A program made the position numbers and the translations under genes. From contig OZ242011.1 in NCBI GenBank assembly GCA_965204755.1, positions 1,760,001-1,824,000 of the forward strand: a DNA stretch of 64,000 nucleotides. The letters are read 5' to 3'. Below, piece by piece: positions 1 through 64,000 of this stretch. The stretch is from Candidatus Marinacidobacterium sp. Lineage in GTDB: Bacteria > Acidobacteriota > Vicinamibacteria > Marinacidobacterales > Marinacidobacteraceae. Under the pieces are notes generated by a model, which was not told the DNA's origin, searched no databases, and saw only the letters and a list, made by a program, of their open reading frames with translations. Every line of letters starts with the position of its first letter. The stretch's first letter is position 1.

Positions 1-307
1 CGGAGTCGGTCACCGCCCGCTCGTAGGCGAAGGCGAGCGCGTAGCCGGCCTCGCCGGCCTCCGCCAACTCCGACATCCGCAGCGGGCGGCCGGCGACTTC
101 CTGCGCGTAGGAGACGCCGAGCGAGAACTGGTTCATCCCGAAGCCGTCGCCGATGAGCAGGATCACATTCCGGGCCCGGGGGGTCGGCGGGGCGCCGGAC
201 GAGCAGCCGACGGACGCGGCCCCGAGCGCCGCCGCGACGATCGTCCCGGCCATCGCGCCGGGGGCGCGGCGGAGTCTCCCTCCGCCGACAGCAGTCTTCG
301 ATTGCAC
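1..307 (-). CDS. phoA: Alkaline phosphatase (PhoA family), lipoprotein; 5' part only, runs off window start
   Basis: Manual translation: MQSKTAVGGG...AASVGC (lipobox-like)...ARNVILLIGDGFGMNQ...AVTDS (first metal Asp and catalytic Ser motifs); GAGGAGG RBS before GTG at 307. Confidence 0.85.
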   Translation of the reverse strand, partial: MQSKTAVGGGRLRRAPGAMAGTIVAAALGAASVGCSSGAPPTPRARNVILLIGDGFGMNQFSLGVSYAQEVAGRPLRMSELAEAGEAGYALAFAYERAVTDS

Positions 308-515
308 CGTTGCAGTCCTCCTCGTTCGTGGCCTTGCCGCGCCGGGGGGCGCCGGGCGCGGGAAAGGCTACTTCCGGCCGGCGGCGCGCACCAAGACCCG
401 GGGGCGGCGCCGCTGCGGCGGCGGGGGGTCAACCGCCGGAGTCCGCGGTCCGGAGACCGCCCGCGGCGAGCGTCGGCCGGACCCCGCCGCAGGCGCGGCC
501 GCCCCGAGATCGGGG

Positions 516-2315
516 GTGTCGTTTCTTGACCACCCCTCCGGTCAAGATTCCAGCGTCAACACCGACCCCGCCTCCGCCGTTCCGACCTCCTCCCCGCTCC
601 CCGTCGTGCCCGCTCCCCCTGATCGTTCCCGGACGGGCGCCACCGGCGACCGGGGCCCGGACGGCCGCCCGCGCTCGGCATCCTCGCTGTCCGTTCGCCT
701 GACCGCGCGGTTCTACCGGGCGCCCCACGCTGCCGGAACGACCGCCACGGCGCTCCAGTCCGGCCTGCTCACCGCGGCCGCGGCCATCGTCCTCGATGCC
801 GGGCCGGCGGCCGCCGCCGACTGGCTCTGGTGGATCCCTGTCTTCGCCCTCGTCTCGGCGATCCTGATGGCGCCGCTGACAGCGCTCTGGTTCTCGTCGG
901 GCCTGCTCCTGACCGCCGTGTCCGCGCGGCGGGGCGAGGCGGGCCGGTCCGCCGCCGAGAGCCCGCCGTTCCGGCGACTCGCGGAACACGGGAAGGCCCG
1001 CGTCCGCGCTCTGACCGCCTTCTGGCGAAAGGCCTACCGGGTGGCGGCCGGCCCGCTCCTCTCGCTCGGCGCCGCTTTCCTCGCCATGCCGTTGCTCGAC
1101 GCTGCCGCGTGGCCGGGAACGCCGGAAGCGCACCCCTTCACCGAGTCCGCGCCGGCGCTCCTCGCGCTGCCGCTCTTCGGATGGCCGGCCCTCGCCGCGG
1201 CGGTGCTGCTCGTTGCGACGGTTCTCGACCGGTGCGCCGGCGCAGCCGACGGGCCCCTGCGCGGAACCCTCCTCGACCGGGCGCGGCGGCGCCTCCCCCT
1301 CCTTGCGTTCACCCCGGCGCTGCTGTTCCTCGCCGCATGGGTCCTCCGGGGAAGCCCGTGGCCCGACGGTTTCAGTGGCCGGGTCTCCTGGCTCGCGGTC
1401 GGCGCCGCCGCAGCGCCGTGGATCGCGCTCGCAGCGCTCCCGGCGCTCGGCGCGGCCCTGCTCCTCGGCTGGCTGCTCCTGGCGGCGGGCGACGGTCTGC
1501 TCCGCTTCGGGAAGCGCGCCGCGGGGCGGCGCGACGAAGGTTCCCGGCGAACGAGTGCGGCGCCGGGCAAACCCTTCCGGGCGTGGGCCGCTCCTTTCCT
1601 CGAAGGTGACCCGCACCTGCAGGCGACCCTCACCCTCGCCGCCTCCTGCCTGCTCGTCGCGTTGCTGGGCGCGACCTTCGACCTCTGGCCGTCGGACTAC
1701 GCGCACTGGTTCTGGGCGATCCCGTTCGCCGGGTTGCTGGCGGCGGGTGTCTGTTTCCCGTTGATGACGGCGACCGGGTGCGCCGTCGGGCTTCTCCTGA
1801 CCCTCGTGGACGCCGGGCGCGGCCTGGCGACGCGGCGCCCCGCGGATGAATCCCCGCCCTCCCGACCCCCTGCCCCGACGCGCGAACACTTCCGGCTGCT
1901 GCGCGCGGCGAGCCGGGCGCGGTCCCGCGCGACTCGCGAGTCGAGCGCCGCGATCGGCCTTTTCGGGGCAGCGCTGCTCGCCCTCGGCGGGACGACCAGT
2001 TTCGCGATCTTCTCCTTTCGGGCGGTGCGGACTTCCGACCCGGCCCTTTCCCCGGGGGGCGCCGTCGCGCTGACGGCCATCCTGCTCGTCGTCCTGTTCC
2101 TGCTCCTCGTCATGGCGTTCGTCGCGATGAAGACCGCCATGGATCTCATCGAGCGTCTCGGCCGCCGACCGGCGATGCCTCGAGAGCCCGCCGGCGCGCC
2201 GCGACGCAGCCCTGCCGATCGGGACTTCAGGTTCGACTGCGATCCGCGAAGAGATGCCAAACCCAACTGGGTTCCAGTCCTGGAACCGGACAAGACGCCC
2301 GAGATCAAGAGATGA
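516..2315 (+). CDS. Hypothetical multi-pass membrane protein with internal duplication; start uncertain
   Basis: Many hydrophobic segments in ORF 153..2315; the ORF's N-terminal part overlaps phoA so the start was moved to GTG 516; stop overlaps next ATG. Confidence 0.6.
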   Translation: MSFLDHPSGQDSSVNTDPASAVPTSSPLPVVPAPPDRSRTGATGDRGPDGRPRSASSLSVRLTARFYRAPHAAGTTATALQSGLLTAAAAIVLDAGPAAAADWLWWIPVFALVSAILMAPLTALWFSSGLLLTAVSARRGEAGRSAAESPPFRRLAEHGKARVRALTAFWRKAYRVAAGPLLSLGAAFLAMPLLDAAAWPGTPEAHPFTESAPALLALPLFGWPALAAAVLLVATVLDRCAGAADGPLRGTLLDRARRRLPLLAFTPALLFLAAWVLRGSPWPDGFSGRVSWLAVGAAAAPWIALAALPALGAALLLGWLLLAAGDGLLRFGKRAAGRRDEGSRRTSAAPGKPFRAWAAPFLEGDPHLQATLTLAASCLLVALLGATFDLWPSDYAHWFWAIPFAGLLAAGVCFPLMTATGCAVGLLLTLVDAGRGLATRRPADESPPSRPPAPTREHFRLLRAASRARSRATRESSAAIGLFGAALLALGGTTSFAIFSFRAVRTSDPALSPGGAVALTAILLVVLFLLLVMAFVAMKTAMDLIERLGRRPAMPREPAGAPRRSPADRDFRFDCDPRRDAKPNWVPVLEPDKTPEIKR

Positions 2316-4699
2316 CCGAGCGGAACCGCTACCGAGACACGCCGCTCCATTTTGCGGCGCGCAGCGAGCCGGATCCGGACAGACTCGAAGCGCTCCTCGC
2401 CGCCGGCGCGGAACTCGACGCCCGGAACTACAACGAAATGCGGACGCCACTCCATGAAGCGGTGGAGCACAACCCGAACCCGGAAGTCGCCAAAGCGCTG
2501 ATCAACGCCGGCGCCGATGTGGATGCGACAACGGGCGGGGAACGGGACTGGACGCCGCTCACGATCGCCGTGCACAAAGATCGCCGGGAACTCGTGGATG
2601 CGCTCTTGGAGGCCGGCGCTGATCTCGAAGCGCCGCGCTCGGAGACCCGGCCGCTGCATCTCGCTGCGCATCTGGACGATCCGTCCATGGCGTTGGCCCT
2701 CCTCGCGGCGGGGGCGGACCCGGAGGTGTCGGATGTGGACGAGGACACGAGACCGATCCATGACGCGGCGCGCGCCGGAAACGCCGCCATCCTCGAAGTG
2801 TTGCTGGAGGCCGGCGCGTCTCCCACGGCCATGGAGTCGGACGGGGATACGCCCTTGCTCCTGGCGGCCCAGTCGAATCGAACGCCGGAGGTGATCGAAC
2901 TCCTGACGGCGGCCGGCGCCGATCTCGAAGCCGGCTGGCCGGACACACCGCTTCTCCGGGCGGCGAGATGGAACCCGAATGTGGCCGTGGTCCAGAGGTT
3001 GATCGCGTTGGGCGCCGATGTCCACGCGCGGGATGAAGACGGCGCCGGCGTCCTTCACCGCGCCGTCGAACCGCTGACCGTATCCACCGCTTGCGGGCGA
3101 AAGTCGCCATCTCCGGAAGTCGTGGAAGCCTTGCTCGTGGCCGGCGCCGACCCCCACGCCAGAAATCATGAGGGGCGACTTCCGTCGGAACTGGTGGCCC
3201 CTGACTCGGAGATCTATCGCCGACTCCACCGAGCGGAACAGAAGCCCCAGGCGCCGTTCGCGCGGCGAAGACAGCGAGAGGTGGAGTTCTTCCATGCCGT
3301 GGGACATCAGAAGAATCCGGAGGTGATCCGGCGCCGGCTCGGGGCGGGGGTGGAGGCAGACGCCAGGAACCGGGAAGGGGAAACCGCGCTGCACATCGCG
3401 GCGAGGCGAAACCCGAACCCTGCCGTGCTCCGAGTCCTGCTCGACGCCGGGGCCGACATCGAAGTCCGCTCGGAACCGGAAGGAGACACGCCGTTGCACC
3501 GGGCGGTCTCAGGAAATGACAACCGCGAGGTGGCGGAATTCCTTCTCGGGAGCGGCGCCGACCCCAATGCGACGAACGACCGCGGGGAGACTCCGATGCA
3601 CCATCTCGCGTTCCGGTCGTTCCTGTCATCCCGGGCGGCGGAAGAACTGGTCGCCCCCCTGCTCGACGCCGGCGCCGACATCGATGCGCAGAACCCCGAA
3701 GGAGCGACGCCGCTGGGCTTGGCCGCGCGGTGGTCGGACGACCTGGCGGCGAAACTCCTCGCCGCCGGAGCGGATTCCCTTCGCCCGAGGGAGTTCTCCC
3801 TGCTGCACCGGGCAGCGCAGAGTGGGACTCGCCGCACGGTCGAGATGCTGCTGAACGCCGGCGTGCCCGTGGACATCGAGGCCGACGACGGCAGGACGCC
3901 GCTCGCTGTCGCCGCCGCAGACTGTACCGACTCCAAGATCGAGGTCGTCGAGGCGCTGTTGGCGGCCGGCGCCGGTGTCCACCGGCAGACGAAATCGGGG
4001 GAGACACCCCTGCACATTGCGGCTGCCCACCACGCCGTGCCGCCCGTGATCGAGATGCTGATCGCAGCCGGCGCGGACCTCGGAGCGCGAAATGACAAGG
4101 GGGAGACGCCGATGCACCTCGCCGCGACCGAGCCCGAGCACCCCGCGCTGCTCTCGGCGTTGATCGAAGCGGGCGCCGAGGTGGATGCTGTCGACGAGAG
4201 CGGGAGGACACCGCTCATGATTGCCGCGCGCCACCGATATGGACGCCCGTCCGTCGAGGCGCTGCTGGCCGCCGGGGCGGCAGTGGACATCCGGGACCTT
4301 CGGGGGAGGACGGCGCTGGGCGAAGCCGCTGAACGCAGTGCTGACTCGGAGATCCTGCGGGCGCTGCTGGCCGCCGGAGCGGATGCCGCGGCGTCGGACG
4401 AGCGCGGCCGGACGCCGCTCCACTGCGCGGCCAAGTCCAACGGGAACCCGGCTGTCGTCGGGGCCCTGCTGACCGCCGGCGCCGACCCGGCGGCGCGCAC
4501 CCCCGAACGGGACACGCCGCTGCATCTCGCGGCGGAATTCGGACGGGCGCCCGGCGTGGTCGCGATGCTGCTCCGCCACCACGCCGACCCAAACGCCCGT
4601 GACGGGCGAGGCCGGCGCCCTTACGACCTCGCCAAGCGGAACGAGAACCTATGTCGCACTCCGGTCCTCCGGCGCCTCCGACCGGAGACCCCGACCTGA
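2312..4699 (+). CDS. Ankyrin-repeat protein (~21 repeats)
   Basis: Repeated GxTPLHxAA...LLxAGAD units across 795 aa. Confidence 0.95.
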   Translation: MTERNRYRDTPLHFAARSEPDPDRLEALLAAGAELDARNYNEMRTPLHEAVEHNPNPEVAKALINAGADVDATTGGERDWTPLTIAVHKDRRELVDALLEAGADLEAPRSETRPLHLAAHLDDPSMALALLAAGADPEVSDVDEDTRPIHDAARAGNAAILEVLLEAGASPTAMESDGDTPLLLAAQSNRTPEVIELLTAAGADLEAGWPDTPLLRAARWNPNVAVVQRLIALGADVHARDEDGAGVLHRAVEPLTVSTACGRKSPSPEVVEALLVAGADPHARNHEGRLPSELVAPDSEIYRRLHRAEQKPQAPFARRRQREVEFFHAVGHQKNPEVIRRRLGAGVEADARNREGETALHIAARRNPNPAVLRVLLDAGADIEVRSEPEGDTPLHRAVSGNDNREVAEFLLGSGADPNATNDRGETPMHHLAFRSFLSSRAAEELVAPLLDAGADIDAQNPEGATPLGLAARWSDDLAAKLLAAGADSLRPREFSLLHRAAQSGTRRTVEMLLNAGVPVDIEADDGRTPLAVAAADCTDSKIEVVEALLAAGAGVHRQTKSGETPLHIAAAHHAVPPVIEMLIAAGADLGARNDKGETPMHLAATEPEHPALLSALIEAGAEVDAVDESGRTPLMIAARHRYGRPSVEALLAAGAAVDIRDLRGRTALGEAAERSADSEILRALLAAGADAAASDERGRTPLHCAAKSNGNPAVVGALLTAGADPAARTPERDTPLHLAAEFGRAPGVVAMLLRHHADPNARDGRGRRPYDLAKRNENLCRTPVLRRLRPETPT

Positions 4700-4747
4700 G
4701 AAAGCGAAGGGCTCCGGGAGGAACCCCGACCGGGCCGGCGGACGCCG

Positions 4748-5299
4748 TTACTGCGGCGGGCGGGTCAGCGCGGTGTAGTTCTCGCGGCAGAACCTCTCGA
4801 GTTCTTCCGCGAGGTGGTTGCCGGCGTTCCGCAGGCTCGTGCCGATCTCCCGCTGGTCGAGACCGGTGAGGGAGCGGGTCGTCTCGCCGATGGCGGCGAC
4901 GGCGTCCACGAAGTGGAATTCGACGATCTCGTGCCGCTCGGACAACACCATCCCCTGGCGCACGAGGACGCCGCCCTGCTTGGGTACGTACTCGGAAACC
5001 GTGCGGTAGTTCGTGACCCGCACGGTTACGGCCGCTTCTTCGCGGGTGGGAACCGCATGGAACCAGCGGCGGCGGCGGGAGATGCCCCGCTCCACCTCCT
5101 CCACCGCTTTCGCCAGCCGCGGGCGCAATTCGTCGTCCTCGGTCGGGACGGCGTCCACGAAGACCGGGAACGGGCGGGGCGGGCGGTCGGGAACCGACTG
5201 GGCGGGAGCGGACTGCGCGGCAGGCCCGGCCGCCGCGAGCGATGCGGCGAGCAGGAAGGCGCCGGCCGGAAGCCGAACGAGGGCGGGAAGGGCCTTCAT
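4748..5299 (-). CDS. Secreted hypothetical protein, paralog 3 of tandem triplet
   Basis: MKALPALVR... signal peptide; PVFV, RRRRWF and CRENY motifs; ATGA overlap with upstream paralog. Confidence 0.8.
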   Translation of the reverse strand: MKALPALVRLPAGAFLLAASLAAAGPAAQSAPAQSVPDRPPRPFPVFVDAVPTEDDELRPRLAKAVEEVERGISRRRRWFHAVPTREEAAVTVRVTNYRTVSEYVPKQGGVLVRQGMVLSERHEIVEFHFVDAVAAIGETTRSLTGLDQREIGTSLRNAGNHLAEELERFCRENYTALTRPPQ

Positions 5300-5844
5300 C
5301 GCTCGGCGGGCGGAGGCGAGTCCCCGGTCAACTCGTCGTAGTTCTCCCGGCAGAAATCCTCGAGTTCCTCGGCCAGGTTCTCGCTCGCGTTCCGGAGGCT
5401 GGAGCCGGTCTCCCGCTCGTCGAGCCCGGACAGGCCGCGCGTAACCGCGCCGATGCCGGCGACGGCATCCACATAGTGGAATTCCAGGATCTCGCTGCCC
5501 TCCACCATGACCACCCGGCCGTTGAGGATCTGCTTCCCGATCTTCGGGATCACTTCCGCGGCTGTCCGGTAGTTCGTGACCCGCAGGGTGGCCGCCGCCT
5601 CGTCCCGGGAGTCGACGACCCGGAACCAGCGGCGGCGGCGGGCGACGCGCTTCGCGACCTCGGAGACCGCCTTCGCCAGGAGTGGCCGGAGTTCGGGGTC
5701 GTCGGTCTCCAGCGCCTCCACGAAGACCGGAATCGGCGCCGGCGGCCGGTCGGGCGCCGACTGCGCGGCGGCGAACCCCGGGACGAGCGCGAGGCCCGCC
5801 AGGAGCGCCGCGCGGCGTCCGGGAGTCCTTCGCCGACGGTTCAT
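5296..5844 (-). CDS. Secreted hypothetical protein, paralog 2 of tandem triplet
   Basis: MNRRRRTPG...AAA|Q signal peptide; same motifs as neighbours. Confidence 0.8.
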   Translation of the reverse strand: MNRRRRTPGRRAALLAGLALVPGFAAAQSAPDRPPAPIPVFVEALETDDPELRPLLAKAVSEVAKRVARRRRWFRVVDSRDEAAATLRVTNYRTAAEVIPKIGKQILNGRVVMVEGSEILEFHYVDAVAGIGAVTRGLSGLDERETGSSLRNASENLAEELEDFCRENYDELTGDSPPPAER

Positions 5845-5858
5845 GGGGCCGCCCTCGC

Positions 5859-6446
5859 CTACCGGGGCGAAGGAGGCGGCGAGGCCGAAGCCGAGACCAG
5901 CGCCTCGTAGTTCTCCCGCGCGAATTCTTCCAGCGCTTCCGCGAGGTCGTCGGCGGCATCCCTCAGCCGCGTGGGCGCCTCCCGCGCCCTGCTCCCGTAG
6001 AAACTCCGTCGGATGCTCCCGACGGTGAACACCGCGTCCACATTGTGGATTTCGACGATCTGCTGGCTTTCCATCATCGACGCCGATCCCCGTCCCGAAC
6101 TCTGCTGGGTCAAGCGGGGAGCGATCGCGGTCCCGACGGCGTAGCGGACGACCTCGAGCGTCACCGCCGCTTCCTCCGGGTCGGCGGCGATCCGGAACCA
6201 CCGCCGGCGGCGGGCGATGCGGTCGGAAGCCTCGGCGGCGGCCGCTTCGAGTTGCGCCCGGAGATCGGCGTCGGCCGTTTCCGCCGCCCTTACGAAGACC
6301 GCGAAGGGAGTCTCCGGCTGGGCGGGCGCCGCCGCGGCGAGCGCGGCGGCGAACGCGGCGATGACCATGGCGGCCGCGGCCGGCAGGCCGGCGGCGGACG
6401 AGGCGCGGGACGACCGCGGCTCCGACTGTCGGTGAGGTCCTCTCAT
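5859..6446 (-). CDS. Secreted hypothetical protein, paralog 1 of tandem triplet
   Basis: Ala-rich signal; AVFV, RRRRWF and ARENY motifs; ATGA overlap with thiI stop. Confidence 0.8.
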   Translation of the reverse strand: MRGPHRQSEPRSSRASSAAGLPAAAAMVIAAFAAALAAAAPAQPETPFAVFVRAAETADADLRAQLEAAAAEASDRIARRRRWFRIAADPEEAAVTLEVVRYAVGTAIAPRLTQQSSGRGSASMMESQQIVEIHNVDAVFTVGSIRRSFYGSRAREAPTRLRDAADDLAEALEEFARENYEALVSASASPPPSPR

Positions 6447-7855
6447 GACGCCTTTCCCGCCGGCTCCGCGAATCGTTCCGCCGCCGGCGCGTTCTCCATC
6501 GTAACCCGGCGCCCGAAATCCGGCGGCGCGAACGGAACGGTGACCTCCCCGCCGTCCACCACGCCGAGCAGCGAGTCCCCGAGCGAGTCCTCCACGAGCG
6601 CCTCCGAATCGGCGATCAGGCGGCTCTCCTCCGCCGCCACCCGCCGGGGCTCGGAGCGGGTCCGGGGGGAGCCGGCGATCAGCGCGCAGCAGTCCTTGGC
6701 CGGGACTTCCGAGATGGAATGGCTGCCGATGCGCCGGGCCTGCTCCATGATCGCCGACTTGGACATCCCGATCAGGGGCCGGAACACCGGCAGCGAGACC
6801 GCCGCGTCCGCGCTGACCAGGTTCTCGAGGGTCTGGGACGCCACTTGGGAGAGGCTGTCCCCGGTCACCAGGCCGGCGGCGCCGAACCGGGCGGCGGCGG
6901 ACTCGGCGCAGCGCAGCGCGAAGCGGCGGAACAGCAGCGCCGCGTAGCCACGGCCCCGGCCGGTGAGCGCGAAGTCGAACCGGGTGTAGGGGACGAGCAG
7001 CAGCCGGGAGCGGCCGGTGTAGCGGGAAAGGACGCGGGCCAGGCGAATCGCCTTCGCCGAAGCCGGGTCCTCCGGGTCGGGGCGGGCCGGGGTGAGGTGG
7101 ACGAAGTCGAGCGACGCGCCCCGGCCGGCCATCATCCAGGAGGCGACCGGCGAGTCGAAGCCGCCGGAGAGGAGGGCGGTCAGCCGCCCGGCGGCGCCCA
7201 CCGGCAGCCCGCCCGGCCCCCGCACCCGGCGGGTCCACCAGTACACCCCGTCCTCGTGGGCCTCGACGAAGACGGTGGACGCCGGGCGGCTCAGGTCCAC
7301 CCGGCGCCAGTCGGTGCGGTCGAGAACGGCGCGGCCGGCGGCTGCGGCGATCTCCTGCGAGCGGAAGGGGAACTGTTTGTTGCGGCGGCGCACATCGAGC
7401 GCGAAGCCCGCTTCGGGGGCCGGCGGCGATTCGGTGAGCGCGACCGTGATGTCCACCAGGCGGGCGAGCAGTCCCGGCGCCGCCGGCCCCTTCCAGCCGT
7501 CCGGCTGCGGCAGGACCCAGGCCGGAAGCGCCAGTTCCACCCCGAAGACGGTGCGGATGGCGGCGAGGCCCCGGTCGAGGTCCTCGGCGGTCGCGTCCGT
7601 CGGCTCGAACCAGATCCGGTCCCCCTGCGAGCGCGCGGCCCACCGGAGGCCGATGCCCTTGAGCCGCCGGCCGAGGTTCCGCTTCAGCGCCTCCCGGAAA
7701 GAGGGGCGGTTCCGGCCCTTGATCCGGATCTCCGGCGAGCGGATGAGCACCCGGCGAACGAGGCCCTCCGCCGGAGGCGCGTCGGGGGTCGCCGGCGGGG
7801 CGTCGGGAATCGCCGGGGGCGGCGCCTCGGGCCGGGCGGCGAGGACGGGGACCAT
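6443..7855 (-). CDS. thiI: tRNA 4-thiouridine synthase ThiI (THUMP + PP-loop, no rhodanese domain)
   Basis: EIRIKGRNR, GGLPVG, LLSGGFDSPVA, TGDSLSQVASQTLENL, RPLIG, DCC. Confidence 0.92.
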   Translation of the reverse strand: MVPVLAARPEAPPPAIPDAPPATPDAPPAEGLVRRVLIRSPEIRIKGRNRPSFREALKRNLGRRLKGIGLRWAARSQGDRIWFEPTDATAEDLDRGLAAIRTVFGVELALPAWVLPQPDGWKGPAAPGLLARLVDITVALTESPPAPEAGFALDVRRRNKQFPFRSQEIAAAAGRAVLDRTDWRRVDLSRPASTVFVEAHEDGVYWWTRRVRGPGGLPVGAAGRLTALLSGGFDSPVASWMMAGRGASLDFVHLTPARPDPEDPASAKAIRLARVLSRYTGRSRLLLVPYTRFDFALTGRGRGYAALLFRRFALRCAESAAARFGAAGLVTGDSLSQVASQTLENLVSADAAVSLPVFRPLIGMSKSAIMEQARRIGSHSISEVPAKDCCALIAGSPRTRSEPRRVAAEESRLIADSEALVEDSLGDSLLGVVDGGEVTVPFAPPDFGRRVTMENAPAAERFAEPAGKAS

Positions 7856-7880
7856 GTTCTCGGGAGCGCCCTCCGATCGG

Positions 7881-7954
<74 letters not shown>

Positions 7955-8030
7955 AGCCGGTCGGAATGCATCTCCCGCATTCGTCCGCCCGACTCGCCGA
8001 AGCGGTCGCGCGGAACGCGGGACGGGAGGC

Positions 8031-8107
8031 TGGTACGCCTGAGAGGACTCGAACCTCTGACTTCTTGCTCCGGAGGCAAGCGCTCTAATCCGCTGAGCTA
8101 CAGGCGC
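8031..8107 (-). tRNA. tRNA-Arg(CCG)
   Basis: GCGCCTGTAGCTCAGCGGATTAGAGCGCTTGCCTCCGGAGCAAG...GGTTCGAGTCC...GGCGTACCA. Confidence 0.95.
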
Positions 8108-8183
8108 TCCCAGCACGCCGGAAAACACGCCGGAAAAGGGTTGCGAAGCCTAGCAGCCCGGCGCCGCCGGGAGCCGGCGGCCG

Positions 8184-9158
8184 TCAGCGCCCCGCGAGGC
8201 GGCGCAGGAGGAAGGGCCGGAGGGCCGGGGTCGGCGCGCGGCACCAGATGACCGCATGGCCGGCGTCCTCCGGGGCCTCCGGTTCGAGCCGGACGAGCCA
8301 CGGCTTGGTCGGCCCCTCGTCCTGCGGCGTGTCCGCCGGGCCCGGCCGGACGGCGACGCGCGCGGGGTCGCAGACCAGGTGTTCCGGCGCGATCAGCCGG
8401 GTGAGGGCGAAGGAGTCGAACGGGTAGGTCGCCCGGCGGGAAGTGTGCTCCTCGAACCAGTCGAGATAGTCCTCCACCGGCCCGCTGAAGGTCTCCCCGA
8501 ACGGGGTGTCCCGGAGCGGCGCCCAGTCTTCCGCCGTGATCGGGACCGAGGCGGCGAGTTCGAACGGGACCAGGGTGATCGGGGCGCCGCCGGCGAGGAC
8601 GGTTTCGACCGCCGCCGGGTCGAGTTCGAAGTTGAAGTCGGGCAGGTTCGGGCCGCCGCCGGGGAAGACCAGCGGGCCTTCCGCGCGGCGGCCGACCACC
8701 AGCACCACCGACTCCAGCCGGGAGGCGAGCGCCGGGCGATCCCGCAGCGCGGCGGCGAGATTCGTGGCCGGCCCGAGGACCGCGACCGAGAGCGGGCCGG
8801 CTTCCAAGGCCTCCGCGAGCGCCCGGGAGGCCGGCGTGGGCTCGAACGACGGCGCCGCCGCGCCGGAATGGACTTCGAGCCCCGGCGGCCCGAACCGGGC
8901 GGCGATCTCCCGGGCGATCGGGACGCCCCGGTCGAGCGGCGCGTTCCCGAAGACGACGCTGACGCCGACGACCGAGACCTCCGGCGAGGCGAAGGCGAGG
9001 ACCATCGCGATCCCGTCGTCGGGCTCGTGGCCGCCCCGCATCACCGCCGGATCCACATCCAGCCACACCCGCCTCGGCGCGGCCGGCTGCCCGCCGGCGG
9101 GAAGCGCGCCGGAGAGGGCGAGCGCCGCCGGGAGGAAGACCCCGGCGGCGCGGATCAA
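8184..9158 (-). CDS. Nucleoside hydrolase (IU-NH family) with signal peptide
   Basis: VWLDVDP...EPDD, VSVVFGN, LGPATNLA, DFNFELDP, PFD; TTG start overlapping upstream TGA. Confidence 0.85.
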   Translation of the reverse strand: MIRAAGVFLPAALALSGALPAGGQPAAPRRVWLDVDPAVMRGGHEPDDGIAMVLAFASPEVSVVGVSVVFGNAPLDRGVPIAREIAARFGPPGLEVHSGAAAPSFEPTPASRALAEALEAGPLSVAVLGPATNLAAALRDRPALASRLESVVLVVGRRAEGPLVFPGGGPNLPDFNFELDPAAVETVLAGGAPITLVPFELAASVPITAEDWAPLRDTPFGETFSGPVEDYLDWFEEHTSRRATYPFDSFALTRLIAPEHLVCDPARVAVRPGPADTPQDEGPTKPWLVRLEPEAPEDAGHAVIWCRAPTPALRPFLLRRLAGR

Positions 9159-11065
9159 ACCGCGGCCGGCGCGGTCTCCCGCTCCCGTTCGGCGGGCGAT
9201 TCCGCGGGCGCGGCGTAGGGGTTCGCCGCCCGGTCCTTCAGCAGGGTCTCGAAGCCGCCGGCGAGGAACCGCTGGGCCAGGTCGTAGGTCTCGCGGTCGG
9301 TGTTCCGGCGGAGCCCCCGGCGGAGCGCGGCGATCCGGAGGCGGGAGCGGTCGCAGAAGTCCTCGGCGAGGCCGCGCAGTTCGGCCTCCGGCGAACCGGC
9401 GGCGATGAGCGCCTCGGCGCGGACGACCGCCGCCACCTGGGCGTAGAGGTCGGCGCCGATGTCCACGAACCGCCCGAGCAGGACCTGGCGCTTCTCGAGT
9501 CCCGGCCCGTAGCGGAGCATCGCGTGGAAGAGGGCGCGGGCGAGCCGCCGGCTGTCCCGCGCCGCATGGCGGAGGCGCCGCCGCGCCCAGGCCGCGCCTC
9601 CGGGGGGCGCGGCCGCCGGTAGCCACTGCTTCCAGTACCAAGGGACATAGAAACCCGCGGCGCGGACCGCGGCGCCCAGCCGCCGGCCGAACGGCAGCGA
9701 CGGGTTCAGCACCGCGCCGGCGCGGCGGAGGTGCGGGTCGAGCACCTCGCGGGAGAGGAACAGCCGCAGGATCTCGCTCGAGCCTTCGAAGATCGTGTTG
9801 ATGCGGTTGTCGCGGAGCGTGCGCTCCGCCGGGAACGGGCGCTCGCCGCGCGCCGCCAGCGAGTCCGCGGTCTCGTAGCCCCGGCCGCCGAGCACCTGCA
9901 CGGTCTCGTCGGCGATCCGCCAGGCCGCTTCGCTGGCGTACATCTTGGAGATCGCCGCTTCGATGCGGATGTCCGCGCTCCCGCCGTCCACGAGGAGCGA
10001 GGTCAGGTCGGACATCGCTTCCATCGCGAAGGTGTCCGCCGCCATCCGGCCGATCTTGTCGGCGATCGCCGCGTGCTCGCCGATCGGCGAGCCCCACTGC
10101 ACCCGCTCCCGGGCCCAGGTCCGGGCGATGTAGAGCGACCGCTTGGCCGTTCCCAGGCAGATCCCCGGAAGCGTCAGCCGGCCGGTGTTCAGGGTGGTGA
10201 GCGCCACGCGGAGCCCGGCGCCCTCCGGGCCGAGCACATTCGCCCGGGGGATCCGGACATCGGTGAACCGGATCACGCCGTTGTAGAGCGCCCGGAGCCC
10301 CATGAACCGGCACCGGCGGACGACCTCCACGCCGGGCCAGCGGGTGTCCACGATGAAGGTGGTGATGCCCTCCCGGCCTCCCGGCTTCGTCGCCGGCGTC
10401 CGGGCCATCACCACCAGCCAGCGGGCCTTCGTGCCGTTCGTGCACCAGAGTTTCTCGCCGTTCAGGACGAAGTGCCCGCCGTCCGGCGCGGGTTCGGCGC
10501 GCGCCTTCATCCGGGCGGCGTCGGAGCCGACCGAGGTCTCGGTGAGCGCGAACGCGGAGATGTCCCCGGCGGCGACCCGGGGCAGGTACTCGCGCTTCTG
10601 CTCGTCGGTGCCGAACATCAGCACCGGCTGCGCGATGCCGATGGACTGGTGGGCCGAAAGGAGCGAGGCGAGGCTGCCGCAGTGGCTTCCCACGACGGTG
10701 GCGGCCCGGGTGTAGGTACGCTGCGAGAGGCCGAGGCCGCCGTATTCCTTGGGGATCTTGATGCCGAACGCGCCGAGTTCGACGAGGCCGGCCATCACTT
10801 CGTCGGGGATCTCGCCGGTCCGGTCGATCTCGTCGGCGTCCACCCGGTCGAGCAGGAAGGACTCCAGCCGCCCGAGGAACGCCTCGCCTTCCGGTTCGAC
10901 GCCGGGCTCGGGGTAGGGCCGCACCAGGTCGGCGGCGAGTTCGCCGAGGAACAGCCGGCCGGCGAAGGTCGGGTACCGCCAGACCGTCTCCCGCGCCGAC
11001 TCGGCGAGTTCGAAGGCCGCCCGCTTCCCGGCGGTCATCCGCGAGGTGTCGAGCGGTTGGGACAT
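9155..11065 (-). CDS. Long-chain acyl-CoA dehydrogenase (VLCAD/ACAD9-like)
   Basis: AFALTETSVGSDA, LNGEKLWCTNG, LGGRGYE, INTIFEGSSEI, C-terminal extension. Confidence 0.92.
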   Translation of the reverse strand: MSQPLDTSRMTAGKRAAFELAESARETVWRYPTFAGRLFLGELAADLVRPYPEPGVEPEGEAFLGRLESFLLDRVDADEIDRTGEIPDEVMAGLVELGAFGIKIPKEYGGLGLSQRTYTRAATVVGSHCGSLASLLSAHQSIGIAQPVLMFGTDEQKREYLPRVAAGDISAFALTETSVGSDAARMKARAEPAPDGGHFVLNGEKLWCTNGTKARWLVVMARTPATKPGGREGITTFIVDTRWPGVEVVRRCRFMGLRALYNGVIRFTDVRIPRANVLGPEGAGLRVALTTLNTGRLTLPGICLGTAKRSLYIARTWARERVQWGSPIGEHAAIADKIGRMAADTFAMEAMSDLTSLLVDGGSADIRIEAAISKMYASEAAWRIADETVQVLGGRGYETADSLAARGERPFPAERTLRDNRINTIFEGSSEILRLFLSREVLDPHLRRAGAVLNPSLPFGRRLGAAVRAAGFYVPWYWKQWLPAAAPPGGAAWARRRLRHAARDSRRLARALFHAMLRYGPGLEKRQVLLGRFVDIGADLYAQVAAVVRAEALIAAGSPEAELRGLAEDFCDRSRLRIAALRRGLRRNTDRETYDLAQRFLAGGFETLLKDRAANPYAAPAESPAERERETAPAAV

Positions 11066-11110
11066 CGGGTCGGAGGGTCGGCGGTCGGCGGCGGCGGCGA
11101 ATTCCCGATT

Positions 11111-11944
11111 CTACGCGGGGGGCGGCGGACCGCCGGGGTCTGCCGCGCGCCCGGCGAAGGTGTCCATCGCCGCGTGGATGCCGAAGAACGCGGCGATCGG
11201 GTCGAGCCAGCCGGCGGGGAGCAGGCGGAGCAGTCTCAGGGAGTGGACGAACCGGGGGCGGATCACCAGGGCGCGGTCGCGCTCGACGGCGCGGAGCGCC
11301 GCTTCGGCCACCGTCTCCGGTTCCAGGATCGGGAGCAGCCGGGGGAACCGGGTGCGGACGCCGGCGAACATCCCGGTGTTCACGAAGAAAGGGCAGACCA
11401 GGGTGGCGCCGACTCCGGGGGCCTCGCGGCGGAGTTCGGCGCGGAGCGACTCGTGGAACCCGACGGCGGCGAACTTGGAGGCGCAGTAGTCCGAGAGGCC
11501 GGGGACGCCGACGAGTCCGCCGGCCGAGGCCATGGTGACGATGCGGCCCCGGCCCCGGCGGATCATCGAGGGCAGGAAGGCGCGGGTCGTCCAGAAGAGC
11601 GAGGCGGCGTTGACCGCGAGCGTCCGCTCCACTTCCCCGGGGGAAAGGTCGGAGAAACGCTTGCCGGAGACCACCCCGGCGTTGTTCACCAGGATGTCCA
11701 CCGGCCCGCGCTCCGAGACCAGGCGCGCGGCGGCGGCGTCCACCGCTCCCCGGTCCGCCACATCCACCGCCTGGCCGACGACGGGTTCCGCGCCGGCGAC
11801 TTCGGCTTCCGCCGCGCGAAGGGCCTCCGCATCCCGATCCCAGAGGACGACCGACGCCCCTCGGGCGGCCGCGCCCTTCGCGATGGCGAGCCCCATCCCC
11901 CGGGCGCCGCCGGTGACCAGGATCCGGCTTCCGCGCAGGTTCAT
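11111..11944 (-). CDS. Short-chain dehydrogenase/reductase
   Basis: TGGARGMG, NNAG, YCASK. Confidence 0.9.
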   Translation of the reverse strand: MNLRGSRILVTGGARGMGLAIAKGAAARGASVVLWDRDAEALRAAEAEVAGAEPVVGQAVDVADRGAVDAAAARLVSERGPVDILVNNAGVVSGKRFSDLSPGEVERTLAVNAASLFWTTRAFLPSMIRRGRGRIVTMASAGGLVGVPGLSDYCASKFAAVGFHESLRAELRREAPGVGATLVCPFFVNTGMFAGVRTRFPRLLPILEPETVAEAALRAVERDRALVIRPRFVHSLRLLRLLPAGWLDPIAAFFGIHAAMDTFAGRAADPGGPPPPA

Positions 11945-13392
11945 CGGCCGGCGGCCCCCTTCGGAGGGGCGAAGTAGGGGGCGAGCGCCGTTTCCGGCGG
12001 TTTCGGCGTCAGCAGGCTCACGACGACCCCGAGCAGGAGGGACACGACGACGCCGGGCGCGACCGGATGGACCTGCTCCGGCCCGAACCCCGGCCAGGGG
12101 AAGAGGTCCGCCTGCCACAGGAACACCGCGGCGACGCCGCCCAGCATGGCGGCGAGCGCTCCTTCGCGGGTCAACCGGCGCCAGAGGACGCCGACGACGA
12201 CCGGGACGAAGAAGGCGCTCGCCATGATCGCCGTGAAGAGCAGCACGATGAACTGGACGAGTTCCCCTTCGCCGACGCCGCTCAGGATGAGCGCCAGCGG
12301 CGCCGAGCCGACGAGCAGGATGCCGAAGCGGGCGGCGCGAAGGCGGGCGGCCGCGCCCATCCCCGGCCGGAACACGCCCAGCAGGTCGTGGGAGAGGGCG
12401 GAGCCGGCGACGAGGAGCAGCGAGTCCACCGTGGACATGATCGCGGAGACGATGGCGGCGAGCAGGATCGTCCCCAGCACCGGAGGGAGGGCGTAGGACG
12501 CCATGATCGGCATCGCCCGGTCGGAACTCGGCAGGATCGGGAAGAGGCCCACCGACGCCAGCGCCACGAGGAAGACCAGCAGGTTCACGCCGGTGGCGAC
12601 CGCCATGGCGAGCAGCAGCCCCCGGCGGATGGAGCGCTGGTCGCGCATCGCGTAGAGCCGGACCAGTTTCTCGGGCGTGGCCACCCCGCCGAGCAGGAAC
12701 GAGATGCCCATGGTGAACAGCAGGAGCGCCGGGACCGAACCGAAAGCGAAGGTCTCCGGGCGGAGGGCTTCGGCGGCGGCGAAGAGCGGGCCCGGCCCGT
12801 CCAGCAGCCGGAACGCCCACGGCGCGGCGAGCAGCGCGCCGACCACCATGACCGCGAGTTGGGCCAGGTCGGTGTACACCACGGCGACCATCCCGCCGAC
12901 GGCGGTGTAGGCGAGCAGGATCAGGGTGAACGCCGCCATCCCGGCGGTCGGGGAGATGCCGAAGACGGTCTCCGCGATCAGCCCGCCGGCCAGGACCTGG
13001 GCCTGGATGTACACCGTGGTGGCGACCAGGATCACGCCGGCGCCGACCGCCCGGGCGCGGCGGCTCGCGTAGCGGCGCTCGAGGAACGCAGGCAGGGTGA
13101 GTTCGCGGGTCCGGGCGAACCGGGGAGCGAGCACCGCCGCCATGAACCAGTAACTCAGCGGGATGAACAGGACGAGCCAGGTGAACTCCCAGCCCACCGA
13201 GTGGATGACCCCGACCGTGCCGATGTAGGTGCCGGCGCTGGCGTGGGTGGCGGCCAGCGTGGCGCCGCCGAGGAACCAGCCGAGCCGGCCGCCGGCGATC
13301 CAGTAGTCGCCCTCGCCGGCGGTGCGGCGGAGCGCCGCCGCCCCGATGGCGAAGATCGCCGCCAGGTAGGCGCCGAAGACGAGGGCGGTCAC
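11941..13392 (-). CDS. Sodium:solute symporter (SSS/PutP-PanF family)
   Basis: ~13 TM segments; YWIAGG, YTAVGGMVAVVYTD, SAIMSTVDS. Confidence 0.92.
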   Translation of the reverse strand: MTALVFGAYLAAIFAIGAAALRRTAGEGDYWIAGGRLGWFLGGATLAATHASAGTYIGTVGVIHSVGWEFTWLVLFIPLSYWFMAAVLAPRFARTRELTLPAFLERRYASRRARAVGAGVILVATTVYIQAQVLAGGLIAETVFGISPTAGMAAFTLILLAYTAVGGMVAVVYTDLAQLAVMVVGALLAAPWAFRLLDGPGPLFAAAEALRPETFAFGSVPALLLFTMGISFLLGGVATPEKLVRLYAMRDQRSIRRGLLLAMAVATGVNLLVFLVALASVGLFPILPSSDRAMPIMASYALPPVLGTILLAAIVSAIMSTVDSLLLVAGSALSHDLLGVFRPGMGAAARLRAARFGILLVGSAPLALILSGVGEGELVQFIVLLFTAIMASAFFVPVVVGVLWRRLTREGALAAMLGGVAAVFLWQADLFPWPGFGPEQVHPVAPGVVVSLLLGVVVSLLTPKPPETALAPYFAPPKGAAGR

Positions 13393-13511
13393 TCCGGGCG
13401 CCTCGATTCGCCTCGGTCTTCGCGGCGTTCCGCCCGGCGCATCCAGACGGCGTACGCCAGGAGGAGGACGAAGTAGGAGGCGAAGAGGCCCCAGAAGGAG
13501 AAGCGGGTCAC
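13389..13511 (-). CDS. 40-aa single-TM protein, likely SSS accessory subunit
   Basis: Manual translation MTRFSFWGLFASYFVLLLAYAVWMRRAERREDRGESRRPE; GTGA overlaps with both neighbours. Confidence 0.75.
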   Translation of the reverse strand: MTRFSFWGLFASYFVLLLAYAVWMRRAERREDRGESRRPE

Positions 13512-14014
13512 GACGCCTCCCCGGAGGGGCGGCGGAACAGCCGGAACGCGCCCAGGCCGCCGAGTCCCAGCAGGATCAGGAGCGCCGCGCCGTCCACCAG
13601 CGCCGCCGCGCCGATCGCGGAGGCGTCCTCCGGAACCACCCGGAAGCGGACCAGCGACGGCGGGGCCGGCGTCGCGATCCGCGTCACGCCGTCCGGGGAG
13701 TCGCCGCGGGGCGCGGGGAAGACCTCCGCCAGCCGGAACCCCGGCGGCGGAGTGATCTCGGCGCTGAACCGGAGGGCGGCCGGATCCGCGGGCGCCGTCG
13801 TCGGCAGGGGAACCGGGATCCGCACGAAGCCGCCGCGCGGCGGCAGGGATCCGGTCCGGAACCGCCGGGCGCCGTCGGCTTCGGCTTCGGGGAGCGGGAT
13901 CCGTTCGGCGCGGAACCCGTCCCCGGCGGACGCGAGCCGATGGAACTCCGGGGGCGGTTCGCCGTCCGGGAGGCGCACCAGCGTGACGGCGTCGGCGCGG
14001 TCGGGGACGCTCAT
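13508..14014 (-). CDS. Hypothetical protein with C-terminal TM anchor; true start may be ~14125
   Basis: 168-aa ORF in operon; in-frame upstream signal-peptide-like stretch. Confidence 0.65.
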   Translation of the reverse strand: MSVPDRADAVTLVRLPDGEPPPEFHRLASAGDGFRAERIPLPEAEADGARRFRTGSLPPRGGFVRIPVPLPTTAPADPAALRFSAEITPPPGFRLAEVFPAPRGDSPDGVTRIATPAPPSLVRFRVVPEDASAIGAAALVDGAALLILLGLGGLGAFRLFRRPSGEAS

Positions 14015-14126
14015 CCGCGCGGTCAGGGCGAAACCCGCGGCGGGCGCCGCTTCCTGCCCGCCGGCAGCCGCGGCCAGCAGCGCGAACGCCGCGCCGGGCA
14101 GGGGCCCGGTCTTCGCTACGCCCAGA

Positions 14127-15338
14127 CTACGCCCAGACTTCGCCCAGCACGCGAAGGGCGTTTTCGCCCATGACCTTGCCGATGTCCTCGTCGGAGTACC
14201 GGTGCTTCACCAGCCACCGGAGGATGTTCTTCGACCCCTCCACCGGGTTCTCGATCCCGGCCACATAGGGGACGCGCTCGAACGAGGGCGCGTCCGGACG
14301 CGCCGCCGCCTTCGCGATGGAGAGCGCGTCGGCGTACACCCCGTGGAGCCCCGCGTGGTCGCCGAAGACCGTGTCCGGCCCGAAGCCCACATGATCCACC
14401 CCGACCAGATCCTTCACGAACTCGAAGTGCTCCATGAAGGACTCGAGGCCGTGCCGGGGATGGCGTTCGGTGAGCGTGGTGTGCGGCGCGGCCTCGATGC
14501 CGATGATCCCGCCCTTGTCGGCGCAGGCCTTCAGCACTTCGTCCGGGGCCATCCGCCGGGTGTTCCAGAGCGAGCGGGCGCCGATGTGGGTGATGGAGAC
14601 CGGGCGGTCGCTGGCCTCGATCACCTCGAGCGTCGTCCGGTCGCCGCAGTGCGCGGTGTCTATCAGCATCCCCACCCGGTTCATGCGCTCGACCACCTGC
14701 CGCCCGAACGCGGTCAGGCCGCCGTCGTTCGCCTCCTTGAGGCCGCTTCCCAGCGCGTTCGATTCGCTGTAGGTGATCCCCATCTCGCGCACGCCGAATC
14801 CGTAGAGCGCCTCCACCCGGTCGAGTTCGTTCTCGATCGGGGCCGCCCCTTCGATGGCGGCCACCCAGGCGATCCGCCCCTCCGCGTGCGCGGAGCGGAT
14901 GTCGGCCACCGAACGGCAGTGGACCAGGAAGTCCTGGTGGGCGAGGTCGGCGAGCCGCATCCCGAGGTCGTGGAGCACCTCGTTCCACTTCCAGCCGCTC
15001 CGCGACTCGATCCGGCAGATGCCGTCGAGCAGGTTGTCGAAGACGCAGTCCCAGTCGGATTCGGCGAGGGCGGCGAACGGCGTGAACACCCGCCCGTCGC
15101 GGACATAGTCCGGCGTCTCGGCGATGTCCAGCGGGAAGGCGCCCAGGTGCTCGTGGAGCGAAACCAGAACCAGGTCCCGGGCGAGCCGCCCGGCCCGGGC
15201 CTCTTCCTCCGGCGAGAGCGGAACCGGGTGCGCCGGGAACAGGTCGGCGGTGTCCGCGAGTTCCCGCTCCCGGTAGTCCTCGCCGGCGCGGAGGTAGCCG
15301 AACGAGCGGTAGTCGGTGCCGATCTTGTTCCGTCCCAC
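14127..15338 (-). CDS. Membrane dipeptidase family (peptidase M19)
   Basis: SLHEH, AIEGA, ITYSESNALGSG, GLTAFGRQVVERMNRVGMLIDTAH, DHVGFGPD. Confidence 0.9.
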   Translation of the reverse strand: MGRNKIGTDYRSFGYLRAGEDYRERELADTADLFPAHPVPLSPEEEARAGRLARDLVLVSLHEHLGAFPLDIAETPDYVRDGRVFTPFAALAESDWDCVFDNLLDGICRIESRSGWKWNEVLHDLGMRLADLAHQDFLVHCRSVADIRSAHAEGRIAWVAAIEGAAPIENELDRVEALYGFGVREMGITYSESNALGSGLKEANDGGLTAFGRQVVERMNRVGMLIDTAHCGDRTTLEVIEASDRPVSITHIGARSLWNTRRMAPDEVLKACADKGGIIGIEAAPHTTLTERHPRHGLESFMEHFEFVKDLVGVDHVGFGPDTVFGDHAGLHGVYADALSIAKAAARPDAPSFERVPYVAGIENPVEGSKNILRWLVKHRYSDEDIGKVMGENALRVLGEVWA

Positions 15339-15454
15339 GGGCGCCTCCTGTCCGGGCGGGGAGTCTTCGGGAGCGGGGACGATGCTACCGCCGACCGCTG
15401 ATACGGTTTTCCGCCCCTCTTCCCGCCCCTTTCGTCCCGACCTCGGAGCGCCCG

Positions 15455-16912
15455 ATGCTGCACCTCCCGAACCTCCCCGAATCCCGCCGCGGCGCGCTCA
15501 TCCCCCTCTTGGCGCTCGCCCTGCTCGGGGCGCCGGCGGCCGAAGCGCAGGACGCGAGCGACTACGGCAGCCGGGGCAACCTGGAGGCCAACGCCACCGA
15601 CGAGGAGCGCGAGGCGATGGAGACCCTCTACCGCCGCTTCGTCCCGTTCATCGACCGGGCGCGGACCGAGTTGACCATGGTGCGGGAGACGATCGCCTAC
15701 GCGGAAGCGCGCGGCTTCCGGGAGTGGGATCCGCAGATTCGCGAAGTGAACCCGGGAGACCGCTTCTACGCGGTGAACCGGGGCCGCACGATGGTGCTTT
15801 GGGTGGTCGGCAGCGAGCCGCTGTCGTCCGGGATGCGGCTGGTGAACAGCCACACCGATTCCATCCGGCTGGAGATGAAACCCCACGCGCTCACCCGGAA
15901 GACCGGCGCCGCCGCCTTCGACACCCTGGTCCACGGCGGCCTCAAGGCCTACCAGTGGGTGAATGTGCCGCTCGGGCTCACCGGCCGGGTGGACCGGAAG
16001 GACGGCTCCACCGTCTGGATCGAGTACGGCTTCGACGAGTCCGACCCGGTGCTGCTCATTCCGGACCTGGCGCCCCATGTGGATCGGGACTACCGCAGCC
16101 GGACGCGCGCCGACGCCATCGAACGCGAGGAGTTGGACCCGCTGGTGACTTCGGCGCCGACCGGCGGCGAGGACGGACTCGACCCGCTGGAGCGGGCGGC
16201 CGCGCTCATCCGGAGCGAGTTCGGCATCGAACCGGAGGACTGGGTGAGCAGCGATGTCCAGATCGTCCCGGTAACGAAGCCGCGCGAAGTGGGGCTGGAC
16301 CGGGCGCTCTTCGCCGCCTACGGTTTGGACGACCGCCTCACCGCGGTGGTCAACCTGTTCGCTCTCGAGGAGATGGAGACGCCGACCCATACCGGGATGG
16401 CGTACCTGGTCACCGACGAGGAGGTGGGGAACGGCTCGAACATCAGCGTCGGCTCCGAGTGGTTCCGCCGGATCGTGGCCGAGATGATCCGCGCCGAGAA
16501 GGGGACGGTGAGCGAACTGGATGTGATGGAGTGCTTTTCGGCGACGGACATGATCACCGCGGACACCACGACGGCGACGAACCCGCTCTGGCCGGCGCCG
16601 CAGGCGCCGGGCAACGCCTCGCTGCTCCACCACGGGCTGGTCATCAAGTTGTACGGCGCCGGGCGGAGCGCGAACAGCGAGTTCGTGGCGCATCTCCGCC
16701 GCCTGCTCGACGACGACCGGATCGCCTGGCAGAGCCACACCTACAAGGCCGGCTACGGCGGCGGCACGATCGCCCGCTATTTCAACCAGATGAACATGGA
16801 AGTCACCGACTGGGGAGTCGGCATCCTCTCGATGCACAGCACCTACGATGTGGCCTCGAAGGCCGACCTCTGGGCGCTCTACCGAGGCTTCCTGGCGTTC
16901 TTCCGGAGTTGA
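15455..16912 (+). CDS. M18 family aminopeptidase with signal peptide
   Basis: SHTDS, GLDDR, DEEVG, AD, GGTI, SMHS motifs; LLALALLGAPAAEA|Q. Confidence 0.88.
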   Translation: MLHLPNLPESRRGALIPLLALALLGAPAAEAQDASDYGSRGNLEANATDEEREAMETLYRRFVPFIDRARTELTMVRETIAYAEARGFREWDPQIREVNPGDRFYAVNRGRTMVLWVVGSEPLSSGMRLVNSHTDSIRLEMKPHALTRKTGAAAFDTLVHGGLKAYQWVNVPLGLTGRVDRKDGSTVWIEYGFDESDPVLLIPDLAPHVDRDYRSRTRADAIEREELDPLVTSAPTGGEDGLDPLERAAALIRSEFGIEPEDWVSSDVQIVPVTKPREVGLDRALFAAYGLDDRLTAVVNLFALEEMETPTHTGMAYLVTDEEVGNGSNISVGSEWFRRIVAEMIRAEKGTVSELDVMECFSATDMITADTTTATNPLWPAPQAPGNASLLHHGLVIKLYGAGRSANSEFVAHLRRLLDDDRIAWQSHTYKAGYGGGTIARYFNQMNMEVTDWGVGILSMHSTYDVASKADLWALYRGFLAFFRS

Positions 16913-17137
16913 GTTCCCGCGGGCAGGACGCTGCCGGCCGCCCGTAGCGCTCTCCCCGAGGAGCGCCGACGCTGCCGCGCCGGGGAACCGGCCCCGCTCC
17001 ATAGGCATCGGGCGCTGCGCCGCATCGACCGGCCGGCGCCCCCCGACATCTTTTGTCGCATCGGGCGATTACCTTGACCGGCGTGAACGAGCGGCCTCCT
17101 TCGCCGAGGGCGGCCGATCCGCGCCGAGGAGGCAGCC

Positions 17138-17329
17138 ATGCGCCAGTTCCATGAGTTCTTCGCCGGGGGCGGCATGGCCCGACTCGGGCTCGGTTCCGGC
17201 TGGAAGTGCTGTTTCGCCAACGACTTCGACGAGGGCAAGTGCCGGTCCTACGCGGACAACCGGGGCGATGCGGTGGTGGACGCCCCGGGGCGCGCCTCCG
17301 AACGCGCCGCGCAGGGGACGCCTTCGTGA
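17138..17329 (+). pseudogene. Truncated DNA cytosine-C5 methyltransferase (motif I region only)
   Basis: GAGGAGG RBS; MRQFHEFFAGGGMARLGLG..W.C.FANDFD; stops at 63 aa with no PC catalytic motif. Confidence 0.8.
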
Positions 17330-18264
17330 ATCCACGGCTTCGCAACCGGCTCCGCGGCTATCCCCCGGGGAAGGGCGGTCTCGGCAGAGGCACCCTCTGC
17401 GTCGCCCTCGTGGTCACCGATCGTGCGCGGCGACTGGGGTTGCCCCTCGATCCACGAGCACTCGTCACCGAAGGTGGGGGACAGGTCCGAGGCTTGGGCA
17501 GAAGCGCGGTCCAGAGCATTCTCCGGAGAAACGGGGTCAACGAGGTTCTTGCTCGCGAGGGAGGCCGAACGAACCAGAAGAGCGTTTCCCACATGAAGAG
17601 TTATGTCGCTCTCCTGAACGAACTGCACGAGGACGGCCTGGCGGACCTGGACGCAATCGAGAGACATTGGATCCGGGAAGTCCGACGCTGTCCCGCCGGA
17701 ACGCCGTTTCGCCTGTCTCGAGACCCGAACCAGAGTCTGCGCAGCGTCCTGTCCAACCTGTTCGAACAAGCGTTCCGGCGGCGGCGGTCCGCCGAGGAGC
17801 GCGCCCACGCCGGCGCTCTGCTCCAGCATCTGGTCGGCGCCGAACTCGCCTGCACCCTGCGCCCCGAGGTCGTTCGACATCACCCCTACGCGACTGCCGA
17901 TACCGGAACCGGACGCGCGGGCGACTTCGTCATCGGCGACACGGCCTTCCATGTAACGGCGGCGCCGTCCGAAGCCGTGATCGAGAGATGCCGGGACAAT
18001 TTGGAGACGGCGTTGCGTCCGGTCCTCATCACATTCGAGAACAAGACGCCCACAGCGTTCGCCCTTGCCGAGAACGCGGGAATCGAGGCTCGCATCGACA
18101 TCTTCGACATCGAACGGTTCCTCGCGTTGAACATCCTCGAACGGGGCCGCTTTCGATCCGAGGGCCGCCAAGCCGCCCTCGACGACCTCGTCGACGAGTA
18201 CAACCGGATCGTCGAAGAGAACGAAACCGACCGCAGTCTGAGGATCCATTGTTCCGCCCGATGA
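17326..18264 (+). CDS. DUF4928-like protein (putative restriction endonuclease)
   Basis: LCVALVVT, GGGQVRGLG, EGGRT, GALLQHLVGAEL, AD...RAGDF.IGDTAFHVT recalled as DUF4928; GTGA overlap with MTase remnant; more AT-rich codons. Confidence 0.75.
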   Translation: MNPRLRNRLRGYPPGKGGLGRGTLCVALVVTDRARRLGLPLDPRALVTEGGGQVRGLGRSAVQSILRRNGVNEVLAREGGRTNQKSVSHMKSYVALLNELHEDGLADLDAIERHWIREVRRCPAGTPFRLSRDPNQSLRSVLSNLFEQAFRRRRSAEERAHAGALLQHLVGAELACTLRPEVVRHHPYATADTGTGRAGDFVIGDTAFHVTAAPSEAVIERCRDNLETALRPVLITFENKTPTAFALAENAGIEARIDIFDIERFLALNILERGRFRSEGRQAALDDLVDEYNRIVEENETDRSLRIHCSAR

Positions 18265-18436
18265 GCCCTCCGATCTCCGCCGGAGCACGATGCGGGCGGT
18301 CGAGAAGCGCGACACCGCGGCCGAAATGACCGCGCGAAACATCGCGACCGCGGAAGACCGCCACCGGGAGCCGTTTCCCGTAGCGGCCGTTTCTCAGTGG
18401 GGAGCGCCTACACGGCCCCCCAGTCCCGGGGGACGC

Positions 18437-19351
18437 TCAGCCGCTTCCCGAGGCGCTGGAAGCGATCGTCGTTCCGGTGAGGTCCTCGCCGTAGCGGGCG
18501 ATGGCGGCGTGGTCTTCGCCGCCGCGGCCGCTTTCCACCAAGGTCTTCACGAATTGGCGGACGACGGTGGTGACCGGGACCGGGGTATCCGCGGCCTTCG
18601 CCGCGGAGAGGGCGTTGTCCAGGTCCTTCAGGTGGAGTTCCAGCCGGAAGCCCGGCTTCCAGTCGCCGGCGATCATCTTCGGGGCCTTGGCGTCGAGGAC
18701 CGCGCTGCCGGCCAAGCCGCCGCGGATCGCTTCCACCACGACTTCGGGATCGAGACCCGAGCGGACGGCGAACAGCAGGGCCTCGCCGACCGCCTGGATG
18801 TTCGCGGCGACGATCATCTGGTTGGCCAACTTGACCGCGCCGCCGGCGCCCGGCCCGCCGCAGAGCACAGCGCTCCGGCCCAGCACCGAGAACACCGGGC
18901 GCAGCCGCTCGAACGCCGACGGAGCGCCGCCGGCCATGATCGCCAGTTCCCCGGCGACCGCGCCCGGTTCGCCGCCGCTCACCGGGGCGTCCACGAAGGC
19001 CGCGCCCTTCGCCTCGCACGCCGCCGCGAGCCGCCGGGACACGCCCGGATCGATCGAGGACATGTCGCAGACGAGCGGCGGAACCGAGGGGGCGGCCACG
19101 ACCCCGGATTCCCCGAGCACCACCGCTTCCGAGTCGGGCGAATCCGGCAGCATCAGGACGACCGCGTCCCGCCCGTCGGCGCACTCGGCGGGTGAGGCCG
19201 CGCGCCGCGCTCCGGCCGCCGCCAACTCGTCCACCGGCCCCGGGGAGCGGCTGTGGACGGTGAGGTCGTAGCCGGCGGCGAGCAGGTTCTTCGCCATCGG
19301 CCGGCCCATCACGCCGAGGCCGATGAAGCCGAGGGAGCGGAGTTCGGGCAT
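18437..19351 (-). CDS. garR: 2-hydroxy-3-oxopropionate reductase (beta-hydroxyacid dehydrogenase)
   Basis: GFIGLGVMGRPMAKNL, DAPVSGG, KLANQ, PGFRLELHLKDL. Confidence 0.85.
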   Translation of the reverse strand: MPELRSLGFIGLGVMGRPMAKNLLAAGYDLTVHSRSPGPVDELAAAGARRAASPAECADGRDAVVLMLPDSPDSEAVVLGESGVVAAPSVPPLVCDMSSIDPGVSRRLAAACEAKGAAFVDAPVSGGEPGAVAGELAIMAGGAPSAFERLRPVFSVLGRSAVLCGGPGAGGAVKLANQMIVAANIQAVGEALLFAVRSGLDPEVVVEAIRGGLAGSAVLDAKAPKMIAGDWKPGFRLELHLKDLDNALSAAKAADTPVPVTTVVRQFVKTLVESGRGGEDHAAIARYGEDLTGTTIASSASGSG

Positions 19352-19532
19352 CGCGGCGGGTCGGAGCGGTTCGGCGGGGGAGCGGGGGGGCGGAAAGTAT
19401 GCGGCCACCGGCGCGTCGCCCCCTCCGCGCGGCCCGCCGACCGCCCCCTCCGGCGCCGAGGGGCGGACGCCGCCGGTACCGCTACGCTAGGCAACGCCCC
19501 GCATCGCGCCGCTTCTCCGGCCCCCCTCCCCC

Positions 19533-19865
19533 ATGAGCCACTACTACGACGAAAACCACCTGCCCCGGTTCGGGGAGATCGGCGAGAACGCCCCCGAACT
19601 CTGGGAGAAGTTCCACGCCTGGTACCGCGCCACCTTCGCCGAGGGGGCGCTGACCGCCCGCGAGAAGGCGCTCATCGCTCTCGGCGTGGCGCACGCCGTC
19701 CAGTGCCCCTACTGCATCGACGCCTACTCCCAAGAGTGCCTCCAGCAGGGCTCGAACTTGGAGCAGATGACCGAAGCGGTCCATGTCTCCGCGGCGATCC
19801 GGGGCGGGGCCTCGCTGGTGCACGGGGTGCAGATGCGTGACCGGACGAAGCGGCTGAGCATGTGA
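19533..19865 (+). CDS. AhpD/CMD-family peroxidase-like protein (ArsS-associated type)
   Basis: EKALIALGVAHAVQCPYCIDAY, IRGGASLVHGVQM. Confidence 0.88.
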   Translation: MSHYYDENHLPRFGEIGENAPELWEKFHAWYRATFAEGALTAREKALIALGVAHAVQCPYCIDAYSQECLQQGSNLEQMTEAVHVSAAIRGGASLVHGVQMRDRTKRLSM

Positions 19866-20881
19866 GCCAAGTCCCGCTCCCGGTGTTCGAGGCCGGGGCC
19901 GCCGCCCGCCCGCCGGCGAACGGGTTTCCCGACTTCGACGACCGGCTGGCGGAGAGCGGGCTTCCCCCGCTTCGCGCCGAAGACATCGAAGTCTTCCAGA
20001 TCAATGTGGGGAAACTCTGCAACCAGACCTGCCGGCACTGCCATGTGGACGCCGGGCCCCACCGGGCCGCCGAGCAGATGACCCGCGAGACCGCCGAACT
20101 CTGCCTGCGGGCGCTGGCCCGGACCGGGGCGGGCACGGTGGACCTGACCGGCGGCGCCCCGGAACTCAACGCGAATTTCCGCTTCCTGGTGGAGGGCGCC
20201 CGGGAGATGGGCCGGCGGGTCATGGACCGCTGCAACCTGACCGTCCTGCTCCTGCCGTCGCAGGCGGGCCTCGCCGAGTACCTGGCGGAGCGGGAAGTCG
20301 AGATCGTGGCCAGCCTGCCCTACTTCCTCGCCGACCGGACCGACGCGCAGCGGGGCGACGGCGTCTTCGACCTCTCGATCCGCGCGCTCCGGCTGCTGAA
20401 CCGGCTCGGCTACGGGCAGGGCGGGCCGCTCGCGCTGAACCTCGTCTACAACCCGACGGGCGCGTTCCTGCCCGGCGACCAGGCGGCGCTGGAGCGGGAC
20501 TTCAAGCGGGAACTCGACCGGCGCTTCGGGATCCGGTTCGACCGGCTCTACGCCATGACGAACCTGCCGATCAGCCGCTTCCTCGACTACCTGCTCGAGA
20601 GCGGCAACTACCAGGGCTACATGACCCGGCTGGTGAACGCCTTCAACCCGGCCGCCGCTGCATCCGTGATGTGCCGGAACACGCTCTCGGTGGGTTGGGA
20701 CGGCCGGCTCTTCGACTGCGACTTCAACCAGATGCTGGACCTCGAGACCGGATTCGGCGCGCCCGCCCGCATCGCCGAGTTCGACCCCGAGGCGCTGTCC
20801 CGGCGGCGGATCGTCACCGGGGCGCACTGCTACGGCTGCACCGCCGGCGCCGGCTCGAGTTGCGGCGGCGCCACCGCGTGA
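19862..20881 (+). CDS. arsS: ArsS-family radical SAM protein (DUF3641 C-terminus)
   Basis: CNQTCRHC, DLTGGAPELN, DRCNLT, DCDFNQML, HCYGCTAGAGSSCGG. Confidence 0.88.
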   Translation: MSQVPLPVFEAGAAARPPANGFPDFDDRLAESGLPPLRAEDIEVFQINVGKLCNQTCRHCHVDAGPHRAAEQMTRETAELCLRALARTGAGTVDLTGGAPELNANFRFLVEGAREMGRRVMDRCNLTVLLLPSQAGLAEYLAEREVEIVASLPYFLADRTDAQRGDGVFDLSIRALRLLNRLGYGQGGPLALNLVYNPTGAFLPGDQAALERDFKRELDRRFGIRFDRLYAMTNLPISRFLDYLLESGNYQGYMTRLVNAFNPAAAASVMCRNTLSVGWDGRLFDCDFNQMLDLETGFGAPARIAEFDPEALSRRRIVTGAHCYGCTAGAGSSCGGATA

Positions 20882-21981
20882 GCGCCGCCGCATCCGCCGC
20901 CGTCCTCCCGGCGCCGGGCCGGCCGGTCGAGGTGCGGGATTTCGATTTACCGGAACTCGAGCCCGGCGAAGCCCTCCTCTCGACGGTCGCTTCCGAAGTC
21001 TGCGGCACCGATGTGCACCTGCGGGCCGGGCGGTTGGCCGGCGTGCCCTACCCGATCATCCCCGGCCATGTGAGCGTCGGGCGGGTCGCCGCCGCCCGCG
21101 GCGTGGATCGGGACGCGCTCGGCCGGCCGCTCCGGGAGGGCGACGCGGTCTCCTTCTTCGATGTGTTCGGCGCCTGCGGCGACTGCTACCACTGCCTGGT
21201 CGCGCGGCAGGAAAACCGCTGCCCGGCGCGCCGGGTGTACGGCATCACCTGTTCCGCCGACGAGGGGCTGCTCGGCGGCTGGGCGAGCCACATCCTCCTC
21301 CGGCCGGGCGTCCGGACGATGGCGCTGCCGGAGGAGTTGACGACGGACGAGGTGATCGGCGGCGGGTGCGGGCTGTTCACCGGGTTCGCCGCGGTCGAGC
21401 GGGGCGAGGTCCGGCTGGGGGAAAGCGTGGTGGTGCAGGGCGTCGGGCCGGTCGGCCTGGCCGCCGTCGCCTTCGCGCGGGCCTCCGGCGCGGGGACGAT
21501 CCTCGCGGTCGGGGAGTCGGCGGCGCGGCGGGAACTGGCCGGGCGGTTCGGCGCGGACGAGGCGCTGCCGCTCGCCGGCCTCGAGTCGGAGGAGCGGGCG
21601 GAGCGCGCGCGGGCCCTGACCGGCGGCCGGGGGGCCGATGTGGTGATCGAGGCCAGCGGCAACCCGAGGGCGCTGCCGGAGGGATTCGCCATGGTGCGCG
21701 ACGGCGGCCGCTATGTCATCGTCGGCCACTACACCGACGCCGGAACCGTCCCGGTGAACCCGCACCTCGACCTGAACCGCGCGCATGTGGAAGTACGCGG
21801 CCAGTGGGGCAGCCAGTTCCACCATTGGCAGCGGGCGCTCGCGGTCTTCGCCCGGTACCGGGAGCGGATGCCGTTCGCCGAGGTCATCGGCCGCCGCTAC
21901 GGTCTCGACGAAGCGAACGCCGCGCTCGACGATGTGGAGGCCCTCCGGGTGACCAAGGCGGTCATCGAACCGGCGGCCTGA
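20878..21981 (+). CDS. Zinc-dependent alcohol dehydrogenase (MDR family)
   Basis: CGTDVH, PGH, CGDCYHC...C, GVGPVG; GTGA overlap. Confidence 0.9.
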   Translation: MSAAASAAVLPAPGRPVEVRDFDLPELEPGEALLSTVASEVCGTDVHLRAGRLAGVPYPIIPGHVSVGRVAAARGVDRDALGRPLREGDAVSFFDVFGACGDCYHCLVARQENRCPARRVYGITCSADEGLLGGWASHILLRPGVRTMALPEELTTDEVIGGGCGLFTGFAAVERGEVRLGESVVVQGVGPVGLAAVAFARASGAGTILAVGESAARRELAGRFGADEALPLAGLESEERAERARALTGGRGADVVIEASGNPRALPEGFAMVRDGGRYVIVGHYTDAGTVPVNPHLDLNRAHVEVRGQWGSQFHHWQRALAVFARYRERMPFAEVIGRRYGLDEANAALDDVEALRVTKAVIEPAA

Positions 21982-21991
21982 CCGGCAGCCC

Positions 21992-22906
21992 ATGGCTCCG
22001 ACCGTCTCCGGCGACGCCGCGAAGGCGGGTCCCAACCTCGCCCACGCCCGCGGCAGCCGCACCGCGGAACTGGTCGCCGCTTCGCGGGCGCGGCATCTCG
22101 TCCGCCACCCGCCGCCGTGGATCGTCGAGGACCGCTTCGCCATCCACTTCGCGGGCTGGTGGAGGACGGTGATCCGGTCGAACCTGCTGGACTGGGTGTT
22201 CTCCCGGATCATCCTGCGACCGCTGATGCCGGTGACCATGCAGCAACTCACCCGCGCCCGGTTCGCCGAGGACCGGATCCTCGAAGCCGCCGGACGCGGC
22301 GTCTCCCAACTCGTGATCCTCGGTTCCGGGTTCGACACCTTCGCGCTCCGTTACCCGGCCCTGCCGGTAACCGTGTTCGAGGTGGACCTCGCGGCCACCG
22401 AAGTGTTGAAGCAGGAACGGATGGACGCCGCCGGCCTGCGCCCGCCGCCGGGACTCCGGTTCGTCAAGGTGGACTTCGAGCGCGACGACCTCGGCGACCG
22501 CCTGTCGGCCTGCGGCTTCAACCGCGGTCGCGCCGGCTTCTTCAACTGGATGGGCGTCACCTACTACCTGGCGAAGGACGCGATCCGCGCCAGCGCCGCC
22601 GCGCTCGGCGACCTCGCCGCGCCCGGGTCCGAACTGACGCTCGACTACCTGATCGCCGAGGATTGCGTGCCCGAGGAGAGCCGCCCGCTGTTCGGCAAGG
22701 TGATGAAGTTCGTCGCCAAGCGCGGGGAACCGTTCCGCTCGGCGTTCGACCCGGCGGAGGTCGTGGAGGAGATGGGCTGGTCGAAGCACTGGGAGTTGCG
22801 GCAACACGACTCCCCCGCCGACCAGACCGCCCGCTACCTCGAGGGCCGCGCCGACCTGCCTCCCCTCGCCCCCCTCTTCGGCTGCCTCCACCTCCGCCGC
22901 AGGTAG
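21992..22906 (+). CDS. SAM-dependent methyltransferase (LCM/TIGR00027-like)
   Basis: RARFAED, QLVILGSGFDT, VFEVD, GVTYYL. Confidence 0.88.
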   Translation: MAPTVSGDAAKAGPNLAHARGSRTAELVAASRARHLVRHPPPWIVEDRFAIHFAGWWRTVIRSNLLDWVFSRIILRPLMPVTMQQLTRARFAEDRILEAAGRGVSQLVILGSGFDTFALRYPALPVTVFEVDLAATEVLKQERMDAAGLRPPPGLRFVKVDFERDDLGDRLSACGFNRGRAGFFNWMGVTYYLAKDAIRASAAALGDLAAPGSELTLDYLIAEDCVPEESRPLFGKVMKFVAKRGEPFRSAFDPAEVVEEMGWSKHWELRQHDSPADQTARYLEGRADLPPLAPLFGCLHLRRR

Positions 22907-22917
22907 CCGCGCCGGAC

Positions 22918-22950
22918 GGCGCGCTTCAGGGCGCGCTTCAGGGCGCGCTC
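22918..22950. repeat. 12-bp tandem repeat GGCGCGCTTCAG x~2.7
   Basis: Read directly at the junction of two convergent genes. Confidence 0.85.
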
Positions 22951-24149
22951 CCGAAGAGGGCCGGCGGCCTCGGCCGCGGCGAAGCCGCCGACTCCGCCGG
23001 CATGAGTTGGCCCAACCGCAACAACCCTCCGATCGTGTACAGGTTCTCGGCGACCGCGGAACGCGCCACCCCGTCCATCGGCCCGATACGGCAGACGCCC
23101 CCCTCGGCGACGACCGGGAACACCTCGTCGGGATGGATGTCGTCTCCCTCGAACAAGTCGCCGCTGTGCGTCGTCACCAGGACCTGTGAGTGCTCCGCGG
23201 CCTCGCGCAGACTGTCCACGAGCACGCCGACCGCGTTGGGATGAAGGGAAGTCTCCGGCTCTTCGATGCCGATGAGCCGAGGTCCCGAAGGCGAGGAGAC
23301 GCCCTGGAGCAACGCGGTCAGGACGCCCAGGGCGCACAGCGTTCCGTCGGACATGGCGAGGGTATCGAGCCACACGGCGTCTCTTCCTTCCTCGTTCCGC
23401 TGCAGGAATTCCACGCGATCCTCGAAGCCGCGGCGCGCGACTCGAACGGCGTCGATCCCGTCCACGGCCGCCCCGAGGTATCGCTCGATCCTCGTCTTGG
23501 TCGTCGGATGCTCGTCGGCGAGGCGAGCGAGCGCGCCGGCGAGATTGCTTCCATCCCGCGACAGGGGATCCCGGGAAATCGAGTGCGCGGGCCTGCGAAT
23601 GGATTCCGGACCGAGGTGGTAGAAGGACATGCTCGACAGAGCCTCGTAAACCGGTTGGAATTCCACGACGCTCGCGGCTCTCAGCAAGTACAGGCTCTGC
23701 GGCGCCGGGGGAGGCGGCCGATCGATATCGCTGGACTCGATGACGCCGTTGCGGAGCGCGTAGTGCCGGCGCTGCCCATCGGTTTCAACGACGGCGCACT
23801 CCTCTCGCCGGAATCGCCAGGCGTACGGACCGTCGGGCTCGATCTCGAACGCGAAATGCCCGCGGCGCGAGTCCATCCGGAACTCCAGTCGTACTCCGAA
23901 GGACTCCGCCGGGTCGTTCACGCGTCTCCGCAGGGCAGCCGCTCCACCGCGCTCCCGGAGCGCAAGACTCATGGAGTGACGCAGAGCCTCCGCGACCAAT
24001 CGGACCGCATCCACGAAACTGCCCTTTCCGGCGCCGTTCGGGCCGACGAGCAGCGCCAGTGGGCCGAGCCGCACATCGCAACTCGCGATGTTCCGATAAT
24101 TCCGCAGAACGACCCGGCGGACGAACACTGCGTTCCGGTCGTCAGGCAT
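22938..24149 (-). CDS. ABC/SMC-like AAA ATPase (AAA_21 type)
   Basis: LRNYRNI, GPNGAGK, MSDGT, IGIEEPE..LHP, TTHS. Confidence 0.88.
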   Translation of the reverse strand: MPDDRNAVFVRRVVLRNYRNIASCDVRLGPLALLVGPNGAGKGSFVDAVRLVAEALRHSMSLALRERGGAAALRRRVNDPAESFGVRLEFRMDSRRGHFAFEIEPDGPYAWRFRREECAVVETDGQRRHYALRNGVIESSDIDRPPPPAPQSLYLLRAASVVEFQPVYEALSSMSFYHLGPESIRRPAHSISRDPLSRDGSNLAGALARLADEHPTTKTRIERYLGAAVDGIDAVRVARRGFEDRVEFLQRNEEGRDAVWLDTLAMSDGTLCALGVLTALLQGVSSPSGPRLIGIEEPETSLHPNAVGVLVDSLREAAEHSQVLVTTHSGDLFEGDDIHPDEVFPVVAEGGVCRIGPMDGVARSAVAENLYTIGGLLRLGQLMPAESAASPRPRPPALFGSAP

Positions 24150-24185
24150 TTCGATCACCGCGCGGTTACACGCCGCGGGCGGCGG

Positions 24186-24258
24186 GGTGGATGAGGGGAC
24201 TCGAACCCCCAACCGCCGGAACCACAATCCGGTGCTCTGCCATTGAGCTACATCCACC
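24186..24258 (-). tRNA. tRNA-His(GTG)
   Basis: G-1 GTGGATGTAGCTCAATGGCAGAGCACCGGATTGTGGTTCCGG...GGTTCGAGTCCCCTCATCCACC. Confidence 0.95.
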
Positions 24259-24298
24259 GACCGCCGGGGGCGCCCGGCGGCGCCGGCCGCCGTCCGGC

Positions 24299-24375
24299 TG
24301 GCGCGCCAGGGAGGACTCGAACCCCCGACCCGCGGCTTAGAAGGCCGCTGCTCTGTCCAACTGAGCTACTGGCGC
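24299..24375 (-). tRNA. tRNA-Arg(TCT)
   Basis: GCGCCAGTAGCTCAGTTGGACAGAGCAGCGGCCTTCTAAGCCGC...TGGCGCGCCA. Confidence 0.95.
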
Positions 24376-24456
24376 CTCGGGCGGCAGCGGCCCCCGGAGC
24401 CGGGAAGGCCGGCCCGCCCCGGTGAGGCGGGACGGCCCCGCGAGGGCCGCCGCTCG

Positions 24457-24530
24457 TCGGGGCGAGAGGATTCGAACCTCCGGCTTCCTGCTCCCAAAGC
24501 AGGCGCGCTGCCAGACTGCGCCACGCCCCG
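24457..24530 (-). tRNA. tRNA-Pro(TGG)
   Basis: CGGGGCGTGGCGCAGTCTGGCAGCGCGCCTGCTTTGGGAGCAGG...GGTTCGAATCC. Confidence 0.95.
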
Positions 24531-24580
24531 AGACATTCCTCGCCGGAACCTTACCGCCCGCGGCCTCCCGCGGAGGCGCC

Positions 24581-25198
24581 CTACGGCAGGACGCCGGACG
24601 CGAGCGCCGCCTCGAGGAAGGTGCGCAGCGGGCGGAGGGCCCGTCCCCGGTGGCTGATGGCTTCCTTCTCCTCCAGGGCGAGTTCGGCCATCGTCCGGCC
24701 GCTCTCCGGGAGTTCGAAGACCGGGTCGTAGCCGAAGCCGCCGCTGCCCCTCGGCGCCCGGGCGATGCGCCCTTCGACCGTTCCGGCGGACCGGAAGAGG
24801 ATCCGGCCGCCGGCGGCCAGCGCGCAGGCCGAGCGGTACCTCGCGCCCCGCTCCCGGTCCCCCACGAGTTCGAGGAGCCGGCGGTTCTTCCGGGCGTACG
24901 GCGTGTCCCGGCCCAGCCAGCGGGCCGAACGGACTCCCGGGGCGCCGCCCAAGGCGTCCACTTCGAGGCCGGAGTCCTCGGCTAGCGCCGGAAGGCCGGT
25001 GGCCCGCTGGTAGTGGAGCGCCTTGAGCCCGGCGTTGGCGAGGAAGTCCTCGCCGGTCTCCTCCGGCTCTTCCGGGACTTCGGCGCCGAGTTCCTCCGGG
25101 GTCAGCGCGACGAAGTCCACGGGCGCCCCGGCGAGCGCCGCGCGGATCTCCCGCACCTTCCCCGGGTTGCCGGTGGCGAGGAGCAGGCGGAGGTTCAT
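24581..25198 (-). CDS. rdgB: Non-canonical purine NTP pyrophosphatase (RdgB/HAM1)
   Basis: ATGNPGKVRE, EDSGLEVDALGGAPGVRSAR, GFGYDP, SHRGRAL. Confidence 0.93.
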   Translation of the reverse strand: MNLRLLLATGNPGKVREIRAALAGAPVDFVALTPEELGAEVPEEPEETGEDFLANAGLKALHYQRATGLPALAEDSGLEVDALGGAPGVRSARWLGRDTPYARKNRRLLELVGDRERGARYRSACALAAGGRILFRSAGTVEGRIARAPRGSGGFGYDPVFELPESGRTMAELALEEKEAISHRGRALRPLRTFLEAALASGVLP

Positions 25199-25851
25199 CC
25201 GTCCGAGTCCTCCTCCTGGGGGAGCAACCGCTCCGGGGCGCGGCCGAACCCGGAGCGCAGGTCGAGGTGGCCGGCGAGCGTGTCCTCCTGCTTCCCGTCC
25301 ACCAGGATCCGCACTTCCGCGATCGCGGGGAAGCCCTCGACCAAACTGTGGCTCAGGCTGTACACGGTGAGTTCCTCGGCGGCCAGCCCGCCGGGGTGCC
25401 GGGACAGCAACTCCCCGCTGAAGTCCAGCACCGCGACGCCGCGTCCGCTCACGAAGACTTCGAGCACTTCCACGCCGTCCGGAACCGTGCCCGAGTCGGC
25501 CACCACCCGGCGCACCACGGCTTCCGCGGCGTCGCGCGTCGGCGCTCCCGCCGGAAGGTCGAAGGTGCGTGGACGGAGGAGTCCGCCCGGCCCCAACTCG
25601 AAATAGACCCCCTGCGGGAGGTCCGCCGGCGCCGCGTCCGGCTGGCCCGCCGGCAGTTCGCCGGCCGGGGCGGGAGACTCCGCCTCCGAAGGGACGCCGA
25701 GCGGACCGGTTCCCTCCGGCGCTTCCGGCTCGCCGTCGCAGGCGCCGCCGAGCGCCGCCGCGAGGAGCAACGCCGCCGGAGCCCCGGCCGGCGCGGCGAG
25801 GGGGCTGCGGGTCAGGAATTCGCGGAAGCGGCGGGCCGCCGAACGGGTCAC
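25195..25851 (-). CDS. GerMN-domain lipoprotein
   Basis: LGGAC lipobox; AVLDFS, EELTVYSL, VRILVDG...TLAGHLDL. Confidence 0.85.
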   Translation of the reverse strand: MTRSAARRFREFLTRSPLAAPAGAPAALLLAAALGGACDGEPEAPEGTGPLGVPSEAESPAPAGELPAGQPDAAPADLPQGVYFELGPGGLLRPRTFDLPAGAPTRDAAEAVVRRVVADSGTVPDGVEVLEVFVSGRGVAVLDFSGELLSRHPGGLAAEELTVYSLSHSLVEGFPAIAEVRILVDGKQEDTLAGHLDLRSGFGRAPERLLPQEEDSDG

Positions 25852-27359
25852 TCGCCGGGGCCGGTCGCCCGGATGGAGTCGGCGCGGTAGCGCACGATGC
25901 CGGCGGCGAGCGCCCGCGCCGCTTCCTCGTGGAACGCCGGGTCCCGAAGCCGCTCCCGGTCGCGGGGCGAAGTGACATACCCGAGTTCGACCTGGACGGC
26001 CGGCATCGCCGCGCCGCTCAGCACGCGGAGCGGCGCGTGGGCGACGCCCTCCGAAGGGAGCGGCAGCGCCGCGAGCCCGGCGGCGATCTGCTCCGCGAGC
26101 GCCCGCGACGCCGGGAGGTACTCGTACTGCGCCTGGTCCCACGGCACGAAGCGGGCCGCGCCGCCCCGGCCCCGCGCCGCGGCCCCGGGAGTCAGGTGGT
26201 ACACCGCGCTCCCGGACGCCCCGGCGCTCGGCGAGGCGTTCAGGTGGATGCTGACCAGCAGGTCGGCGCCGGCGGCGTTCGCGGCGATCGTGCGGTCGTC
26301 CAGCGAGACCTCGCGGTCGTCGCTGCGGGTGAGGATCACATCGGCGAGGTCGAAGCCGTACTCCTCGACCAGGCGGTCGCGGAGCGCCCGCGCCACCGCC
26401 AGGGCGACCTCCTTCTCCGAGACGCCGCGCGGGCCGGTCGCGCCGAAGTCCGGGCCGCCGTGTCCGGGATCGATGGCGATCGTCCGCAGTTCGCGGCGCC
26501 GGGTCGGCCGGGCGGCGAGGTCGGCGAGGTCGGAACCGCCCGGGCGGGCCCGGAGCACTTCGCCCGACGAAGTGACCGCCGTGCCGGCGCGCAGGAAGTC
26601 GAGGTCGAACCGGCCGGGAGCGCGCTGTTGCCGGAGCCGGCCGAAGTTCCTCCCGGTGCGGATGCGGAGGCGGTAGCCGGTCCCGGTCCGCCGGAGGTCC
26701 ACGCGTTCCACGACGCCGTCGCGGGGGGCCTCGCCCGGGAAGTCCGTCTCGAGGAACGGCGCGCCGATCACCACCGCCACCTGCCCCGGGGTCTCTTCGA
26801 GGTGCATGGGCGTCTCCGGGGCGGTGCGGAGCCGCACCCGGGTGGCGTTCGGCTGCGGGAGGATCTCGACTTCGAGTTGCGGGTACTCGCCGGCCACCGC
26901 GAGTACTCGCTCCCGGTCGTCGTAGCGGCTGCCGGCGAGCACATCCGGCAGCACCCGGGCCACGAAGTCGAGGGGCACGAACCAGCGGCCGTTCCGCCGC
27001 AGACTCGGGTTCCGGAGGACGCGGGTGCTGCGGTCCACGAGGACGAAACTCCGGCCGGCGTCGAACCGGACGACCCGGCCGCCGAGCCGGACCGCCGCCT
27101 GGCGCTCGCCGGCGCCCGGCCCCAGGACGCCGCCGACCGCGGCGGCCAACTCGTCGAGCGGCACCATCTCATCGCCGGCCACCCGGTGCACCGGAACCGT
27201 TCGGGCGCCGCCGGCGCTCACCACGCGCAATTGCCGGGGCGGCTGGGCCGCGGCGGCCGCGGCGGGGAACGAAGGCAGCGCGCCGCCGAGCGAGGCGGCC
27301 AGGAGCAGACGGGCCGACCCGCGGAGCGCCGCCCGGCGCTGGCGGCGGGCGGGAATCAC
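25848..27359 (-). CDS. N-acetylmuramoyl-L-alanine amidase (Amidase_3)
   Basis: IDPGHGG, EKEVAL, SIHLNA, MPAVQVELGY; signal peptide. Confidence 0.9.
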   Translation of the reverse strand: MIPARRQRRAALRGSARLLLAASLGGALPSFPAAAAAAQPPRQLRVVSAGGARTVPVHRVAGDEMVPLDELAAAVGGVLGPGAGERQAAVRLGGRVVRFDAGRSFVLVDRSTRVLRNPSLRRNGRWFVPLDFVARVLPDVLAGSRYDDRERVLAVAGEYPQLEVEILPQPNATRVRLRTAPETPMHLEETPGQVAVVIGAPFLETDFPGEAPRDGVVERVDLRRTGTGYRLRIRTGRNFGRLRQQRAPGRFDLDFLRAGTAVTSSGEVLRARPGGSDLADLAARPTRRRELRTIAIDPGHGGPDFGATGPRGVSEKEVALAVARALRDRLVEEYGFDLADVILTRSDDREVSLDDRTIAANAAGADLLVSIHLNASPSAGASGSAVYHLTPGAAARGRGGAARFVPWDQAQYEYLPASRALAEQIAAGLAALPLPSEGVAHAPLRVLSGAAMPAVQVELGYVTSPRDRERLRDPAFHEEAARALAAGIVRYRADSIRATGPGE

Positions 27360-27541
27360 TTCTCCCCCCGAACGGACGGCCGAACGAGAGCGGGAGGAGT
27401 CGCGCCGGGACGCATGTCGCAGCGCCGACGGACTCACCGGCGCAACCCGTGAGGATAGCGCCCTTCGGGGCGCCGAGACGGCGCCGAACACGGGCCGCGG
27501 GCCGCGGTCAGCCGCCACCTCCGGCCCGCCGGGGCGGGAGT

Positions 27542-28900
27542 ATGCTTCGCCCGCCCGTGGCCCCCGAGCGTTTCCCGATACGCCCCGCGGGCGGCGGACT
27601 TCTCGTCCTGCTGCCCGGCCTCGGGGCGGTGAGCACCACCTTCATCGCCGGGGTGCACGCCGTCCGCCGCGGACTGGCCGAGCCCATCGGTTCGGTGACC
27701 CAGATGGGCACCATCCGGCTCGGCCGGCGGACCGACAACCGGACGCCGCTCATCCGCGACTTCGCGCCGCTCGCCGCGATGGAGGACCTCTCCTTCGCGG
27801 CTTGGGATGTGTTTGAGGACGACGCCTACACCGCCGCCCGGAAGGCCGGCGTGCTCGAGCCGCAACTCCTCGAATCACTTCGCGACGACTTGGCCGCGGT
27901 CCGACCGATGCCCGCCGTCTTCGACCGGGACTTCGTCAAGAAACTCGACGGCCCGTTCACCAAGAGCGCCGCCACCAAGATGGACCTGGCGGAGATGCTC
28001 ATCGAAGACATCGAGAAGTCGCGCGAAGACGCCGGCGCGGAACGCGCGGTGATGATCTGGTGCGGCTCCACGGAAACCTTCCTGGAGGAAGGACCGGCGC
28101 ACCGGGATCTGGAATCCTTCGAGCGCGGCCTGCGGGAGAACTCCCCCGAGATCGCCCCGAGCATGATCTACGCGTATGCGGCGCTTCGTTGCGGCATTCC
28201 CTACGCGAACGGCGCCCCGAACCTGAGCGCGGACATCCCGGCGCTCGCCGAACTCGCTTCCGGGCGCGGTTCGCCGATCGCCGGGAAGGACTTCAAGACC
28301 GGGCAGACGCTCATGAAGACCATCCTCGCTCCCGGCCTGAAAGCGAGGATGCTCGGCCTCTCCGGTTGGTTCTCGACCAACATCCTCGGAAACCGCGACG
28401 GGGAAGTGCTCGACGATCCCGGCTCCTTCCGCACCAAGGAAGAGAGCAAGTTGAGCGTCCTGGAACACATCCTCCAACCGGAGATGTACCCGGACCTCTA
28501 CGGCAACCTCTACCACAAGGTCCGCATCAACTACTATCCGCCGCGGCGCGACAACAAGGAGGGCTGGGACAACATCGACATCTTCGGATGGCTCGGCTAC
28601 GAGATGCAGATCAAAGTGGACTTCCTCTGCCGCGACTCCATACTCGCCGCCCCGCTGGTGCTGGACCTGGCCCTCTTCTTGGATCTTTCTTCGCGCGCCG
28701 GCCTCAAGGGCATCCAGGAATGGTTGTCCTTCTTCTTCAAGAGTCCGATGAGTCCGCCGGGGGTGTACCCGGAACACGACCTGTTCATCCAACGCAAGAA
28801 GTTGACGAACACGCTTCGTTTCCTCATGGGGGAAGAAGTCATCAGCCATCTCGGCGAGTACACCCTGGAAACCGCCGGAGAGAACGAGGAATCGGCGTAG
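27542..28900 (+). CDS. ino1: myo-inositol-1-phosphate synthase
   Basis: GLGAVSTT, YANGAP, GKDFKTGQTLMK, NILGNRDG, CRDSILAAP. Confidence 0.93.
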   Translation: MLRPPVAPERFPIRPAGGGLLVLLPGLGAVSTTFIAGVHAVRRGLAEPIGSVTQMGTIRLGRRTDNRTPLIRDFAPLAAMEDLSFAAWDVFEDDAYTAARKAGVLEPQLLESLRDDLAAVRPMPAVFDRDFVKKLDGPFTKSAATKMDLAEMLIEDIEKSREDAGAERAVMIWCGSTETFLEEGPAHRDLESFERGLRENSPEIAPSMIYAYAALRCGIPYANGAPNLSADIPALAELASGRGSPIAGKDFKTGQTLMKTILAPGLKARMLGLSGWFSTNILGNRDGEVLDDPGSFRTKEESKLSVLEHILQPEMYPDLYGNLYHKVRINYYPPRRDNKEGWDNIDIFGWLGYEMQIKVDFLCRDSILAAPLVLDLALFLDLSSRAGLKGIQEWLSFFFKSPMSPPGVYPEHDLFIQRKKLTNTLRFLMGEEVISHLGEYTLETAGENEESA

Positions 28901-28901
28901 C

Positions 28902-29711
28902 GTGCGTATCTCTTCGTCCCGTTGCGTCGGCTGCGGGAACTGCGTGGCCGTTTGCCCGGTCTCCGCCATTCGCATCGAGGACGACGGGCGCGCCTCGGTG
29001 GACTCGGACGCCTGCGTCGAGTGCTACACCTGCTACCGCGGGTTGAGCACCGAACGGCTGAACCCGACGCTGATCCGCGCCATCCGGCGCGTGCTCGGCT
29101 GGTTCCGGCTCCGGTTCGATCCGGAACCGGACATCTGCCCCACCTCGGCGATCGAGCCGGACGAGTTGGCCTGGCCCCGGATCGTCCGCCGCGCCTTCAG
29201 CGACCCGCTGGTTTCGCACGAGGCGACGGGAGTCCACGGACGGGGAACCGAGGAAGTCAAGACGAACGATGTGACCGGACGCGTCGCGGTGGGCGAGTGC
29301 GGGATGACCGTCGAGTTCGGACGGCCCGGAGTGAGCGCCAGTTTCCGGGACATCGACCGGGTCACGCGGCGGCTCGCCTCCATCGGCGTCGCGTTCGAGA
29401 AGAAGAATCCGGTGACGAACCTGATGAGCGACACCTCCACCGGCGCGATCCGCGAGGACCTGCTCGGGGAGCGGGTGCTCTCCGCGATCGTGGAGATCAA
29501 GATCGGCATGGAGCGCGTGCCGGAGATCCTGCGGGTCGTGGAAGAGGAAGCGGCGGAGTCGGAGACGATCCTGTCCCTCGGCGCGGCGACGCGCTGCGGA
29601 GAAGACGGATCGGACGATCTCGGCGAGTTGCTTGCGGAGCACGGGTACGACGCCTTCCGCGGGAAGACGAATCTCGGTCTCGGCCGCCCGGCCGCGGACG
29701 GCGGCGGCTGA
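28902..29711 (+). CDS. 2x[4Fe-4S] ferredoxin-domain protein with uncharacterised C-terminal domain
   Basis: CVGCGNCVAVCP; CVECYTC...CP; GRGTEEVKTNDVTGR. Confidence 0.85.
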   Translation: MRISSSRCVGCGNCVAVCPVSAIRIEDDGRASVDSDACVECYTCYRGLSTERLNPTLIRAIRRVLGWFRLRFDPEPDICPTSAIEPDELAWPRIVRRAFSDPLVSHEATGVHGRGTEEVKTNDVTGRVAVGECGMTVEFGRPGVSASFRDIDRVTRRLASIGVAFEKKNPVTNLMSDTSTGAIREDLLGERVLSAIVEIKIGMERVPEILRVVEEEAAESETILSLGAATRCGEDGSDDLGELLAEHGYDAFRGKTNLGLGRPAADGGG

Positions 29712-29793
29712 ACCGGAACCCGGCGTCCTTCTTGGGTCCGCCGACCCGGGGCGCGCCCGCCCGCCGCGGGAACACCCGACCGGAGCGTTCTGC

Positions 29794-30897
29794 ATGAGGA
29801 AGTCTTCGAGCCGCTCCCGATCCATCGGGAACCGAGCCTTCGTATCGGCGGCGTTCGCCGCCGTCTTCGCCGTCGCCGGCTGCGATTCCGGAGGGGTCGG
29901 CGCGCCGCCCGCCTCCCCCGCGCCGCCGGCGGCCCCGGCGCCCTGCGCCGAGGCCTGCACCACCGGGGGCCGGGTGTTGAACTACGGCTTCTACTCCGAC
30001 TTCGATCCGCTGAGTTACAGCGAGACGCGGGAACCCGGCTCCGAGCAGTTCGACGAGCACCGGGGCTACGAGGCGGACCTCGCGACCGCGCTCGAAGCGA
30101 TGGACGGCGCGGCGCTCTCGTTCTCGCGGCGGGCGATCGCGGTCTGGCCGGACATCTGGCTCCTGCCCGCGACGCCGGACTACGACCTGGTCGGCGGCGG
30201 CATCACGATCCTCGACAGCCGCACCCGAAACGCGGCCGGCGAAGAAGTCGTCCGGTTCACCTCCGGACATGTCACCTTCCGGCAGTCGCTGCTGGTGCGG
30301 GCCGCCGACGCCGAGCGCCTCGCGTCCTACGCCGACCTCGACCGGGAAGACACGGTGGGCGTGCTCTCCGGCACGACCGGCGAAGCCCGGCTGCTGCAGT
30401 TGGTGGGACTCGCGGACGAGAACGGCTCACTCGTCGCCGGCGCCCGGATCACGACCGCTGCCGGCGGCGAACTGGTCAGCGACGGCACGGAGGCCTACGC
30501 GATCACTTCCGCAGGTTCTTCGGAGAACCTGCGCGACCGCCGGCGCCTCCATCCGCCGTCGGAAGACCGCCCGCAGGTGCTCTTCCATCCGGGGGACGCG
30601 AGCGTGGAAGCGATGCTCGCCGCGCTGCGCGACGGAACGACGGACGCCTTCGCCCGGGGGGAGATCGGCAACCGGGACGCCGCCGCGCTCTCCGAAGGCG
30701 CCTTCGTGGTCACCGCGCTCGACGAGGCCGCCGAGTTCGGGGGATTCGTCTTCGCCGCGGAAGACACCGCCCTCCACGCCTGCGTGGACGCGAAGGTGAA
30801 CTACCTCACGAACGACCGCAACCTGGGATACGCCGACTGGCGCGCGAACCCGCAGGTCTTCCTCGAGCGCGCTCGAGTCTGGGTCTGCGGCGGATAG
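29794..30897 (+). CDS. Periplasmic substrate-binding lipoprotein (amino-acid ABC type)
   Basis: VAGC lipobox; F.PLSY, GYEADLA, GGITI..SR, VGVLSGTTGE. Confidence 0.8.
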   Translation: MRKSSSRSRSIGNRAFVSAAFAAVFAVAGCDSGGVGAPPASPAPPAAPAPCAEACTTGGRVLNYGFYSDFDPLSYSETREPGSEQFDEHRGYEADLATALEAMDGAALSFSRRAIAVWPDIWLLPATPDYDLVGGGITILDSRTRNAAGEEVVRFTSGHVTFRQSLLVRAADAERLASYADLDREDTVGVLSGTTGEARLLQLVGLADENGSLVAGARITTAAGGELVSDGTEAYAITSAGSSENLRDRRRLHPPSEDRPQVLFHPGDASVEAMLAALRDGTTDAFARGEIGNRDAAALSEGAFVVTALDEAAEFGGFVFAAEDTALHACVDAKVNYLTNDRNLGYADWRANPQVFLERARVWVCGG

Positions 30898-30928
30898 ACC
30901 CGCGCGGGGCCGAAACCTCCCGGCCCGC

Positions 30929-31588
30929 TCACTCGCCGCGGAGGATGCGGCAGGCGCGGGTGGTGTTGAAGATGCCGCAGGAACAGAATCGCGCCATCGC
31001 CTCGGCGCAGTCCTCCGGGCGCCGCCGGCCGGTGCGCACCCAGTCGAGCATCTTGCGGCTGAAGCCGAACGAGAGCATCCCGTGGCCGCACATGGTGGAG
31101 AGGGTGAGCGTGGCGCGGTCGGGAAGCCGGTCGCGGACGCCGAAGAAGCCGAGCGAGTACTCCACGCTGTGCCGGACGATGCCGGCTTCGCGGGCGAGTT
31201 CCGCGGCGCGCCCGGTGAGGCCGCTGATGTTGATCGAGAGGCCGAGGTCCACCTCGCGCAGGTCCCGGAGGAAGGCCACCAGCGGCTCCTCGGCGTCGAA
31301 GACCGCGGAGACCACCGTCGGCTCCTTCACGCCGTCGCGGACCGCCCGGCCGGCGAGGCGTCTCCGCCGCCTCCAGTGCGCCAGCGGGTTCAGCCGGGAG
31401 GGGCGGAACACGCCGCCGCGCGTGGCGTCACCGAGGTTGATCGGCCGATGCCGCAACGCGATCTCGGTGAAGCGCCGCAACTTCTCCGGCGCGCCCCGGT
31501 CGTTGATGCCGCGCGCGGCCATGGCGAACACGATGTAGTCGTCGCGCAGCGTCTCCGGCGCTCCATACCGGTGGAGCGTGTTCGTCAT
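30929..31588 (-). CDS. Conserved-looking hypothetical protein with Cys/His motifs
   Basis: MTNTLHRYG...DDYIVF, TMCGHG, CSCGIFN. Confidence 0.75.
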   Translation of the reverse strand: MTNTLHRYGAPETLRDDYIVFAMAARGINDRGAPEKLRRFTEIALRHRPINLGDATRGGVFRPSRLNPLAHWRRRRRLAGRAVRDGVKEPTVVSAVFDAEEPLVAFLRDLREVDLGLSINISGLTGRAAELAREAGIVRHSVEYSLGFFGVRDRLPDRATLTLSTMCGHGMLSFGFSRKMLDWVRTGRRRPEDCAEAMARFCSCGIFNTTRACRILRGE

Positions 31589-31688
31589 CGGTTCGGGATT
31601 ATTACGGCGGAAGGGGGGAATTCCGCCGACGGCGCGGCAGCCCGGCGGCCGGCTTCTACAATCGGCGCGGTGAGGCGGTTTCCCTGAG

Positions 31689-33131
31689 GTGAGCGCGGCC
31701 GCCGAGGCGGGGCGGGGCGGGGAGTTCTGGCGCCCGGCCACCGGGATCCCCTCCCCCGGAGGGTCTTGCTCCGCCGAGCCCGGCGCTTCCGACCGGCTGA
31801 CCGGCGGCTGGTCGGCGCACCGCCCGCCTCCCGGCGGCCGCCGCCACCGACTCTTCCTGGGTTCCGAAGACGGCGGCGACGCCGCTGCAGCGTTCCTCGA
31901 AGAACGAAGCGAGGGGGCGTACACCCTGGCGGGCGCTCCGGAAGACCTCGCGCTCGACCTCCCCGGCTCGGGCGCCCCCCCGGAGAGCGCTGCCCGCCTG
32001 CTGTTCCCGGAATTCCACCGGGCGTTCCCGCGGCGCGAGCCGGCCGCTCCCGGCCGACCGGGGCCGCCGCCTCCCACGATCGCGAACCCCGCGTACCTGC
32101 TGGCCGCGCTGACTCGCTTGGCGGGCGGGCGAGCCGACCTCCTCTTCGCCGCCCGGGAGGACGAAGTCGTGGCCCGCGCCCCGGACCTGCTCGCCGGCCG
32201 GGGAGGCGCCTCCTCACTCGAAGTCGTCCGCGGGAACGCACCCCCCGCCGCCCCGGCGCCCGCTCCGGGCGCCGACGACGCGACGGCGGCGGACGGCCCC
32301 CGAACTCCCGCCGAGTCGCGCCGGCTCGCGCTCCACGCCCCGAACCCCGCCGATCGCGCGCGGGCCGCGGACGCCGCGGTGGAAGCCGACCCCGACGACC
32401 CCGTCGCGCGACTGCTCCTCGGCTGTTCGCTCTCGGAACGAAAGGACCCGGCGGGAGCGGCGCGGGCCTTCCGGCTCGCCGCCGAGCGGGCCCCCGACCT
32501 CGCCGCCGCCCACTTCGAACTCGGCAAGACCCTGATCCGACTCGACGACCTCGAAGGGGCGCTGGCGGCGTTTCGGCGGACGACCGAGACCCTGCCGGAA
32601 TTCGCCTCCGGCTGGGCGAACGCCGGGGCGGCCCTCGGCGAGTTGGAGCGCCCGGCGGAAGCGCTCGCCGACCTGGAGCGCGCCGCCGAACTCGACCCGC
32701 TCCACCACGCCCCGAGTTCCAACCTGGGCGTGACCCTGCGCGACCTCGGCCGCCTGGAAGAGGCGGAGGCGGCGTTCCGCCGGGCGCTGGAACTCGCTCC
32801 GGACTTCGTCTTCGGCCGGTACAACCTGGCCGGCGTGGTCTATCTGCGCGGCCGGCACCGGGAGGCGGTGACCCTGTTCGAGGAGGCCCGCGCGAACGAC
32901 CCGTCCGGCTCCGCCCGGCAGCGGCTGCTGCTGGCCGCCGCCCGGCTGGCCGCCGGCGACGAGGCCGGCGCCCTCGCCGAGTACGAGGGGACCTTCGCGT
33001 CGCTCGACGGCCGGATGCGGGAAGACATGCGGACGGTGGCCGAGTGGGACCTGAAGAACCTCGCCCGCCGCGTCGGCGTGAGCCCCGGACTCCGCCGCGC
33101 CGCCGACCTCCTGAAACGCGTCCGCGCCTGA
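31689..33131 (+). CDS. TPR-repeat protein
   Basis: AHFELGKTL, GWANAGAAL, SNLGVTLRDLG, RYNLA repeats. Confidence 0.88.
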   Translation: MSAAAEAGRGGEFWRPATGIPSPGGSCSAEPGASDRLTGGWSAHRPPPGGRRHRLFLGSEDGGDAAAAFLEERSEGAYTLAGAPEDLALDLPGSGAPPESAARLLFPEFHRAFPRREPAAPGRPGPPPPTIANPAYLLAALTRLAGGRADLLFAAREDEVVARAPDLLAGRGGASSLEVVRGNAPPAAPAPAPGADDATAADGPRTPAESRRLALHAPNPADRARAADAAVEADPDDPVARLLLGCSLSERKDPAGAARAFRLAAERAPDLAAAHFELGKTLIRLDDLEGALAAFRRTTETLPEFASGWANAGAALGELERPAEALADLERAAELDPLHHAPSSNLGVTLRDLGRLEEAEAAFRRALELAPDFVFGRYNLAGVVYLRGRHREAVTLFEEARANDPSGSARQRLLLAAARLAAGDEAGALAEYEGTFASLDGRMREDMRTVAEWDLKNLARRVGVSPGLRRAADLLKRVRA

Positions 33132-33213
33132 GCGTCCGACCGCGCGCCGGGCCCGGACCGGGCGAGGATTCGCCAAGGAAATCCGGCGGCGGGGACGCCT
33201 CCCCGGACGGCGC

Positions 33214-33242
33214 TTGACTTGGGCCGTCCGTGCGTCTATAAG
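33214..33242 (+). promoter_or_regulatory. sigma70-type promoter
   Basis: TTGACT-N17-TATAAG, 74 bp upstream of ATG 33316. Confidence 0.75.
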
Positions 33243-33315
33243 CACCGGTTCCCCGTCGGTTCCGCGACGGCCGAGTTTCTGCCTCCCGCGCGGAGGATCC
33301 GGGAGAACGCGAGAC

Positions 33316-34803
33316 ATGAACCAACCCGAACGATCCGCCCGTCGGCTGCCCGCCGCCGCGCTGCTGCCCGCCGCCGCCGCGCTGCTCCTCGCCGCCGGCG
33401 CCGCCCCGGCGCAGGAATCCGCCGCGCGGCAGCAGAACGAGACCGTGGACGAGAGCCGGAAGCACCCGCTGCTCCCGGACCACGAAATCCTGAACGAGTT
33501 CGGGGTCATCAGTTCGAGCGGCCACGACGACGGCGGCTGGAACCTGCCCCCGGAACTCCGGGTTCCCGAGCAGTACCAGTACCGGCGCCGCGACCTCCAG
33601 TTGAAGGAGGTGGACCTCACCGGGAACCAACTCCCGCCGGTGCTCACCGAGATGCGCGTCCTCTCCAAGGAAGTCGCGCCGGGCGGCGAAGTCCGGGCCA
33701 TGGCCCGGGTAGTGTCCCCCTACAACAAGGCGCAGTCCTTCGTCTCGCTCTTCTACAACCGCGAGTTGGGCCGGGCGGCGACGATGTACATCAACTTCAA
33801 GCCCAACGAGAAGGACGACACCCTGTTCCTCGGCCGGGGCAAACTCTCGAAGTACGCGGCCCCCGGGCGCTATGTGGTCGGCACCACGATCATCGCGGAC
33901 AAGGTGGGGGACCGGAAGGCCTACTGGGCGGACTTCCACACGGCGATGCAGGAAGACGACGGCCAGCCCATCGGGTTCCAGGTCACCCAGGGTGACAGCG
34001 TGGACATCCAGGCGCCGACCTTGGTCTCGGTGGAAGTCGAGACCGACCGCGTCCGCGCCGGCGGCGGGCTGATCCGCTACAGCGTGCTGTCCGAGGACGA
34101 TGTCTCCGGGCCCACCGAGGCCGAGACGGTCTGGGTGTCCCCCTCGGGCTACCACCAGATCCGCTCCACCATGGTCATGGTGGGCGGCCAGCCGGGCCTC
34201 TTCCGCGGGGCGCTCCAGATCCCGCAGTGGTACGAGGGCGGGGAGTGGTACCTGATGCGGGTTTCGCTCAAGGACAACGCGACGAACATCCGCTACTACT
34301 TCAACCGCACCGAGCCGAAGATGGCGGCGGCCACCGTCCAGGTGGACCAGGAGCGGGAGATGGTGGACCAGACCCCGGCGAAGGTGCTGGCGGTGCAGTT
34401 CACCAAGACGGAAGCCAAGTTGGGCGAAGAAGTGGGGATCACCGTCCTCGCCGAGGACGACCTCTCCGGAGTCCGCGGGCTCGAGGGCTATGTCCGCTCG
34501 CCGAACGGCGCGGACGCGCTGAAGGTCAAGTTGAAGAGCCTCACCCCGGAGATGGGCGGCTATGTGGCGCTGAACCGGCCGTCGAAACTGCCGGAGCCCC
34601 ACATCTGGACCGGCTCGTTCACCGTGACGGACACGATGGAGTGGGGGGAATGGGAACTGGTGCGGCTCGGCATCTCCGACGCCGCCCGCAACTTCTACAC
34701 TTACTACGAGGGCCGGGACCCGGAGATCGAGGGCATCTCCGTCCGGTTCTACGACGAAGACACCGAATCCGCCGAGTCCGGCGGAAAGGAGGATCCTCGA
34801 TGA
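33316..34803 (+). CDS. Secreted protein with three beta-rich (Ig-like) repeats
   Basis: Signal ending APA|QE; three ~120-aa repeats. Confidence 0.8.
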   Translation: MNQPERSARRLPAAALLPAAAALLLAAGAAPAQESAARQQNETVDESRKHPLLPDHEILNEFGVISSSGHDDGGWNLPPELRVPEQYQYRRRDLQLKEVDLTGNQLPPVLTEMRVLSKEVAPGGEVRAMARVVSPYNKAQSFVSLFYNRELGRAATMYINFKPNEKDDTLFLGRGKLSKYAAPGRYVVGTTIIADKVGDRKAYWADFHTAMQEDDGQPIGFQVTQGDSVDIQAPTLVSVEVETDRVRAGGGLIRYSVLSEDDVSGPTEAETVWVSPSGYHQIRSTMVMVGGQPGLFRGALQIPQWYEGGEWYLMRVSLKDNATNIRYYFNRTEPKMAAATVQVDQEREMVDQTPAKVLAVQFTKTEAKLGEEVGITVLAEDDLSGVRGLEGYVRSPNGADALKVKLKSLTPEMGGYVALNRPSKLPEPHIWTGSFTVTDTMEWGEWELVRLGISDAARNFYTYYEGRDPEIEGISVRFYDEDTESAESGGKEDPR

Positions 34804-36128
34804 TGGATCGTCGCGATTTCTTCAAACTGGGCGCGGCCGCCGGCGCCGGCGCGGTGCTCAGCACCCGGAACGCCGCCGGGAGCCCCATCTTCGAGGCGGG
34901 GGCCGGAATCCCGCAGGGCGGGATGGTGCTGCCGGAGAACCCCGGCTTCAAGACGAAGCACCTGGTCACCGTCATCCTCGGGAACGGCGCCCGGAAGAAC
35001 GATGTCATCGACAGTCCGGAGCACTCCCCGTTCCAGACCTCGATGATCGGGGACGCCACGGTCTTCACCGAGGACTACGGCGAGACCGCCAACCTCCACG
35101 GCTACATGTACACCGAGGTCCTGAGCGGTCGCGACGCGCCGGCCCAGCGGCCCCGCTACCCCACCTGGTCCGAGTACATCCGGAAGAAGACCGGGGGCAA
35201 GGCGACCGACTACTGGACGCTCCAGGGGGCGTCGTACTACCGCGCCTGGACCTGGGATGTGAAGCACTTCAGCCAGCATCCCGAGTACGGCGCGAAGCAC
35301 GGCTCCACCAGCCTCACGATGAACCGGATCTTCTATCCGGAGCAGAGCCTCACCGCCGAGCAGATCGTGGACCTGAATGTGGAGAAGGGTCTCGGCCACA
35401 CGCCGAAGGAGCGCAAGCAGGTCGAGGACTTCATCGCCGATGTGCTGGCGCGGAAGACCTACCTCCCGCCGTCCACCAAGGAGCCGGTCATCCAGCGCGA
35501 GATCCCCTACGGGGACGCGCAGGTGCTGACGCTGGTGCCCCAGATCCTCAAGGAGTTCAAGCCCCGGTCCATCACCGCGCAGATCCTCGCCCTCGACGAC
35601 GCGCACGCGGACTTCGGCTTCTGGGACTACAACACGGACTACTGGGAGTACATCAAGCACATCAAGACCACCGACGAACTCATCGGCAACCTCTGGAACG
35701 AGATCCAGTCCGACCCGTACCTGCGGGACACCACGGCGCTGGTCATCCGACCGGAGTGCGGCCGGGACGACGAGGTGAACATCTACGGACAGTTGGGCCA
35801 CAGCCCGGGCAACTACTACGCCCACTATGTGTGGCTCATGGCGCTCGGCCCGGACTTCAAGAAGGGCCACACCGTCACCGAGCGGGTGCAGCGGCGGGAT
35901 GTCGTCCCGACCCTCACCTACCTGATGTCCGGGGAGAACGCCGAGTACGCCACCGGCCATGTGCGCACCCAGATGTTCCGGGACGAGTACGGCCTCCCGC
36001 CGTACATCCTCCCCCCGACCGCCGAGGTCAAGGAGCCCGCGGTGGACTGGGAGAAGATCGTCGAGGAACGCCGGACCGCCGAGAAGGTGAAGGAGTTCGC
36101 CCGCTCCACCGTCGGCTACGGCGACTGA
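34800..36128 (+). CDS. Tat-exported alkaline-phosphatase-superfamily-like protein
   Basis: DRRDFFK Tat motif; LVTVILGNGAR, DDAH, D..IG.LW, TALVIRPECGR, DVVPTL. Confidence 0.7.
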   Translation: MMDRRDFFKLGAAAGAGAVLSTRNAAGSPIFEAGAGIPQGGMVLPENPGFKTKHLVTVILGNGARKNDVIDSPEHSPFQTSMIGDATVFTEDYGETANLHGYMYTEVLSGRDAPAQRPRYPTWSEYIRKKTGGKATDYWTLQGASYYRAWTWDVKHFSQHPEYGAKHGSTSLTMNRIFYPEQSLTAEQIVDLNVEKGLGHTPKERKQVEDFIADVLARKTYLPPSTKEPVIQREIPYGDAQVLTLVPQILKEFKPRSITAQILALDDAHADFGFWDYNTDYWEYIKHIKTTDELIGNLWNEIQSDPYLRDTTALVIRPECGRDDEVNIYGQLGHSPGNYYAHYVWLMALGPDFKKGHTVTERVQRRDVVPTLTYLMSGENAEYATGHVRTQMFRDEYGLPPYILPPTAEVKEPAVDWEKIVEERRTAEKVKEFARSTVGYGD

Positions 36129-36162
36129 CCGAAGACACCAACAACAACACAGGAGTTCCGAA

Positions 36163-36438
36163 ATGGACGAACTGAACCGCCGCGCCTTCCTTCGGGGAGC
36201 CGGCCTCGCCTTCGCCGGCGTCGTCGGCGCCGCTTCCTTCGCCGCCGGGCAGCAGGAGGAAGAAGAGAAGAAGTCCGAAGAGGACTCGGACGAGCAGGAG
36301 GAGTTGGACTACGACGCCCTCTTCGCCGAGGACTCCGGGGACGAGGACACCCGGGCCTGCCCGCAGTGCGGCGCTCTCATGTACCGCCAGGGCCGGACCT
36401 GGACCTGCGAGAACTGCGGCTACTCGTATGTGGAGTAG
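36163..36438 (+). CDS. Small Tat-signal acidic protein with C-terminal zinc ribbon
   Basis: AGGAG RBS; NRRAFLRG; CPQCG-x11-CENCG. Confidence 0.8.
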   Translation: MDELNRRAFLRGAGLAFAGVVGAASFAAGQQEEEEKKSEEDSDEQEELDYDALFAEDSGDEDTRACPQCGALMYRQGRTWTCENCGYSYVE

Positions 36439-36533
36439 GCGGGCCGCCTAGGTACTTCTCGCCGGACGCCGGGTCGGCGCGTTTCGCGCCGGCCCGGTCG
36501 TCTTTTTCCGGCTCGTTCCGAAACGACCGGTTG

Positions 36534-36574
36534 ACCGCCCCTCCGGCCGCCGGGCCGGGCGGGGCGGTTTTCTT
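36534..36574 (+). terminator. Putative rho-independent terminator
   Basis: ACCGCCCC...GGGGCGGT stem then TTTCTT; a second hairpin (CCGGTCGT/ACGACCGG, 36494-36530) precedes it. Confidence 0.55.
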
Positions 36575-36592
36575 GTACGCCGCGCGCCCCGG

Positions 36593-37390
36593 TCAGGCCG
36601 GCGGCGGGATCAGGTGGTGGCCGAGGGTGAGGAAGAGGATGACGGCGACCGCGTGGATCGTGTGTTCCGCGCTGCCTCGGCGGTAGATCCAGTAGGCGAG
36701 GGCGCGGGTCGGCGAACGGCCGGCCATCACCGCGCGGGCGTAGTAGATGCGCTGGACGGCGATGAGGTTCGCGAAGACCGCCAGCACGATGAGCGCGAGG
36801 TGGGCGTTCCCGCCCAGCAGCCCGATGATGACCGACACCGTGCGCTCCGGACGCTCCATGAACCCGACCGCGCACTTCGGGATCAGGATCTCCGCCCGGG
36901 CCCGGGCGTAGGAGGTCGCCACCGTCCCCACCGCGGCCAGGCACCAGAGAACCAGGTAGAGGTCCCGGGGCGCGCCTTCGAGGCGCCAGAGGAGCCAGAC
37001 CAGCAGCCCGAAGAGCAGCACCATGTCCGCGTAGCGGTCCACCACCGAGTCGAGGTAGGCGCCGAAGCGGGTCTCGCCGCCGGAAATGCGGGCCACCGCC
37101 CCGTCCAGCGAGTCGAACATGCCGCCGAGCAGCACCACCCAGCCGGCGACCCACTGTTCGCCCCGGACGAGCGGCCAGAACACCAGCATCAGCGCCAGCG
37201 GCCCGGTGAGCGTCACCGCGTTCGGCGGGATGCGCGCCCGGATGATGCCCCGGGCGAGCCCGTCGCGGATCCACGCCAGCGAGTTCGCCGCGATCACGCC
37301 CAGCCGGAAGAAGAACCGGATCAGCGGGCCGCGCCCGGCGGCGGCGGCGTTGGCGTCCCCCGGCGGTTCGGGCGGCGGCGCGGAGTCCAC
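36593..37390 (-). CDS. CDP-alcohol phosphatidyltransferase (PI/PIP-synthase-like)
   Basis: PNAVT, DSLDGAVAR...FGAYLDSVVD, SYARARAE, ERPER. Confidence 0.9.
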   Translation of the reverse strand: MDSAPPPEPPGDANAAAAGRGPLIRFFFRLGVIAANSLAWIRDGLARGIIRARIPPNAVTLTGPLALMLVFWPLVRGEQWVAGWVVLLGGMFDSLDGAVARISGGETRFGAYLDSVVDRYADMVLLFGLLVWLLWRLEGAPRDLYLVLWCLAAVGTVATSYARARAEILIPKCAVGFMERPERTVSVIIGLLGGNAHLALIVLAVFANLIAVQRIYYARAVMAGRSPTRALAYWIYRRGSAEHTIHAVAVILFLTLGHHLIPPPA

Positions 37391-37530
37391 GAAAACGGGT
37401 TGCTCTCCGGGGCGGGCCCGATCTCGGAGACGAAGCGGGGGCGGGCTCGATTTCCCCCGGGGGCCGGACCGTCGAGGAGGAATAGCATAAGCGCGAGAAT
37501 GCCTTTCGCCGCCGCCGTCCGCCGCTCCGG

Positions 37531-38433
37531 ATGAGCGGTCGGCCGCTGGTCGTCGCCAACCCGACCGCTGCCGGGGGCCGGAGCCGGAGCCGCTGGCGCG
37601 AGGCGGCGGAACGCTTCGCGCAGCGCCTCGGCCCTCCCGACCTGGTGTGGACCGACGGGCCGGGACACGCGGAACGGATCGCCCGGCGCGAAGGCGGTTC
37701 CCGGGAGTTGATCGCCGCGTTCGGCGGAGACGGGACGGCGTCGGAAGTGGCCCGGGGGATCGCCGAGTCCGGCGGGAGCGCGCACTTCGGGGTCCTCCCC
37801 TGCGGGACCGGGAACGACTTCGCCGCCGCGGCGGGCATTCCCTCCCGGCTGTCCGAAGCGGTGGACCTCCTCGCCGACGCCGAGGCCCGGCGCACCGACC
37901 TGGGGGCGCTCCGGCTGGACGGCGGGGCGCCCCGGCGCTTCCTGAACAGTTGCTCGCTGGGGCTGGCCGCCGCCGTGGTCGAGCGAACCGCCTCCGGGTC
38001 GAAGCGGGCCGGAAAGGCGGCCTACGCCTTGGCGGCGGCGCGGGAAATCGTCGCCTTCGCCCCGCGGGTGGTCTTCCTCTCGCTGGACGAGGGGCCGGAG
38101 CGGCCGCGCCTGGTGCTGAACCTGTCCGTGCTGAACGCGCGGCGGTTCGGCGGCGGCATCCCGCTCGCGCCGGCGGCGGACCCCGGGGACGGGCGCCTGG
38201 ACGCGGTGGTCATCGGTCCGCTGCGGCTGGCGATCCTCCCGGACACCATCCTGCGGCTGGTCCGCGGCGTCCACTTCACCCGCCGGGAACTCGACCACCA
38301 CCCGGTCGAAGCGCTCGCGGCGCGCTGGGAGGGAGGCCCGGCCGCCCTGGAGGTGGACGGCGAACCGCTCCGGGCGGAAGAGCGGCTCGAAGTCCGGATC
38401 GCCCCCGGAGCGCTGGCGTTCCGCCGCCCCTGA
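37531..38433 (+). CDS. Diacylglycerol/lipid kinase (YegS/BmrU family)
   Basis: NPTAAGG, GGDGT, PCGTGNDFA, FGGG, DGRLD, EVDGE. Confidence 0.9.
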   Translation: MSGRPLVVANPTAAGGRSRSRWREAAERFAQRLGPPDLVWTDGPGHAERIARREGGSRELIAAFGGDGTASEVARGIAESGGSAHFGVLPCGTGNDFAAAAGIPSRLSEAVDLLADAEARRTDLGALRLDGGAPRRFLNSCSLGLAAAVVERTASGSKRAGKAAYALAAAREIVAFAPRVVFLSLDEGPERPRLVLNLSVLNARRFGGGIPLAPAADPGDGRLDAVVIGPLRLAILPDTILRLVRGVHFTRRELDHHPVEALAARWEGGPAALEVDGEPLRAEERLEVRIAPGALAFRRP

Positions 38434-38442
38434 GTCCGGCGG

Positions 38443-39438
38443 TTACCGCCGCTCGAGCCAGCGGACGGTGTCGCGGAGCGTCTCCCGTCCGTCGCGGGGG
38501 GCGTGGCCGAGTTCCCGCGCGGCCTTGTCCGAGCGGAAGTGCCACCAGCAGCCGGCCATCTCCCGGCTGATCCGGTCCACCGCCGGTTCCCGCCCGAACT
38601 GGCGCGCCAACTCCTCGGAGACCTGCCCGCCCGCGGTGTAGACGCGTTTCGGGAGCGAGAGGCGCGGCCCCCGGACGCCGGAGACCTCGGCGAGAACCTC
38701 GAAGAACTCGCCGAACGACCAATTCTCGCCGCCGAGCAGGTACTTCTCCCCGGCCCGGCCCTTCTCCATCGCCGCCACCGTGGAAGCGGCGGCGTCCCGC
38801 ACATCCACGAAGTTGAGGCCCCCCGGGGGGACGACCCGGATCTGTCCGGCGAGGAAACGGAGGACATCGCCGGTGGAGGAGAGCCGCCGGTCGCCGGGCC
38901 CGAGCAGCAGCGACGGGTGGACGGTGACGACTTCCACCTCGCCGGCGGCCCCCCGGAGCGCCTGCTCCTGGAGCCACTTGCTCCGGTAGTAGGGCCAACT
39001 CCCGATCAGGCGGATCGGCGGCGGAGCGTCCTCGGCGGTGTCCGGCTCCGGCTCCTCGCTGACCGCGATCGTCCCGCTGGTCGAGACCAGGACGATGCGC
39101 CGGACCCCGGCCTCGCGGGCCGCCGCGGCCAGGCGCCGCGTCCCGTCCACATGGACCCGGCGGAGCGCCTCGGCGTCGTCCGGGTCGCGGGAGACGCGGC
39201 CAGCCAGGTGGAAGACCTGCCGGACGCCGGACAGCGCGGCGGCCACGGACTCCGGAGACTCCAGGTCGCCGGTGACGACTTCGACTTCCGGGGGAAGCGG
39301 CGGGTCGGGCGCCGCCGAGCGCGTCAGCGCGCGCACCGGCGCCTCGCGTTCGAGCAGGAGGGGAGTGACCCGGCTCCCGAGGAAGCCGGTCGCCCCGGTT
39401 ACCAGGACCGGGGAGGAGGGGCGGTGTCGTCTCGCCAC
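38443..39438 (-). CDS. NAD-dependent epimerase/dehydratase (ElbE-like)
   Basis: TGATGFLG, HLAG, YYRSK, FVDVRD; directly downstream of elbD. Confidence 0.85.
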   Translation of the reverse strand: MARRHRPSSPVLVTGATGFLGSRVTPLLLEREAPVRALTRSAAPDPPLPPEVEVVTGDLESPESVAAALSGVRQVFHLAGRVSRDPDDAEALRRVHVDGTRRLAAAAREAGVRRIVLVSTSGTIAVSEEPEPDTAEDAPPPIRLIGSWPYYRSKWLQEQALRGAAGEVEVVTVHPSLLLGPGDRRLSSTGDVLRFLAGQIRVVPPGGLNFVDVRDAAASTVAAMEKGRAGEKYLLGGENWSFGEFFEVLAEVSGVRGPRLSLPKRVYTAGGQVSEELARQFGREPAVDRISREMAGCWWHFRSDKAARELGHAPRDGRETLRDTVRWLERR

Positions 39439-39489
39439 GGAGCCCCCGCCTGCGCCCTGCCCTCGCAGCGAATCGGGTCGGCGGCGCGC

Positions 39490-42400
39490 TCAGCCCGCGA
39501 GGGCCGCGCCCACCGGCGTCTCTTCCGCCGTCTTCCGGGGCGGATCGTCGCCCGCCGACGGCGGCGGTTCTCCGGGGCTGCCGGCCACGAGCCGGTCGGC
39601 GATCTCCTCCACCCGGACGCGTTCGCCGCGCCCCAGGCGCTCCACGATCTCCTGGGTCAGCGCCGCCACCCGCTGCTCGCCGGCGGCGCTCCGGGCGCCG
39701 CCGCGGGCCGCGAACTCGGTGAGGAACTCGGGGGAGAGGAACGGGCCGATGCGCGCCGCCACCCGGCGCGACCGGAGGCTCACCGCCCCCGGCGGGAACG
39801 CGTTCCAGGTGTCGAGGTGCACCGGGAGGACCCCCACCCGGCAACGGAACGCCAGGTGCGCGAACCCCCGCCGGAACGGCTGGATCGCCCCGGTGCGCGA
39901 CCGGGTGCCCTCCGGGAAGACCAGCACGCTGTGCCCCTCGCGGAGGTAGCGGGCCGCCAAGTCGAGCGACCCCCGGAGCGAGCCGCGCCGCTCCATCGGC
40001 ACCAGGTTCGTGAAGTTGCCGAAGAAGGCGCGCTTCACCCGGTTGTCGAAGAAGTAGTCGGCGGCGGCGAGCGCGATCAGGTTCCCGCCGGCGTCGCCGA
40101 GCGCCATCTTCACGAGCCCCATGTCCAGGTGCGACGAGTGGTTCGCCACCACCAGGCAGTGGGTGTGGCGGGGGATGTGCGCCCGGCCGGTGAAGGTGGG
40201 GTCGAGCACCCGGTAGTAGAACCAGCGCTGCACCTCGGTGAGGCTCCGGCGCCCGGCCTTCGCCACCGCCGCCGGGATCTCGATCTCCTCCCGCTCCCGC
40301 TCCGGCGCCCGGCTCGCGCGCTTCGCGGCGGCGGGCCGACCGGAACGGCGGGCCGTCCGCAGCGCCCCGGCCAGGTCGCCGACGGTCGCGAAGTTGGCGA
40401 GCGACTCGGGCGCCGCCGCTTCGCCGAATTCGCTCTCCAGCGCCGCCGAGAGTTCGTTGTACATCAGGCTGTCGAAGCCGAGTTCGGCGAAGGAGGACGC
40501 CGGCCGCACCTCCGCGGCCGGCCGCTCGCAGATCCCCGCCACGAGTTCCAGCAGGCGGTCCTGCGAGGCCCCCTCCTCCTCCGAGGTCTCCGCTGCCTTC
40601 CGGCGGCGGCCCTCCAGCCACTTCAGGAGTTCGCCCCGCTTCACCTTGCGGGTGGTCGTCCGGGGCAGCGCCTCGTCCCGGAACTCGACGGTCTTGATGC
40701 GCTTGAACAGCGGCAGCCCCGCGGACACCTCGCGCAGGTGGGCCTCGACTCTCGCCCGGCCGGCGTCGGTGCGCTCCTTCGGCACCACGACCGCGGCGAC
40801 CTGTTCCGCCGCGCCGTCGGGCAGCCCCACCACCGCCATCTCCGCGATGAGCGACTCCTCGGCGTAGGTCTCCTCCACTTCCTCGGGGTAGATGTTGCGG
40901 CCGCCCCGGTCCACGATGACTTCCTTCCGCCGCCCCACCAGGAACAGGTTCCCGTCGGCGTCCAGCCGGCCGAGGTCGCCGGTGTGGAGCCAGCCGTCCA
41001 CGAGCGTCTCGGCCGTCGCCTGTTCGTTGCCGTAGTAACCGGCCATCACATTCGGCCCCCGGGCGACGACTTCCCCCACGCCGGCGGCGTCCGGCTCGGC
41101 GATCCGGATCTCGATGCCGGTCAGCGCCCGCCCGACGCTGCCCGCCGGCGTCCGTTCGCCGGGGCGGGTGACCGTGAGCACCGGCGCCGCCTCGGTCAGC
41201 CCGTACCCCTGCGCCAAGTGGAATCCCAGGCCGCTGAAGGTCTTCCAGGTCGCCTCGGAGAGCGCCGAGGCGCCGCTGATCAGGTAGCGGAGCCGGCCGC
41301 CGAGGGCGGCGTGCACCGGGAAGAAGACCGCCGGACCCAGGTTCACCCCGGTGTCTTCGCGCAGCAGGTGCGCCGCGTCGAGCAGCGCGGTGACCAGGTC
41401 CTCGACCCGCTTTCCCCGCTCGGCGAAGGGCGCGATGATCCGCCGCTTCAGCAGGTCCCACAGCGCCGGGACGCCGACGATGCAGGTGATGCGCCCCTTG
41501 CCCAGTTCGCGGTTGATCGCTTCCGGGCTGATCTCGTCGAGGTAGGTGATTTCCGCTCCCCGCGACAGCGGCAGCAGGAAACCGGTGGTGAATTCGAAGG
41601 AATGGTGCAGCGGGAGGATGCTGAGCGCGCCGTCGCTCGAGCCGATGTCGTAGATGGACACCAGTTTGGCGACCAGACTGGTGAAGTTGCGGTGGGACAG
41701 CATCACGCCCTTCGGGGTTCCGGTCGTTCCCGAGGTGAACAGGATGGACGCCAGGGAACTCGGCGCCCCCGGCCCGGGAAGCGCCGCCGCCGCTTCCGCC
41801 TCCGCTTCGGCGTCCCCGATCTCGAACACTTCGGCGAACGAGCGGATCTCGAACGGGGGCGCTCCGCGACCCTCGCCGAGTTTCTTCCCGGCGGTCCGGA
41901 AGAGGGCATCGCTCAGGAGCAGCGCCTTCGCGTCACCGAGGCGGAGGACGCGGAGGATCTCCTTCGGCCGCAGGTCGCGGTCGAGCGGAATCGCCGTCGC
42001 CCCGATCCGCTGGACGGCGAAGTACGCCATGCCCCATTCCGGGGAGTTCTCGCCGATCAGGCCGATATGGTCGCCGGCGCCGTAGCCGAGTTTCGCGAGG
42101 AACACCGCGCCTCGCTCCACGCATTCGCGCAACTCCGCGTAGGTGTACCGCTCTTCGCGGCCGTTCCGGGTGATGCGCATGGCCACCCGGCCGGCATGGT
42201 TCTTGGTGCAGGCCTCGAACAGTTCGCCGAGCGTGCGGTAGGCGTACGCCTTCCGGGTCCGGGCCCGCTGCCGGGCTTGGTCCTCGAGGGCCGGGAAGAC
42301 GAACCGCTCGAGCCCGGGCAGGTGGACATGGAGCCAGTAGTGGTACCAGTCCAAGTCTTCCGGACGGAAGAAGAGTTTGTCCTCGTTCCCGTCCAGCCGG

Positions 42401-44007
42401 GAGAACAGGTCGCGGGTGTTGTCGGCGCGGAAGACGAACCGCTCCCCGGCGATGAACGGTTTGAAGGTATGGAATTGCCGCTCGCTCTCTTCCACGAAGT
42501 CGGAGAAGACTTCGGTCTTGCCGCGCAGCGATTCCGCCATCGCGGCCAGCGGCCCGAGCGGTTGCTCCCGGACGCTGTCGAGCGCGTCCGCGAGGCCGGA
42601 GGCCGACTTCTTCATCCAGTGGAGCGCGTACTTCTCGAAGTGCTCGGCGGAGATGACATGCGTCTCCATCCGCCCGAGCGCTTCGTTCCAGAGTTTCAGC
42701 CCGGTCGGCTTCTTCTGGAAGTGCCGCCGCTTGAACAGGCCGACCAGGTCCACCACGCGCCCCACCCGCACCGGGTTCCGGTCCCCGCCGGCGACCTGGT
42801 ACACCAAGTTCGGTTCGGTCACCAGCGTCTCGGCGGCCACGGCCAGCGTCGCCGAAGCCACCATGTCCACCGGCACCACATCCAGGATCAGGTCCGGATC
42901 GATGGGAAACAGGTTCTGGCCGCGAAGCGCCATCCGCACCAGCGGGGCGCTGGTGGTGAAGCCCTCGTTCCATCCCTCCACCGGGAACGAGACCGCGCTC
43001 TCCACGATCGCCGGACGGACGATCGCGCGGGCGATGCCTTCGGCTTCCGCCACCAGTTGGTCGCCGAGGCTCTTGGTATAGGTATAGATGTTGGGCCATC
43101 CCCAGCCGGCGGCCTTCTCCATGCCGAGGTCGCGGAGCCGGGTGCGGATCCAGTCCTTCCTCTCCCGGGCGATGGCGAGCGAGAGCGACCGGTCGTCGTC
43201 GGGGTCGCGCCCCTCTTCCACGAAGCGGCGGCGGGCCGCTTCCCGGAACGCGTCCACCCGCGACTTGTCTTCCGCTTCGTCGCGCACCCGTTCGGCCAGC
43301 CGCTCGCAGTCCTCGATCTCGCGCGCCACCCGGAACTCCTGGTCGTCCCGGTCGCGGCGCGGGAAGTACCCGATGAGCGGTTCGTCCTCGCGGATCTCCC
43401 CGGCGCGGTTCCCGGCGACGAAACAGGTGCTGGTATGGACGACGGCCGGCCGCTTCATCCGCCGGGCGAACGCCAGGATGTTCCGCGTGCCGTGCACATT
43501 GGTGGAGATCGAGGCTTCGAGCGGCGGGTTGAAGGAGACGCGCCCGGAGCAGTTCAGGATGAGGTCGATGTCCGCCGCGATCTCGCGTGCCCTTTCTTCG
43601 GGGTATCCGAGGTTCTCCCGGGTGATGTCCCCGCCGAGCACGGTGATCTTCTCCTCCACGAATTCCCGGAGGCCGCCGCCCCGGCGTTTCCTCAGCACTT
43701 CGAACGCCGGGGAGTTCTGCAGGATGTCCTCGAACCGGGTCCGGCTCTCGGATTCCTTCGGCGCCCGCACCATGAGGTAGATGCGGCGGACCTGCGGAAA
43801 GAACTCGAGCAGCATTCCCAGGCAGACCTTGCCGAGGAACCCGGTCCCGCCGAGCAGCAGGACGGCTTTGCCGGCGAACGCTTCGTCCACCGGGATCCGC
43901 GGCCGGCCGCGCTCCGCCGGCGCGGGCGGCCGCCGCTCCCGGTCCTCCTCCTTCCCGGCCCGGCGGCTCGGCGCGGCCGCCCCGCGTTTCGACGAGCCGC
44001 CGCTCAT
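39490..44007 (-). CDS. elbD: ElbD-like multidomain enzyme: fatty acyl reductase - adenylation - carrier protein - acyltransferase
   Basis: GGTGFLGK and YTYTK (FAR); FTSGTTGTPKG, GYGLTE, TGDLG (A); LGFDSL (T); NHSSHLD, FPEGTRS (PlsC). Confidence 0.88.
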   Translation of the reverse strand: MSGGSSKRGAAAPSRRAGKEEDRERRPPAPAERGRPRIPVDEAFAGKAVLLLGGTGFLGKVCLGMLLEFFPQVRRIYLMVRAPKESESRTRFEDILQNSPAFEVLRKRRGGGLREFVEEKITVLGGDITRENLGYPEERAREIAADIDLILNCSGRVSFNPPLEASISTNVHGTRNILAFARRMKRPAVVHTSTCFVAGNRAGEIREDEPLIGYFPRRDRDDQEFRVAREIEDCERLAERVRDEAEDKSRVDAFREAARRRFVEEGRDPDDDRSLSLAIARERKDWIRTRLRDLGMEKAAGWGWPNIYTYTKSLGDQLVAEAEGIARAIVRPAIVESAVSFPVEGWNEGFTTSAPLVRMALRGQNLFPIDPDLILDVVPVDMVASATLAVAAETLVTEPNLVYQVAGGDRNPVRVGRVVDLVGLFKRRHFQKKPTGLKLWNEALGRMETHVISAEHFEKYALHWMKKSASGLADALDSVREQPLGPLAAMAESLRGKTEVFSDFVEESERQFHTFKPFIAGERFVFRADNTRDLFSRLDGNEDKLFFRPEDLDWYHYWLHVHLPGLERFVFPALEDQARQRARTRKAYAYRTLGELFEACTKNHAGRVAMRITRNGREERYTYAELRECVERGAVFLAKLGYGAGDHIGLIGENSPEWGMAYFAVQRIGATAIPLDRDLRPKEILRVLRLGDAKALLLSDALFRTAGKKLGEGRGAPPFEIRSFAEVFEIGDAEAEAEAAAALPGPGAPSSLASILFTSGTTGTPKGVMLSHRNFTSLVAKLVSIYDIGSSDGALSILPLHHSFEFTTGFLLPLSRGAEITYLDEISPEAINRELGKGRITCIVGVPALWDLLKRRIIAPFAERGKRVEDLVTALLDAAHLLREDTGVNLGPAVFFPVHAALGGRLRYLISGASALSEATWKTFSGLGFHLAQGYGLTEAAPVLTVTRPGERTPAGSVGRALTGIEIRIAEPDAAGVGEVVARGPNVMAGYYGNEQATAETLVDGWLHTGDLGRLDADGNLFLVGRRKEVIVDRGGRNIYPEEVEETYAEESLIAEMAVVGLPDGAAEQVAAVVVPKERTDAGRARVEAHLREVSAGLPLFKRIKTVEFRDEALPRTTTRKVKRGELLKWLEGRRRKAAETSEEEGASQDRLLELVAGICERPAAEVRPASSFAELGFDSLMYNELSAALESEFGEAAAPESLANFATVGDLAGALRTARRSGRPAAAKRASRAPEREREEIEIPAAVAKAGRRSLTEVQRWFYYRVLDPTFTGRAHIPRHTHCLVVANHSSHLDMGLVKMALGDAGGNLIALAAADYFFDNRVKRAFFGNFTNLVPMERRGSLRGSLDLAARYLREGHSVLVFPEGTRSRTGAIQPFRRGFAHLAFRCRVGVLPVHLDTWNAFPPGAVSLRSRRVAARIGPFLSPEFLTEFAARGGARSAAGEQRVAALTQEIVERLGRGERVRVEEIADRLVAGSPGEPPPSAGDDPPRKTAEETPVGAALAG

Positions 44008-44014
44008 CGGCAGT

Positions 44015-45613
44015 TCAGGTGACCTCGGGAATCATGATCGGCGGCACATGGATCATGGTTACCTCCGCCGACGGCCCGAGATCGCTCCGGGCCATGGCGA
44101 TGGCCTCGGAGACCGTGTCGGCGGTTTCCCAGCCGAGGATCTCCGGCACATGCCGGTTCTTCGCGCCGGCGACGATGATGCGCCCGACATGTTCGCGGCC
44201 GTTCTCCCCCCAGTACCACATGAAGAACGGATGCGCGCCGTGGTACGCGTTGCCGTCCCGATACATCTGGACATAGGAGGGGTTGTTCGCGAACTCCTCT
44301 TCGTACTTCTCGCGCAGCACGAACGGGTCGCGGCTCTCCGGCAGCAGCCGGTGGAAGAACTCGATGTAACTCGGGTGGAACTCCGGGTCGAACTCGTCGT
44401 GGCAGGGGTGCGTGAGGATCAGCGCGCCGCCCCGCTTGACCAGCGGCTTGCCCCGGTAGAGGTTGAACAGGTACCCCGGCCCCATCACTTGGACGAGGAG
44501 CGGGTTCAGGATCGAGTTCACATTGTAGGGAGAGATGTAGGGAATGCCGCAGAGCAGGATGTCGCACTGCCCCTTCACCGGGACGGCGTACTGCTCGAAG
44601 GAGCGCTCCAGCGTCCGGTCGTGGACTTCCTCGGTGCGGCCGGCGTAACAGCCGATGAGTTCGAACGCCCCGGGTATCCGGTGGAGGAACGCCCGCTTCG
44701 CCGCGCCGGGCAGCCGGCCGAGCGACCACCGGGTGGCGCGCATCTTCATCCGGTCGAGATCGCCGAAGTCGTCCTCGTTCTTCGCGAGGAACGACAGCGA
44801 GTCCGCGTACATCCGGTTGTTCAGGACGGTCTCCACATGGAACACATTCAGGTGGCGGTCCACGATCTTCCCCATCCGGTCCACCTTGCGGCCGAGCGCC
44901 GACCGCTCCGGATCCATGTAGCCGTCCGAGTCCCGGATCGTCTGCGGCTCGTGGTGCGGCCGCAGGCTGGGGTAGTCGCAAAGACCGACGGTCACCGACT
45001 TGTGGCCGCCGTCCATCGGCACCAGGTTGATGTTCAGGTAGATGATGAGATCGGACTCCGCCGCGCGGCGGTTCACGCGGACCGGTTCGCCGTGCCGGGT
45101 CTTGCCGAGGGCCACCATGCCGTCGGGGTCTTCGGCGTCGTGGTTGTAGTAGCGCGACGGATGGAATGCCTTGTGGATCTCCGCACCGACCATCCGGCGC
45201 ATCTCCGGTTCGGTCATCTTCCGGTGGAGCGAGTTGGCGATCACCAGGTGGACATCGTCCACCGCGTGGTCGGTCAGCATTTCCAGGACGACTTCGAGCG
45301 CGGTCTGGCGGATGTCCGGCGTCGCCATCGGCGGCAGCGGCAGGCTGATGTCGTCGAGCGCGATGGTCACGCTCATGCCCGGACGGAGTTGGCTGTGGAG
45401 CGGGTCGCAGCCGAGGGGATGGTTCAGCGCGTGCCGGATGGCGCCGCGGGGGTTGGGCAGCCCGCGGATCGGCGGCGGCGGGTACACCACCCGCGTCCCG
45501 ACCGGGAGGCGCTCCTCGAGGAAGTCTTCCCCGTAGTGGAGGATCCGGGGCGCGGAGTCCTTCTCGATGAAGACGATGCCCGGGTCGGGACGGTCGCGGA
45601 GTTCCGGGCTCAT
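44015..45613 (-). CDS. LarA/DUF2088-like protein (ElbC-like)
   Basis: [36 protein letters not shown]. Confidence 0.8.
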
Positions 45614-45635
45614 GGCGCCTCGATCGATCGGTGGT

Positions 45636-46400
45636 TCAGGTTCGCCGCGCGGGATCCGGCCGCCGCTCGGGCCCCGGCGCGGTCCGGCGGAGGTCGATGA
45701 CCGGCCAGTCGTGGCGGCGGGCGGTGCTGCGGAGACGGAGGTCGGGGTTGACCGCGGTGGGATGGCCCACCACGCTCAGCATCGGCAGGTCGGACATGCT
45801 GTCCGCGTAGGCGTAACTGTCGTTCAGCGACAGACGCTCCCGCTCGGCGTATTCCCGGATCCAGAGCGCCTTGCTGGCGCTGGCCAGGACCGGCGGCGAG
45901 AGCCGGCCGGTGGCGCGGCCGTCCACGAACTCCAGGCGGTTCGCCACGAACTCGGTGATTTCGAGTTCCTCCAGCAGCGGCCGGATGGACACTTCGAGCG
46001 CCCCGGTGACCACCACCGGACGGAGCCCGGCCCGGCGCGACTGCGCCACCAGCGTCCGGGCGCCGGCGAAGATGCCGGGGCGGATCACCCGCCGGTGGAG
46101 GTCCTCCGCCAGGTACTGCAGCCGGTCGTAGGACTGTCCCCGGTACCACTGGAAGAAGATGTCGTTGAAGACCTTGCGGCTGTAGCGGTCCGCGGCGAGG
46201 AAGAGGGGGATGCCGGCGACGACCGAAGCCACCGACTTCAGGCTGCGGAGGAGGCCCTGGTCGTTCCGGGCGTAGTAGGCGAACACATGGACCAGGTTGG
46301 TGCGGATCAGCGTCCCGTCGAGGTCGTAGAACGCCGCCGCTCCCCCCGGAACCTGCTCCGGGGGCCGTTTCGAGGGTTCCGTTGCCGCTGCCGCCGCCAT
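45636..46400 (-). CDS. HAD-IB family phosphatase (ElbB-like)
   Basis: [28 protein letters not shown]. Confidence 0.88.
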
Positions 46401-46549
46401 CGCGCCGGATTATCGCCGGAAGCCGCGCTCCGCGGAGCGCCGGCGGCCTTTCCGCGCGGCTCCGGTGGCGTACCATCCCCGGCTCCCCGCCGCTCTTCCC
46501 GCTGCCGCCGCCGGCCCGAATCCCGCCGGCCCGAAAGGACGACCGATTC

Positions 46550-47581
46550 GTGCTCCAGCCGCCTGTGCAGACCGCTCCGCCGGTCCGCCGCGCCGCCATC
46601 ACCGCGGTCGGGAGCCACCTGCCCGACCGGGTCCTCACGAACGCCGACTTCGAGAGGATGGTGGAGACCTCCGACGACTGGATCGTCGCCCGCACCGGCA
46701 TCCGGGAGCGCCGGGTGGTGGAGAAGGGCACCGGGTGTTCGGCGCTCGCCGCCGAGGCGGCGCGAGACGCCCTGCGCCGGCGGGGGATCTCCGCCGACGA
46801 CCTCGACCTGATCGTGGTGGCCACCGTCACCCCCGACATGGCCTTCCCGGCCACCGCCTGCCTGGTGCAGGAGGCCATCGGCGCGACCCGCGCCTGGGGC
46901 TTCGACCTCTCCGCGGCCTGCAGCGGTTTCACCTTCGCGCTGGGCGCGGTGACCCAGTTCATCGCCTCCGGCGCGGCCGACCGGGCGCTGGTCATCGGCG
47001 CCGATGTGATGACCTCGATCACCGACTACCGGGATCGGGCCACCTGCATCCTGTTCGGCGACGCCGCCGGAGCGGTCCTGCTCGAGCCGGCGGAAGACGG
47101 CGAAGGCATCCTGGGCTTCAACAACCAGTTGGACGGCTCCGGCAGCGACCTGCTGCAACTCCCCGCCGGCGGAAGCCTCCGGCCGCCGAGCCGCGAGACC
47201 GTGGACGGCCGGCTCCACTACCTGAAGCAGGAAGGACGGGAGGTCTTCCGGTTCGCGGTGCGCCGCTCCGGGGACGCCGCCCTCGACCTGCTGAAGGAGT
47301 TGGGCGCGACCACCGACGAAGTGGCCTACCTGGTGTGCCACCAGGCGAACGCCCGGATCATCGATGCCATCGCCAGGCGGCTCGGGATGCCGGAGGAGCG
47401 GGTGGTCAAGACGATCCACAAGTTCGGGAACACCACCGCCGCTTCGATCCCCACCGCGCTGCGCGACGCGCTCGACCGCTCGCTCCTCGCCCCGGGCGAC
47501 CTGATCCTGTTCAGTTCCGTCGGCGCCGGCCTCACCGTGGGAACGGCGGCCGTCCGCTGGGGCGGGGAACGAACCGCCTGA
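46550..47581 (+). CDS. fabH: 3-oxoacyl-ACP synthase III
   Basis: [37 protein letters not shown]. Confidence 0.93.
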
Positions 47582-47621
47582 GCCCGGCGGGACCGGCGTC
47601 CCGCCTCCCCGGGCGGCGGAA

Positions 47622-49745
47622 GTGAGTTCCTCGCCGGAGGCCGGAGGGGGGAACCGGCTGGGGCGGGAGACCAGCCCCTACCTCCGGCAGCACCGGGACA
47701 ACCCGGTCCACTGGCAGGGCTGGGGCCCGGAGGCCTTCGCCGAGGCCGGGCGCCGCGACTGCCCGGTGCTGCTCTCCGTCGGCTACTCCAGTTGCCACTG
47801 GTGCCATGTGATGGCGCGGGAGTCCTTCGCGGATCCCGCCATCGCCGAGCGGATGAACCGGCTCTTCGTGCCGGTCAAGGTGGACCGGGAGGAGCGCCCC
47901 GAGGTGGACGAGATCTACATGTCGTTCGTCCAGGGCGCCACCGGCGCCGGGGGCTGGCCGCTCACCGTCTTCGTCGCCCCGGACCGGACCCCGTTCTTCG
48001 GCGGGACCTACTTCCCGCCGGAGGACCGGTGGGGCCGGCCCGGCTTCGGCCGGGTGCTCGACGGGGTCGCCGAGGCCTGGGCCGACCGGTCGCAGCGCGC
48101 CCGCCTGCTCGCCGGCGGGCAGCGGCTGCTGGCCCGGCTCCGCGCCGCGGCGGCCCTTCCCGGACGAAGCGGCGCGGCCGGCGAACTCATCACTTCGGAG
48201 GCGCCGGCCGCGGGCGTCCGAAGCCTGCTCCGCGCCTACGACCCGAAGGACGGCGGCTTCGGGCCGGCGCCCAAGTTCCCGCCGAGCCGACAGGCGGTCC
48301 TGCTGCTCCGCTGGCATCTCGCGGAGGCGGGGAGTCCCGTCGGGGCGGAGGCGCTCGGCGCCGCGCGGCGCACCCTGGAGCGGATGGCGAACGGCGGGCT
48401 CCGGGACCAACTCGCCGGCGGATTCCACCGCTACTCCACGGACGCCGAGTGGCTCGTCCCCCACTTCGAGAAGATGCTCTACGACAACGCCCTGCTCGTC
48501 CCGGCGTACCTGGCGGCGCACCGCATCAGCGGGGATCCGGCGGAAGCGGAGGCGGCGCGCTCGACCCTGGACTGGATGAGCCGGGAACTCGGGAGCGCGG
48601 AGGGTGGCTTCCACTCGGCCCTCGACGCCGACTCCGAAGGCGAAGAGGGCCGCTTCTACGCCTGGACCCTGCCCGAGGTCGAGCGCGTCCTCGGCGGGGA
48701 GGCGCCGCTCTTCGCCGCGGCCTACGACCTGACCGCCGAGGGGAACTGGGAGGGGCGGACGGTCCTCCGCCGGGTCGCGGACGACCGGACACTCGCCGAG
48801 CGGTTCGGCGGGACTCCGGAGGAAGCGGGCGGCCGGCTCGCCCGGGCCCGGACCCGGCTGCTCGCCGCGCGGGAGGAGCGCGAGCGGCCCGGGCTCGACG
48901 ACAAGGCGCTCCTGTCCTGGAACGCGCTGGCGGTCAGCGCCTTCGCCGAGGCGGCGCGCACCCTCGACGACGAGGGTTTTCTCCACCGCGCAGAGCGGGC
49001 CGGTCGTTTCCTGCTGGCCGAGTTCCGCCGCCCGGACGGGAGGTGGCTCTCCGTCCGCTGCCGCGGGGAGACGAAACTCCCGGCGCTGCTCGACGACCAC
49101 GCCTTCCTGCTGGAGGCGCTCGTCCAACTCTTCGAGAGCGACGGCGACGAGACCTGGCTGGCGGAGGCGGAGCGGGTCGCCGACCTGCTCGACGAGCGCT
49201 TCGCCGCGCCCGGCGGCGGCTTCTACACCACCCCGGACGACCACGAACCCCTCCCGGCGCGCACGCGCAACGGCTTCGACGGGGCGCTCCCCGCCGGCAA
49301 CGCGGTCGCCGCCGGCGCGCTGCTGCGCCTCCACGCCCTCACCGGCGCTCCGGCGCGGCGGGAGGCGGCGCGCGGCGTGATCACCGCCTTCCTCCCCCAG
49401 GCCCGCGAGAGCCCGGCCGGCTTCGCCACCCTGCTGACCGCGACCCTGCAATACCTGGCCGAACCGCGCCAGGTCGTCGTCCTCGGCGAACGCGAAGCGC
49501 CGGAGACCCGCCGGGCGCTCGGCGTCCTGCGCCGGGCGGCCTTCCCGGACGGCTTCGTCCTCGCCGCCGACCCGCGGGACGCCGGGGAGTCCCGGCTGCC
49601 GGCGATCGCCGGGCTCCGCGCCGCGAAACCGGGCGGCGCGGCGGCGGGGAGCGGCGGCCCCGCCTTCCTCCCCTGCCGCGGCGGAACCTGCGGACTCCCG
49701 CTCGCCTCCCTCGAAGCGGCCCGCGACTACCTCACCGCCGAGTAA
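47622..49745 (+). CDS. Thioredoxin-domain protein (YyaL/DUF255)
   Basis: [37 protein letters not shown]. Confidence 0.92.
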
Positions 49746-49894
49746 GCCCGGAACGCGCTCCGCCGCCGGAGCGCGTCCCCCGCGTTCGCCGCCGAGGGAA
49801 TTCCTCGCCGCGCCGAGCGCGTTTGTAGTGTGCCTACGAAACCAACTTCCCGACAGTCAACCACTTACGAGGCCAAACCGTCGAAGTCGCCGAC

Positions 49895-50368
49895 TCAGTT
49901 CCTGATTCTCACGAGGACATTCCCCGCGATCACGGTCTCCCCGCTGCGCTGCAGGCGGAGCCAGACGCGGTAGGTCCCCGGCAGGCTGAACCGGTGGCTG
50001 GCGAAGAAGTAGGTCTCGACCTCGGCCCCCGGCTCGTAGGGGTCGCAGTCCGGCTCGTACACCGACTCGGTGTCGTCGTCCCAGTCCCAGACCTCTTCCA
50101 GGCAGTAGTAGTCCTCCGGGTTCTCGGCGGTCTCGAGTTCCTCGAGCCGGGCGGAGACCCGGACCTCTAGCGACGGCCGGCGGCTCTCGCCCGGCATCCG
50201 CGGGCGCAGCATGAGCACGCGGGGCCCCCGCAGCGTCAACTTGGGCTCCGAAACCGCGGGAGCGCCCGGCGCCGGCTTCGATGCCGCCGCAAGCCCGAAG
50301 ACGGACACCAGGATCGCGCCGGCGGCGGCCGCCGCGGGAAACGCGCCGCGGAACGACCGCCGCGTCAC
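49895..50368 (-). CDS. Secreted hypothetical protein (PKD-like beta fold, Cys pair)
   Basis: Signal peptide; YCLEEVWDWDDD...DCDPY, H.F..PGTY.V.L; GTGA overlap with atpC. Confidence 0.7.
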   Translation of the reverse strand: MTRRSFRGAFPAAAAAGAILVSVFGLAAASKPAPGAPAVSEPKLTLRGPRVLMLRPRMPGESRRPSLEVRVSARLEELETAENPEDYYCLEEVWDWDDDTESVYEPDCDPYEPGAEVETYFFASHRFSLPGTYRVWLRLQRSGETVIAGNVLVRIRN

Positions 50369-50844
50369 GGCGCGCCTCCCCCCGACGGACTGGAAGCCTC
50401 TTCTTCGTCCTCTTCTTCGGCGCCGGCCTTCGCCTCCTCGGCGGCGGCGACGATCCGCGCCTCGGCCCGGGCGATCGCCTCCTGGCCCCGGTCCACATCG
50501 TAGGCCGCCCCGAACTCTTCCTGGCGCTCCCTCGCCCGCCGGATCGCCCCGGCGGCGCGGGTCAGATCGATGTCTTCCGGCTTCTCGGCGGTTTCGGCGA
50601 GCACGATCACCTGATCGTCGCACACTTCGAGGAACCCCCAGTTGACCGCCAGGAAGTGCTCGTGCGACTCCCGCAGGTAACGCAGCCGCCCGGCGCGGAT
50701 CTGGCTCAGGAACGGCGCGTGCCCCGGCAGCACGCCGAAGTAGCCGAGGGCGCCCGGCGCTTCCACATAGTCCACTTCGTCCCGGAAGGCGACGCCCCCC
50801 GGGGTGATCACCTCCAGATGGAGGCGGCCCTTCGCCGCGCTCAC
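50365..50844 (-). CDS. atpC: ATP synthase F1 epsilon
   Basis: LEVITP, GVLPGHAP, GFLEV. Confidence 0.93.
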   Translation of the reverse strand: MSAAKGRLHLEVITPGGVAFRDEVDYVEAPGALGYFGVLPGHAPFLSQIRAGRLRYLRESHEHFLAVNWGFLEVCDDQVIVLAETAEKPEDIDLTRAAGAIRRARERQEEFGAAYDVDRGQEAIARAEARIVAAAEEAKAGAEEEDEEEASSPSGGGAP

Positions 50845-50867
50845 GGAGTCCGCCGCCGACCCGCCGG

Positions 50868-54857
<3,990 letters not shown>

Positions 54858-54900
54858 GGGCTCCTCGTGAGCGTCAGCGAGAAAAGGATCATCTCTGCTG

Positions 54901-54913
54901 TAAGTCGTTGATA
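54901..54913 (-). promoter_or_regulatory. IHF-consensus-like site
   Basis: TATCAACGACTTA matches WATCAANNNNTTR exactly, in the atpH-atpA spacer. Confidence 0.45.
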
Positions 54914-54937
54914 AGGAACGGGTTCCGCCGATCCACC

Positions 54938-55489
54938 CTACGCCGATCCCTCACCGTGGGCGGCGGCGAAACGGGCGAGTTCGCCGGCGAGGCTGGCGTC
55001 GTAGATCCGGTTGCCGGTGCGCACCACCACCCCGCCCAGCAGCGCCGGGTCCACCCGGAAGTCCAGGCGCGGCGTCCCGCCGAGCGCCTCGGCTAGCGCG
55101 TCGCGGATGTCGTCGCGGGCCGCCGAGTCGAGTTCGGCCGCCGAAGTCACTTCCGCCGGGACGATGCCTTCGCGCTCGTCGAGCGCCGCCCGGAACTCCG
55201 CGGCGGCCTCCAACAGCGAGTCCGCCCGGTCGCGGGCGGTCATGAGCGAGACGAACCGGGAGAGCAGGGGATCCTCCGGGGCGATCCGCCCGGCCACGGA
55301 CTCCGCGAGGCGGGCGCGGGCCGCCCGGGGGGTGGCCGGCGAAGCGAGAGCGCTCCGGAGTTCCTCCGACTCGCCGCAGGCGGCGGCGAACCCGTCGAGG
55401 CGCTCCGCGAGCCGGCGGAGGTCGGCTCCGGTCTCGGCGGCGGCCTCCAACAGCGCGTCGGCGTAACGCCGGGCGACTTCGCGGGACAT
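54938..55489 (-). CDS. atpH: ATP synthase delta
   Basis: [27 protein letters not shown]. Confidence 0.92.
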
Positions 55490-55531
55490 CGAGCGGGAGC
55501 GGCCGGAGAGGAGAGTCGGAGGAGGCTCGCC

Positions 55532-56110
55532 TTATCGGGAGCGGATGGCCCTCACCCCGGCGGCGGCCAGGCGGCGGTGGTCCTCCGCGGAGACGCCCTC
55601 GCGCAGCCGGGCGGCGGCCGCTTCCGCCACCGCCCGCGTGGCGCGCGCGGCCAGCCGCCGCTCGGCGGAGCGGACTTCGGCGGCCACCTGCTCTTCCGCG
55701 GAGGCGGTGACGCGCGCCGCCTGCTCCTCCGCGGCGGCCACGATCCGGCGGCCCTCGACGCGGGCCGTCTCCAGAATGCGCGTCCGCGCCGCCGAGACTT
55801 CTTCCTCCACGGAAGCGGTGACGCGCTCGGCGCGCTCGGCGGCGGCTTCCGCCCGGCGGCGGTTCTCCCGGGCGGCGGCCAGCCGCTCCCGGATCTGCTC
55901 GGCCCGGGCGTTCAGGTAGCCGCCGAGCGGCTTCCGGAGCGCCCAGGCCAGGATCGCCGCCAGGATCGAGAAGTTGATGACCCGGCCGAGATCGAAGCCG
56001 ATGACGCCGCCTTCGGCTTCCGCCGCGGCCGCGGGCGCGGCGGCGAGCAGCGCCGACCCGAGCGCGCCGAAGAAAGCGCCGCGGCTCGAAGAGGAGGGGA
56101 GAGCGGTCAC
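55532..56110 (-). CDS. atpF: ATP synthase F0 subunit b
   Basis: INFSILAAIL...KPL then coiled coil; position before atpH. Confidence 0.85.
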   Translation of the reverse strand: MTALPSSSSRGAFFGALGSALLAAAPAAAAEAEGGVIGFDLGRVINFSILAAILAWALRKPLGGYLNARAEQIRERLAAARENRRRAEAAAERAERVTASVEEEVSAARTRILETARVEGRRIVAAAEEQAARVTASAEEQVAAEVRSAERRLAARATRAVAEAAAARLREGVSAEDHRRLAAAGVRAIRSR

Positions 56111-56535
56111 GAAGCGCGGCGCAGGAGACGGGCGGCAAGGGACTCCGCGAGCCCCCCGGCGGCGCGGTCGAGTTCCCGTTCGGCGGCGGCGGTCTGTTCC
56201 GCCAGGGCCGCCGCCCCTTCGGCGACTCGCTGCCGGGCGCGGTCGCGGGCTTCGGCCAGCAGGCGGTCGGCGTTCTCGCCCGCCTCGTTCCGAATCCGGT
56301 CCATCTCGGCGTAGCCCGCCTGCCGCGCCTCCGAGAGCGCCTTCGACAGGGCGCCCTCCGCCGCCGTGAGCCGCCCTTCCTCCTTCCGCCGCTCCGAGGC
56401 GCTTTTCTGGTAGCGGCCCTCCCGCTCCTCGACCACCCGCGCCAGCGGCTCGAAGAACCAGTTCTTGAGCGCCACCGCGAGGAAGACCACGATCGCCGAG
56501 ACGATCAGGGCGGTGAGGTCGGGAAAAATCGTCAC
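56107..56535 (-). CDS. ATP synthase F0 subunit b'
   Basis: N-terminal TM, FFEPL..VVEER, coiled coil. Confidence 0.85.
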   Translation of the reverse strand: MTIFPDLTALIVSAIVVFLAVALKNWFFEPLARVVEEREGRYQKSASERRKEEGRLTAAEGALSKALSEARQAGYAEMDRIRNEAGENADRLLAEARDRARQRVAEGAAALAEQTAAAERELDRAAGGLAESLAARLLRRAS

Positions 56536-56815
56536 GAAACGGACCGGGGAAAGTGCGGCTCGCCGACCCTCGGCCGGGGAACCGAGCGGAGGGGCGGCCG
56601 CAGGAACGACTCACGACTCGCGGCCCGGAAGTCCAGGGCCGGAAGCCGGGGAAAAGGGGTTCGCCGCGTCTCGCGCCCCCTCGGGGAGAGCGCGCCGACG
56701 GGCGCGAGGGACAGCCGAATGCGCCGCTGCGGAAGGGCCGGAAGGCTATCACCGACCGCCGACCCCTCCAAGACTCCCGGGCGGCCGTTTCGGCGGGCCG
56801 GAAACGGCCCTCGAG

Positions 56816-57361
56816 TCAGCCGGCCTTCGCGTTCCCGGCGGAGGTCTTCCCGACGGAGTTCTTCCCGGTCGGCGCGGCGCCCGCCGCGGGACGGCCGGCG
56901 GCCGGGCCCTGCCCGCCGCTCGAACCGCGCGCGGCGCCGCCGTTCCCGCCCGTCTTCCGGCCGGCGTCCTTCCGCGGCCGGCGCTTGTGGCCGTGGCGGA
57001 TCTCGAACCGCGCGCCGTCGGCGTCGCTGTCGGCGGCGAGCACCAGCCGGGCGGCGCGGACCGAGACGCCGGCGATGACGCCTCCCCCCTGGACTTCCAC
57101 GCGTTCGGCGTCGATCTCGCCGACGACCCGCCCCCCGGACTCGACCACCACTTCCCGGGCGGAGATGTTCCCCTCGAACACGCCCTTCGCGCCCACGGAC
57201 ACCAGGTCCGCCGACTCGATCTCCCCGTGGAAGCCCCCGTTCACATTGAACGGGCCCGGGGCGTTCAGGCTGCCGGTGAACTGGGAACCGGCGCCCACGA
57301 ACCCGCTGTGGGCCCCCGACTTCCCGGCGTCCCGTCCGTCGTCTCGCGTGTCTTCGTTCAT
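56816..57361 (-). CDS. Bactofilin (polymer-forming cytoskeletal protein)
   Basis: VGAGSQFTGSL, VNGGFHGEI, VGAKGVFEGNISA beta-helix repeats; located after parB. Confidence 0.85.
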   Translation of the reverse strand: MNEDTRDDGRDAGKSGAHSGFVGAGSQFTGSLNAPGPFNVNGGFHGEIESADLVSVGAKGVFEGNISAREVVVESGGRVVGEIDAERVEVQGGGVIAGVSVRAARLVLAADSDADGARFEIRHGHKRRPRKDAGRKTGGNGGAARGSSGGQGPAAGRPAAGAAPTGKNSVGKTSAGNAKAG

Positions 57362-57396
57362 GGATCTTCCTCCCGGCTTGGGGAATTCTCGGTGGC

Positions 57397-58266
57397 TCAG
57401 GATTCCGAGTCGGCGGACTCGCGCGCCGACGAGGTGAGCAGCAGGAATACTCGCTGCAAGTCGTTTTCGGAGAAGAACCGCACGCGCACTTCGCCGCCCT
57501 TGCCCCGCCGGCGGATCTCCACCGGCAGACCGGCGGACTGCTCCATCCGGTCCCGGGCGTGGCGGGTGTTCGCGTCCAGCCCCTTCGCGGCGGACTCGCG
57601 CGGCTTGCCCTCCCTGGCGCGGAGCGCGGAGCGCACCCGCCGCTCCACCTCCCGCACCGACAGGTCGCGCGAGACCGCCTCCTCCGCCAGCCGCCGCTGT
57701 TCGTCGGCCGGCAGCGGCGCCAGGGCGCGGCCGGCGGCGGCGCGCAGCCGGCCGTTCTCGATCTGCTTGCGCACCTCGGGAGTCAGGCCGAGCAGACGCA
57801 GCGCGTTGGTGACCGCCGCCCGGCTCCGGCCCACTTCCCGGGCGATGGCCTCGTGGGTGAGACCGGCGTCCCCGGCGAGCCGGCGGAACGCGGCCGCCTC
57901 CTCGATCGGGTTCAGGTCCTGCCGCTGCAGGTTCTCCACCAGGGCCAGGAGCGCCAGGTCGCCGTCGGACACCTCGCGGACGACGACCGGGACGGTCTCC
58001 AGCCCGGCCTTGCGGGCGGCCCGCCACCGCCGCTCCCCGGCGACGATCTCCAGCCGACCCTCGCGCCGGCGGACCAGCACCGGCTCGAGCACGCCCTGCG
58101 CGGCGATGGAGGCCGCCAGCCCCTCGATGTCCGCGCTCTCCGGGGCCGCTCGAGGCTGGTTCGGGTTCGGGGAGAGTTCGTCGATCGGCGCCTCCCGGTA
58201 GCCCGAGTCCGGGGCGGCCGCCGGAAGGAAGGCGTCGAGCCCGCGCCCCAGGCCGCGGCGCTTCAT
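57397..58266 (-). CDS. parB: Chromosome partition protein ParB
   Basis: KRRGLGRGL, NPNQPR, AGERRWRAA, ENLQRQDL, HTH SRAAVTNALRLL. Confidence 0.95.
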   Translation of the reverse strand: MKRRGLGRGLDAFLPAAAPDSGYREAPIDELSPNPNQPRAAPESADIEGLAASIAAQGVLEPVLVRRREGRLEIVAGERRWRAARKAGLETVPVVVREVSDGDLALLALVENLQRQDLNPIEEAAAFRRLAGDAGLTHEAIAREVGRSRAAVTNALRLLGLTPEVRKQIENGRLRAAAGRALAPLPADEQRRLAEEAVSRDLSVREVERRVRSALRAREGKPRESAAKGLDANTRHARDRMEQSAGLPVEIRRRGKGGEVRVRFFSENDLQRVFLLLTSSARESADSES

Positions 58267-59048
58267 CCCGCTCGACGCGCCAGCACTTCGCCGGCCAGCG
58301 CCGAGTACGCCGCCGCGCCCGAAGAGGACGGGGCGTGGCGCCCGACCGGCACGCCGAAGGAGGGCGACTCGGCGAGCCGGACCGACCGGGGCACCTCCGA
58401 GCGGAACACGCGGTCCCCGAGCCGGTTGCGCACTTCCTCGATCACCTGGTTCGTCAGGTTCGTCCGCCGGTCCACCATGGTGAACAGGACTCCGCAGAGT
58501 TCGAGTCGCGGATTCCAACTCCCGGCGATGCGGTCCATGGTGGTGAGCAGCCGCGAGAGCCCCTGCATGGAGAAGAACTCGCACTGCATCGGCACGATCA
58601 CCGCGTCCGCCGCCACCAGCGCGTTCACGGTGAGCAGGCCCAGCGACGGCGGGCAGTCCAGCAGGATGTACTCGACCCGCGGGTCGAATTCCGCATAGTC
58701 CCGGAGGCAGGCGCGCAGCCGGGCGGCGCGCCGGGCCAGGTCGGGCTCGTCGGCGGAGAGTTCGAGGTCGGCGCCGGCCAGGGAAGGATCGGCGGGGCAG
58801 GCGGCCAGGTCCGGGGTGGCGGTCTCGCGGACGATGTTGCGCAGCGGCTCGCCGTCCACGACCGCGTCATAGACGCTGAGATGGTTTTCGTCGAATTTCA
58901 GATCGAGGCTCGTCGTCAGGTTGCCCTGCGGATCGAGGTCCACCACCAGCGAGCGGTGTCCCCGCTCCGCGAGCGACGCCCCGAGATTGACGGTGGTGGT
59001 CGTCTTCCCCACCCCGCCCTTCTGGTTGGCGATCGCCAAGGTCTTCAT
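58263..59048 (-). CDS. parA: Chromosome partition ATPase ParA/Soj
   Basis: NQKGGVGKTTT, DLDPQGN, DCPPSLG. Confidence 0.96.
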   Translation of the reverse strand: MKTLAIANQKGGVGKTTTTVNLGASLAERGHRSLVVDLDPQGNLTTSLDLKFDENHLSVYDAVVDGEPLRNIVRETATPDLAACPADPSLAGADLELSADEPDLARRAARLRACLRDYAEFDPRVEYILLDCPPSLGLLTVNALVAADAVIVPMQCEFFSMQGLSRLLTTMDRIAGSWNPRLELCGVLFTMVDRRTNLTNQVIEEVRNRLGDRVFRSEVPRSVRLAESPSFGVPVGRHAPSSSGAAAYSALAGEVLARRAG

Positions 59049-59115
59049 CCGCCGCCCGGAGAAAGGTTACCGCCGATCCGCCGCGGTCGGCGGCCGCCGT
59101 CGGGCCGCAGGGCGA

Positions 59116-59131
59116 TGTTTCACGCGAAACA
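59116..59131. promoter_or_regulatory. parS site (one mismatch)
   Basis: TGTTTCACGCGAAACA vs consensus TGTTTCACGTGAAACA, just upstream of parA. Confidence 0.85.
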
Positions 59132-59139
59132 TCGGCGGC

Positions 59140-59850
59140 CTACCCACCGGACGGGCCTCTTCGGGTCCGCCCCGACCAGACGATGCCGTGGTCGGTCGCC
59201 CGCTCGGTCTCCTCGAACAGGCCGTCGGGGAGGTCGGAACGCCCGCGCGCCGCCCGGCTCGTCGGCCAGACCACCACCGCGGTCGGCGACAGGCAGCGGG
59301 CGAGGCCGCGCCACTCCGCCTCGTTCAGCCGCACCGCCCGCAGCGTCACCGCGGAGACGGCGCCGAGCACCGACGGCGCTTCGTCCTGCTTCAAGTACTC
59401 CTCGAACCGGCCGCGATGGATTCGGACCCGCGAGGCCAGCCCCATGGTCTCGACCGCTTCCCGCAGGAACTCGCACGGCATCCGGCGCGCCTCCACCAGC
59501 ACCCAGTCCCCGGTCTCCACCGCCGCGGCGAGCGGCAACGCCGGCGTCCCGCCCCCGCTGCCGAGGTCGAGGTAGGGCCCGGCCGCCGGCAGGACGGCCC
59601 TCAAGTCCAACGCCTCCCGGAAGAACCGCTCCGCCAGCGCCTCCGGCGACCGAAACCCCGTGACGCCCAAGTGCGCCCTCGCCCGGAGCAGCCGGAACAA
59701 CCGGTCGAGCCGACCCTGCGCGGCCGGACCGAGCGGTGGATCGAGCCCCTCGAGGGCCGCCGCCAGCGCCTCCGAAACCGACTCGCCCGAAGGGAGCGGC
59801 TCCTCCGCCCCGGCCGCCCGGCCGGTCGGAGACCCGTCCTCCGGGTTCAG
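59140..59850 (-). CDS. rsmG: 16S rRNA m7G527 methyltransferase RsmG; start uncertain (CTG?)
   Basis: LDLGSGGGTPALPLA, LVE, LRAV; synteny before parA. Confidence 0.8.
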   Translation of the reverse strand: MNPEDGSPTGRAAGAEEPLPSGESVSEALAAALEGLDPPLGPAAQGRLDRLFRLLRARAHLGVTGFRSPEALAERFFREALDLRAVLPAAGPYLDLGSGGGTPALPLAAAVETGDWVLVEARRMPCEFLREAVETMGLASRVRIHRGRFEEYLKQDEAPSVLGAVSAVTLRAVRLNEAEWRGLARCLSPTAVVVWPTSRAARGRSDLPDGLFEETERATDHGIVWSGRTRRGPSGG

Positions 59851-61658
59851 CGGGCGGAGGGGCCGCCGGACGAAGCCGCCCGGAGCCGCGCCGGCTTGCC
59901 CGGCTTCCCGGCCCGCTTGTTCTTCTTCTCCGCCTCCGCCGCGGCCTCCTCGCGCCGGTTCAGGATCCGGGTGGTGATCGCCTGCTGCCCCATGGACAAC
60001 AGGTTGTTCGAGAACCAGTAGAGGACCAGCCCGGCCGGCGCCCACGCCAGGATCAGCGTGAAGACCACCGGCATCAGCATCATGATCTTGGCTTGGATGC
60101 CCTCCGCCTGGGTCGCGGACATCTTCTGCATCACCAACTGGCTGACGCCCATCAGGATCGGCAGGATGAAGTAGGGGTCCTCCCGCGAGAGGTCCTGGAC
60201 CCAGCCCAGGAACGGCGCGTGGCGGAGTTCGACGGAGACCACCAGCAGCCGGTAGAAGGCGAAGAAGAACGGGATCATCAACACCATCGGCAGGCAGCCG
60301 CCGATCGGGGAGACCCCGTGCTCCTTGTAGAGCCCGGCCATCTCGGCGTTCATCTCCCGCCGCTTGGGGTCGGTCGGCTTGTAGCCCCGGTACTTCTCCT
60401 GGATGCGCTTGACCTGCGGGCTGATCTTCTGCATCCCCCGGATGGAGACATAGGAGTAGTGCTTCAGCGGCGCGAGCAGGATGGAGATGACGATGGTGAC
60501 CAGGACGATCGCCCAGCCGTAGTTGCCGAGGACGCCGTAGGCCCACAGCAGCGCCCCCCGGAGGGGCACGACCAGGAACCGCAGGTAGGAGCCGAACTCC
60601 ACGATGTCCACGCCGAGGTCCGCCAGCACTTCCACCTGCTTCGGCCCGGCGAAGAGCGACAGCGAGGCCGGCCCGCCGGTGGCGAGCCGCGCGGTGATCA
60701 CCTGCCGGTTCCCCGCCGCGTCCTCCGGCGGCGTCGCGAAGCGGTCCCAGGGGATCTCCGCCGCCTCCAACCGGCCCTGGTAGCGCTGCCCCGGTTCCGC
60801 CACCAGCAGGCCGGCGAAGTAGTGGGAACTCACGCCCACCGCCTGCGCCTGGAGGCTGCTCGCTTCCCCGGCGGCCGCTTCCTGCCAGGAGAACAGTTCG
60901 CTCTGCCCGGCGCTCTTCAACACACCCTGGTCGGCGACGATGTAGGTGCCGGTGGCGGTCTCGTCGCCGATCCCGGGGCCGAAGAGGATCTCCTTCGCCT
61001 GCTCCGCGCCGCCGCGCGTGACGGAGACCGAAACCCCGAGCCGGTACTCCCCGCCGTGGACGCGGATCGTCTTCCGCGCTTCGAGCCCGTCGGCGGCGGC
61101 GTAGAGCAGGGTGATTTCGCGCGACTCCCCGGCCCGGGCCTCCACCGAGACCGGCCCGCTCCTCGACTGCCCGTCCACTTCGACTTCGAAGAGCACCGCG
61201 GTCAGCCGCTCCGGGGCCCTTTCGCCCGGGAGGGTCACATCGAGCGGCCGGACCGCCTGCACCGAGTCGTCCCCCTGCGGCAGCATCCGGTAGGGGTTCC
61301 CCAGGGAGTCGGTGTGCTCCAGCAGTTCGAGCGAGAGGAGCCTCCCGCCCCGATTCGTGATCTCGGCCCGGTAGAGATCGGTGTGGACGGCGATCCGCTG
61401 CTCCCGCTCCGCCTCCCGGACCGGCGCCGCCAGCGGGGAGTCCGGGTCCCCGGCGGCGGGGTCTCCCGCGGAGGGGGACTCGGCCGGAGGGGGAGCGGCG
61501 GCGCCCGGCGTAAACGGGCCGGGCGCCGGCGCGATCGGCGCGGACTCCGAAGCCACCGGGCCCGGCGGCGGGGGCTGCTCTTCCGGCCCGAAGAACCGGA
61601 CGAACAGCAGGAAGACGAGGAACGACAGCAGGAACGCCAGCAGGACCCGCCGTTCCAC
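59847..61658 (-). CDS. yidC: Membrane protein insertase YidC
   Basis: NYGWAIVLVT, GGCLP, ELRHAPF.GW..DLS..DP, AGLVLYW. Confidence 0.96.
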   Translation of the reverse strand: MERRVLLAFLLSFLVFLLFVRFFGPEEQPPPPGPVASESAPIAPAPGPFTPGAAAPPPAESPSAGDPAAGDPDSPLAAPVREAEREQRIAVHTDLYRAEITNRGGRLLSLELLEHTDSLGNPYRMLPQGDDSVQAVRPLDVTLPGERAPERLTAVLFEVEVDGQSRSGPVSVEARAGESREITLLYAAADGLEARKTIRVHGGEYRLGVSVSVTRGGAEQAKEILFGPGIGDETATGTYIVADQGVLKSAGQSELFSWQEAAAGEASSLQAQAVGVSSHYFAGLLVAEPGQRYQGRLEAAEIPWDRFATPPEDAAGNRQVITARLATGGPASLSLFAGPKQVEVLADLGVDIVEFGSYLRFLVVPLRGALLWAYGVLGNYGWAIVLVTIVISILLAPLKHYSYVSIRGMQKISPQVKRIQEKYRGYKPTDPKRREMNAEMAGLYKEHGVSPIGGCLPMVLMIPFFFAFYRLLVVSVELRHAPFLGWVQDLSREDPYFILPILMGVSQLVMQKMSATQAEGIQAKIMMLMPVVFTLILAWAPAGLVLYWFSNNLLSMGQQAITTRILNRREEAAAEAEKKNKRAGKPGKPARLRAASSGGPSAR

Positions 61659-61673
61659 GACCGACCTCCCCGA

Positions 61674-61982
61674 CTAGCGCCGCGCCGCGGCGACCGCGGG
61701 CGCCGCCGGATCGCCGACGGTCTCCGGAACCGGGTCGTACCCGGAACCCCCGAACGGCCGGCACCGGGCGAGCCGCCGCGCGCCCAGCCACACCCCCCGT
61801 CCGGGCCCGTGCCGCCGGATCGCCTCCGCCGCGTACCGGGAGCACGAGGGCGTGAACCGGCAGGCGCCGGAGAACAGAAGCGGCCCCAAGGTCACCTGGT
61901 AGATCCGGATGAGGCCGAGGAGCGCCCCGGCGGCGAGCGCCGGCGGCGACAGACGAGTCCTCACGAGTTGGCTCGCCTTCAC
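61674..61982 (-). CDS. yidD: Membrane protein insertion efficiency factor YidD
   Basis: [26 protein letters not shown]. Confidence 0.92.
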
Positions 61983-62509
61983 GGACGGCTCGAACTCGGC
62001 CGGCGCGCGGCCCGCGAACCGCCGGCCCGCGAACTGCCGGCCCGCGCAACCGCCCGGCGAACCGCCGCGCGGCAGGAGCGGACTACCTCGGCCCACGGCG
62101 CTTCGGCAAGGCCCCGGCGAGCCACCAGGACCAGGTCGCCGACCGGGCGCTCGGGGCTCCGGCGGTAGATCTCCCGCAGCCGGCGCTTCGCCCGGTTCCG
62201 CGCGACCGCCGACCCCACCCGCCGGCTGGCGACCACGCCGAGCCGCGAGCGGCGCCGGGCCGAGCCGGCGTCGGCCTCTCGCCGGGCGCCTCCCCCGGCA
62301 TCTCCCAAAAACGCCACCACCAGGTCACCGGCGCCGCGGCCGCCCCGGTCCATCACCCTCCGGAACTCCGGGGAGCGGCGAACCCGCTCCGACCTCGAAA
62401 GCCCCTGGGGAAGCCCCTCGGAAGACCTCTCGCTCCGGCGTTCGGCCGGCCGGCCTCCCGGCCCGCCGACCGGCGATGCGGCGGGACTCGACCCGGACGC
62501 CACCGGCAA
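61979..62509 (-). CDS. rnpA: RNase P protein component; start uncertain
   Basis: [25 protein letters not shown]. Confidence 0.9.
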
Positions 62510-62590
62510 GCGCTCGCAGCGAAGGGAAGCGGTTCCGGAACGGAACGGATCGCGGTAGGGAAAGGCGGGACGGAGAGGGGGCGCCCGCGC

Positions 62591-62725
62591 TCAGGCGGAG
62601 AGGCGCCGCCGCCCCCTCCGCCGGCGCCGCGCCAGGATCCGACGCCCGCCCGGAGTGCTCATGCGCGCCCGGAAACCATGCTTCCGCTTCCGCCGCCGAC
62701 GATTGGGCTGAAAGGTTCTCTTCAC
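62591..62725 (-). CDS. rpmH: 50S ribosomal protein L34
   Basis: Manual translation [44 protein letters not shown]. Confidence 0.97.
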
Positions 62726-62808
62726 GGACTTCGCGACTCCAAACCGTTGAAAAAACGGAGATTAGAAAGACAAATCGCCGAAACGACAGCGCTACCGCGC
62801 AGCCGGAT

Positions 62809-62838
62809 AGGGTACTGCCCCCCCTAGTTTCATGTCAA
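62809..62838 (-). promoter_or_regulatory. Putative rpmH promoter
   Basis: TTGACA-N18-TACCCT on the minus strand. Confidence 0.55.
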
Positions 62839-63041
62839 GCCTCCGCAACTCCGCGCCGGAGGCCGAAAGAGCCCTCCTTACCGTTCTTGGACTTCCGACC
62901 CGCCCATTCGCGGGGGGCGTTCGGATAGCGGGAGGGGCCGAAACAGATTCCCCGGACGAGCAGGGAGGGGCCCCGAGCGGGGGTTCGCGGACGGCCCGGA
63001 GACAGGAACGACCGATGGAACTAGGGCAGGGAAAACGACCC

Positions 63042-63069
63042 TTGACTCGGTATCCGACCCTGCTAGTTT
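63042..63069 (+). promoter_or_regulatory. Putative dnaA promoter
   Basis: TTGACT-N16-TAGTTT with extended TGn. Confidence 0.5.
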
Positions 63070-63290
63070 CCGCCGCTCGCTCGCAGCGGGGCGGCCCCGG
63101 ACACCCCCCTTCGAGCCCCTTGGACGGCGGGTTCGAGCCGCCCCGAACTTCGGCGCCGGAACCGGATTTTCGGCGCTTCGAACCCGCCCGAGTCCCGTCT
63201 TCAGCCCCTCCTCGGTCGGCGCCGGACGCCGCCCGGCCTCGGCCGCCAGGCCGACGCCCCGACCGGCGTTCTCCGCTTCCCCACCTTGCC

Positions 63291-64000
63291 TTGACCCTAC
63301 GCCACAAGACTTCCGACCCGGCGGTCCGCGACTGCTGGAACGCGGCGATCTCCCGCATCCGCGAGACCCTCCCCGCCCGCGAATACCGAACCTGGTTCGC
63401 CCCGACCCGGTTCCTCGGCTCGGACGACGGCGCGATCCGCATCCTGGTGCCGAACCGCACCTTCGTGGCCAAGTTGGAGAACGGCTACGGCGCCCTTCTC
63501 CGGGAGACCCTCTCGCAGTGCGGAGCGCCCTCGACCGCGATCCGCTTCCGCATCTCCGGGACGCCGGTCCTCGCCACCTCCGACGCCGCCGGCGCGGAGC
63601 CCCAAGCCCACCCCATCACCCCGGAACACACCGACTCGATCCTCCGGGAGCCCGGCCCCGGCCTGATCGGGAACGGCCGGCTGGCCGAGAACCAGACCTT
63701 CGAGAGTTTCGTCGTCGGGGAGAGCAACCGCTTCGCCTTCGACGCCGCCCGTTCCGTCAGCAACCCCGGCATCGAGTACTCCCCCTACAACCCGCTGGTG
63801 ATCTACGGGCAGACCGGACTCGGCAAGACCCACCTGCTGAACGCGATCCGCCTCCGCGTCCGCGAACACAGCCCGGAACTCCGGGTCCTGGCCCTGAAGG
63901 GCGAGGCCTTCACCCGGCAGGTGGTGAGCGCCGCGCTGAGCAGCCGCCTCTTCGAACTCCGCGAGTGGTACAGCGGAGTGGATGTGTTCCTGGTGGACGA
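63291..64000 (+). CDS. dnaA: Chromosomal replication initiator DnaA (5' part, runs off window)
   Basis: YRTWF, VPN, TFESFVVGESNRFA, YNPLVIYGQTGLGKTHLLNAI. Confidence 0.95.
   Translation, partial: MTLRHKTSDPAVRDCWNAAISRIRETLPAREYRTWFAPTRFLGSDDGAIRILVPNRTFVAKLENGYGALLRETLSQCGAPSTAIRFRISGTPVLATSDAAGAEPQAHPITPEHTDSILREPGPGLIGNGRLAENQTFESFVVGESNRFAFDAARSVSNPGIEYSPYNPLVIYGQTGLGKTHLLNAIRLRVREHSPELRVLALKGEAFTRQVVSAALSSRLFELREWYSGVDVFLVD

Follow-up and report, generated by a model that had tools for sequence, protein, structure and literature searches.

Near-complete loss of the words ACGT and AGCT from the genome of a Candidatus Marinacidobacterium species

Known losses of short palindromes and how this genome compares

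By the usual view a cell can live with its own restriction sites because it methylates them; viruses should then avoid such sites strongly and their hosts only mildly. Avoidance of short palindromes (restriction-site avoidance) was reportedly recognized in prokaryotes and viruses by Gelfand and Koonin in 1997 and by Rocha et al. in 2001. The same phenomenon in prokaryotes and viruses is treated in the portion of Rusinov et al. 2018 (PMC6286503) on which we draw. For Helicobacter pylori, the cited part of PMC10423294 gives 53-295 ACGT per Mb depending on the lineage (~53 in hpEastAsia) and a turnover matrix dominated by ATGT/ACAT, which is attributed to deamination; M.Hpy99XI, which acts on ACGT, is described there as an m5C enzyme. 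In clade-A pandoraviruses AGCT is nearly eliminated, and in the cited part of that preprint the agent was not found (Poirot et al., bioRxiv 10.1101/712018).

The DNA examined here is a 64,000-nt window of the sponge-associated acidobacterium Candidatus Marinacidobacterium sp. (OZ242011.1: 1,760,001-1,824,000), whose genome (G000) comprises 3.98 Mb; bare coordinates below are window positions. The case is an extreme new example of the avoidance of short palindromes, with which it shares 4-bp targets of the Type IIP kind, synonymous removal, lineage specificity, and a typed resident system, of the HgiDII/BbrUII family, that is accompanied by a 5-fold depletion. It differs in that observed/expected ratios (O/E) of 0.007-0.045 extend over 4 Mb, the level of virulent phages and unlike that of self-methylating cells, in that no cognate enzyme pair was found in this genome, and in that the likely sites of other resident systems are untouched. 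With H. pylori, as covered by the cited part of PMC10423294, it has in common the word ACGT, a similar density (~67 per Mb), a lineage-dependent degree of loss and frame-2 escapes of the NAT-GTN type, whereas its replacements are mostly not deamination products, frame 3 is purged and AGCT is purged equally. With the pandoraviruses, within the same limits of the cited preprint, it shares the word AGCT, non-directed replacements and a near-complete, clade-specific loss from a GC-rich megabase genome; those are amoeba viruses without methylase or site protection, whereas G000 is a bacterium with ~30 DNA methylase genes, loses two words, and keeps survivors in rRNA and tRNA genes.

Extent of the loss and choice of codons

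An earlier note on the window had proposed, from a partial scan by eye, that both words are purged throughout it, and the counts make the loss stronger than was claimed. Across positions 1-64000 (no strand assigned), ACGT occurs once against 90.3 expected from a second-order Markov model (O/E 0.011) and AGCT four times against 133.9 (O/E 0.030), while the next-lowest tetramer, CTAG, stands at 11/52 (0.21). The palindromes that the note had listed as present are indeed so (observed/expected: GATC 417/435, TCGA 452/382, GTAC 103/146, CATG 134/165, TGCA 73/65), and the compositional twins TCGA, GATC, TGCA and CATG are normal in both window and genome. The window is part of a genome-wide purge, with 265 ACGT against 7146 expected (0.037) and 332 AGCT against 7446 (0.045). 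Depletion also stands against a codon-preserving expectation: in a within-gene synonymous shuffle (10 shuffles of 2773 gene calls, 3.42 Mb, made with a home-made, uncurated codon-score ORF picker), coding DNA holds 100 AGCT against 7813 expected (sd 33; O/E 0.013) and 128 ACGT against 6260 (sd 39; O/E 0.020). Neither ratio is near 1, and the remaining A-N-N-T words are undepleted by the same measure (AACT 1.71, AGTT 1.93, ATGT 2.55, AAGT 1.30), which argues against codon-pair bias as the cause of the loss; ATGT, AACT and AGTT are in fact the most over-represented words of the coding DNA.

The two words, short palindromes of the Type IIP kind, are thus far below codon-preserving expectation in all three codon frames, and the depletion extends to uncalled DNA and to genes of atypical composition. 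The suggestion that accessory genes obey the same rule was borne out in weaker form, with O/E of 0.12-0.14 (already 7-9-fold depleted) in the 43 genes that are most atypical (GC 0.61), against 0.010 and 0.007 in 1677 native genes. Apart from the repeat arrays and the rRNA operon, no 5-kb segment reaches half its expectation.

The codon switches described in the earlier note are present and in frame. One called gene (19862-20881, plus strand) contains the escape pairs AAT-GTG (20003-20008), CAT-GTG (20042-20047) and GAA-CTC (20162-20167), and another (15455-16912, plus strand) contains GAG-TTG at 15668-15673, an escape from GAG-CTN. In the window's genes as a whole, NAT precedes GTN 91 times and NAC once, against 649 NAC and 37 NAT before G followed by a base other than T. 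Glu/Gln/Lys-Leu pairs likewise avoid the GAG-CTN type (122 xAA-CTN and no xAG-CTN), with xAG-TTG used 35 times against 3 xAA-TTG. Genome-wide, NAC-GTN makes up 31 of 3877 NAY-GTN pairs, NAC being used at 95-99% before G-not-T, and xAG-CTN makes up 24 of 4866 xAR-CTN pairs.

About 600 sites survive in the genome. Most lie in nine repeat arrays, in rRNA and in the D-arms of tRNAs, and rRNA and tRNA genes together account for 61. The scan by eye had met no ACGT in the window; one copy exists at 4986-4989, inside a called gene (4748-5158, minus strand). Its AGCT, as the note had it, is confined to the TAGCTCA D-arms of four tRNAs, all on the minus strand, with each AGCT starting at tRNA position 9: tRNA-Lys(CTT) at 7879-7954 (AGCT 7943-7946, tRNA positions 9-12), tRNA-Arg(CCG) at 8031-8107 (AGCT 8096-8099), tRNA-His(GTG) at 24184-24257 (AGCT 24246-24249) and tRNA-Arg(TCT) at 24299-24375 (AGCT 24364-24367). 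No strict flanking-base rule was found around surviving sites.

Relatives, resident enzymes and candidate cassettes

Repeating the counts in relatives revealed that the purge is lineage-specific. Among 28 genomes of the family (kin, so their counts are not independent), four are purged of ACGT and two of AGCT, and 21 of the other 24 were sampled for word counts. A genome of the same genus, G001, has lost both words (ACGT 8/129, AGCT 14/141), two other genera show the ACGT purge only, and no 4-mer palindrome other than CTAG has an O/E below 0.25 in the 21 other family genomes, 5 genomes of the order or 19 of the class. ACGT stands at O/E 0.23, 0.16 and 0.04-0.06 across the three purged lineages, which a quick single-gene tree separates with weak support. 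At 4-fold sites G000 and G001 are near saturation (428/717 identical, chance 0.476), yet both are purged, which points to active maintenance.

The genome carries six C5 methylase loci and 25 N6_N4 matches that pass the cut-off of the family, and only one Vsr gene was found. Its typed restriction partners are EcoRII-, NotI-, HgiDII/BbrUII- and SmaI-like, Type III and GmrSD; the search of it turned up no enzyme of AluI or MaeII type, nor is any of its typed restriction enzymes known to act on AGCT or ACGT. That restriction can deplete sites here is seen with GTCGAC, the site cut by HgiDII and BbrUII, which is 5-fold depleted (416/2076) in a genome where a C5 methylase adjoins a BbrUII/HgiDII-family enzyme. 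The likely sites of other resident systems are undepleted (CCWGG 0.94, CGGCCG 0.85, GCGGCCGC 1.04), so the mere carriage of restriction-modification systems cannot explain a 25-140-fold purge. Three candidate agents were rejected or judged unlikely. The SmaI-like system (G000:490643-492183), complete in G000, has a decayed counterpart in G005 and none that could be found in G001, and SmaI-type enzymes are not known for ACGT. An orphan N6_N4 methylase (G000:2357032) was set aside as the ACGT agent because it occurs in 17 of 28 family genomes, unpurged ones included. A restriction enzyme without a methylase was judged unlikely because of the ~600 surviving sites and the 61 among them in rRNA and tRNA genes.

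Two cassettes, A (G000:1259155-1263768) and B (G000:1516353-1521071), each combine a C5 methylase with a predicted GHKL ATPase (Bergerat fold, as in Hsp90, Topo VI-B, MutL and MORC) and a DUF6339 protein. By sequence, cassette A is a member of the candidate defence system PDC-M33 (PADLOC-DB v2), with adjacent matches to M33A (E 5e-93), M33B (2.5e-40) and M33C/DUF6339 (1e-22) and an adjacent C5 methylase, and the same four-gene order is conserved in cassette-A loci of the contig database, 68 of 80 of which have a near-full-length methylase match. Cassette B matches the system weakly (M33A 4e-6; DUF6339 6e-4, below the cut-off) and is therefore treated as a relative rather than filed as a member. 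Methylase A has the size of M.HhaI and M.HaeIII and aligns end to end with these 4-bp enzymes. Of the neighbouring DUF6339 (M33C) genes, that of G000 contains an in-frame TGA and that of G001 is intact. M33A has no Pfam match, and a PDB sequence-profile search gave insignificant low-complexity matches only; a Foldseek search with its AlphaFold model (pLDDT 73, pTM 0.63) gave TRAP1/Hsp90 and Topo VI-B at probability 1.0 (E 4e-8), though at a TM of only ~0.3. Our literature search on PDC-M33, DUF6339 and Marinacidobacterium returned nothing.

Within the family the cassettes follow the purges. Cassette B is in all four genomes purged of ACGT, while none was detected in the remaining 24 (21 of them sampled, unpurged), and the ACGT purge of G007, a 410-contig assembly, was predicted from its cassette B and then confirmed (25/107). 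Cassette A occurs only in the two AGCT-purged genomes, at the same syntenic position. The methylase in the B slot of G001 shares only 20-33% identity with that of G000 in the variable region. Outside the family the B-type methylase fails as a general marker of the ACGT purge, its hosts being unpurged (G411 71/65 and 59/52; also G379 and G179), and none of 33 B-type metagenome contigs of at least 8 kb is purged (pooled ACGT 1675/1768 over 55 contigs of at least 4 kb). For cassette A, 58 of 68 hosts in other phyla have an AGCT O/E above 0.25, most near 1. A pooled k-mer search over 79 host loci gave no clear common target (lowest CTCGAG 0.62, CTAG 0.63), and window-by-window identity of the A-type methylase showed no pattern with the AGCT purge of the host.

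Among 78 mostly marine or sponge-type MAGs of several phyla, ten have one to six 4-mer palindromes purged (AGCT in 5, GATC in 5, ACGT in 4, GGCC in 4), against none of 19 same-class genomes; the 78 were picked for carrying cassette A, so the fraction is not a habitat rate. This suggests that several sponge-type symbiont genomes of other phyla carry similar multi-word purges; the literature searched yielded nothing on such losses of palindromes in sponge symbionts, nor on their methylation motifs. Purges differ between co-sampled taxa. Among unrelated multi-purged MAGs, a TaqI-family enzyme is present in two of three TCGA-purged genomes against none of two unpurged ones, the GATC-purged MAGs gave one weak partial match to the DpnII family, and two multi-purged MAGs have one C5 methylase each.

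Explanations of the loss and its meaning

We consider it probable that bare ACGT and AGCT are kept out by ongoing selection against them, the agent most likely being long pressure from restriction-type endonucleases of AluI-type (AGCT) and MaeII/HpyCH4IV-type (ACGT) specificity. The restriction history proposed in the earlier note is upheld as far as the targeted, lineage-specific and maintained loss of two bare 4-bp palindromes in defiance of codon bias is concerned; its enzymes are absent from the typed ones. Each ACGT or AGCT site would carry a fitness cost big enough to overrule codon preference, for example through occasional cleavage of unmethylated sites or of incoming or recombining DNA, and the ~600 survivors, many in unchangeable rRNA or tRNA positions, would be protected by a cognate methylase.

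The cost might instead be paid at transfer. Sponge 4-cutters borne by the community and not fixed in G000 would let site-free recombining or incoming DNA survive and site-free alleles spread, an account that we hold to be unlikely. The depletion of atypical, unameliorated genes (0.12-0.14), together with the absence of any 5-kb window at half expectation (rRNA operon and arrays aside), is the signature of an entry filter and speaks for the restriction-type explanation as well. The window is matched in sponge and marine metagenome runs of five studies, with strain-level differences (contigs of 16 runs, 764 differing places), and the 10/78 purged MAGs and the lack of a cognate enzyme among the typed ones of G000 fit as well. 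Against community filtering stand the 24 of 28 family genomes without cassette B, the 21 sampled being unpurged (an objection that would hold if they share the sponge habitat), and the differing purges of co-sampled taxa; the MAGs had, moreover, been selected by cassette A.

Mutational decay, in which AG5mCT and A5mCGT deaminate to AGTT/AACT and ATGT/ACAT with no selection on the words, as proposed for ACGT in H. pylori, is quite unlikely to be the cause here. The dominance of deamination products and the comparable ACGT density in the cited H. pylori text, the over-representation of ATGT, AACT and AGTT, the use of AGT-T in place of AGC-T (1236/5156), and the six C5 methylases alongside only one Vsr gene found would all agree with it. 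In G000, nevertheless, the odds of NAC to NAT ahead of GTN differ over 1000-fold from those elsewhere. Such a shift far exceeds known 5mC hotspot factors. In frame 3, CGT follows codons ending in A in 13/2916 cases (2.3-2.7% after those ending in C or G) and GCT in 5/4646 (1.8-2.5%); deamination at these sites would change the protein and yet they are depleted 5-20-fold, which points to selection rather than mutation. ACA-T is unenriched (36/4057) and ACC-T makes up 80%. In a 1505-aa multidomain gene (AMP-binding, NAD_binding_4, PP-binding, acyltransferase; 39490-44007, minus strand), used as an ortholog marker, unpurged relatives have ACGT at 49 positions and AGCT at 38, and G000 has none. 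At the former its commonest replacement is ACCT (11), with ATGT and ACAT together at 8, and at the latter deamination-type words account for 13. The caveat already attached to ATGT/ACAT and AGTT/AACT, that they may be mere synonymous escapes, therefore holds, and selection against the words accounts for the data better than 5mC deamination does.

A constraint other than a nuclease, by which AGCT words are reserved for a DNA-binding protein or the palindromes have structural or transcriptional effects, appears very improbable. Nine intergenic double arrays (GAATTGTGTATAGCT arrays) do keep ~75 AGCT inside a conserved 15-mer, and the cited part of the pandoravirus preprint likewise describes AGCT loss without a nuclease explanation (bioRxiv 10.1101/712018). 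A 15-bp binding site, however, needs no genome-wide purge of a 4-mer, the array unit does not include ACGT, the two palindromes affected are of the sort that Type II enzymes cut while TCGA, GATC, TGCA and CATG are normal, and the survivors follow no strict flanking rule. An assembly or base-calling artefact is extremely unlikely: single-contig MAGs are often long-read and methylated motifs can give systematic consensus errors, but nearly all replacements are silent and they involve chemically different changes (NAT-GTN, ACC-T, GAA-CTN, GAG-TTG), the same purge is seen in the 410-contig G007 and three other genomes, and 50-100% of the 31-mers of the window recur in contigs from independent runs.

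If restriction-type pressure is the agent, cassette A for AGCT and cassette B for ACGT are the best candidates by elimination and family distribution, an assignment that we put forward tentatively. Against it count the unpurged hosts outside the family, the divergent B-slot methylase of G001, the in-frame TGA in cassette A of G000, the single C5 methylase of each of two multi-purged MAGs, the kinship of the family genomes and the weakly supported tree. It is rather doubtful, though conceivable, that PDC-M33-type cassettes in general are ATP-dependent restriction systems with 4-bp targets (AGCT for A, ACGT for a family-specific B subtype) whose protection of the host is so poor that long keepers delete the target ~100-fold, as phages do; for PDC-M33 the link to purges is a hypothesis that most hosts outside the family of Marinacidobacterium contradict. 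Were the cassettes such leaky systems, the three ACGT-purged lineages would be three time-points of one process, and other 4-cutters acting in the same way would lie behind the multi-word purges of sponge-type MAGs that are unrelated. The finding itself is a 4-Mb bacterial chromosome with a virus-like loss of two words that overrides a codon preference of ~97:3. It gives a testable lead on a widespread, uncharacterized methylase-GHKL-DUF6339 cassette and, across three lineages of one family, a natural series in which the cost per restriction site and the speed of genome rewriting are measurable.

Removal of ACGT and AGCT from the window and the genome

In the window, which has a G+C content of 72%, a second-order Markov model predicts 90 occurrences of ACGT and 134 of AGCT, against one and four observed, and the next most depleted tetramer, CTAG, has an observed/expected ratio (O/E) of 0.21. 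The earlier note had described both palindromes as purged across the whole stretch. The near-absence of ACGT stands, although its complete absence does not, as one copy falls within a called gene at 4986. The confinement of AGCT to four tRNA D-arms was borne out: each of the four copies covers positions 9-12 of a tRNA (one Lys, one His and two Arg) and lies within TAGCTCA. Every codon pair quoted in the note was found in frame, and GATC, TCGA, GTAC, CATG and TGCA, which it had listed as present, have window counts near expectation. Across the called genes of the window, NAY codons before GTN are NAT 91 times and NAC once, compared with 37 NAT and 649 NAC before G followed by another base, and xAG-CTN is absent versus 122 cases of xAA-CTN.

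The same holds for the genome to which the window belongs (G000), a single contig of 3,975,858 bp, in which the window spans bases 1760001-1824000, with 265 ACGT against 7146 expected and 332 AGCT against 7446. To obtain a coding expectation, synonymous codons were shuffled 10 times inside each of 2773 genes called by a home-made codon-score ORF picker, whose calls are not curated. The genes hold 128 ACGT versus 6260 (sd 39) in the shuffles, and 100 AGCT versus 7813 (sd 33). Both words are depleted in all three codon frames, and AACT, AGTT and ATGT are 1.7-2.5 times as frequent as in the shuffles; a general A-N-N-T or codon-pair effect, raised in the note as an alternative, therefore does not explain the purge. 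Among 1974 core genes, ACG is the choice at 14 of the 4057 Thr codons that a T follows, compared with 28-57% in other contexts, and AGC at 8 of the 5156 Ser codons that a T follows, compared with 23-30%; genome-wide only 31 of 3877 pairs read NAC-GTN and 24 of 4866 xAG-CTN. The O/E depends on gene class: it is 0.12-0.14 in the 43 genes ranked most atypical and only 0.007-0.010 in the 1677 native ones; uncalled and intergenic DNA is at 0.14-0.15. No site at all is present in 1079 of 1589 five-kb windows, and only 10 attain half of what is expected, at the rRNA operon and at five of nine AGCT-bearing repeat-array loci.

Surviving sites are found in tRNA genes (33 sites: 6 ACGT and 27 AGCT, 19 of these being the D-arm TAGCTCA), in the single rRNA operon (about 28; G000:2266234-2271854), and in nine double arrays of a 20-bp repeat located between genes, which keep about 75 of the remaining AGCT copies; the flanking bases of surviving sites follow no strict rule. 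The arrays lie outside the window, at G000 positions 357894, 756031, 1207950, 1659954, 2045499, 2895446, 2970771, 3119129 and 3494175, each as two same-orientation sub-arrays 150-290 bp apart. Their repeat of about 20 bp consists of a core, GAATTGTGTATAGCT, with 75 exact copies, plus five variable bases. AT-rich against a 72% GC genome, they look like putative protein-binding iteron arrays. AATT is over-represented both in the window (30 observed versus 9 expected) and genome-wide (1450 versus 813), an excess explained only partly by the arrays; the window itself is without one.

Selection, mutation or artefact

Deamination of 5-methylcytosine would turn the sites into ATGT or ACAT and AGTT or AACT, and such escapes are indeed used where nothing else is silent, as in NAT-GTN and AGT-T. 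Where other silent escapes exist, however, these replace the deamination-type ones: Thr codons before T are ACC in 80% of cases and ACA in 0.9%, and ACCT is the commonest orthologous replacement (11 of 49, versus 8 for deamination-type words). Sites in frame 3 are depleted 5-20 fold although the deamination products there alter the protein, and the NAC/NAT odds before GTN are shifted more than 1000-fold, to our knowledge far beyond any 5mC hotspot effect. We therefore conclude that selection acts against the ACGT and AGCT words themselves. An assembly artefact was rejected, given that the replacements are silent and of several chemical kinds, that a fragmented 410-contig assembly from another genus (G007) is likewise purged of ACGT, and that the window's words recur in independent runs.

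Distribution among relatives

Relatives were scored on 20-kb samples around one ortholog and on remote samples; the family sampling left out one genome (G439), and two further genomes are represented by contigs too short to score. The same-genus genome G001 is purged of both words (observed/expected 8/129 for ACGT and 14/141 for AGCT, four loci). Only ACGT is depleted in G005, from another genus (12/75; AGCT 180/219), and in G007, from a third (25/107; AGCT 197/205). No palindrome other than CTAG fell below 0.25 in the 21 other family, 5 same-order and 19 same-class genomes sampled. In a 1505-aa marker gene (window 39490-44007), none of 49 positions with ACGT in unpurged relatives is kept in G000, G001, G005 or G007, and of 38 such positions for AGCT, G000 and G001 keep none, G005 keeps 5 and G007 8. 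Given that G000 and G001 are identical at 428 of 717 four-fold sites, close to saturation (chance 0.476), and both are purged, the purge is maintained in the two genomes and is no fossil. The three ACGT-purged lineages are not grouped in a quick single-gene tree, in which support is weak (SH-aLRT 80-89) and the backbone unresolved.

Orthologs of the 1505-aa gene contain one or two in-frame TGA codons in G007 and in every one of the seven genomes sampled from one sister genus (together G002, G007, G008, G011, G014, G016, G017 and G018), and none in G000, G001 and the remaining genera; recoding, shared frameshifts or errors are possible.

Restriction systems, candidate cassettes and habitat

In G000, 6 C5 methylase loci were found, and 25 N6_N4 matches exceed the family cut-off. 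Typed partners are EcoRII-like (1049811), NotI-like (1861991, a language-model look-alike only), BbrUII/HgiDII-family (2394120) and SmaI-like (491434), and further systems include several Type III, GmrSD and one Vsr. The BbrUII/HgiDII-family enzyme adjoins a C5 methylase (G000:2393071-2396051; NCBIfam NF050001, E 1e-104), with a GmrSD Type IV enzyme and a further methylase as neighbours. GTCGAC, which we take to be the site of HgiDII and BbrUII, is about 5-fold depleted genome-wide (416/2076), as is GTAGAC (113/612), and CCWGG, CGGCCG and GCGGCCGC show no depletion genome-wide. Restriction can therefore deplete sites in this genome; carriage alone does not. The SmaI-like enzyme and its small N4/N6 methylase are intact in G000 (490643-492183) and decayed in G005, with the methylase split over two frames and the enzyme reduced to its last 53 residues.

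After typing of partners, two C5 methylases with no assigned target and common to the genus are left. The first belongs to cassette A (G000:1259155-1263768), consisting of the C5 methylase, PDC-M33A, PDC-M33B and PDC-M33C/DUF6339, a PADLOC candidate defence system that is syntenic in G001 and was not found in other family genomes, save a 30%-identical match in G013. Its methylase (1262788-1263768) can be aligned over the full length to M.HhaI and M.HaeIII, and M33A has a predicted Hsp90/Topo VI-B-like fold (TM only about 0.3). The four-gene order is constant in the cassette-A loci retrieved from MAGs of many phyla, most of which are marine or sponge-type, with a near-full-length methylase match in 68 of the 80 loci. 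Cassette B (G000:1516353-1521071) encodes two proteins, of 545 and 112 aa, alongside a DUF6339-like protein and a methylase (1519737-1521071) that is most similar to DNMT1 catalytic domains. It is also present in G005 and G007, and the ACGT purge of G007 was foretold from it and then found. G001 has a very divergent version (24-42% identity to G000) in the same chromosomal slot, whose flanks are 75-84% identical; this is a hypervariable defence slot.

Several findings count against the cassettes. AGCT has an O/E above 0.25 in 58 of 68 cassette-A hosts elsewhere, hosts of B-type cassettes outside the family are unpurged, the B-slot methylase of G001 differs strongly in its variable region, the DUF6339/M33C gene of G000 contains an in-frame TGA at the position of an Arg codon in G001, and only a single C5 methylase is present in each of two multi-purged MAGs. 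Comparison of cassette-A methylase sequences with the AGCT purge of their hosts gave no pattern. We therefore consider it rather unlikely that cassettes A and B are behind the purges.

Sponge and marine metagenome runs from five studies contain the window, in agreement with a 795-aa protein of almost nothing but ankyrin repeats (window 2312-4699, + strand; Pfam Ank_2, E 3e-121), such proteins being a hallmark of sponge symbionts. Of 78 cassette-A MAGs, the majority with titles that point to a marine or sponge-type source, ten are purged of one to six 4-mer palindromes, a fraction that is no habitat rate because these MAGs were picked for carrying the cassette. A TaqI-family enzyme is present in two of three TCGA-purged genomes versus none of two unpurged. 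Two to six 4-mer palindromes are nearly gone from unrelated small MAGs (loci L097, L102, L103, L104, L105 and L128; G440-G444 and one more), by titles Gammaproteobacteria, Thermodesulfobacteriota, Poriferihabitaceae and Alphaproteobacteria; L128, for example, has ACGT 0/23, AGCT 0/24, TCGA 2/56 and GGCC 6/141.

Restriction-site avoidance is a classical phenomenon, and the closest specific cases are ACGT in Helicobacter pylori (PMC10423294) and AGCT in pandoraviruses (bioRxiv 10.1101/712018). Our literature search, with supplementary files outside its scope, found no paper on PDC-M33, DUF6339, Marinacidobacterium or palindrome purges in sponge symbionts. The purge is real, extreme, actively maintained and lineage-specific, and is best read as restriction-type selection, the responsible enzymes being putative. 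The G000 purge represents a new and unusually strong case of restriction-site avoidance.

Follow-up and report, generated by a model that had tools for sequence, protein, structure and literature searches.

An exported gene pair of Acidobacteriota predicted to combine an alkaline-phosphatase-fold protein of altered active site with an Ig-like partner

Results

Organization of the locus

The analyzed DNA, referred to below as the window, is a 64,000-nucleotide stretch from Candidatus Marinacidobacterium sp. (GCA_965204755.1 OZ242011.1:1760001-1824000), an organism detected in sponge and marine metagenomes. As shown in Table 1, three genes, designated A, B and C, lie between a promoter-like site and a terminator-like hairpin. 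Genes A and B share an ATGA overlap (the ATG of B lies on the TGA of A), C starts 34 nt past B and is preceded by an AGGAG sequence, and the hairpin begins 30 nt past C.

Table 1. Features of the A-B-C locus (positions counted from the first nucleotide of the window).
Feature	Position	Strand	Description
Promoter-like site	33214..33242	+	TTGACT (33214-33219), 17-nt spacer, TATAAG (33237-33242)
Gene A	33316..34803	+	495 aa; Sec-type signal, arm, three Ig-like beta-sandwiches
Signal peptide of A			~aa 1-32; no Cys
N-terminal arm of A	33448-33615		~aa 45-100; disordered, conserved
Predicted Ig-like beta-sandwiches of A	33634-33993; 34003-34350; 34366-34758		aa 107-226; 230-345; 351-481
Gene B	34800..36128	+	442 aa; Tat signal, predicted alkaline-phosphatase-superfamily domain
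Site residues of B	34983-85; 35097-99; 35595-35606; 35754-59; 35799-801	+	N62; H100; D266/H269; E319-C320; H334
Gene C	36163..36438	+	91 aa; Tat signal, acidic linker, C-terminal CPQCG...CENCG zinc ribbon
Intrinsic-terminator-like hairpin and T run	36468..36508	+	hairpin 36468-36498, 14 pairs (12 G-C)

The promoter was accepted because all 11 orthologous upstream regions retain its hexamers (TTGAC and TA.AA[GA]), at a mean column identity of only 35%. A consensus promoter scan returned 0 sites; it passes over this one since its rule calls for a second hexamer that ends in T, and the one here ends in G. A search of positions 32900-36800 against Rfam (E up to 1) gave no match. The promoter, the ATGA coupling and the terminator had all been described in an earlier note on this DNA, and each of them was found again.

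The same note had drawn attention to the unusual composition of the encoded proteins, and this was borne out for A and B, in which lysine accounts for 4.0-5.4% of residues compared with 0.4-1.5% in the neighboring proteins, and tyrosine and threonine are likewise more frequent. The GC3 values of A and B (0.925 and 0.95) are the same as those of the neighboring genes (0.89-0.96). The lower G+C content of the two genes therefore stems from the amino acid content of their products and not from a foreign origin; a recent transfer, considered in view of that G+C content, was ruled out on the same grounds.

Protein A

Three repeats had been proposed for the Sec-exported protein. Repeats 2 and 3 align with a score of 106, compared with a mean of 27.9 (sd 4.8, maximum 45) for 300 shuffled sequences, and repeat 1 has no sequence similarity to either (z of 0.4 and -0.3). 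In the structure model, however, the region of repeat 1 is predicted to form a third Ig-like sandwich. Protein A is thus made up of two repeats that bear the motif and three modeled domains that share one fold, so that the proposal applies to the predicted fold of all three and to the sequence motif of only two. Searches with this fold returned nothing beyond generic sandwiches of the Ig, FnIII, MG or CBM-like kind (Z of at most 10.7), which are uninformative as regards function. The copy of A in the window lacks cysteine altogether and hence carries no haem.

Searches of A and B against Pfam and NCBIfam gave matches below the thresholds only (DUF7743, 18.7 bits; MG2, 14 bits), which supports the conclusion that, at the cut-offs of these databases, no described family covers either protein.

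Protein B is predicted to have an alkaline phosphatase fold with an altered site

According to its structure model (pLDDT 86.3), B is a member of the alkaline phosphatase superfamily at the level of the fold, as the earlier note had proposed from topology; this core alpha/beta fold is common to AP, NPP, sulfatases, iPGM and PEtN transferases. VIA-align superimposed the model on PafA (5too_A; Z 28.2, rmsd 3.2, 300 aligned residues), on an NPP (7mw8_D; Z 24.1, rmsd 2.6, 253 aligned) and on a sulfatase (6hhm_A; Z 24.1, rmsd 3.2, 277 aligned), and 70 chains in all matched it with Z of at least 8. The top match in Foldseek was the sulfatase 1p49 (E 2.3e-10, probability 1.00). The Tat signal of B scores 24.3 bits against PF10518 (TAT_signal; cut-off 22.7), and residues R4, R5 and F7 within it are at least 90% conserved.

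Among 37 B sequences, H54, R65, H100, E106, D266, H269, E319, R322, D323, H334 and D367 are invariant or nearly so. Comparison with enzymes of the superfamily indicates that several canonical ligands have been exchanged. The “IDGLR” of NPP, which contains the Asp of strand 1, aligns with “GNGAR” of B and thus with N62; this residue is at least 90% conserved, although some members have A, G or S instead, and it is Gly in the wider clade. The position of the nucleophile (the formylglycine Cys of sulfatases, residue 90 of NPP) aligns with the invariant H100, which opens a helix (residues 100-109) in the B model, while the adjoining T97 is variable. Both of these alignments come from low-scoring local stretches (5-13 bits). 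The Asp-His pair that follows the late strand (“GDHGR” or “SDHG”) aligns with “RPECGR”, in which E319 is conserved and position 320 may be C, F or T. The D..H pair of the second metal sub-site is retained: conservation reaches at least 90% for both D266 and H269, and D266 aligns with D210 of NPP. The same motif set persists in the wider clade at 23-30% identity. The GNG, RPECG and DDAH motifs that the earlier note had read as altered or retained ligands are consequently all present and conserved. Taken together, the alignments and the model suggest that the metal site of B has been rebuilt, with a geometry that we infer from them.

The only cysteine of B, C320, is part of RPECGRDD and does not occupy a sulfatase C/S-x-P-x-R motif. 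At E values up to 1, B had no match to the Pfam families Phosphodiest, Sulfatase (PF00884), Metalloenzyme, Alk_phosphatase or PF07394. The possibility that it is a characterized phosphatase with canonical ligands, which had been named as one of the outcomes that would refute the original proposal, is contradicted both by this result and by the residues at the ligand positions. The closest kin of B are weakly DUF1501-like proteins, and only remote relatives of B score 21-29 bits against PF07394.

A and B form a conserved pair

The family of B is found in Acidobacteriota. Analysis of 80 related loci revealed a homolog of A immediately upstream of B in 71, including distant ones such as paralogues (37%/55%) and the pairs of Terriglobia (25%/39%). 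Clustering of the neighboring genes of all 80 loci identified A and B as the only gene families common to all locus groups, with no third. Conservation of the operon, suggested earlier as a check for all three genes, was therefore observed for its A-B part.

Co-folding of A with B yielded ipSAE values of 0.82, 0.85 and 0.78, compared with 0.00 for the best control; no less than 72% of contacts were common to the runs, and partner pLDDT values were 83 or higher. In the predicted complex, the arm of A (aa 50-94) and its domains touch residues 270-280 and 324-343 of B. In the calibration, the mark used for this analysis was reached by 116 of 157 solved complexes and by 2 of 215 mismatched pairs. 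A co-fold of the trio had been proposed, and the complex predicted here is that of the A-B pair only. Intact copies of B without A were found at seven loci, which means that A is not strictly required. All seven have a deletion or substitutions in the segments predicted to contact A (residues 271-279 or 324-330), segments that are kept in A-linked copies of B down to 52% identity. These results indicate that A and B form a conserved pair and probably a physical one.

Protein C belongs to a separate gene family

The third protein had been described as a Tat-exported zinc ribbon, and both parts of this description apply to the entire family: the RR.FL motif (R6, R7, F9, L10) and the four cysteines of the two CxxC knuckles (C66, C69, C82, C85) show no variation in all 31 members. 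The match to TIGR01409 (13.1 bits) falls under the cut-off of 16.7, and that to Pfam Zn_ribbon_RPB9 (23.2 bits) under the cut-off of 25.2. Profile searches of the PDB matched C to RpoM (RpoM-2; E 1.7e-6) and to eS31/S27ae (E 4e-4 to 1e-3), and to rubredoxin with an E value of only 7.6. In one source, relatives of C are mislabeled as “ribosomal protein S27AE”. In view of its Tat signal and acidic linker, C should act outside the cytoplasm.

The distribution of C differs from that of its neighbors. Searches of the same kind returned 676 homologs of C and 87 of B. In 74 of 79 metagenome loci, C stands apart from both A and B. Of 300 genomes sampled across the phylum, 9 encode C and all 9 lack B. 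Conversely, C is absent from paralogous and distant A-B pairs. In relatives that lack A-B, the backbone TPR - C - CDP-alcohol transferase - lipid kinase has nothing between its genes (e.g. locus L091). Among the 80 genome loci, 28 have C after B, and locus L101 shows this order in both parts of a tandem (B-C-A-B-C), so that a functional link with A-B may exist. We conclude that C is probably co-transcribed with A and B at the present locus, yet represents an independent gene family. Since C commonly occurs without B and sits in the same backbone where A-B is missing, the unit is taken to be the A-B pair, probably a heterodimer, and not a trio, and the view of the locus as a self-contained three-gene system could not be upheld.

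Genomic context in other lineages

The genes adjoining A-B vary by lineage and point to no substrate. In Terriglobia, outer-membrane barrels of the TonB-dependent type adjoin A-B; their gene cluster of related sequences is represented in 7 of 18 loci, and they were confirmed by Pfam in L066, L067, L069, L072, L079 and L080. A gene for an FGE-sulfatase lies close to B in a single locus (L068). Adjacency of an aminotransferase in the G2 and G3 loci gave a hint of aminophosphonate use, which was set aside because it reflects only two lineage-level events.

The A protein of 14 out of 17 Terriglobia pairs has a C-terminal CxxCH haem motif, which is part of the tail RRxDMxPPHPPRGxCLNCHxP. This tail has weak matches to Magnetochrome (PF18509; 16.2-17.9 bits, cut-off 30.4; E 0.0023-0.0081) in four of four tail-bearing proteins and in neither of two tailless ones. 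In loci L075 and L077, a TPR/multihaem gene (Paired_CXXCH_1, Cytochrome_C7) lies immediately upstream of A. The haem-tailed A proteins and the multihaem genes point to electron transfer rather than hydrolysis, at least in that branch. The paralogous A-B pair encoded in the same genome as the window lacks both the haem tail and C.

Discussion

The explanation that we favor, with a probability of about one half, is that the A-B pair constitutes the unit, that B is an ester-acting enzyme with a rebuilt site, and that C is separate. B would fold in the cytoplasm, where it probably takes up metal, and leave by the Tat pathway, while A would leave unfolded by Sec. Once both have reached the periplasm, A is predicted to clamp B, using the three Ig-like domains as well as the N-terminal arm, and to contact loops beside the putative metal site, and from this location it probably shapes or gates the access of substrate. 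B would keep one metal sub-site (D266, H269 and probably H334), whereas the other appears to be without its Asp (now N62) and without its Asp-His pair (now E319-C320), with H100 filling the position of the nucleophile. Two invariant arginines, R65 and R322, are suggestive of an anionic substrate. Such an enzyme would cleave or transfer a phospho-, phosphono- or sulfo-ester of an imported organic nutrient, by a chemistry presumably unlike that of known members of the superfamily; the TonB-dependent-type barrels beside A-B in Terriglobia fit such a nutrient context. C, a Tat-exported zinc ribbon, would belong to the local backbone as a gene of its own that is co-transcribed here. The earlier idea of a periplasmic metallo-complex thus agrees with the data in its A-B pair and in a fold with non-canonical ligands, but not in the membership of C.

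The haem-related features of Terriglobia could also be taken to mean that B is an oxidoreductase built on an alkaline phosphatase scaffold, with a redox metal bound by His, Asp and Glu and with a one-electron partner, namely the haem tail of A in Terriglobia and here possibly C. A well-known arrangement among periplasmic oxidoreductases is a Tat-exported catalytic subunit combined with a Sec-exported cytochrome, and the tail on most Terriglobia A homologs, its Magnetochrome matches, the adjacent multihaem genes and the position of C after B, including both copies of the L101 tandem, fit this picture. So does the pairing of DUF1501, the nearest described analogue, with CxxCH proteins for which electron transport has been proposed (in a passage of PMC3542564). 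Against it stand the cysteine-free A of the window, the many occurrences of C without B, a ribbon in C that is nearest to classical zinc ribbons and not to rubredoxin, the paralogous pair that manages without haem tail or C, and Magnetochrome scores that stay under the cut-off, and we regard it as fairly improbable. With C as the partner, this reading stands near the trio of the earlier note.

If instead the replacement of the nucleophile and of two canonical ligand positions abolished catalysis, B would be a pseudoenzyme comparable to the periplasmic domains of PbgA/YejM, which match it structurally (6xlp_A, Z 21.7; 6vat_A, Z 21.2), and A-B would be a binding or structural complex for an anionic ligand, a role in keeping with the generic Ig-like sandwiches of A, which are typical of binding and scaffold proteins. 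However, the active-site positions of the superfamily carry a dense set of residues (His, Asp, Glu and Arg) that are invariant in B, the motif set is kept far into the wider clade, and export by Tat suggests that B is loaded with a cofactor or metal beforehand; the loss of catalysis is accordingly rated as unlikely, somewhat below the redox function. The high-Z fold matches to PafA, NPPs and sulfatases might simply reflect a standard phosphatase, phosphodiesterase or sulfatase that the databases have missed, but the empty Pfam search, the exchanges at the strand-1 Asp, at the nucleophile and at the Asp-His pair, and a lone cysteine away from the sulfatase motif make this very improbable.

With His at the position of the nucleophile, half of its bimetal site apparently lost and an Ig-like partner, the family would either have found a new way of catalysis or put the fold to a new purpose. 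Since the co-fold prediction is strong, the pair lends itself to a direct test by co-expression, and because the organism occurs in sponge and marine metagenomes, its substrate may be relevant to how symbionts scavenge nutrients. C, for its part, represents an unstudied and extremely conserved family of Tat-exported zinc-ribbon mini-proteins.

Comparison with known systems

The alkaline phosphatase superfamily is a textbook scaffold that supports many phosphoryl- and sulfuryl-transfer chemistries, and all of its characterized members known to us use a Ser, Thr or formylglycine nucleophile. The best structural matches to B are enzymes of the PafA/NPP type (5too, 7mw8 and 5udy; Z 28.2, 24.1 and 24.0), which, like B, have the D..H pair that contributes ligands to one zinc site. 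They differ in the residues that align with Asn62 (Asp), His100 (the Thr nucleophile) and Glu319-Cys320 (Asp-His), and B has a partner subunit. Type I (formylglycine) sulfatases (6hhm, 9bes and 1p49) share the fold (Z ~23-24) and provide the best PDB sequence-profile match of B, in its C-terminal half (E 9e-4 for A1 and 1.6e-12 for the wider-clade profile A3), but B lacks C/S-x-P-x-R and has His where the formylglycine Cys aligns.

C resembles archaeal/eukaryotic-type zinc ribbons (the N-terminal ribbon of RpoM/TFS and ribosomal protein S27ae) in its CPxCG...CxxCG knuckles, which have the same spacing; it differs from them in having a twin-arginine signal and an acidic linker.

Modules composed of DUF1501 (PF07394) and PSCyt/PSD1 proteins have been described from Planctomycetes, Verrucomicrobia and Lentisphaerae, and passages of both reports give their function as unknown (Kamneva et al. 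2012, PMC3542564; He et al. 2017, PMC5615132); among the papers listed by a literature search on DUF1501, none was a functional study to judge by title or abstract. Like A-B, these modules encode a Tat-exported sulfatase/phosphodiesterase-like protein of ~400-470 aa directly after a Sec-exported partner. When the DUF1501 protein of the same genome was read against the motifs of B, analogous blocks were recognized (G-G/N-G after strand 1, a His before a “TG” helix, D..H and PE.GR(D/T)...H), and the PSCyt partners carry CxxCH, as do distant A homologs. However, the true DUF1501 of this genome scores 189 bits against PF07394, to which B has no match, and hhalign of the B family with that protein gave a probability of 3%, so that B was rejected as a DUF1501. 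The same value was obtained for A and the PSD1-like protein of the genome, and A was rejected as a PSD1-type partner, from which its three predicted Ig-like sandwiches and, in the window copy, the absence of Cys distinguish it. The modules also differ in host, being found in PVC bacteria, whereas the A-B family is found in Acidobacteriota. By analogy, A-B can be regarded as a divergent counterpart of the DUF1501/cytochrome modules.

This analogy invites a wider conjecture, which we consider quite unlikely, more so than a loss of catalysis in B: the A-B family and the large DUF1501-like clade might all be periplasmic redox or metal-handling enzymes on a reused alkaline phosphatase scaffold and not hydrolases, with a His-rich mononuclear site that has His at the former nucleophile position and with interchangeable one-electron partners (the magnetochrome-like haem c tail of A in Terriglobia, PSCyt in PVC bacteria and C in marine Vicinamibacteria). 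As a small and soluble two-protein system, A-B offers a way into the DUF1501/PSCyt modules, which are numerous in PVC genomes.

Organization of the A-B-C region

Three consecutive genes, encoding a Sec protein (A), a Tat protein (B) and a Tat zinc-ribbon protein (C), had been proposed in an earlier note to form a self-contained exported system. The sequence features described for this stretch were judged to be real. The promoter-like site upstream of A was not reported by a consensus promoter scan; the rule of the scan accepts only second hexamers that end in T. Alignment of the regions upstream of A in 11 orthologous loci (35% mean column identity) revealed that TTGAC and TA.AA[GA] are the sole conserved islands, and the promoter was accepted on this ground. 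The terminator placed after the third gene was confirmed as a hairpin followed by a T run. An Rfam search of the A-B-C region matched no families.

Features of the A-B-C region and of the conserved backbone around it
Feature	Position	Strand	Description
Promoter-like site	33214-33242	+	TTGACT, 17-nt spacer, TATAAG; upstream of A
Gene A	33316-34803	+	495 aa; Sec-like signal N-terminus (MNQPERSARRLPAAALLPAAAALLLAAGAAPA/QE); without Cys
Gene B	34800-36128	+	442 aa; own ATG overlapping TGA of A as ATGA
Gene C	36163-36438	+	91 aa; start 34 nt past B; AGGAG in front
Terminator-like hairpin	36468-36508	+	14 pairs and T run, 3′ of C
Conserved backbone (also in L091)	30932-33131 and 36593-38433	transferase on -	Cys-rich 'MTNTLHRYGAPETL' protein, TPR, C, CDP-alcohol phosphatidyltransferase, DAGK/YegS-like lipid kinase

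The G+C content of A and B (0.66–0.68) is lower than that of their neighbors (0.73–0.77), which is explained by the richness of the encoded proteins in Lys, Tyr and Thr, already pointed out in the earlier note. Since GC3 of A and B (0.925 and 0.95) equals that of the neighboring genes, recent import, considered in view of the lower G+C content, was ruled out. The very long frames lying opposite real genes, such as 31585-34602 on the reverse strand (1005 aa rich in Arg, Gly and Pro), are by-products of the high G+C content of the window (approximately 72%), not genes.

Conservation of the A-B pair and its predicted complex

One genome per species was scanned for B; 103 relatives were identified, of which the 80 best loci were used (L-numbers denote loci). 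All 80 are from Acidobacteriota, namely Vicinamibacteria (including 'Marinacidobacterium' and sponge or coral MAGs) and Terriglobia/Solibacteraceae. A homolog of A lies immediately 5′ of B in 71 of them, including a paralogous pair (37% identity for A, 55% for B), one copy of which is present in the organism's own genome (G000:C1:1318061-1319254, locus L082; B 53% identical), and Terriglobia pairs (25% and 39%, respectively). Clustering of the neighboring genes showed that only the A and B families are common to every locus group. Nine loci gave no match to A: L070 is cut at the edge and not assessable, L059 is broken, and seven carry intact B genes lacking A. The B homolog of L059 (6001-7184) matches as two segments with overlapping query ranges, its single-frame translation goes out of register, and it is probably a frameshifted pseudogene.

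Co-folding, suggested in the earlier note as a check of the trio, predicted that A and B associate: B (residues 36–442) with A (residues 45–495) gave ipSAE values of 0.82, 0.85 and 0.78, compared to 0.00 for the best of three controls, with at least 72% contact agreement between runs and a partner pLDDT of at least 83. Of the 157 solved complexes and 215 mismatched pairs used for calibration, 116 and 2, respectively, reached this mark; these counts hold only roughly for A-B, as alignments made in the present analysis were supplied to the co-fold. The predicted interface comprises the N-terminal arm (residues 50–94) and all three sandwiches of A, and residues 144–197, 234–235, 270–280 and 324–343 of B, i.e. 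the loops flanking H269, D323 and H334.

All seven intact B genes lacking A are altered in contact segment 271–279, in contact segment 324–330, or in both. The former is deleted in L035 and L060 and has lost Trp275 in L032–L034, while in L027 and L031 one segment, the other, or both are rewritten. Both segments are kept in A-linked copies of B down to 52% identity. These alterations are an independent check on the predicted interface. We estimate the probability that A and B form a physical heterodimer at roughly 0.8.

Family, fold and putative active site of B

Against Pfam and NCBIfam, B matched a TAT signal alone (24.3 bits; cut-off 22.7). A word-indexed search gave 87 relatives, all of which their sources name no more precisely than 'hypothetical protein'. 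An exhaustive search of 1.84 billion representatives returned 508 proteins at E ≤1e-3 but just 16 at E ≤1e-30, so the family is small. Among 24 more distant matches scanned with Pfam, six were weakly assigned to DUF1501 (21–29 bits; cut-off 27), ten had no match, and others were Phosphodiest, Sulfatase or Metalloenzyme; a language-model atlas gave an agreeing picture.

The AlphaFold model of B (pLDDT 86.3; alignment of 37 sequences) bore out the alkaline-phosphatase-superfamily fold previously assigned to this protein, with Z 28.2 to PafA (rmsd 3.2, 300 aligned), 24.1 to an NPP and approximately 23–24 to many sulfatases (Foldseek E ~1e-10 to the superfamily). Profile alignment to solved structures placed N62 ('GNGAR') at the NPP strand-1 Asp ('IDGLR'), E319-C320 ('RPECGR') at the Asp-His pair ('SDHG' / 'GDHGR'), and D266 of the conserved D266-x-x-H269 at NPP D210, in agreement with the altered ligands (GNG, RPECG) and retained D-x-x-H noticed earlier. 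Invariant His100 aligns both with the formylglycine Cys of sulfatases and with position 90 of NPP, and in the model it starts helix 100–109, the usual nucleophile place of the superfamily. As the N-terminal alignments (N62, His100) are low-scoring, the rebuilt site (N62, His100, E319-C320) is a predicted one.

The motif set G-G/N-G-x-R, G-H, D-x-A-H, P-E/D-x-G-R-D and D/G-H runs through a wider clade (23–30% identity) and is echoed, by eye, in the bona fide DUF1501 protein of the organism's own genome. Alignment of the B family with that protein using hhalign gave a probability of 3%; B was therefore rejected as a DUF1501 member. We slightly favor the view that B functions as a metalloenzyme whose chemistry is non-canonical; that its substrate would be a phospho-, phosphono- or sulfo-ester is held to be less likely than not.

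Architecture of A and its relatives

Searches of Pfam and NCBIfam with A gave nothing above cut-off. Its model (pLDDT 84.3) contains three beta-sandwiches (residues 107–226, 230–345 and 351–481) that match generic Ig-, FnIII-, MG- or CBM-like domains (Z ≤10.7), while residues 27–100 are disordered yet conserved. The sequences of sandwiches 2 and 3 clearly repeat each other (z 16.4), and that of sandwich 1 does not; the three repeats of the earlier note are thus upheld by sequence for the last two, and as three sandwiches in the model.

Terriglobia homologs of A (L062–L080, e.g. L067:4221-5948) end, in 14 of 17 cases, in RRxDMxPPHPPRGxCLNCHxP, a tail with one C-terminal CxxCH haem c motif. Magnetochrome (PF18509) matched weakly (16–18 bits; cut-off 30.4) in all four tail-bearing proteins tested and in neither of two tail-less ones. 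According to PMC3971196, Magnetochrome is a minimal c-type haem domain that occurs in magnetosome proteins. The Terriglobia bearing the tail are not magnetotactic bacteria.

Independence of gene C

The homologs of C (676 at E ≤0.01; loci L087–L161) are small proteins in which the RR.FL motif of the Tat signal and the ribbon (R.CPQC...MY..G..W.C..CGYSYV) are invariant, whereas the acidic or Lys-rich linker between them varies. Written out over 28 aa, the invariant zinc ribbon reads R.CPQC..MY.QG..W.C..CGYSYVE. The ribbon is nearest to classical zinc ribbons (RpoM, E 1.7e-6; S27ae, ~1e-3; rubredoxin just E 7.6); one source names relatives 'ribosomal protein S27AE'. We know of no described role for an exported zinc ribbon as conserved as this.

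C adjoins B in 28 of the 80 genome loci (the orthologous group, L027 and L031). Downstream of the paralogous A-B pair, 21 of 24 loci (L037–L058, L082) carry not C but an unrelated gene whose Cys-free product combines a signal or transmembrane segment with an acidic linker and a coiled coil at the C-terminus, and nothing comparable to C was found beside the Terriglobia pairs. Among 79 metagenome loci retrieved via C, B is adjacent in five (four orthologs and L101). Where 1400 nt or more precede C (37 loci), that region holds B in 4, a TPR gene directly upstream in 7 and something else in 26. Loci such as L091 have the order homolog of the 30932-31561 gene, TPR, C, CDP-alcohol phosphatidyltransferase, lipid kinase, i.e. 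the window backbone minus A-B, which was either inserted in the window lineage or lost in the relatives. Among 300 other Acidobacteriota genomes, sampled evenly, the B profile found no full-length matches (C-terminal-half matches alone in nine genomes, 1e-21 to 1e-25); the C profile matched nine genomes, all belonging to the same class and none with B.

Since 74 of the 79 metagenome loci lack B, the backbone occurs without A-B and the nine sampled genomes have no B, C is a class-wide gene in its own right, which here follows an A-B pair seated between it and the TPR gene. It is probably co-transcribed with A-B in the window, as no terminator separates it from B, and a functional link may have been recruited. 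The one observation arguing for a B-C link is the tandem B-C-A-B-C of L101 (a 6609-nt metagenome contig stretch from a soil relative), in which the A-B-C unit appears to have been duplicated as a block; L027 and L031, where the gene order is TPR-B-C, would also fit a recruited link. Against this stands the distribution of C, and we regard its functional separation from A-B as likely. The self-contained three-gene system is not borne out: C occurs without B in most metagenome loci, and A-B without C in the paralog and in Terriglobia. What stands of that interpretation is the superfamily fold of B with non-canonical ligands and the A-B pairing, which recurs elsewhere.

Genomic context of A-B

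No substrate is named by any A-B neighborhood across the lineages. In Terriglobia, a TPR/multihaem gene lies immediately 5′ of A in two loci, and TonB-dependent-type outer-membrane barrels flank A-B in several. In soil Vicinamibacteria, a class I/II aminotransferase gene (PF00155, E ~1e-50) lies immediately 5′ of A (L029:3308-4504, L036:3368-4543); its product has a twin-arginine-like N-terminus (RRRFLRSLAMAAAGASVG), and for a PLP aminotransferase export would be unusual. The neighbors of the paralogous pair include an aminotransferase and a sodium:solute symporter. Genes for DUF1552 (HXXSHH) and PSD/PSCyt3 (DUF1585/1588/1592/1595), another 'planctomycete-specific' pair, are present near A-B in two Terriglobia loci (L069:10301-13072, L078:7636-10101).

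Comparison with DUF1501 modules

The closest described system is the DUF1501 (PF07394) + PSCyt/PSD1 module of PVC bacteria. It couples an enzyme-like protein exported by Tat with a secreted partner that carries CxxCH, and its role is given as unknown in the papers describing it (PMC3542564, PMC5615132). The organism's own genome contains one canonical DUF1501 gene (G000:C1:2956160-2957320, reverse strand; L162; 189 bits). Directly upstream of it is a gene with CISCH, ending like PSD1/DUF1553 proteins: a classical PVC-type module in an acidobacterium. The Pfam and hhalign results led us to reject A-B as a true module of this type, although by analogy it would work like a stripped-down, divergent counterpart. 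A-B thus adds a divergent form to a known but uncharacterised kind of module.
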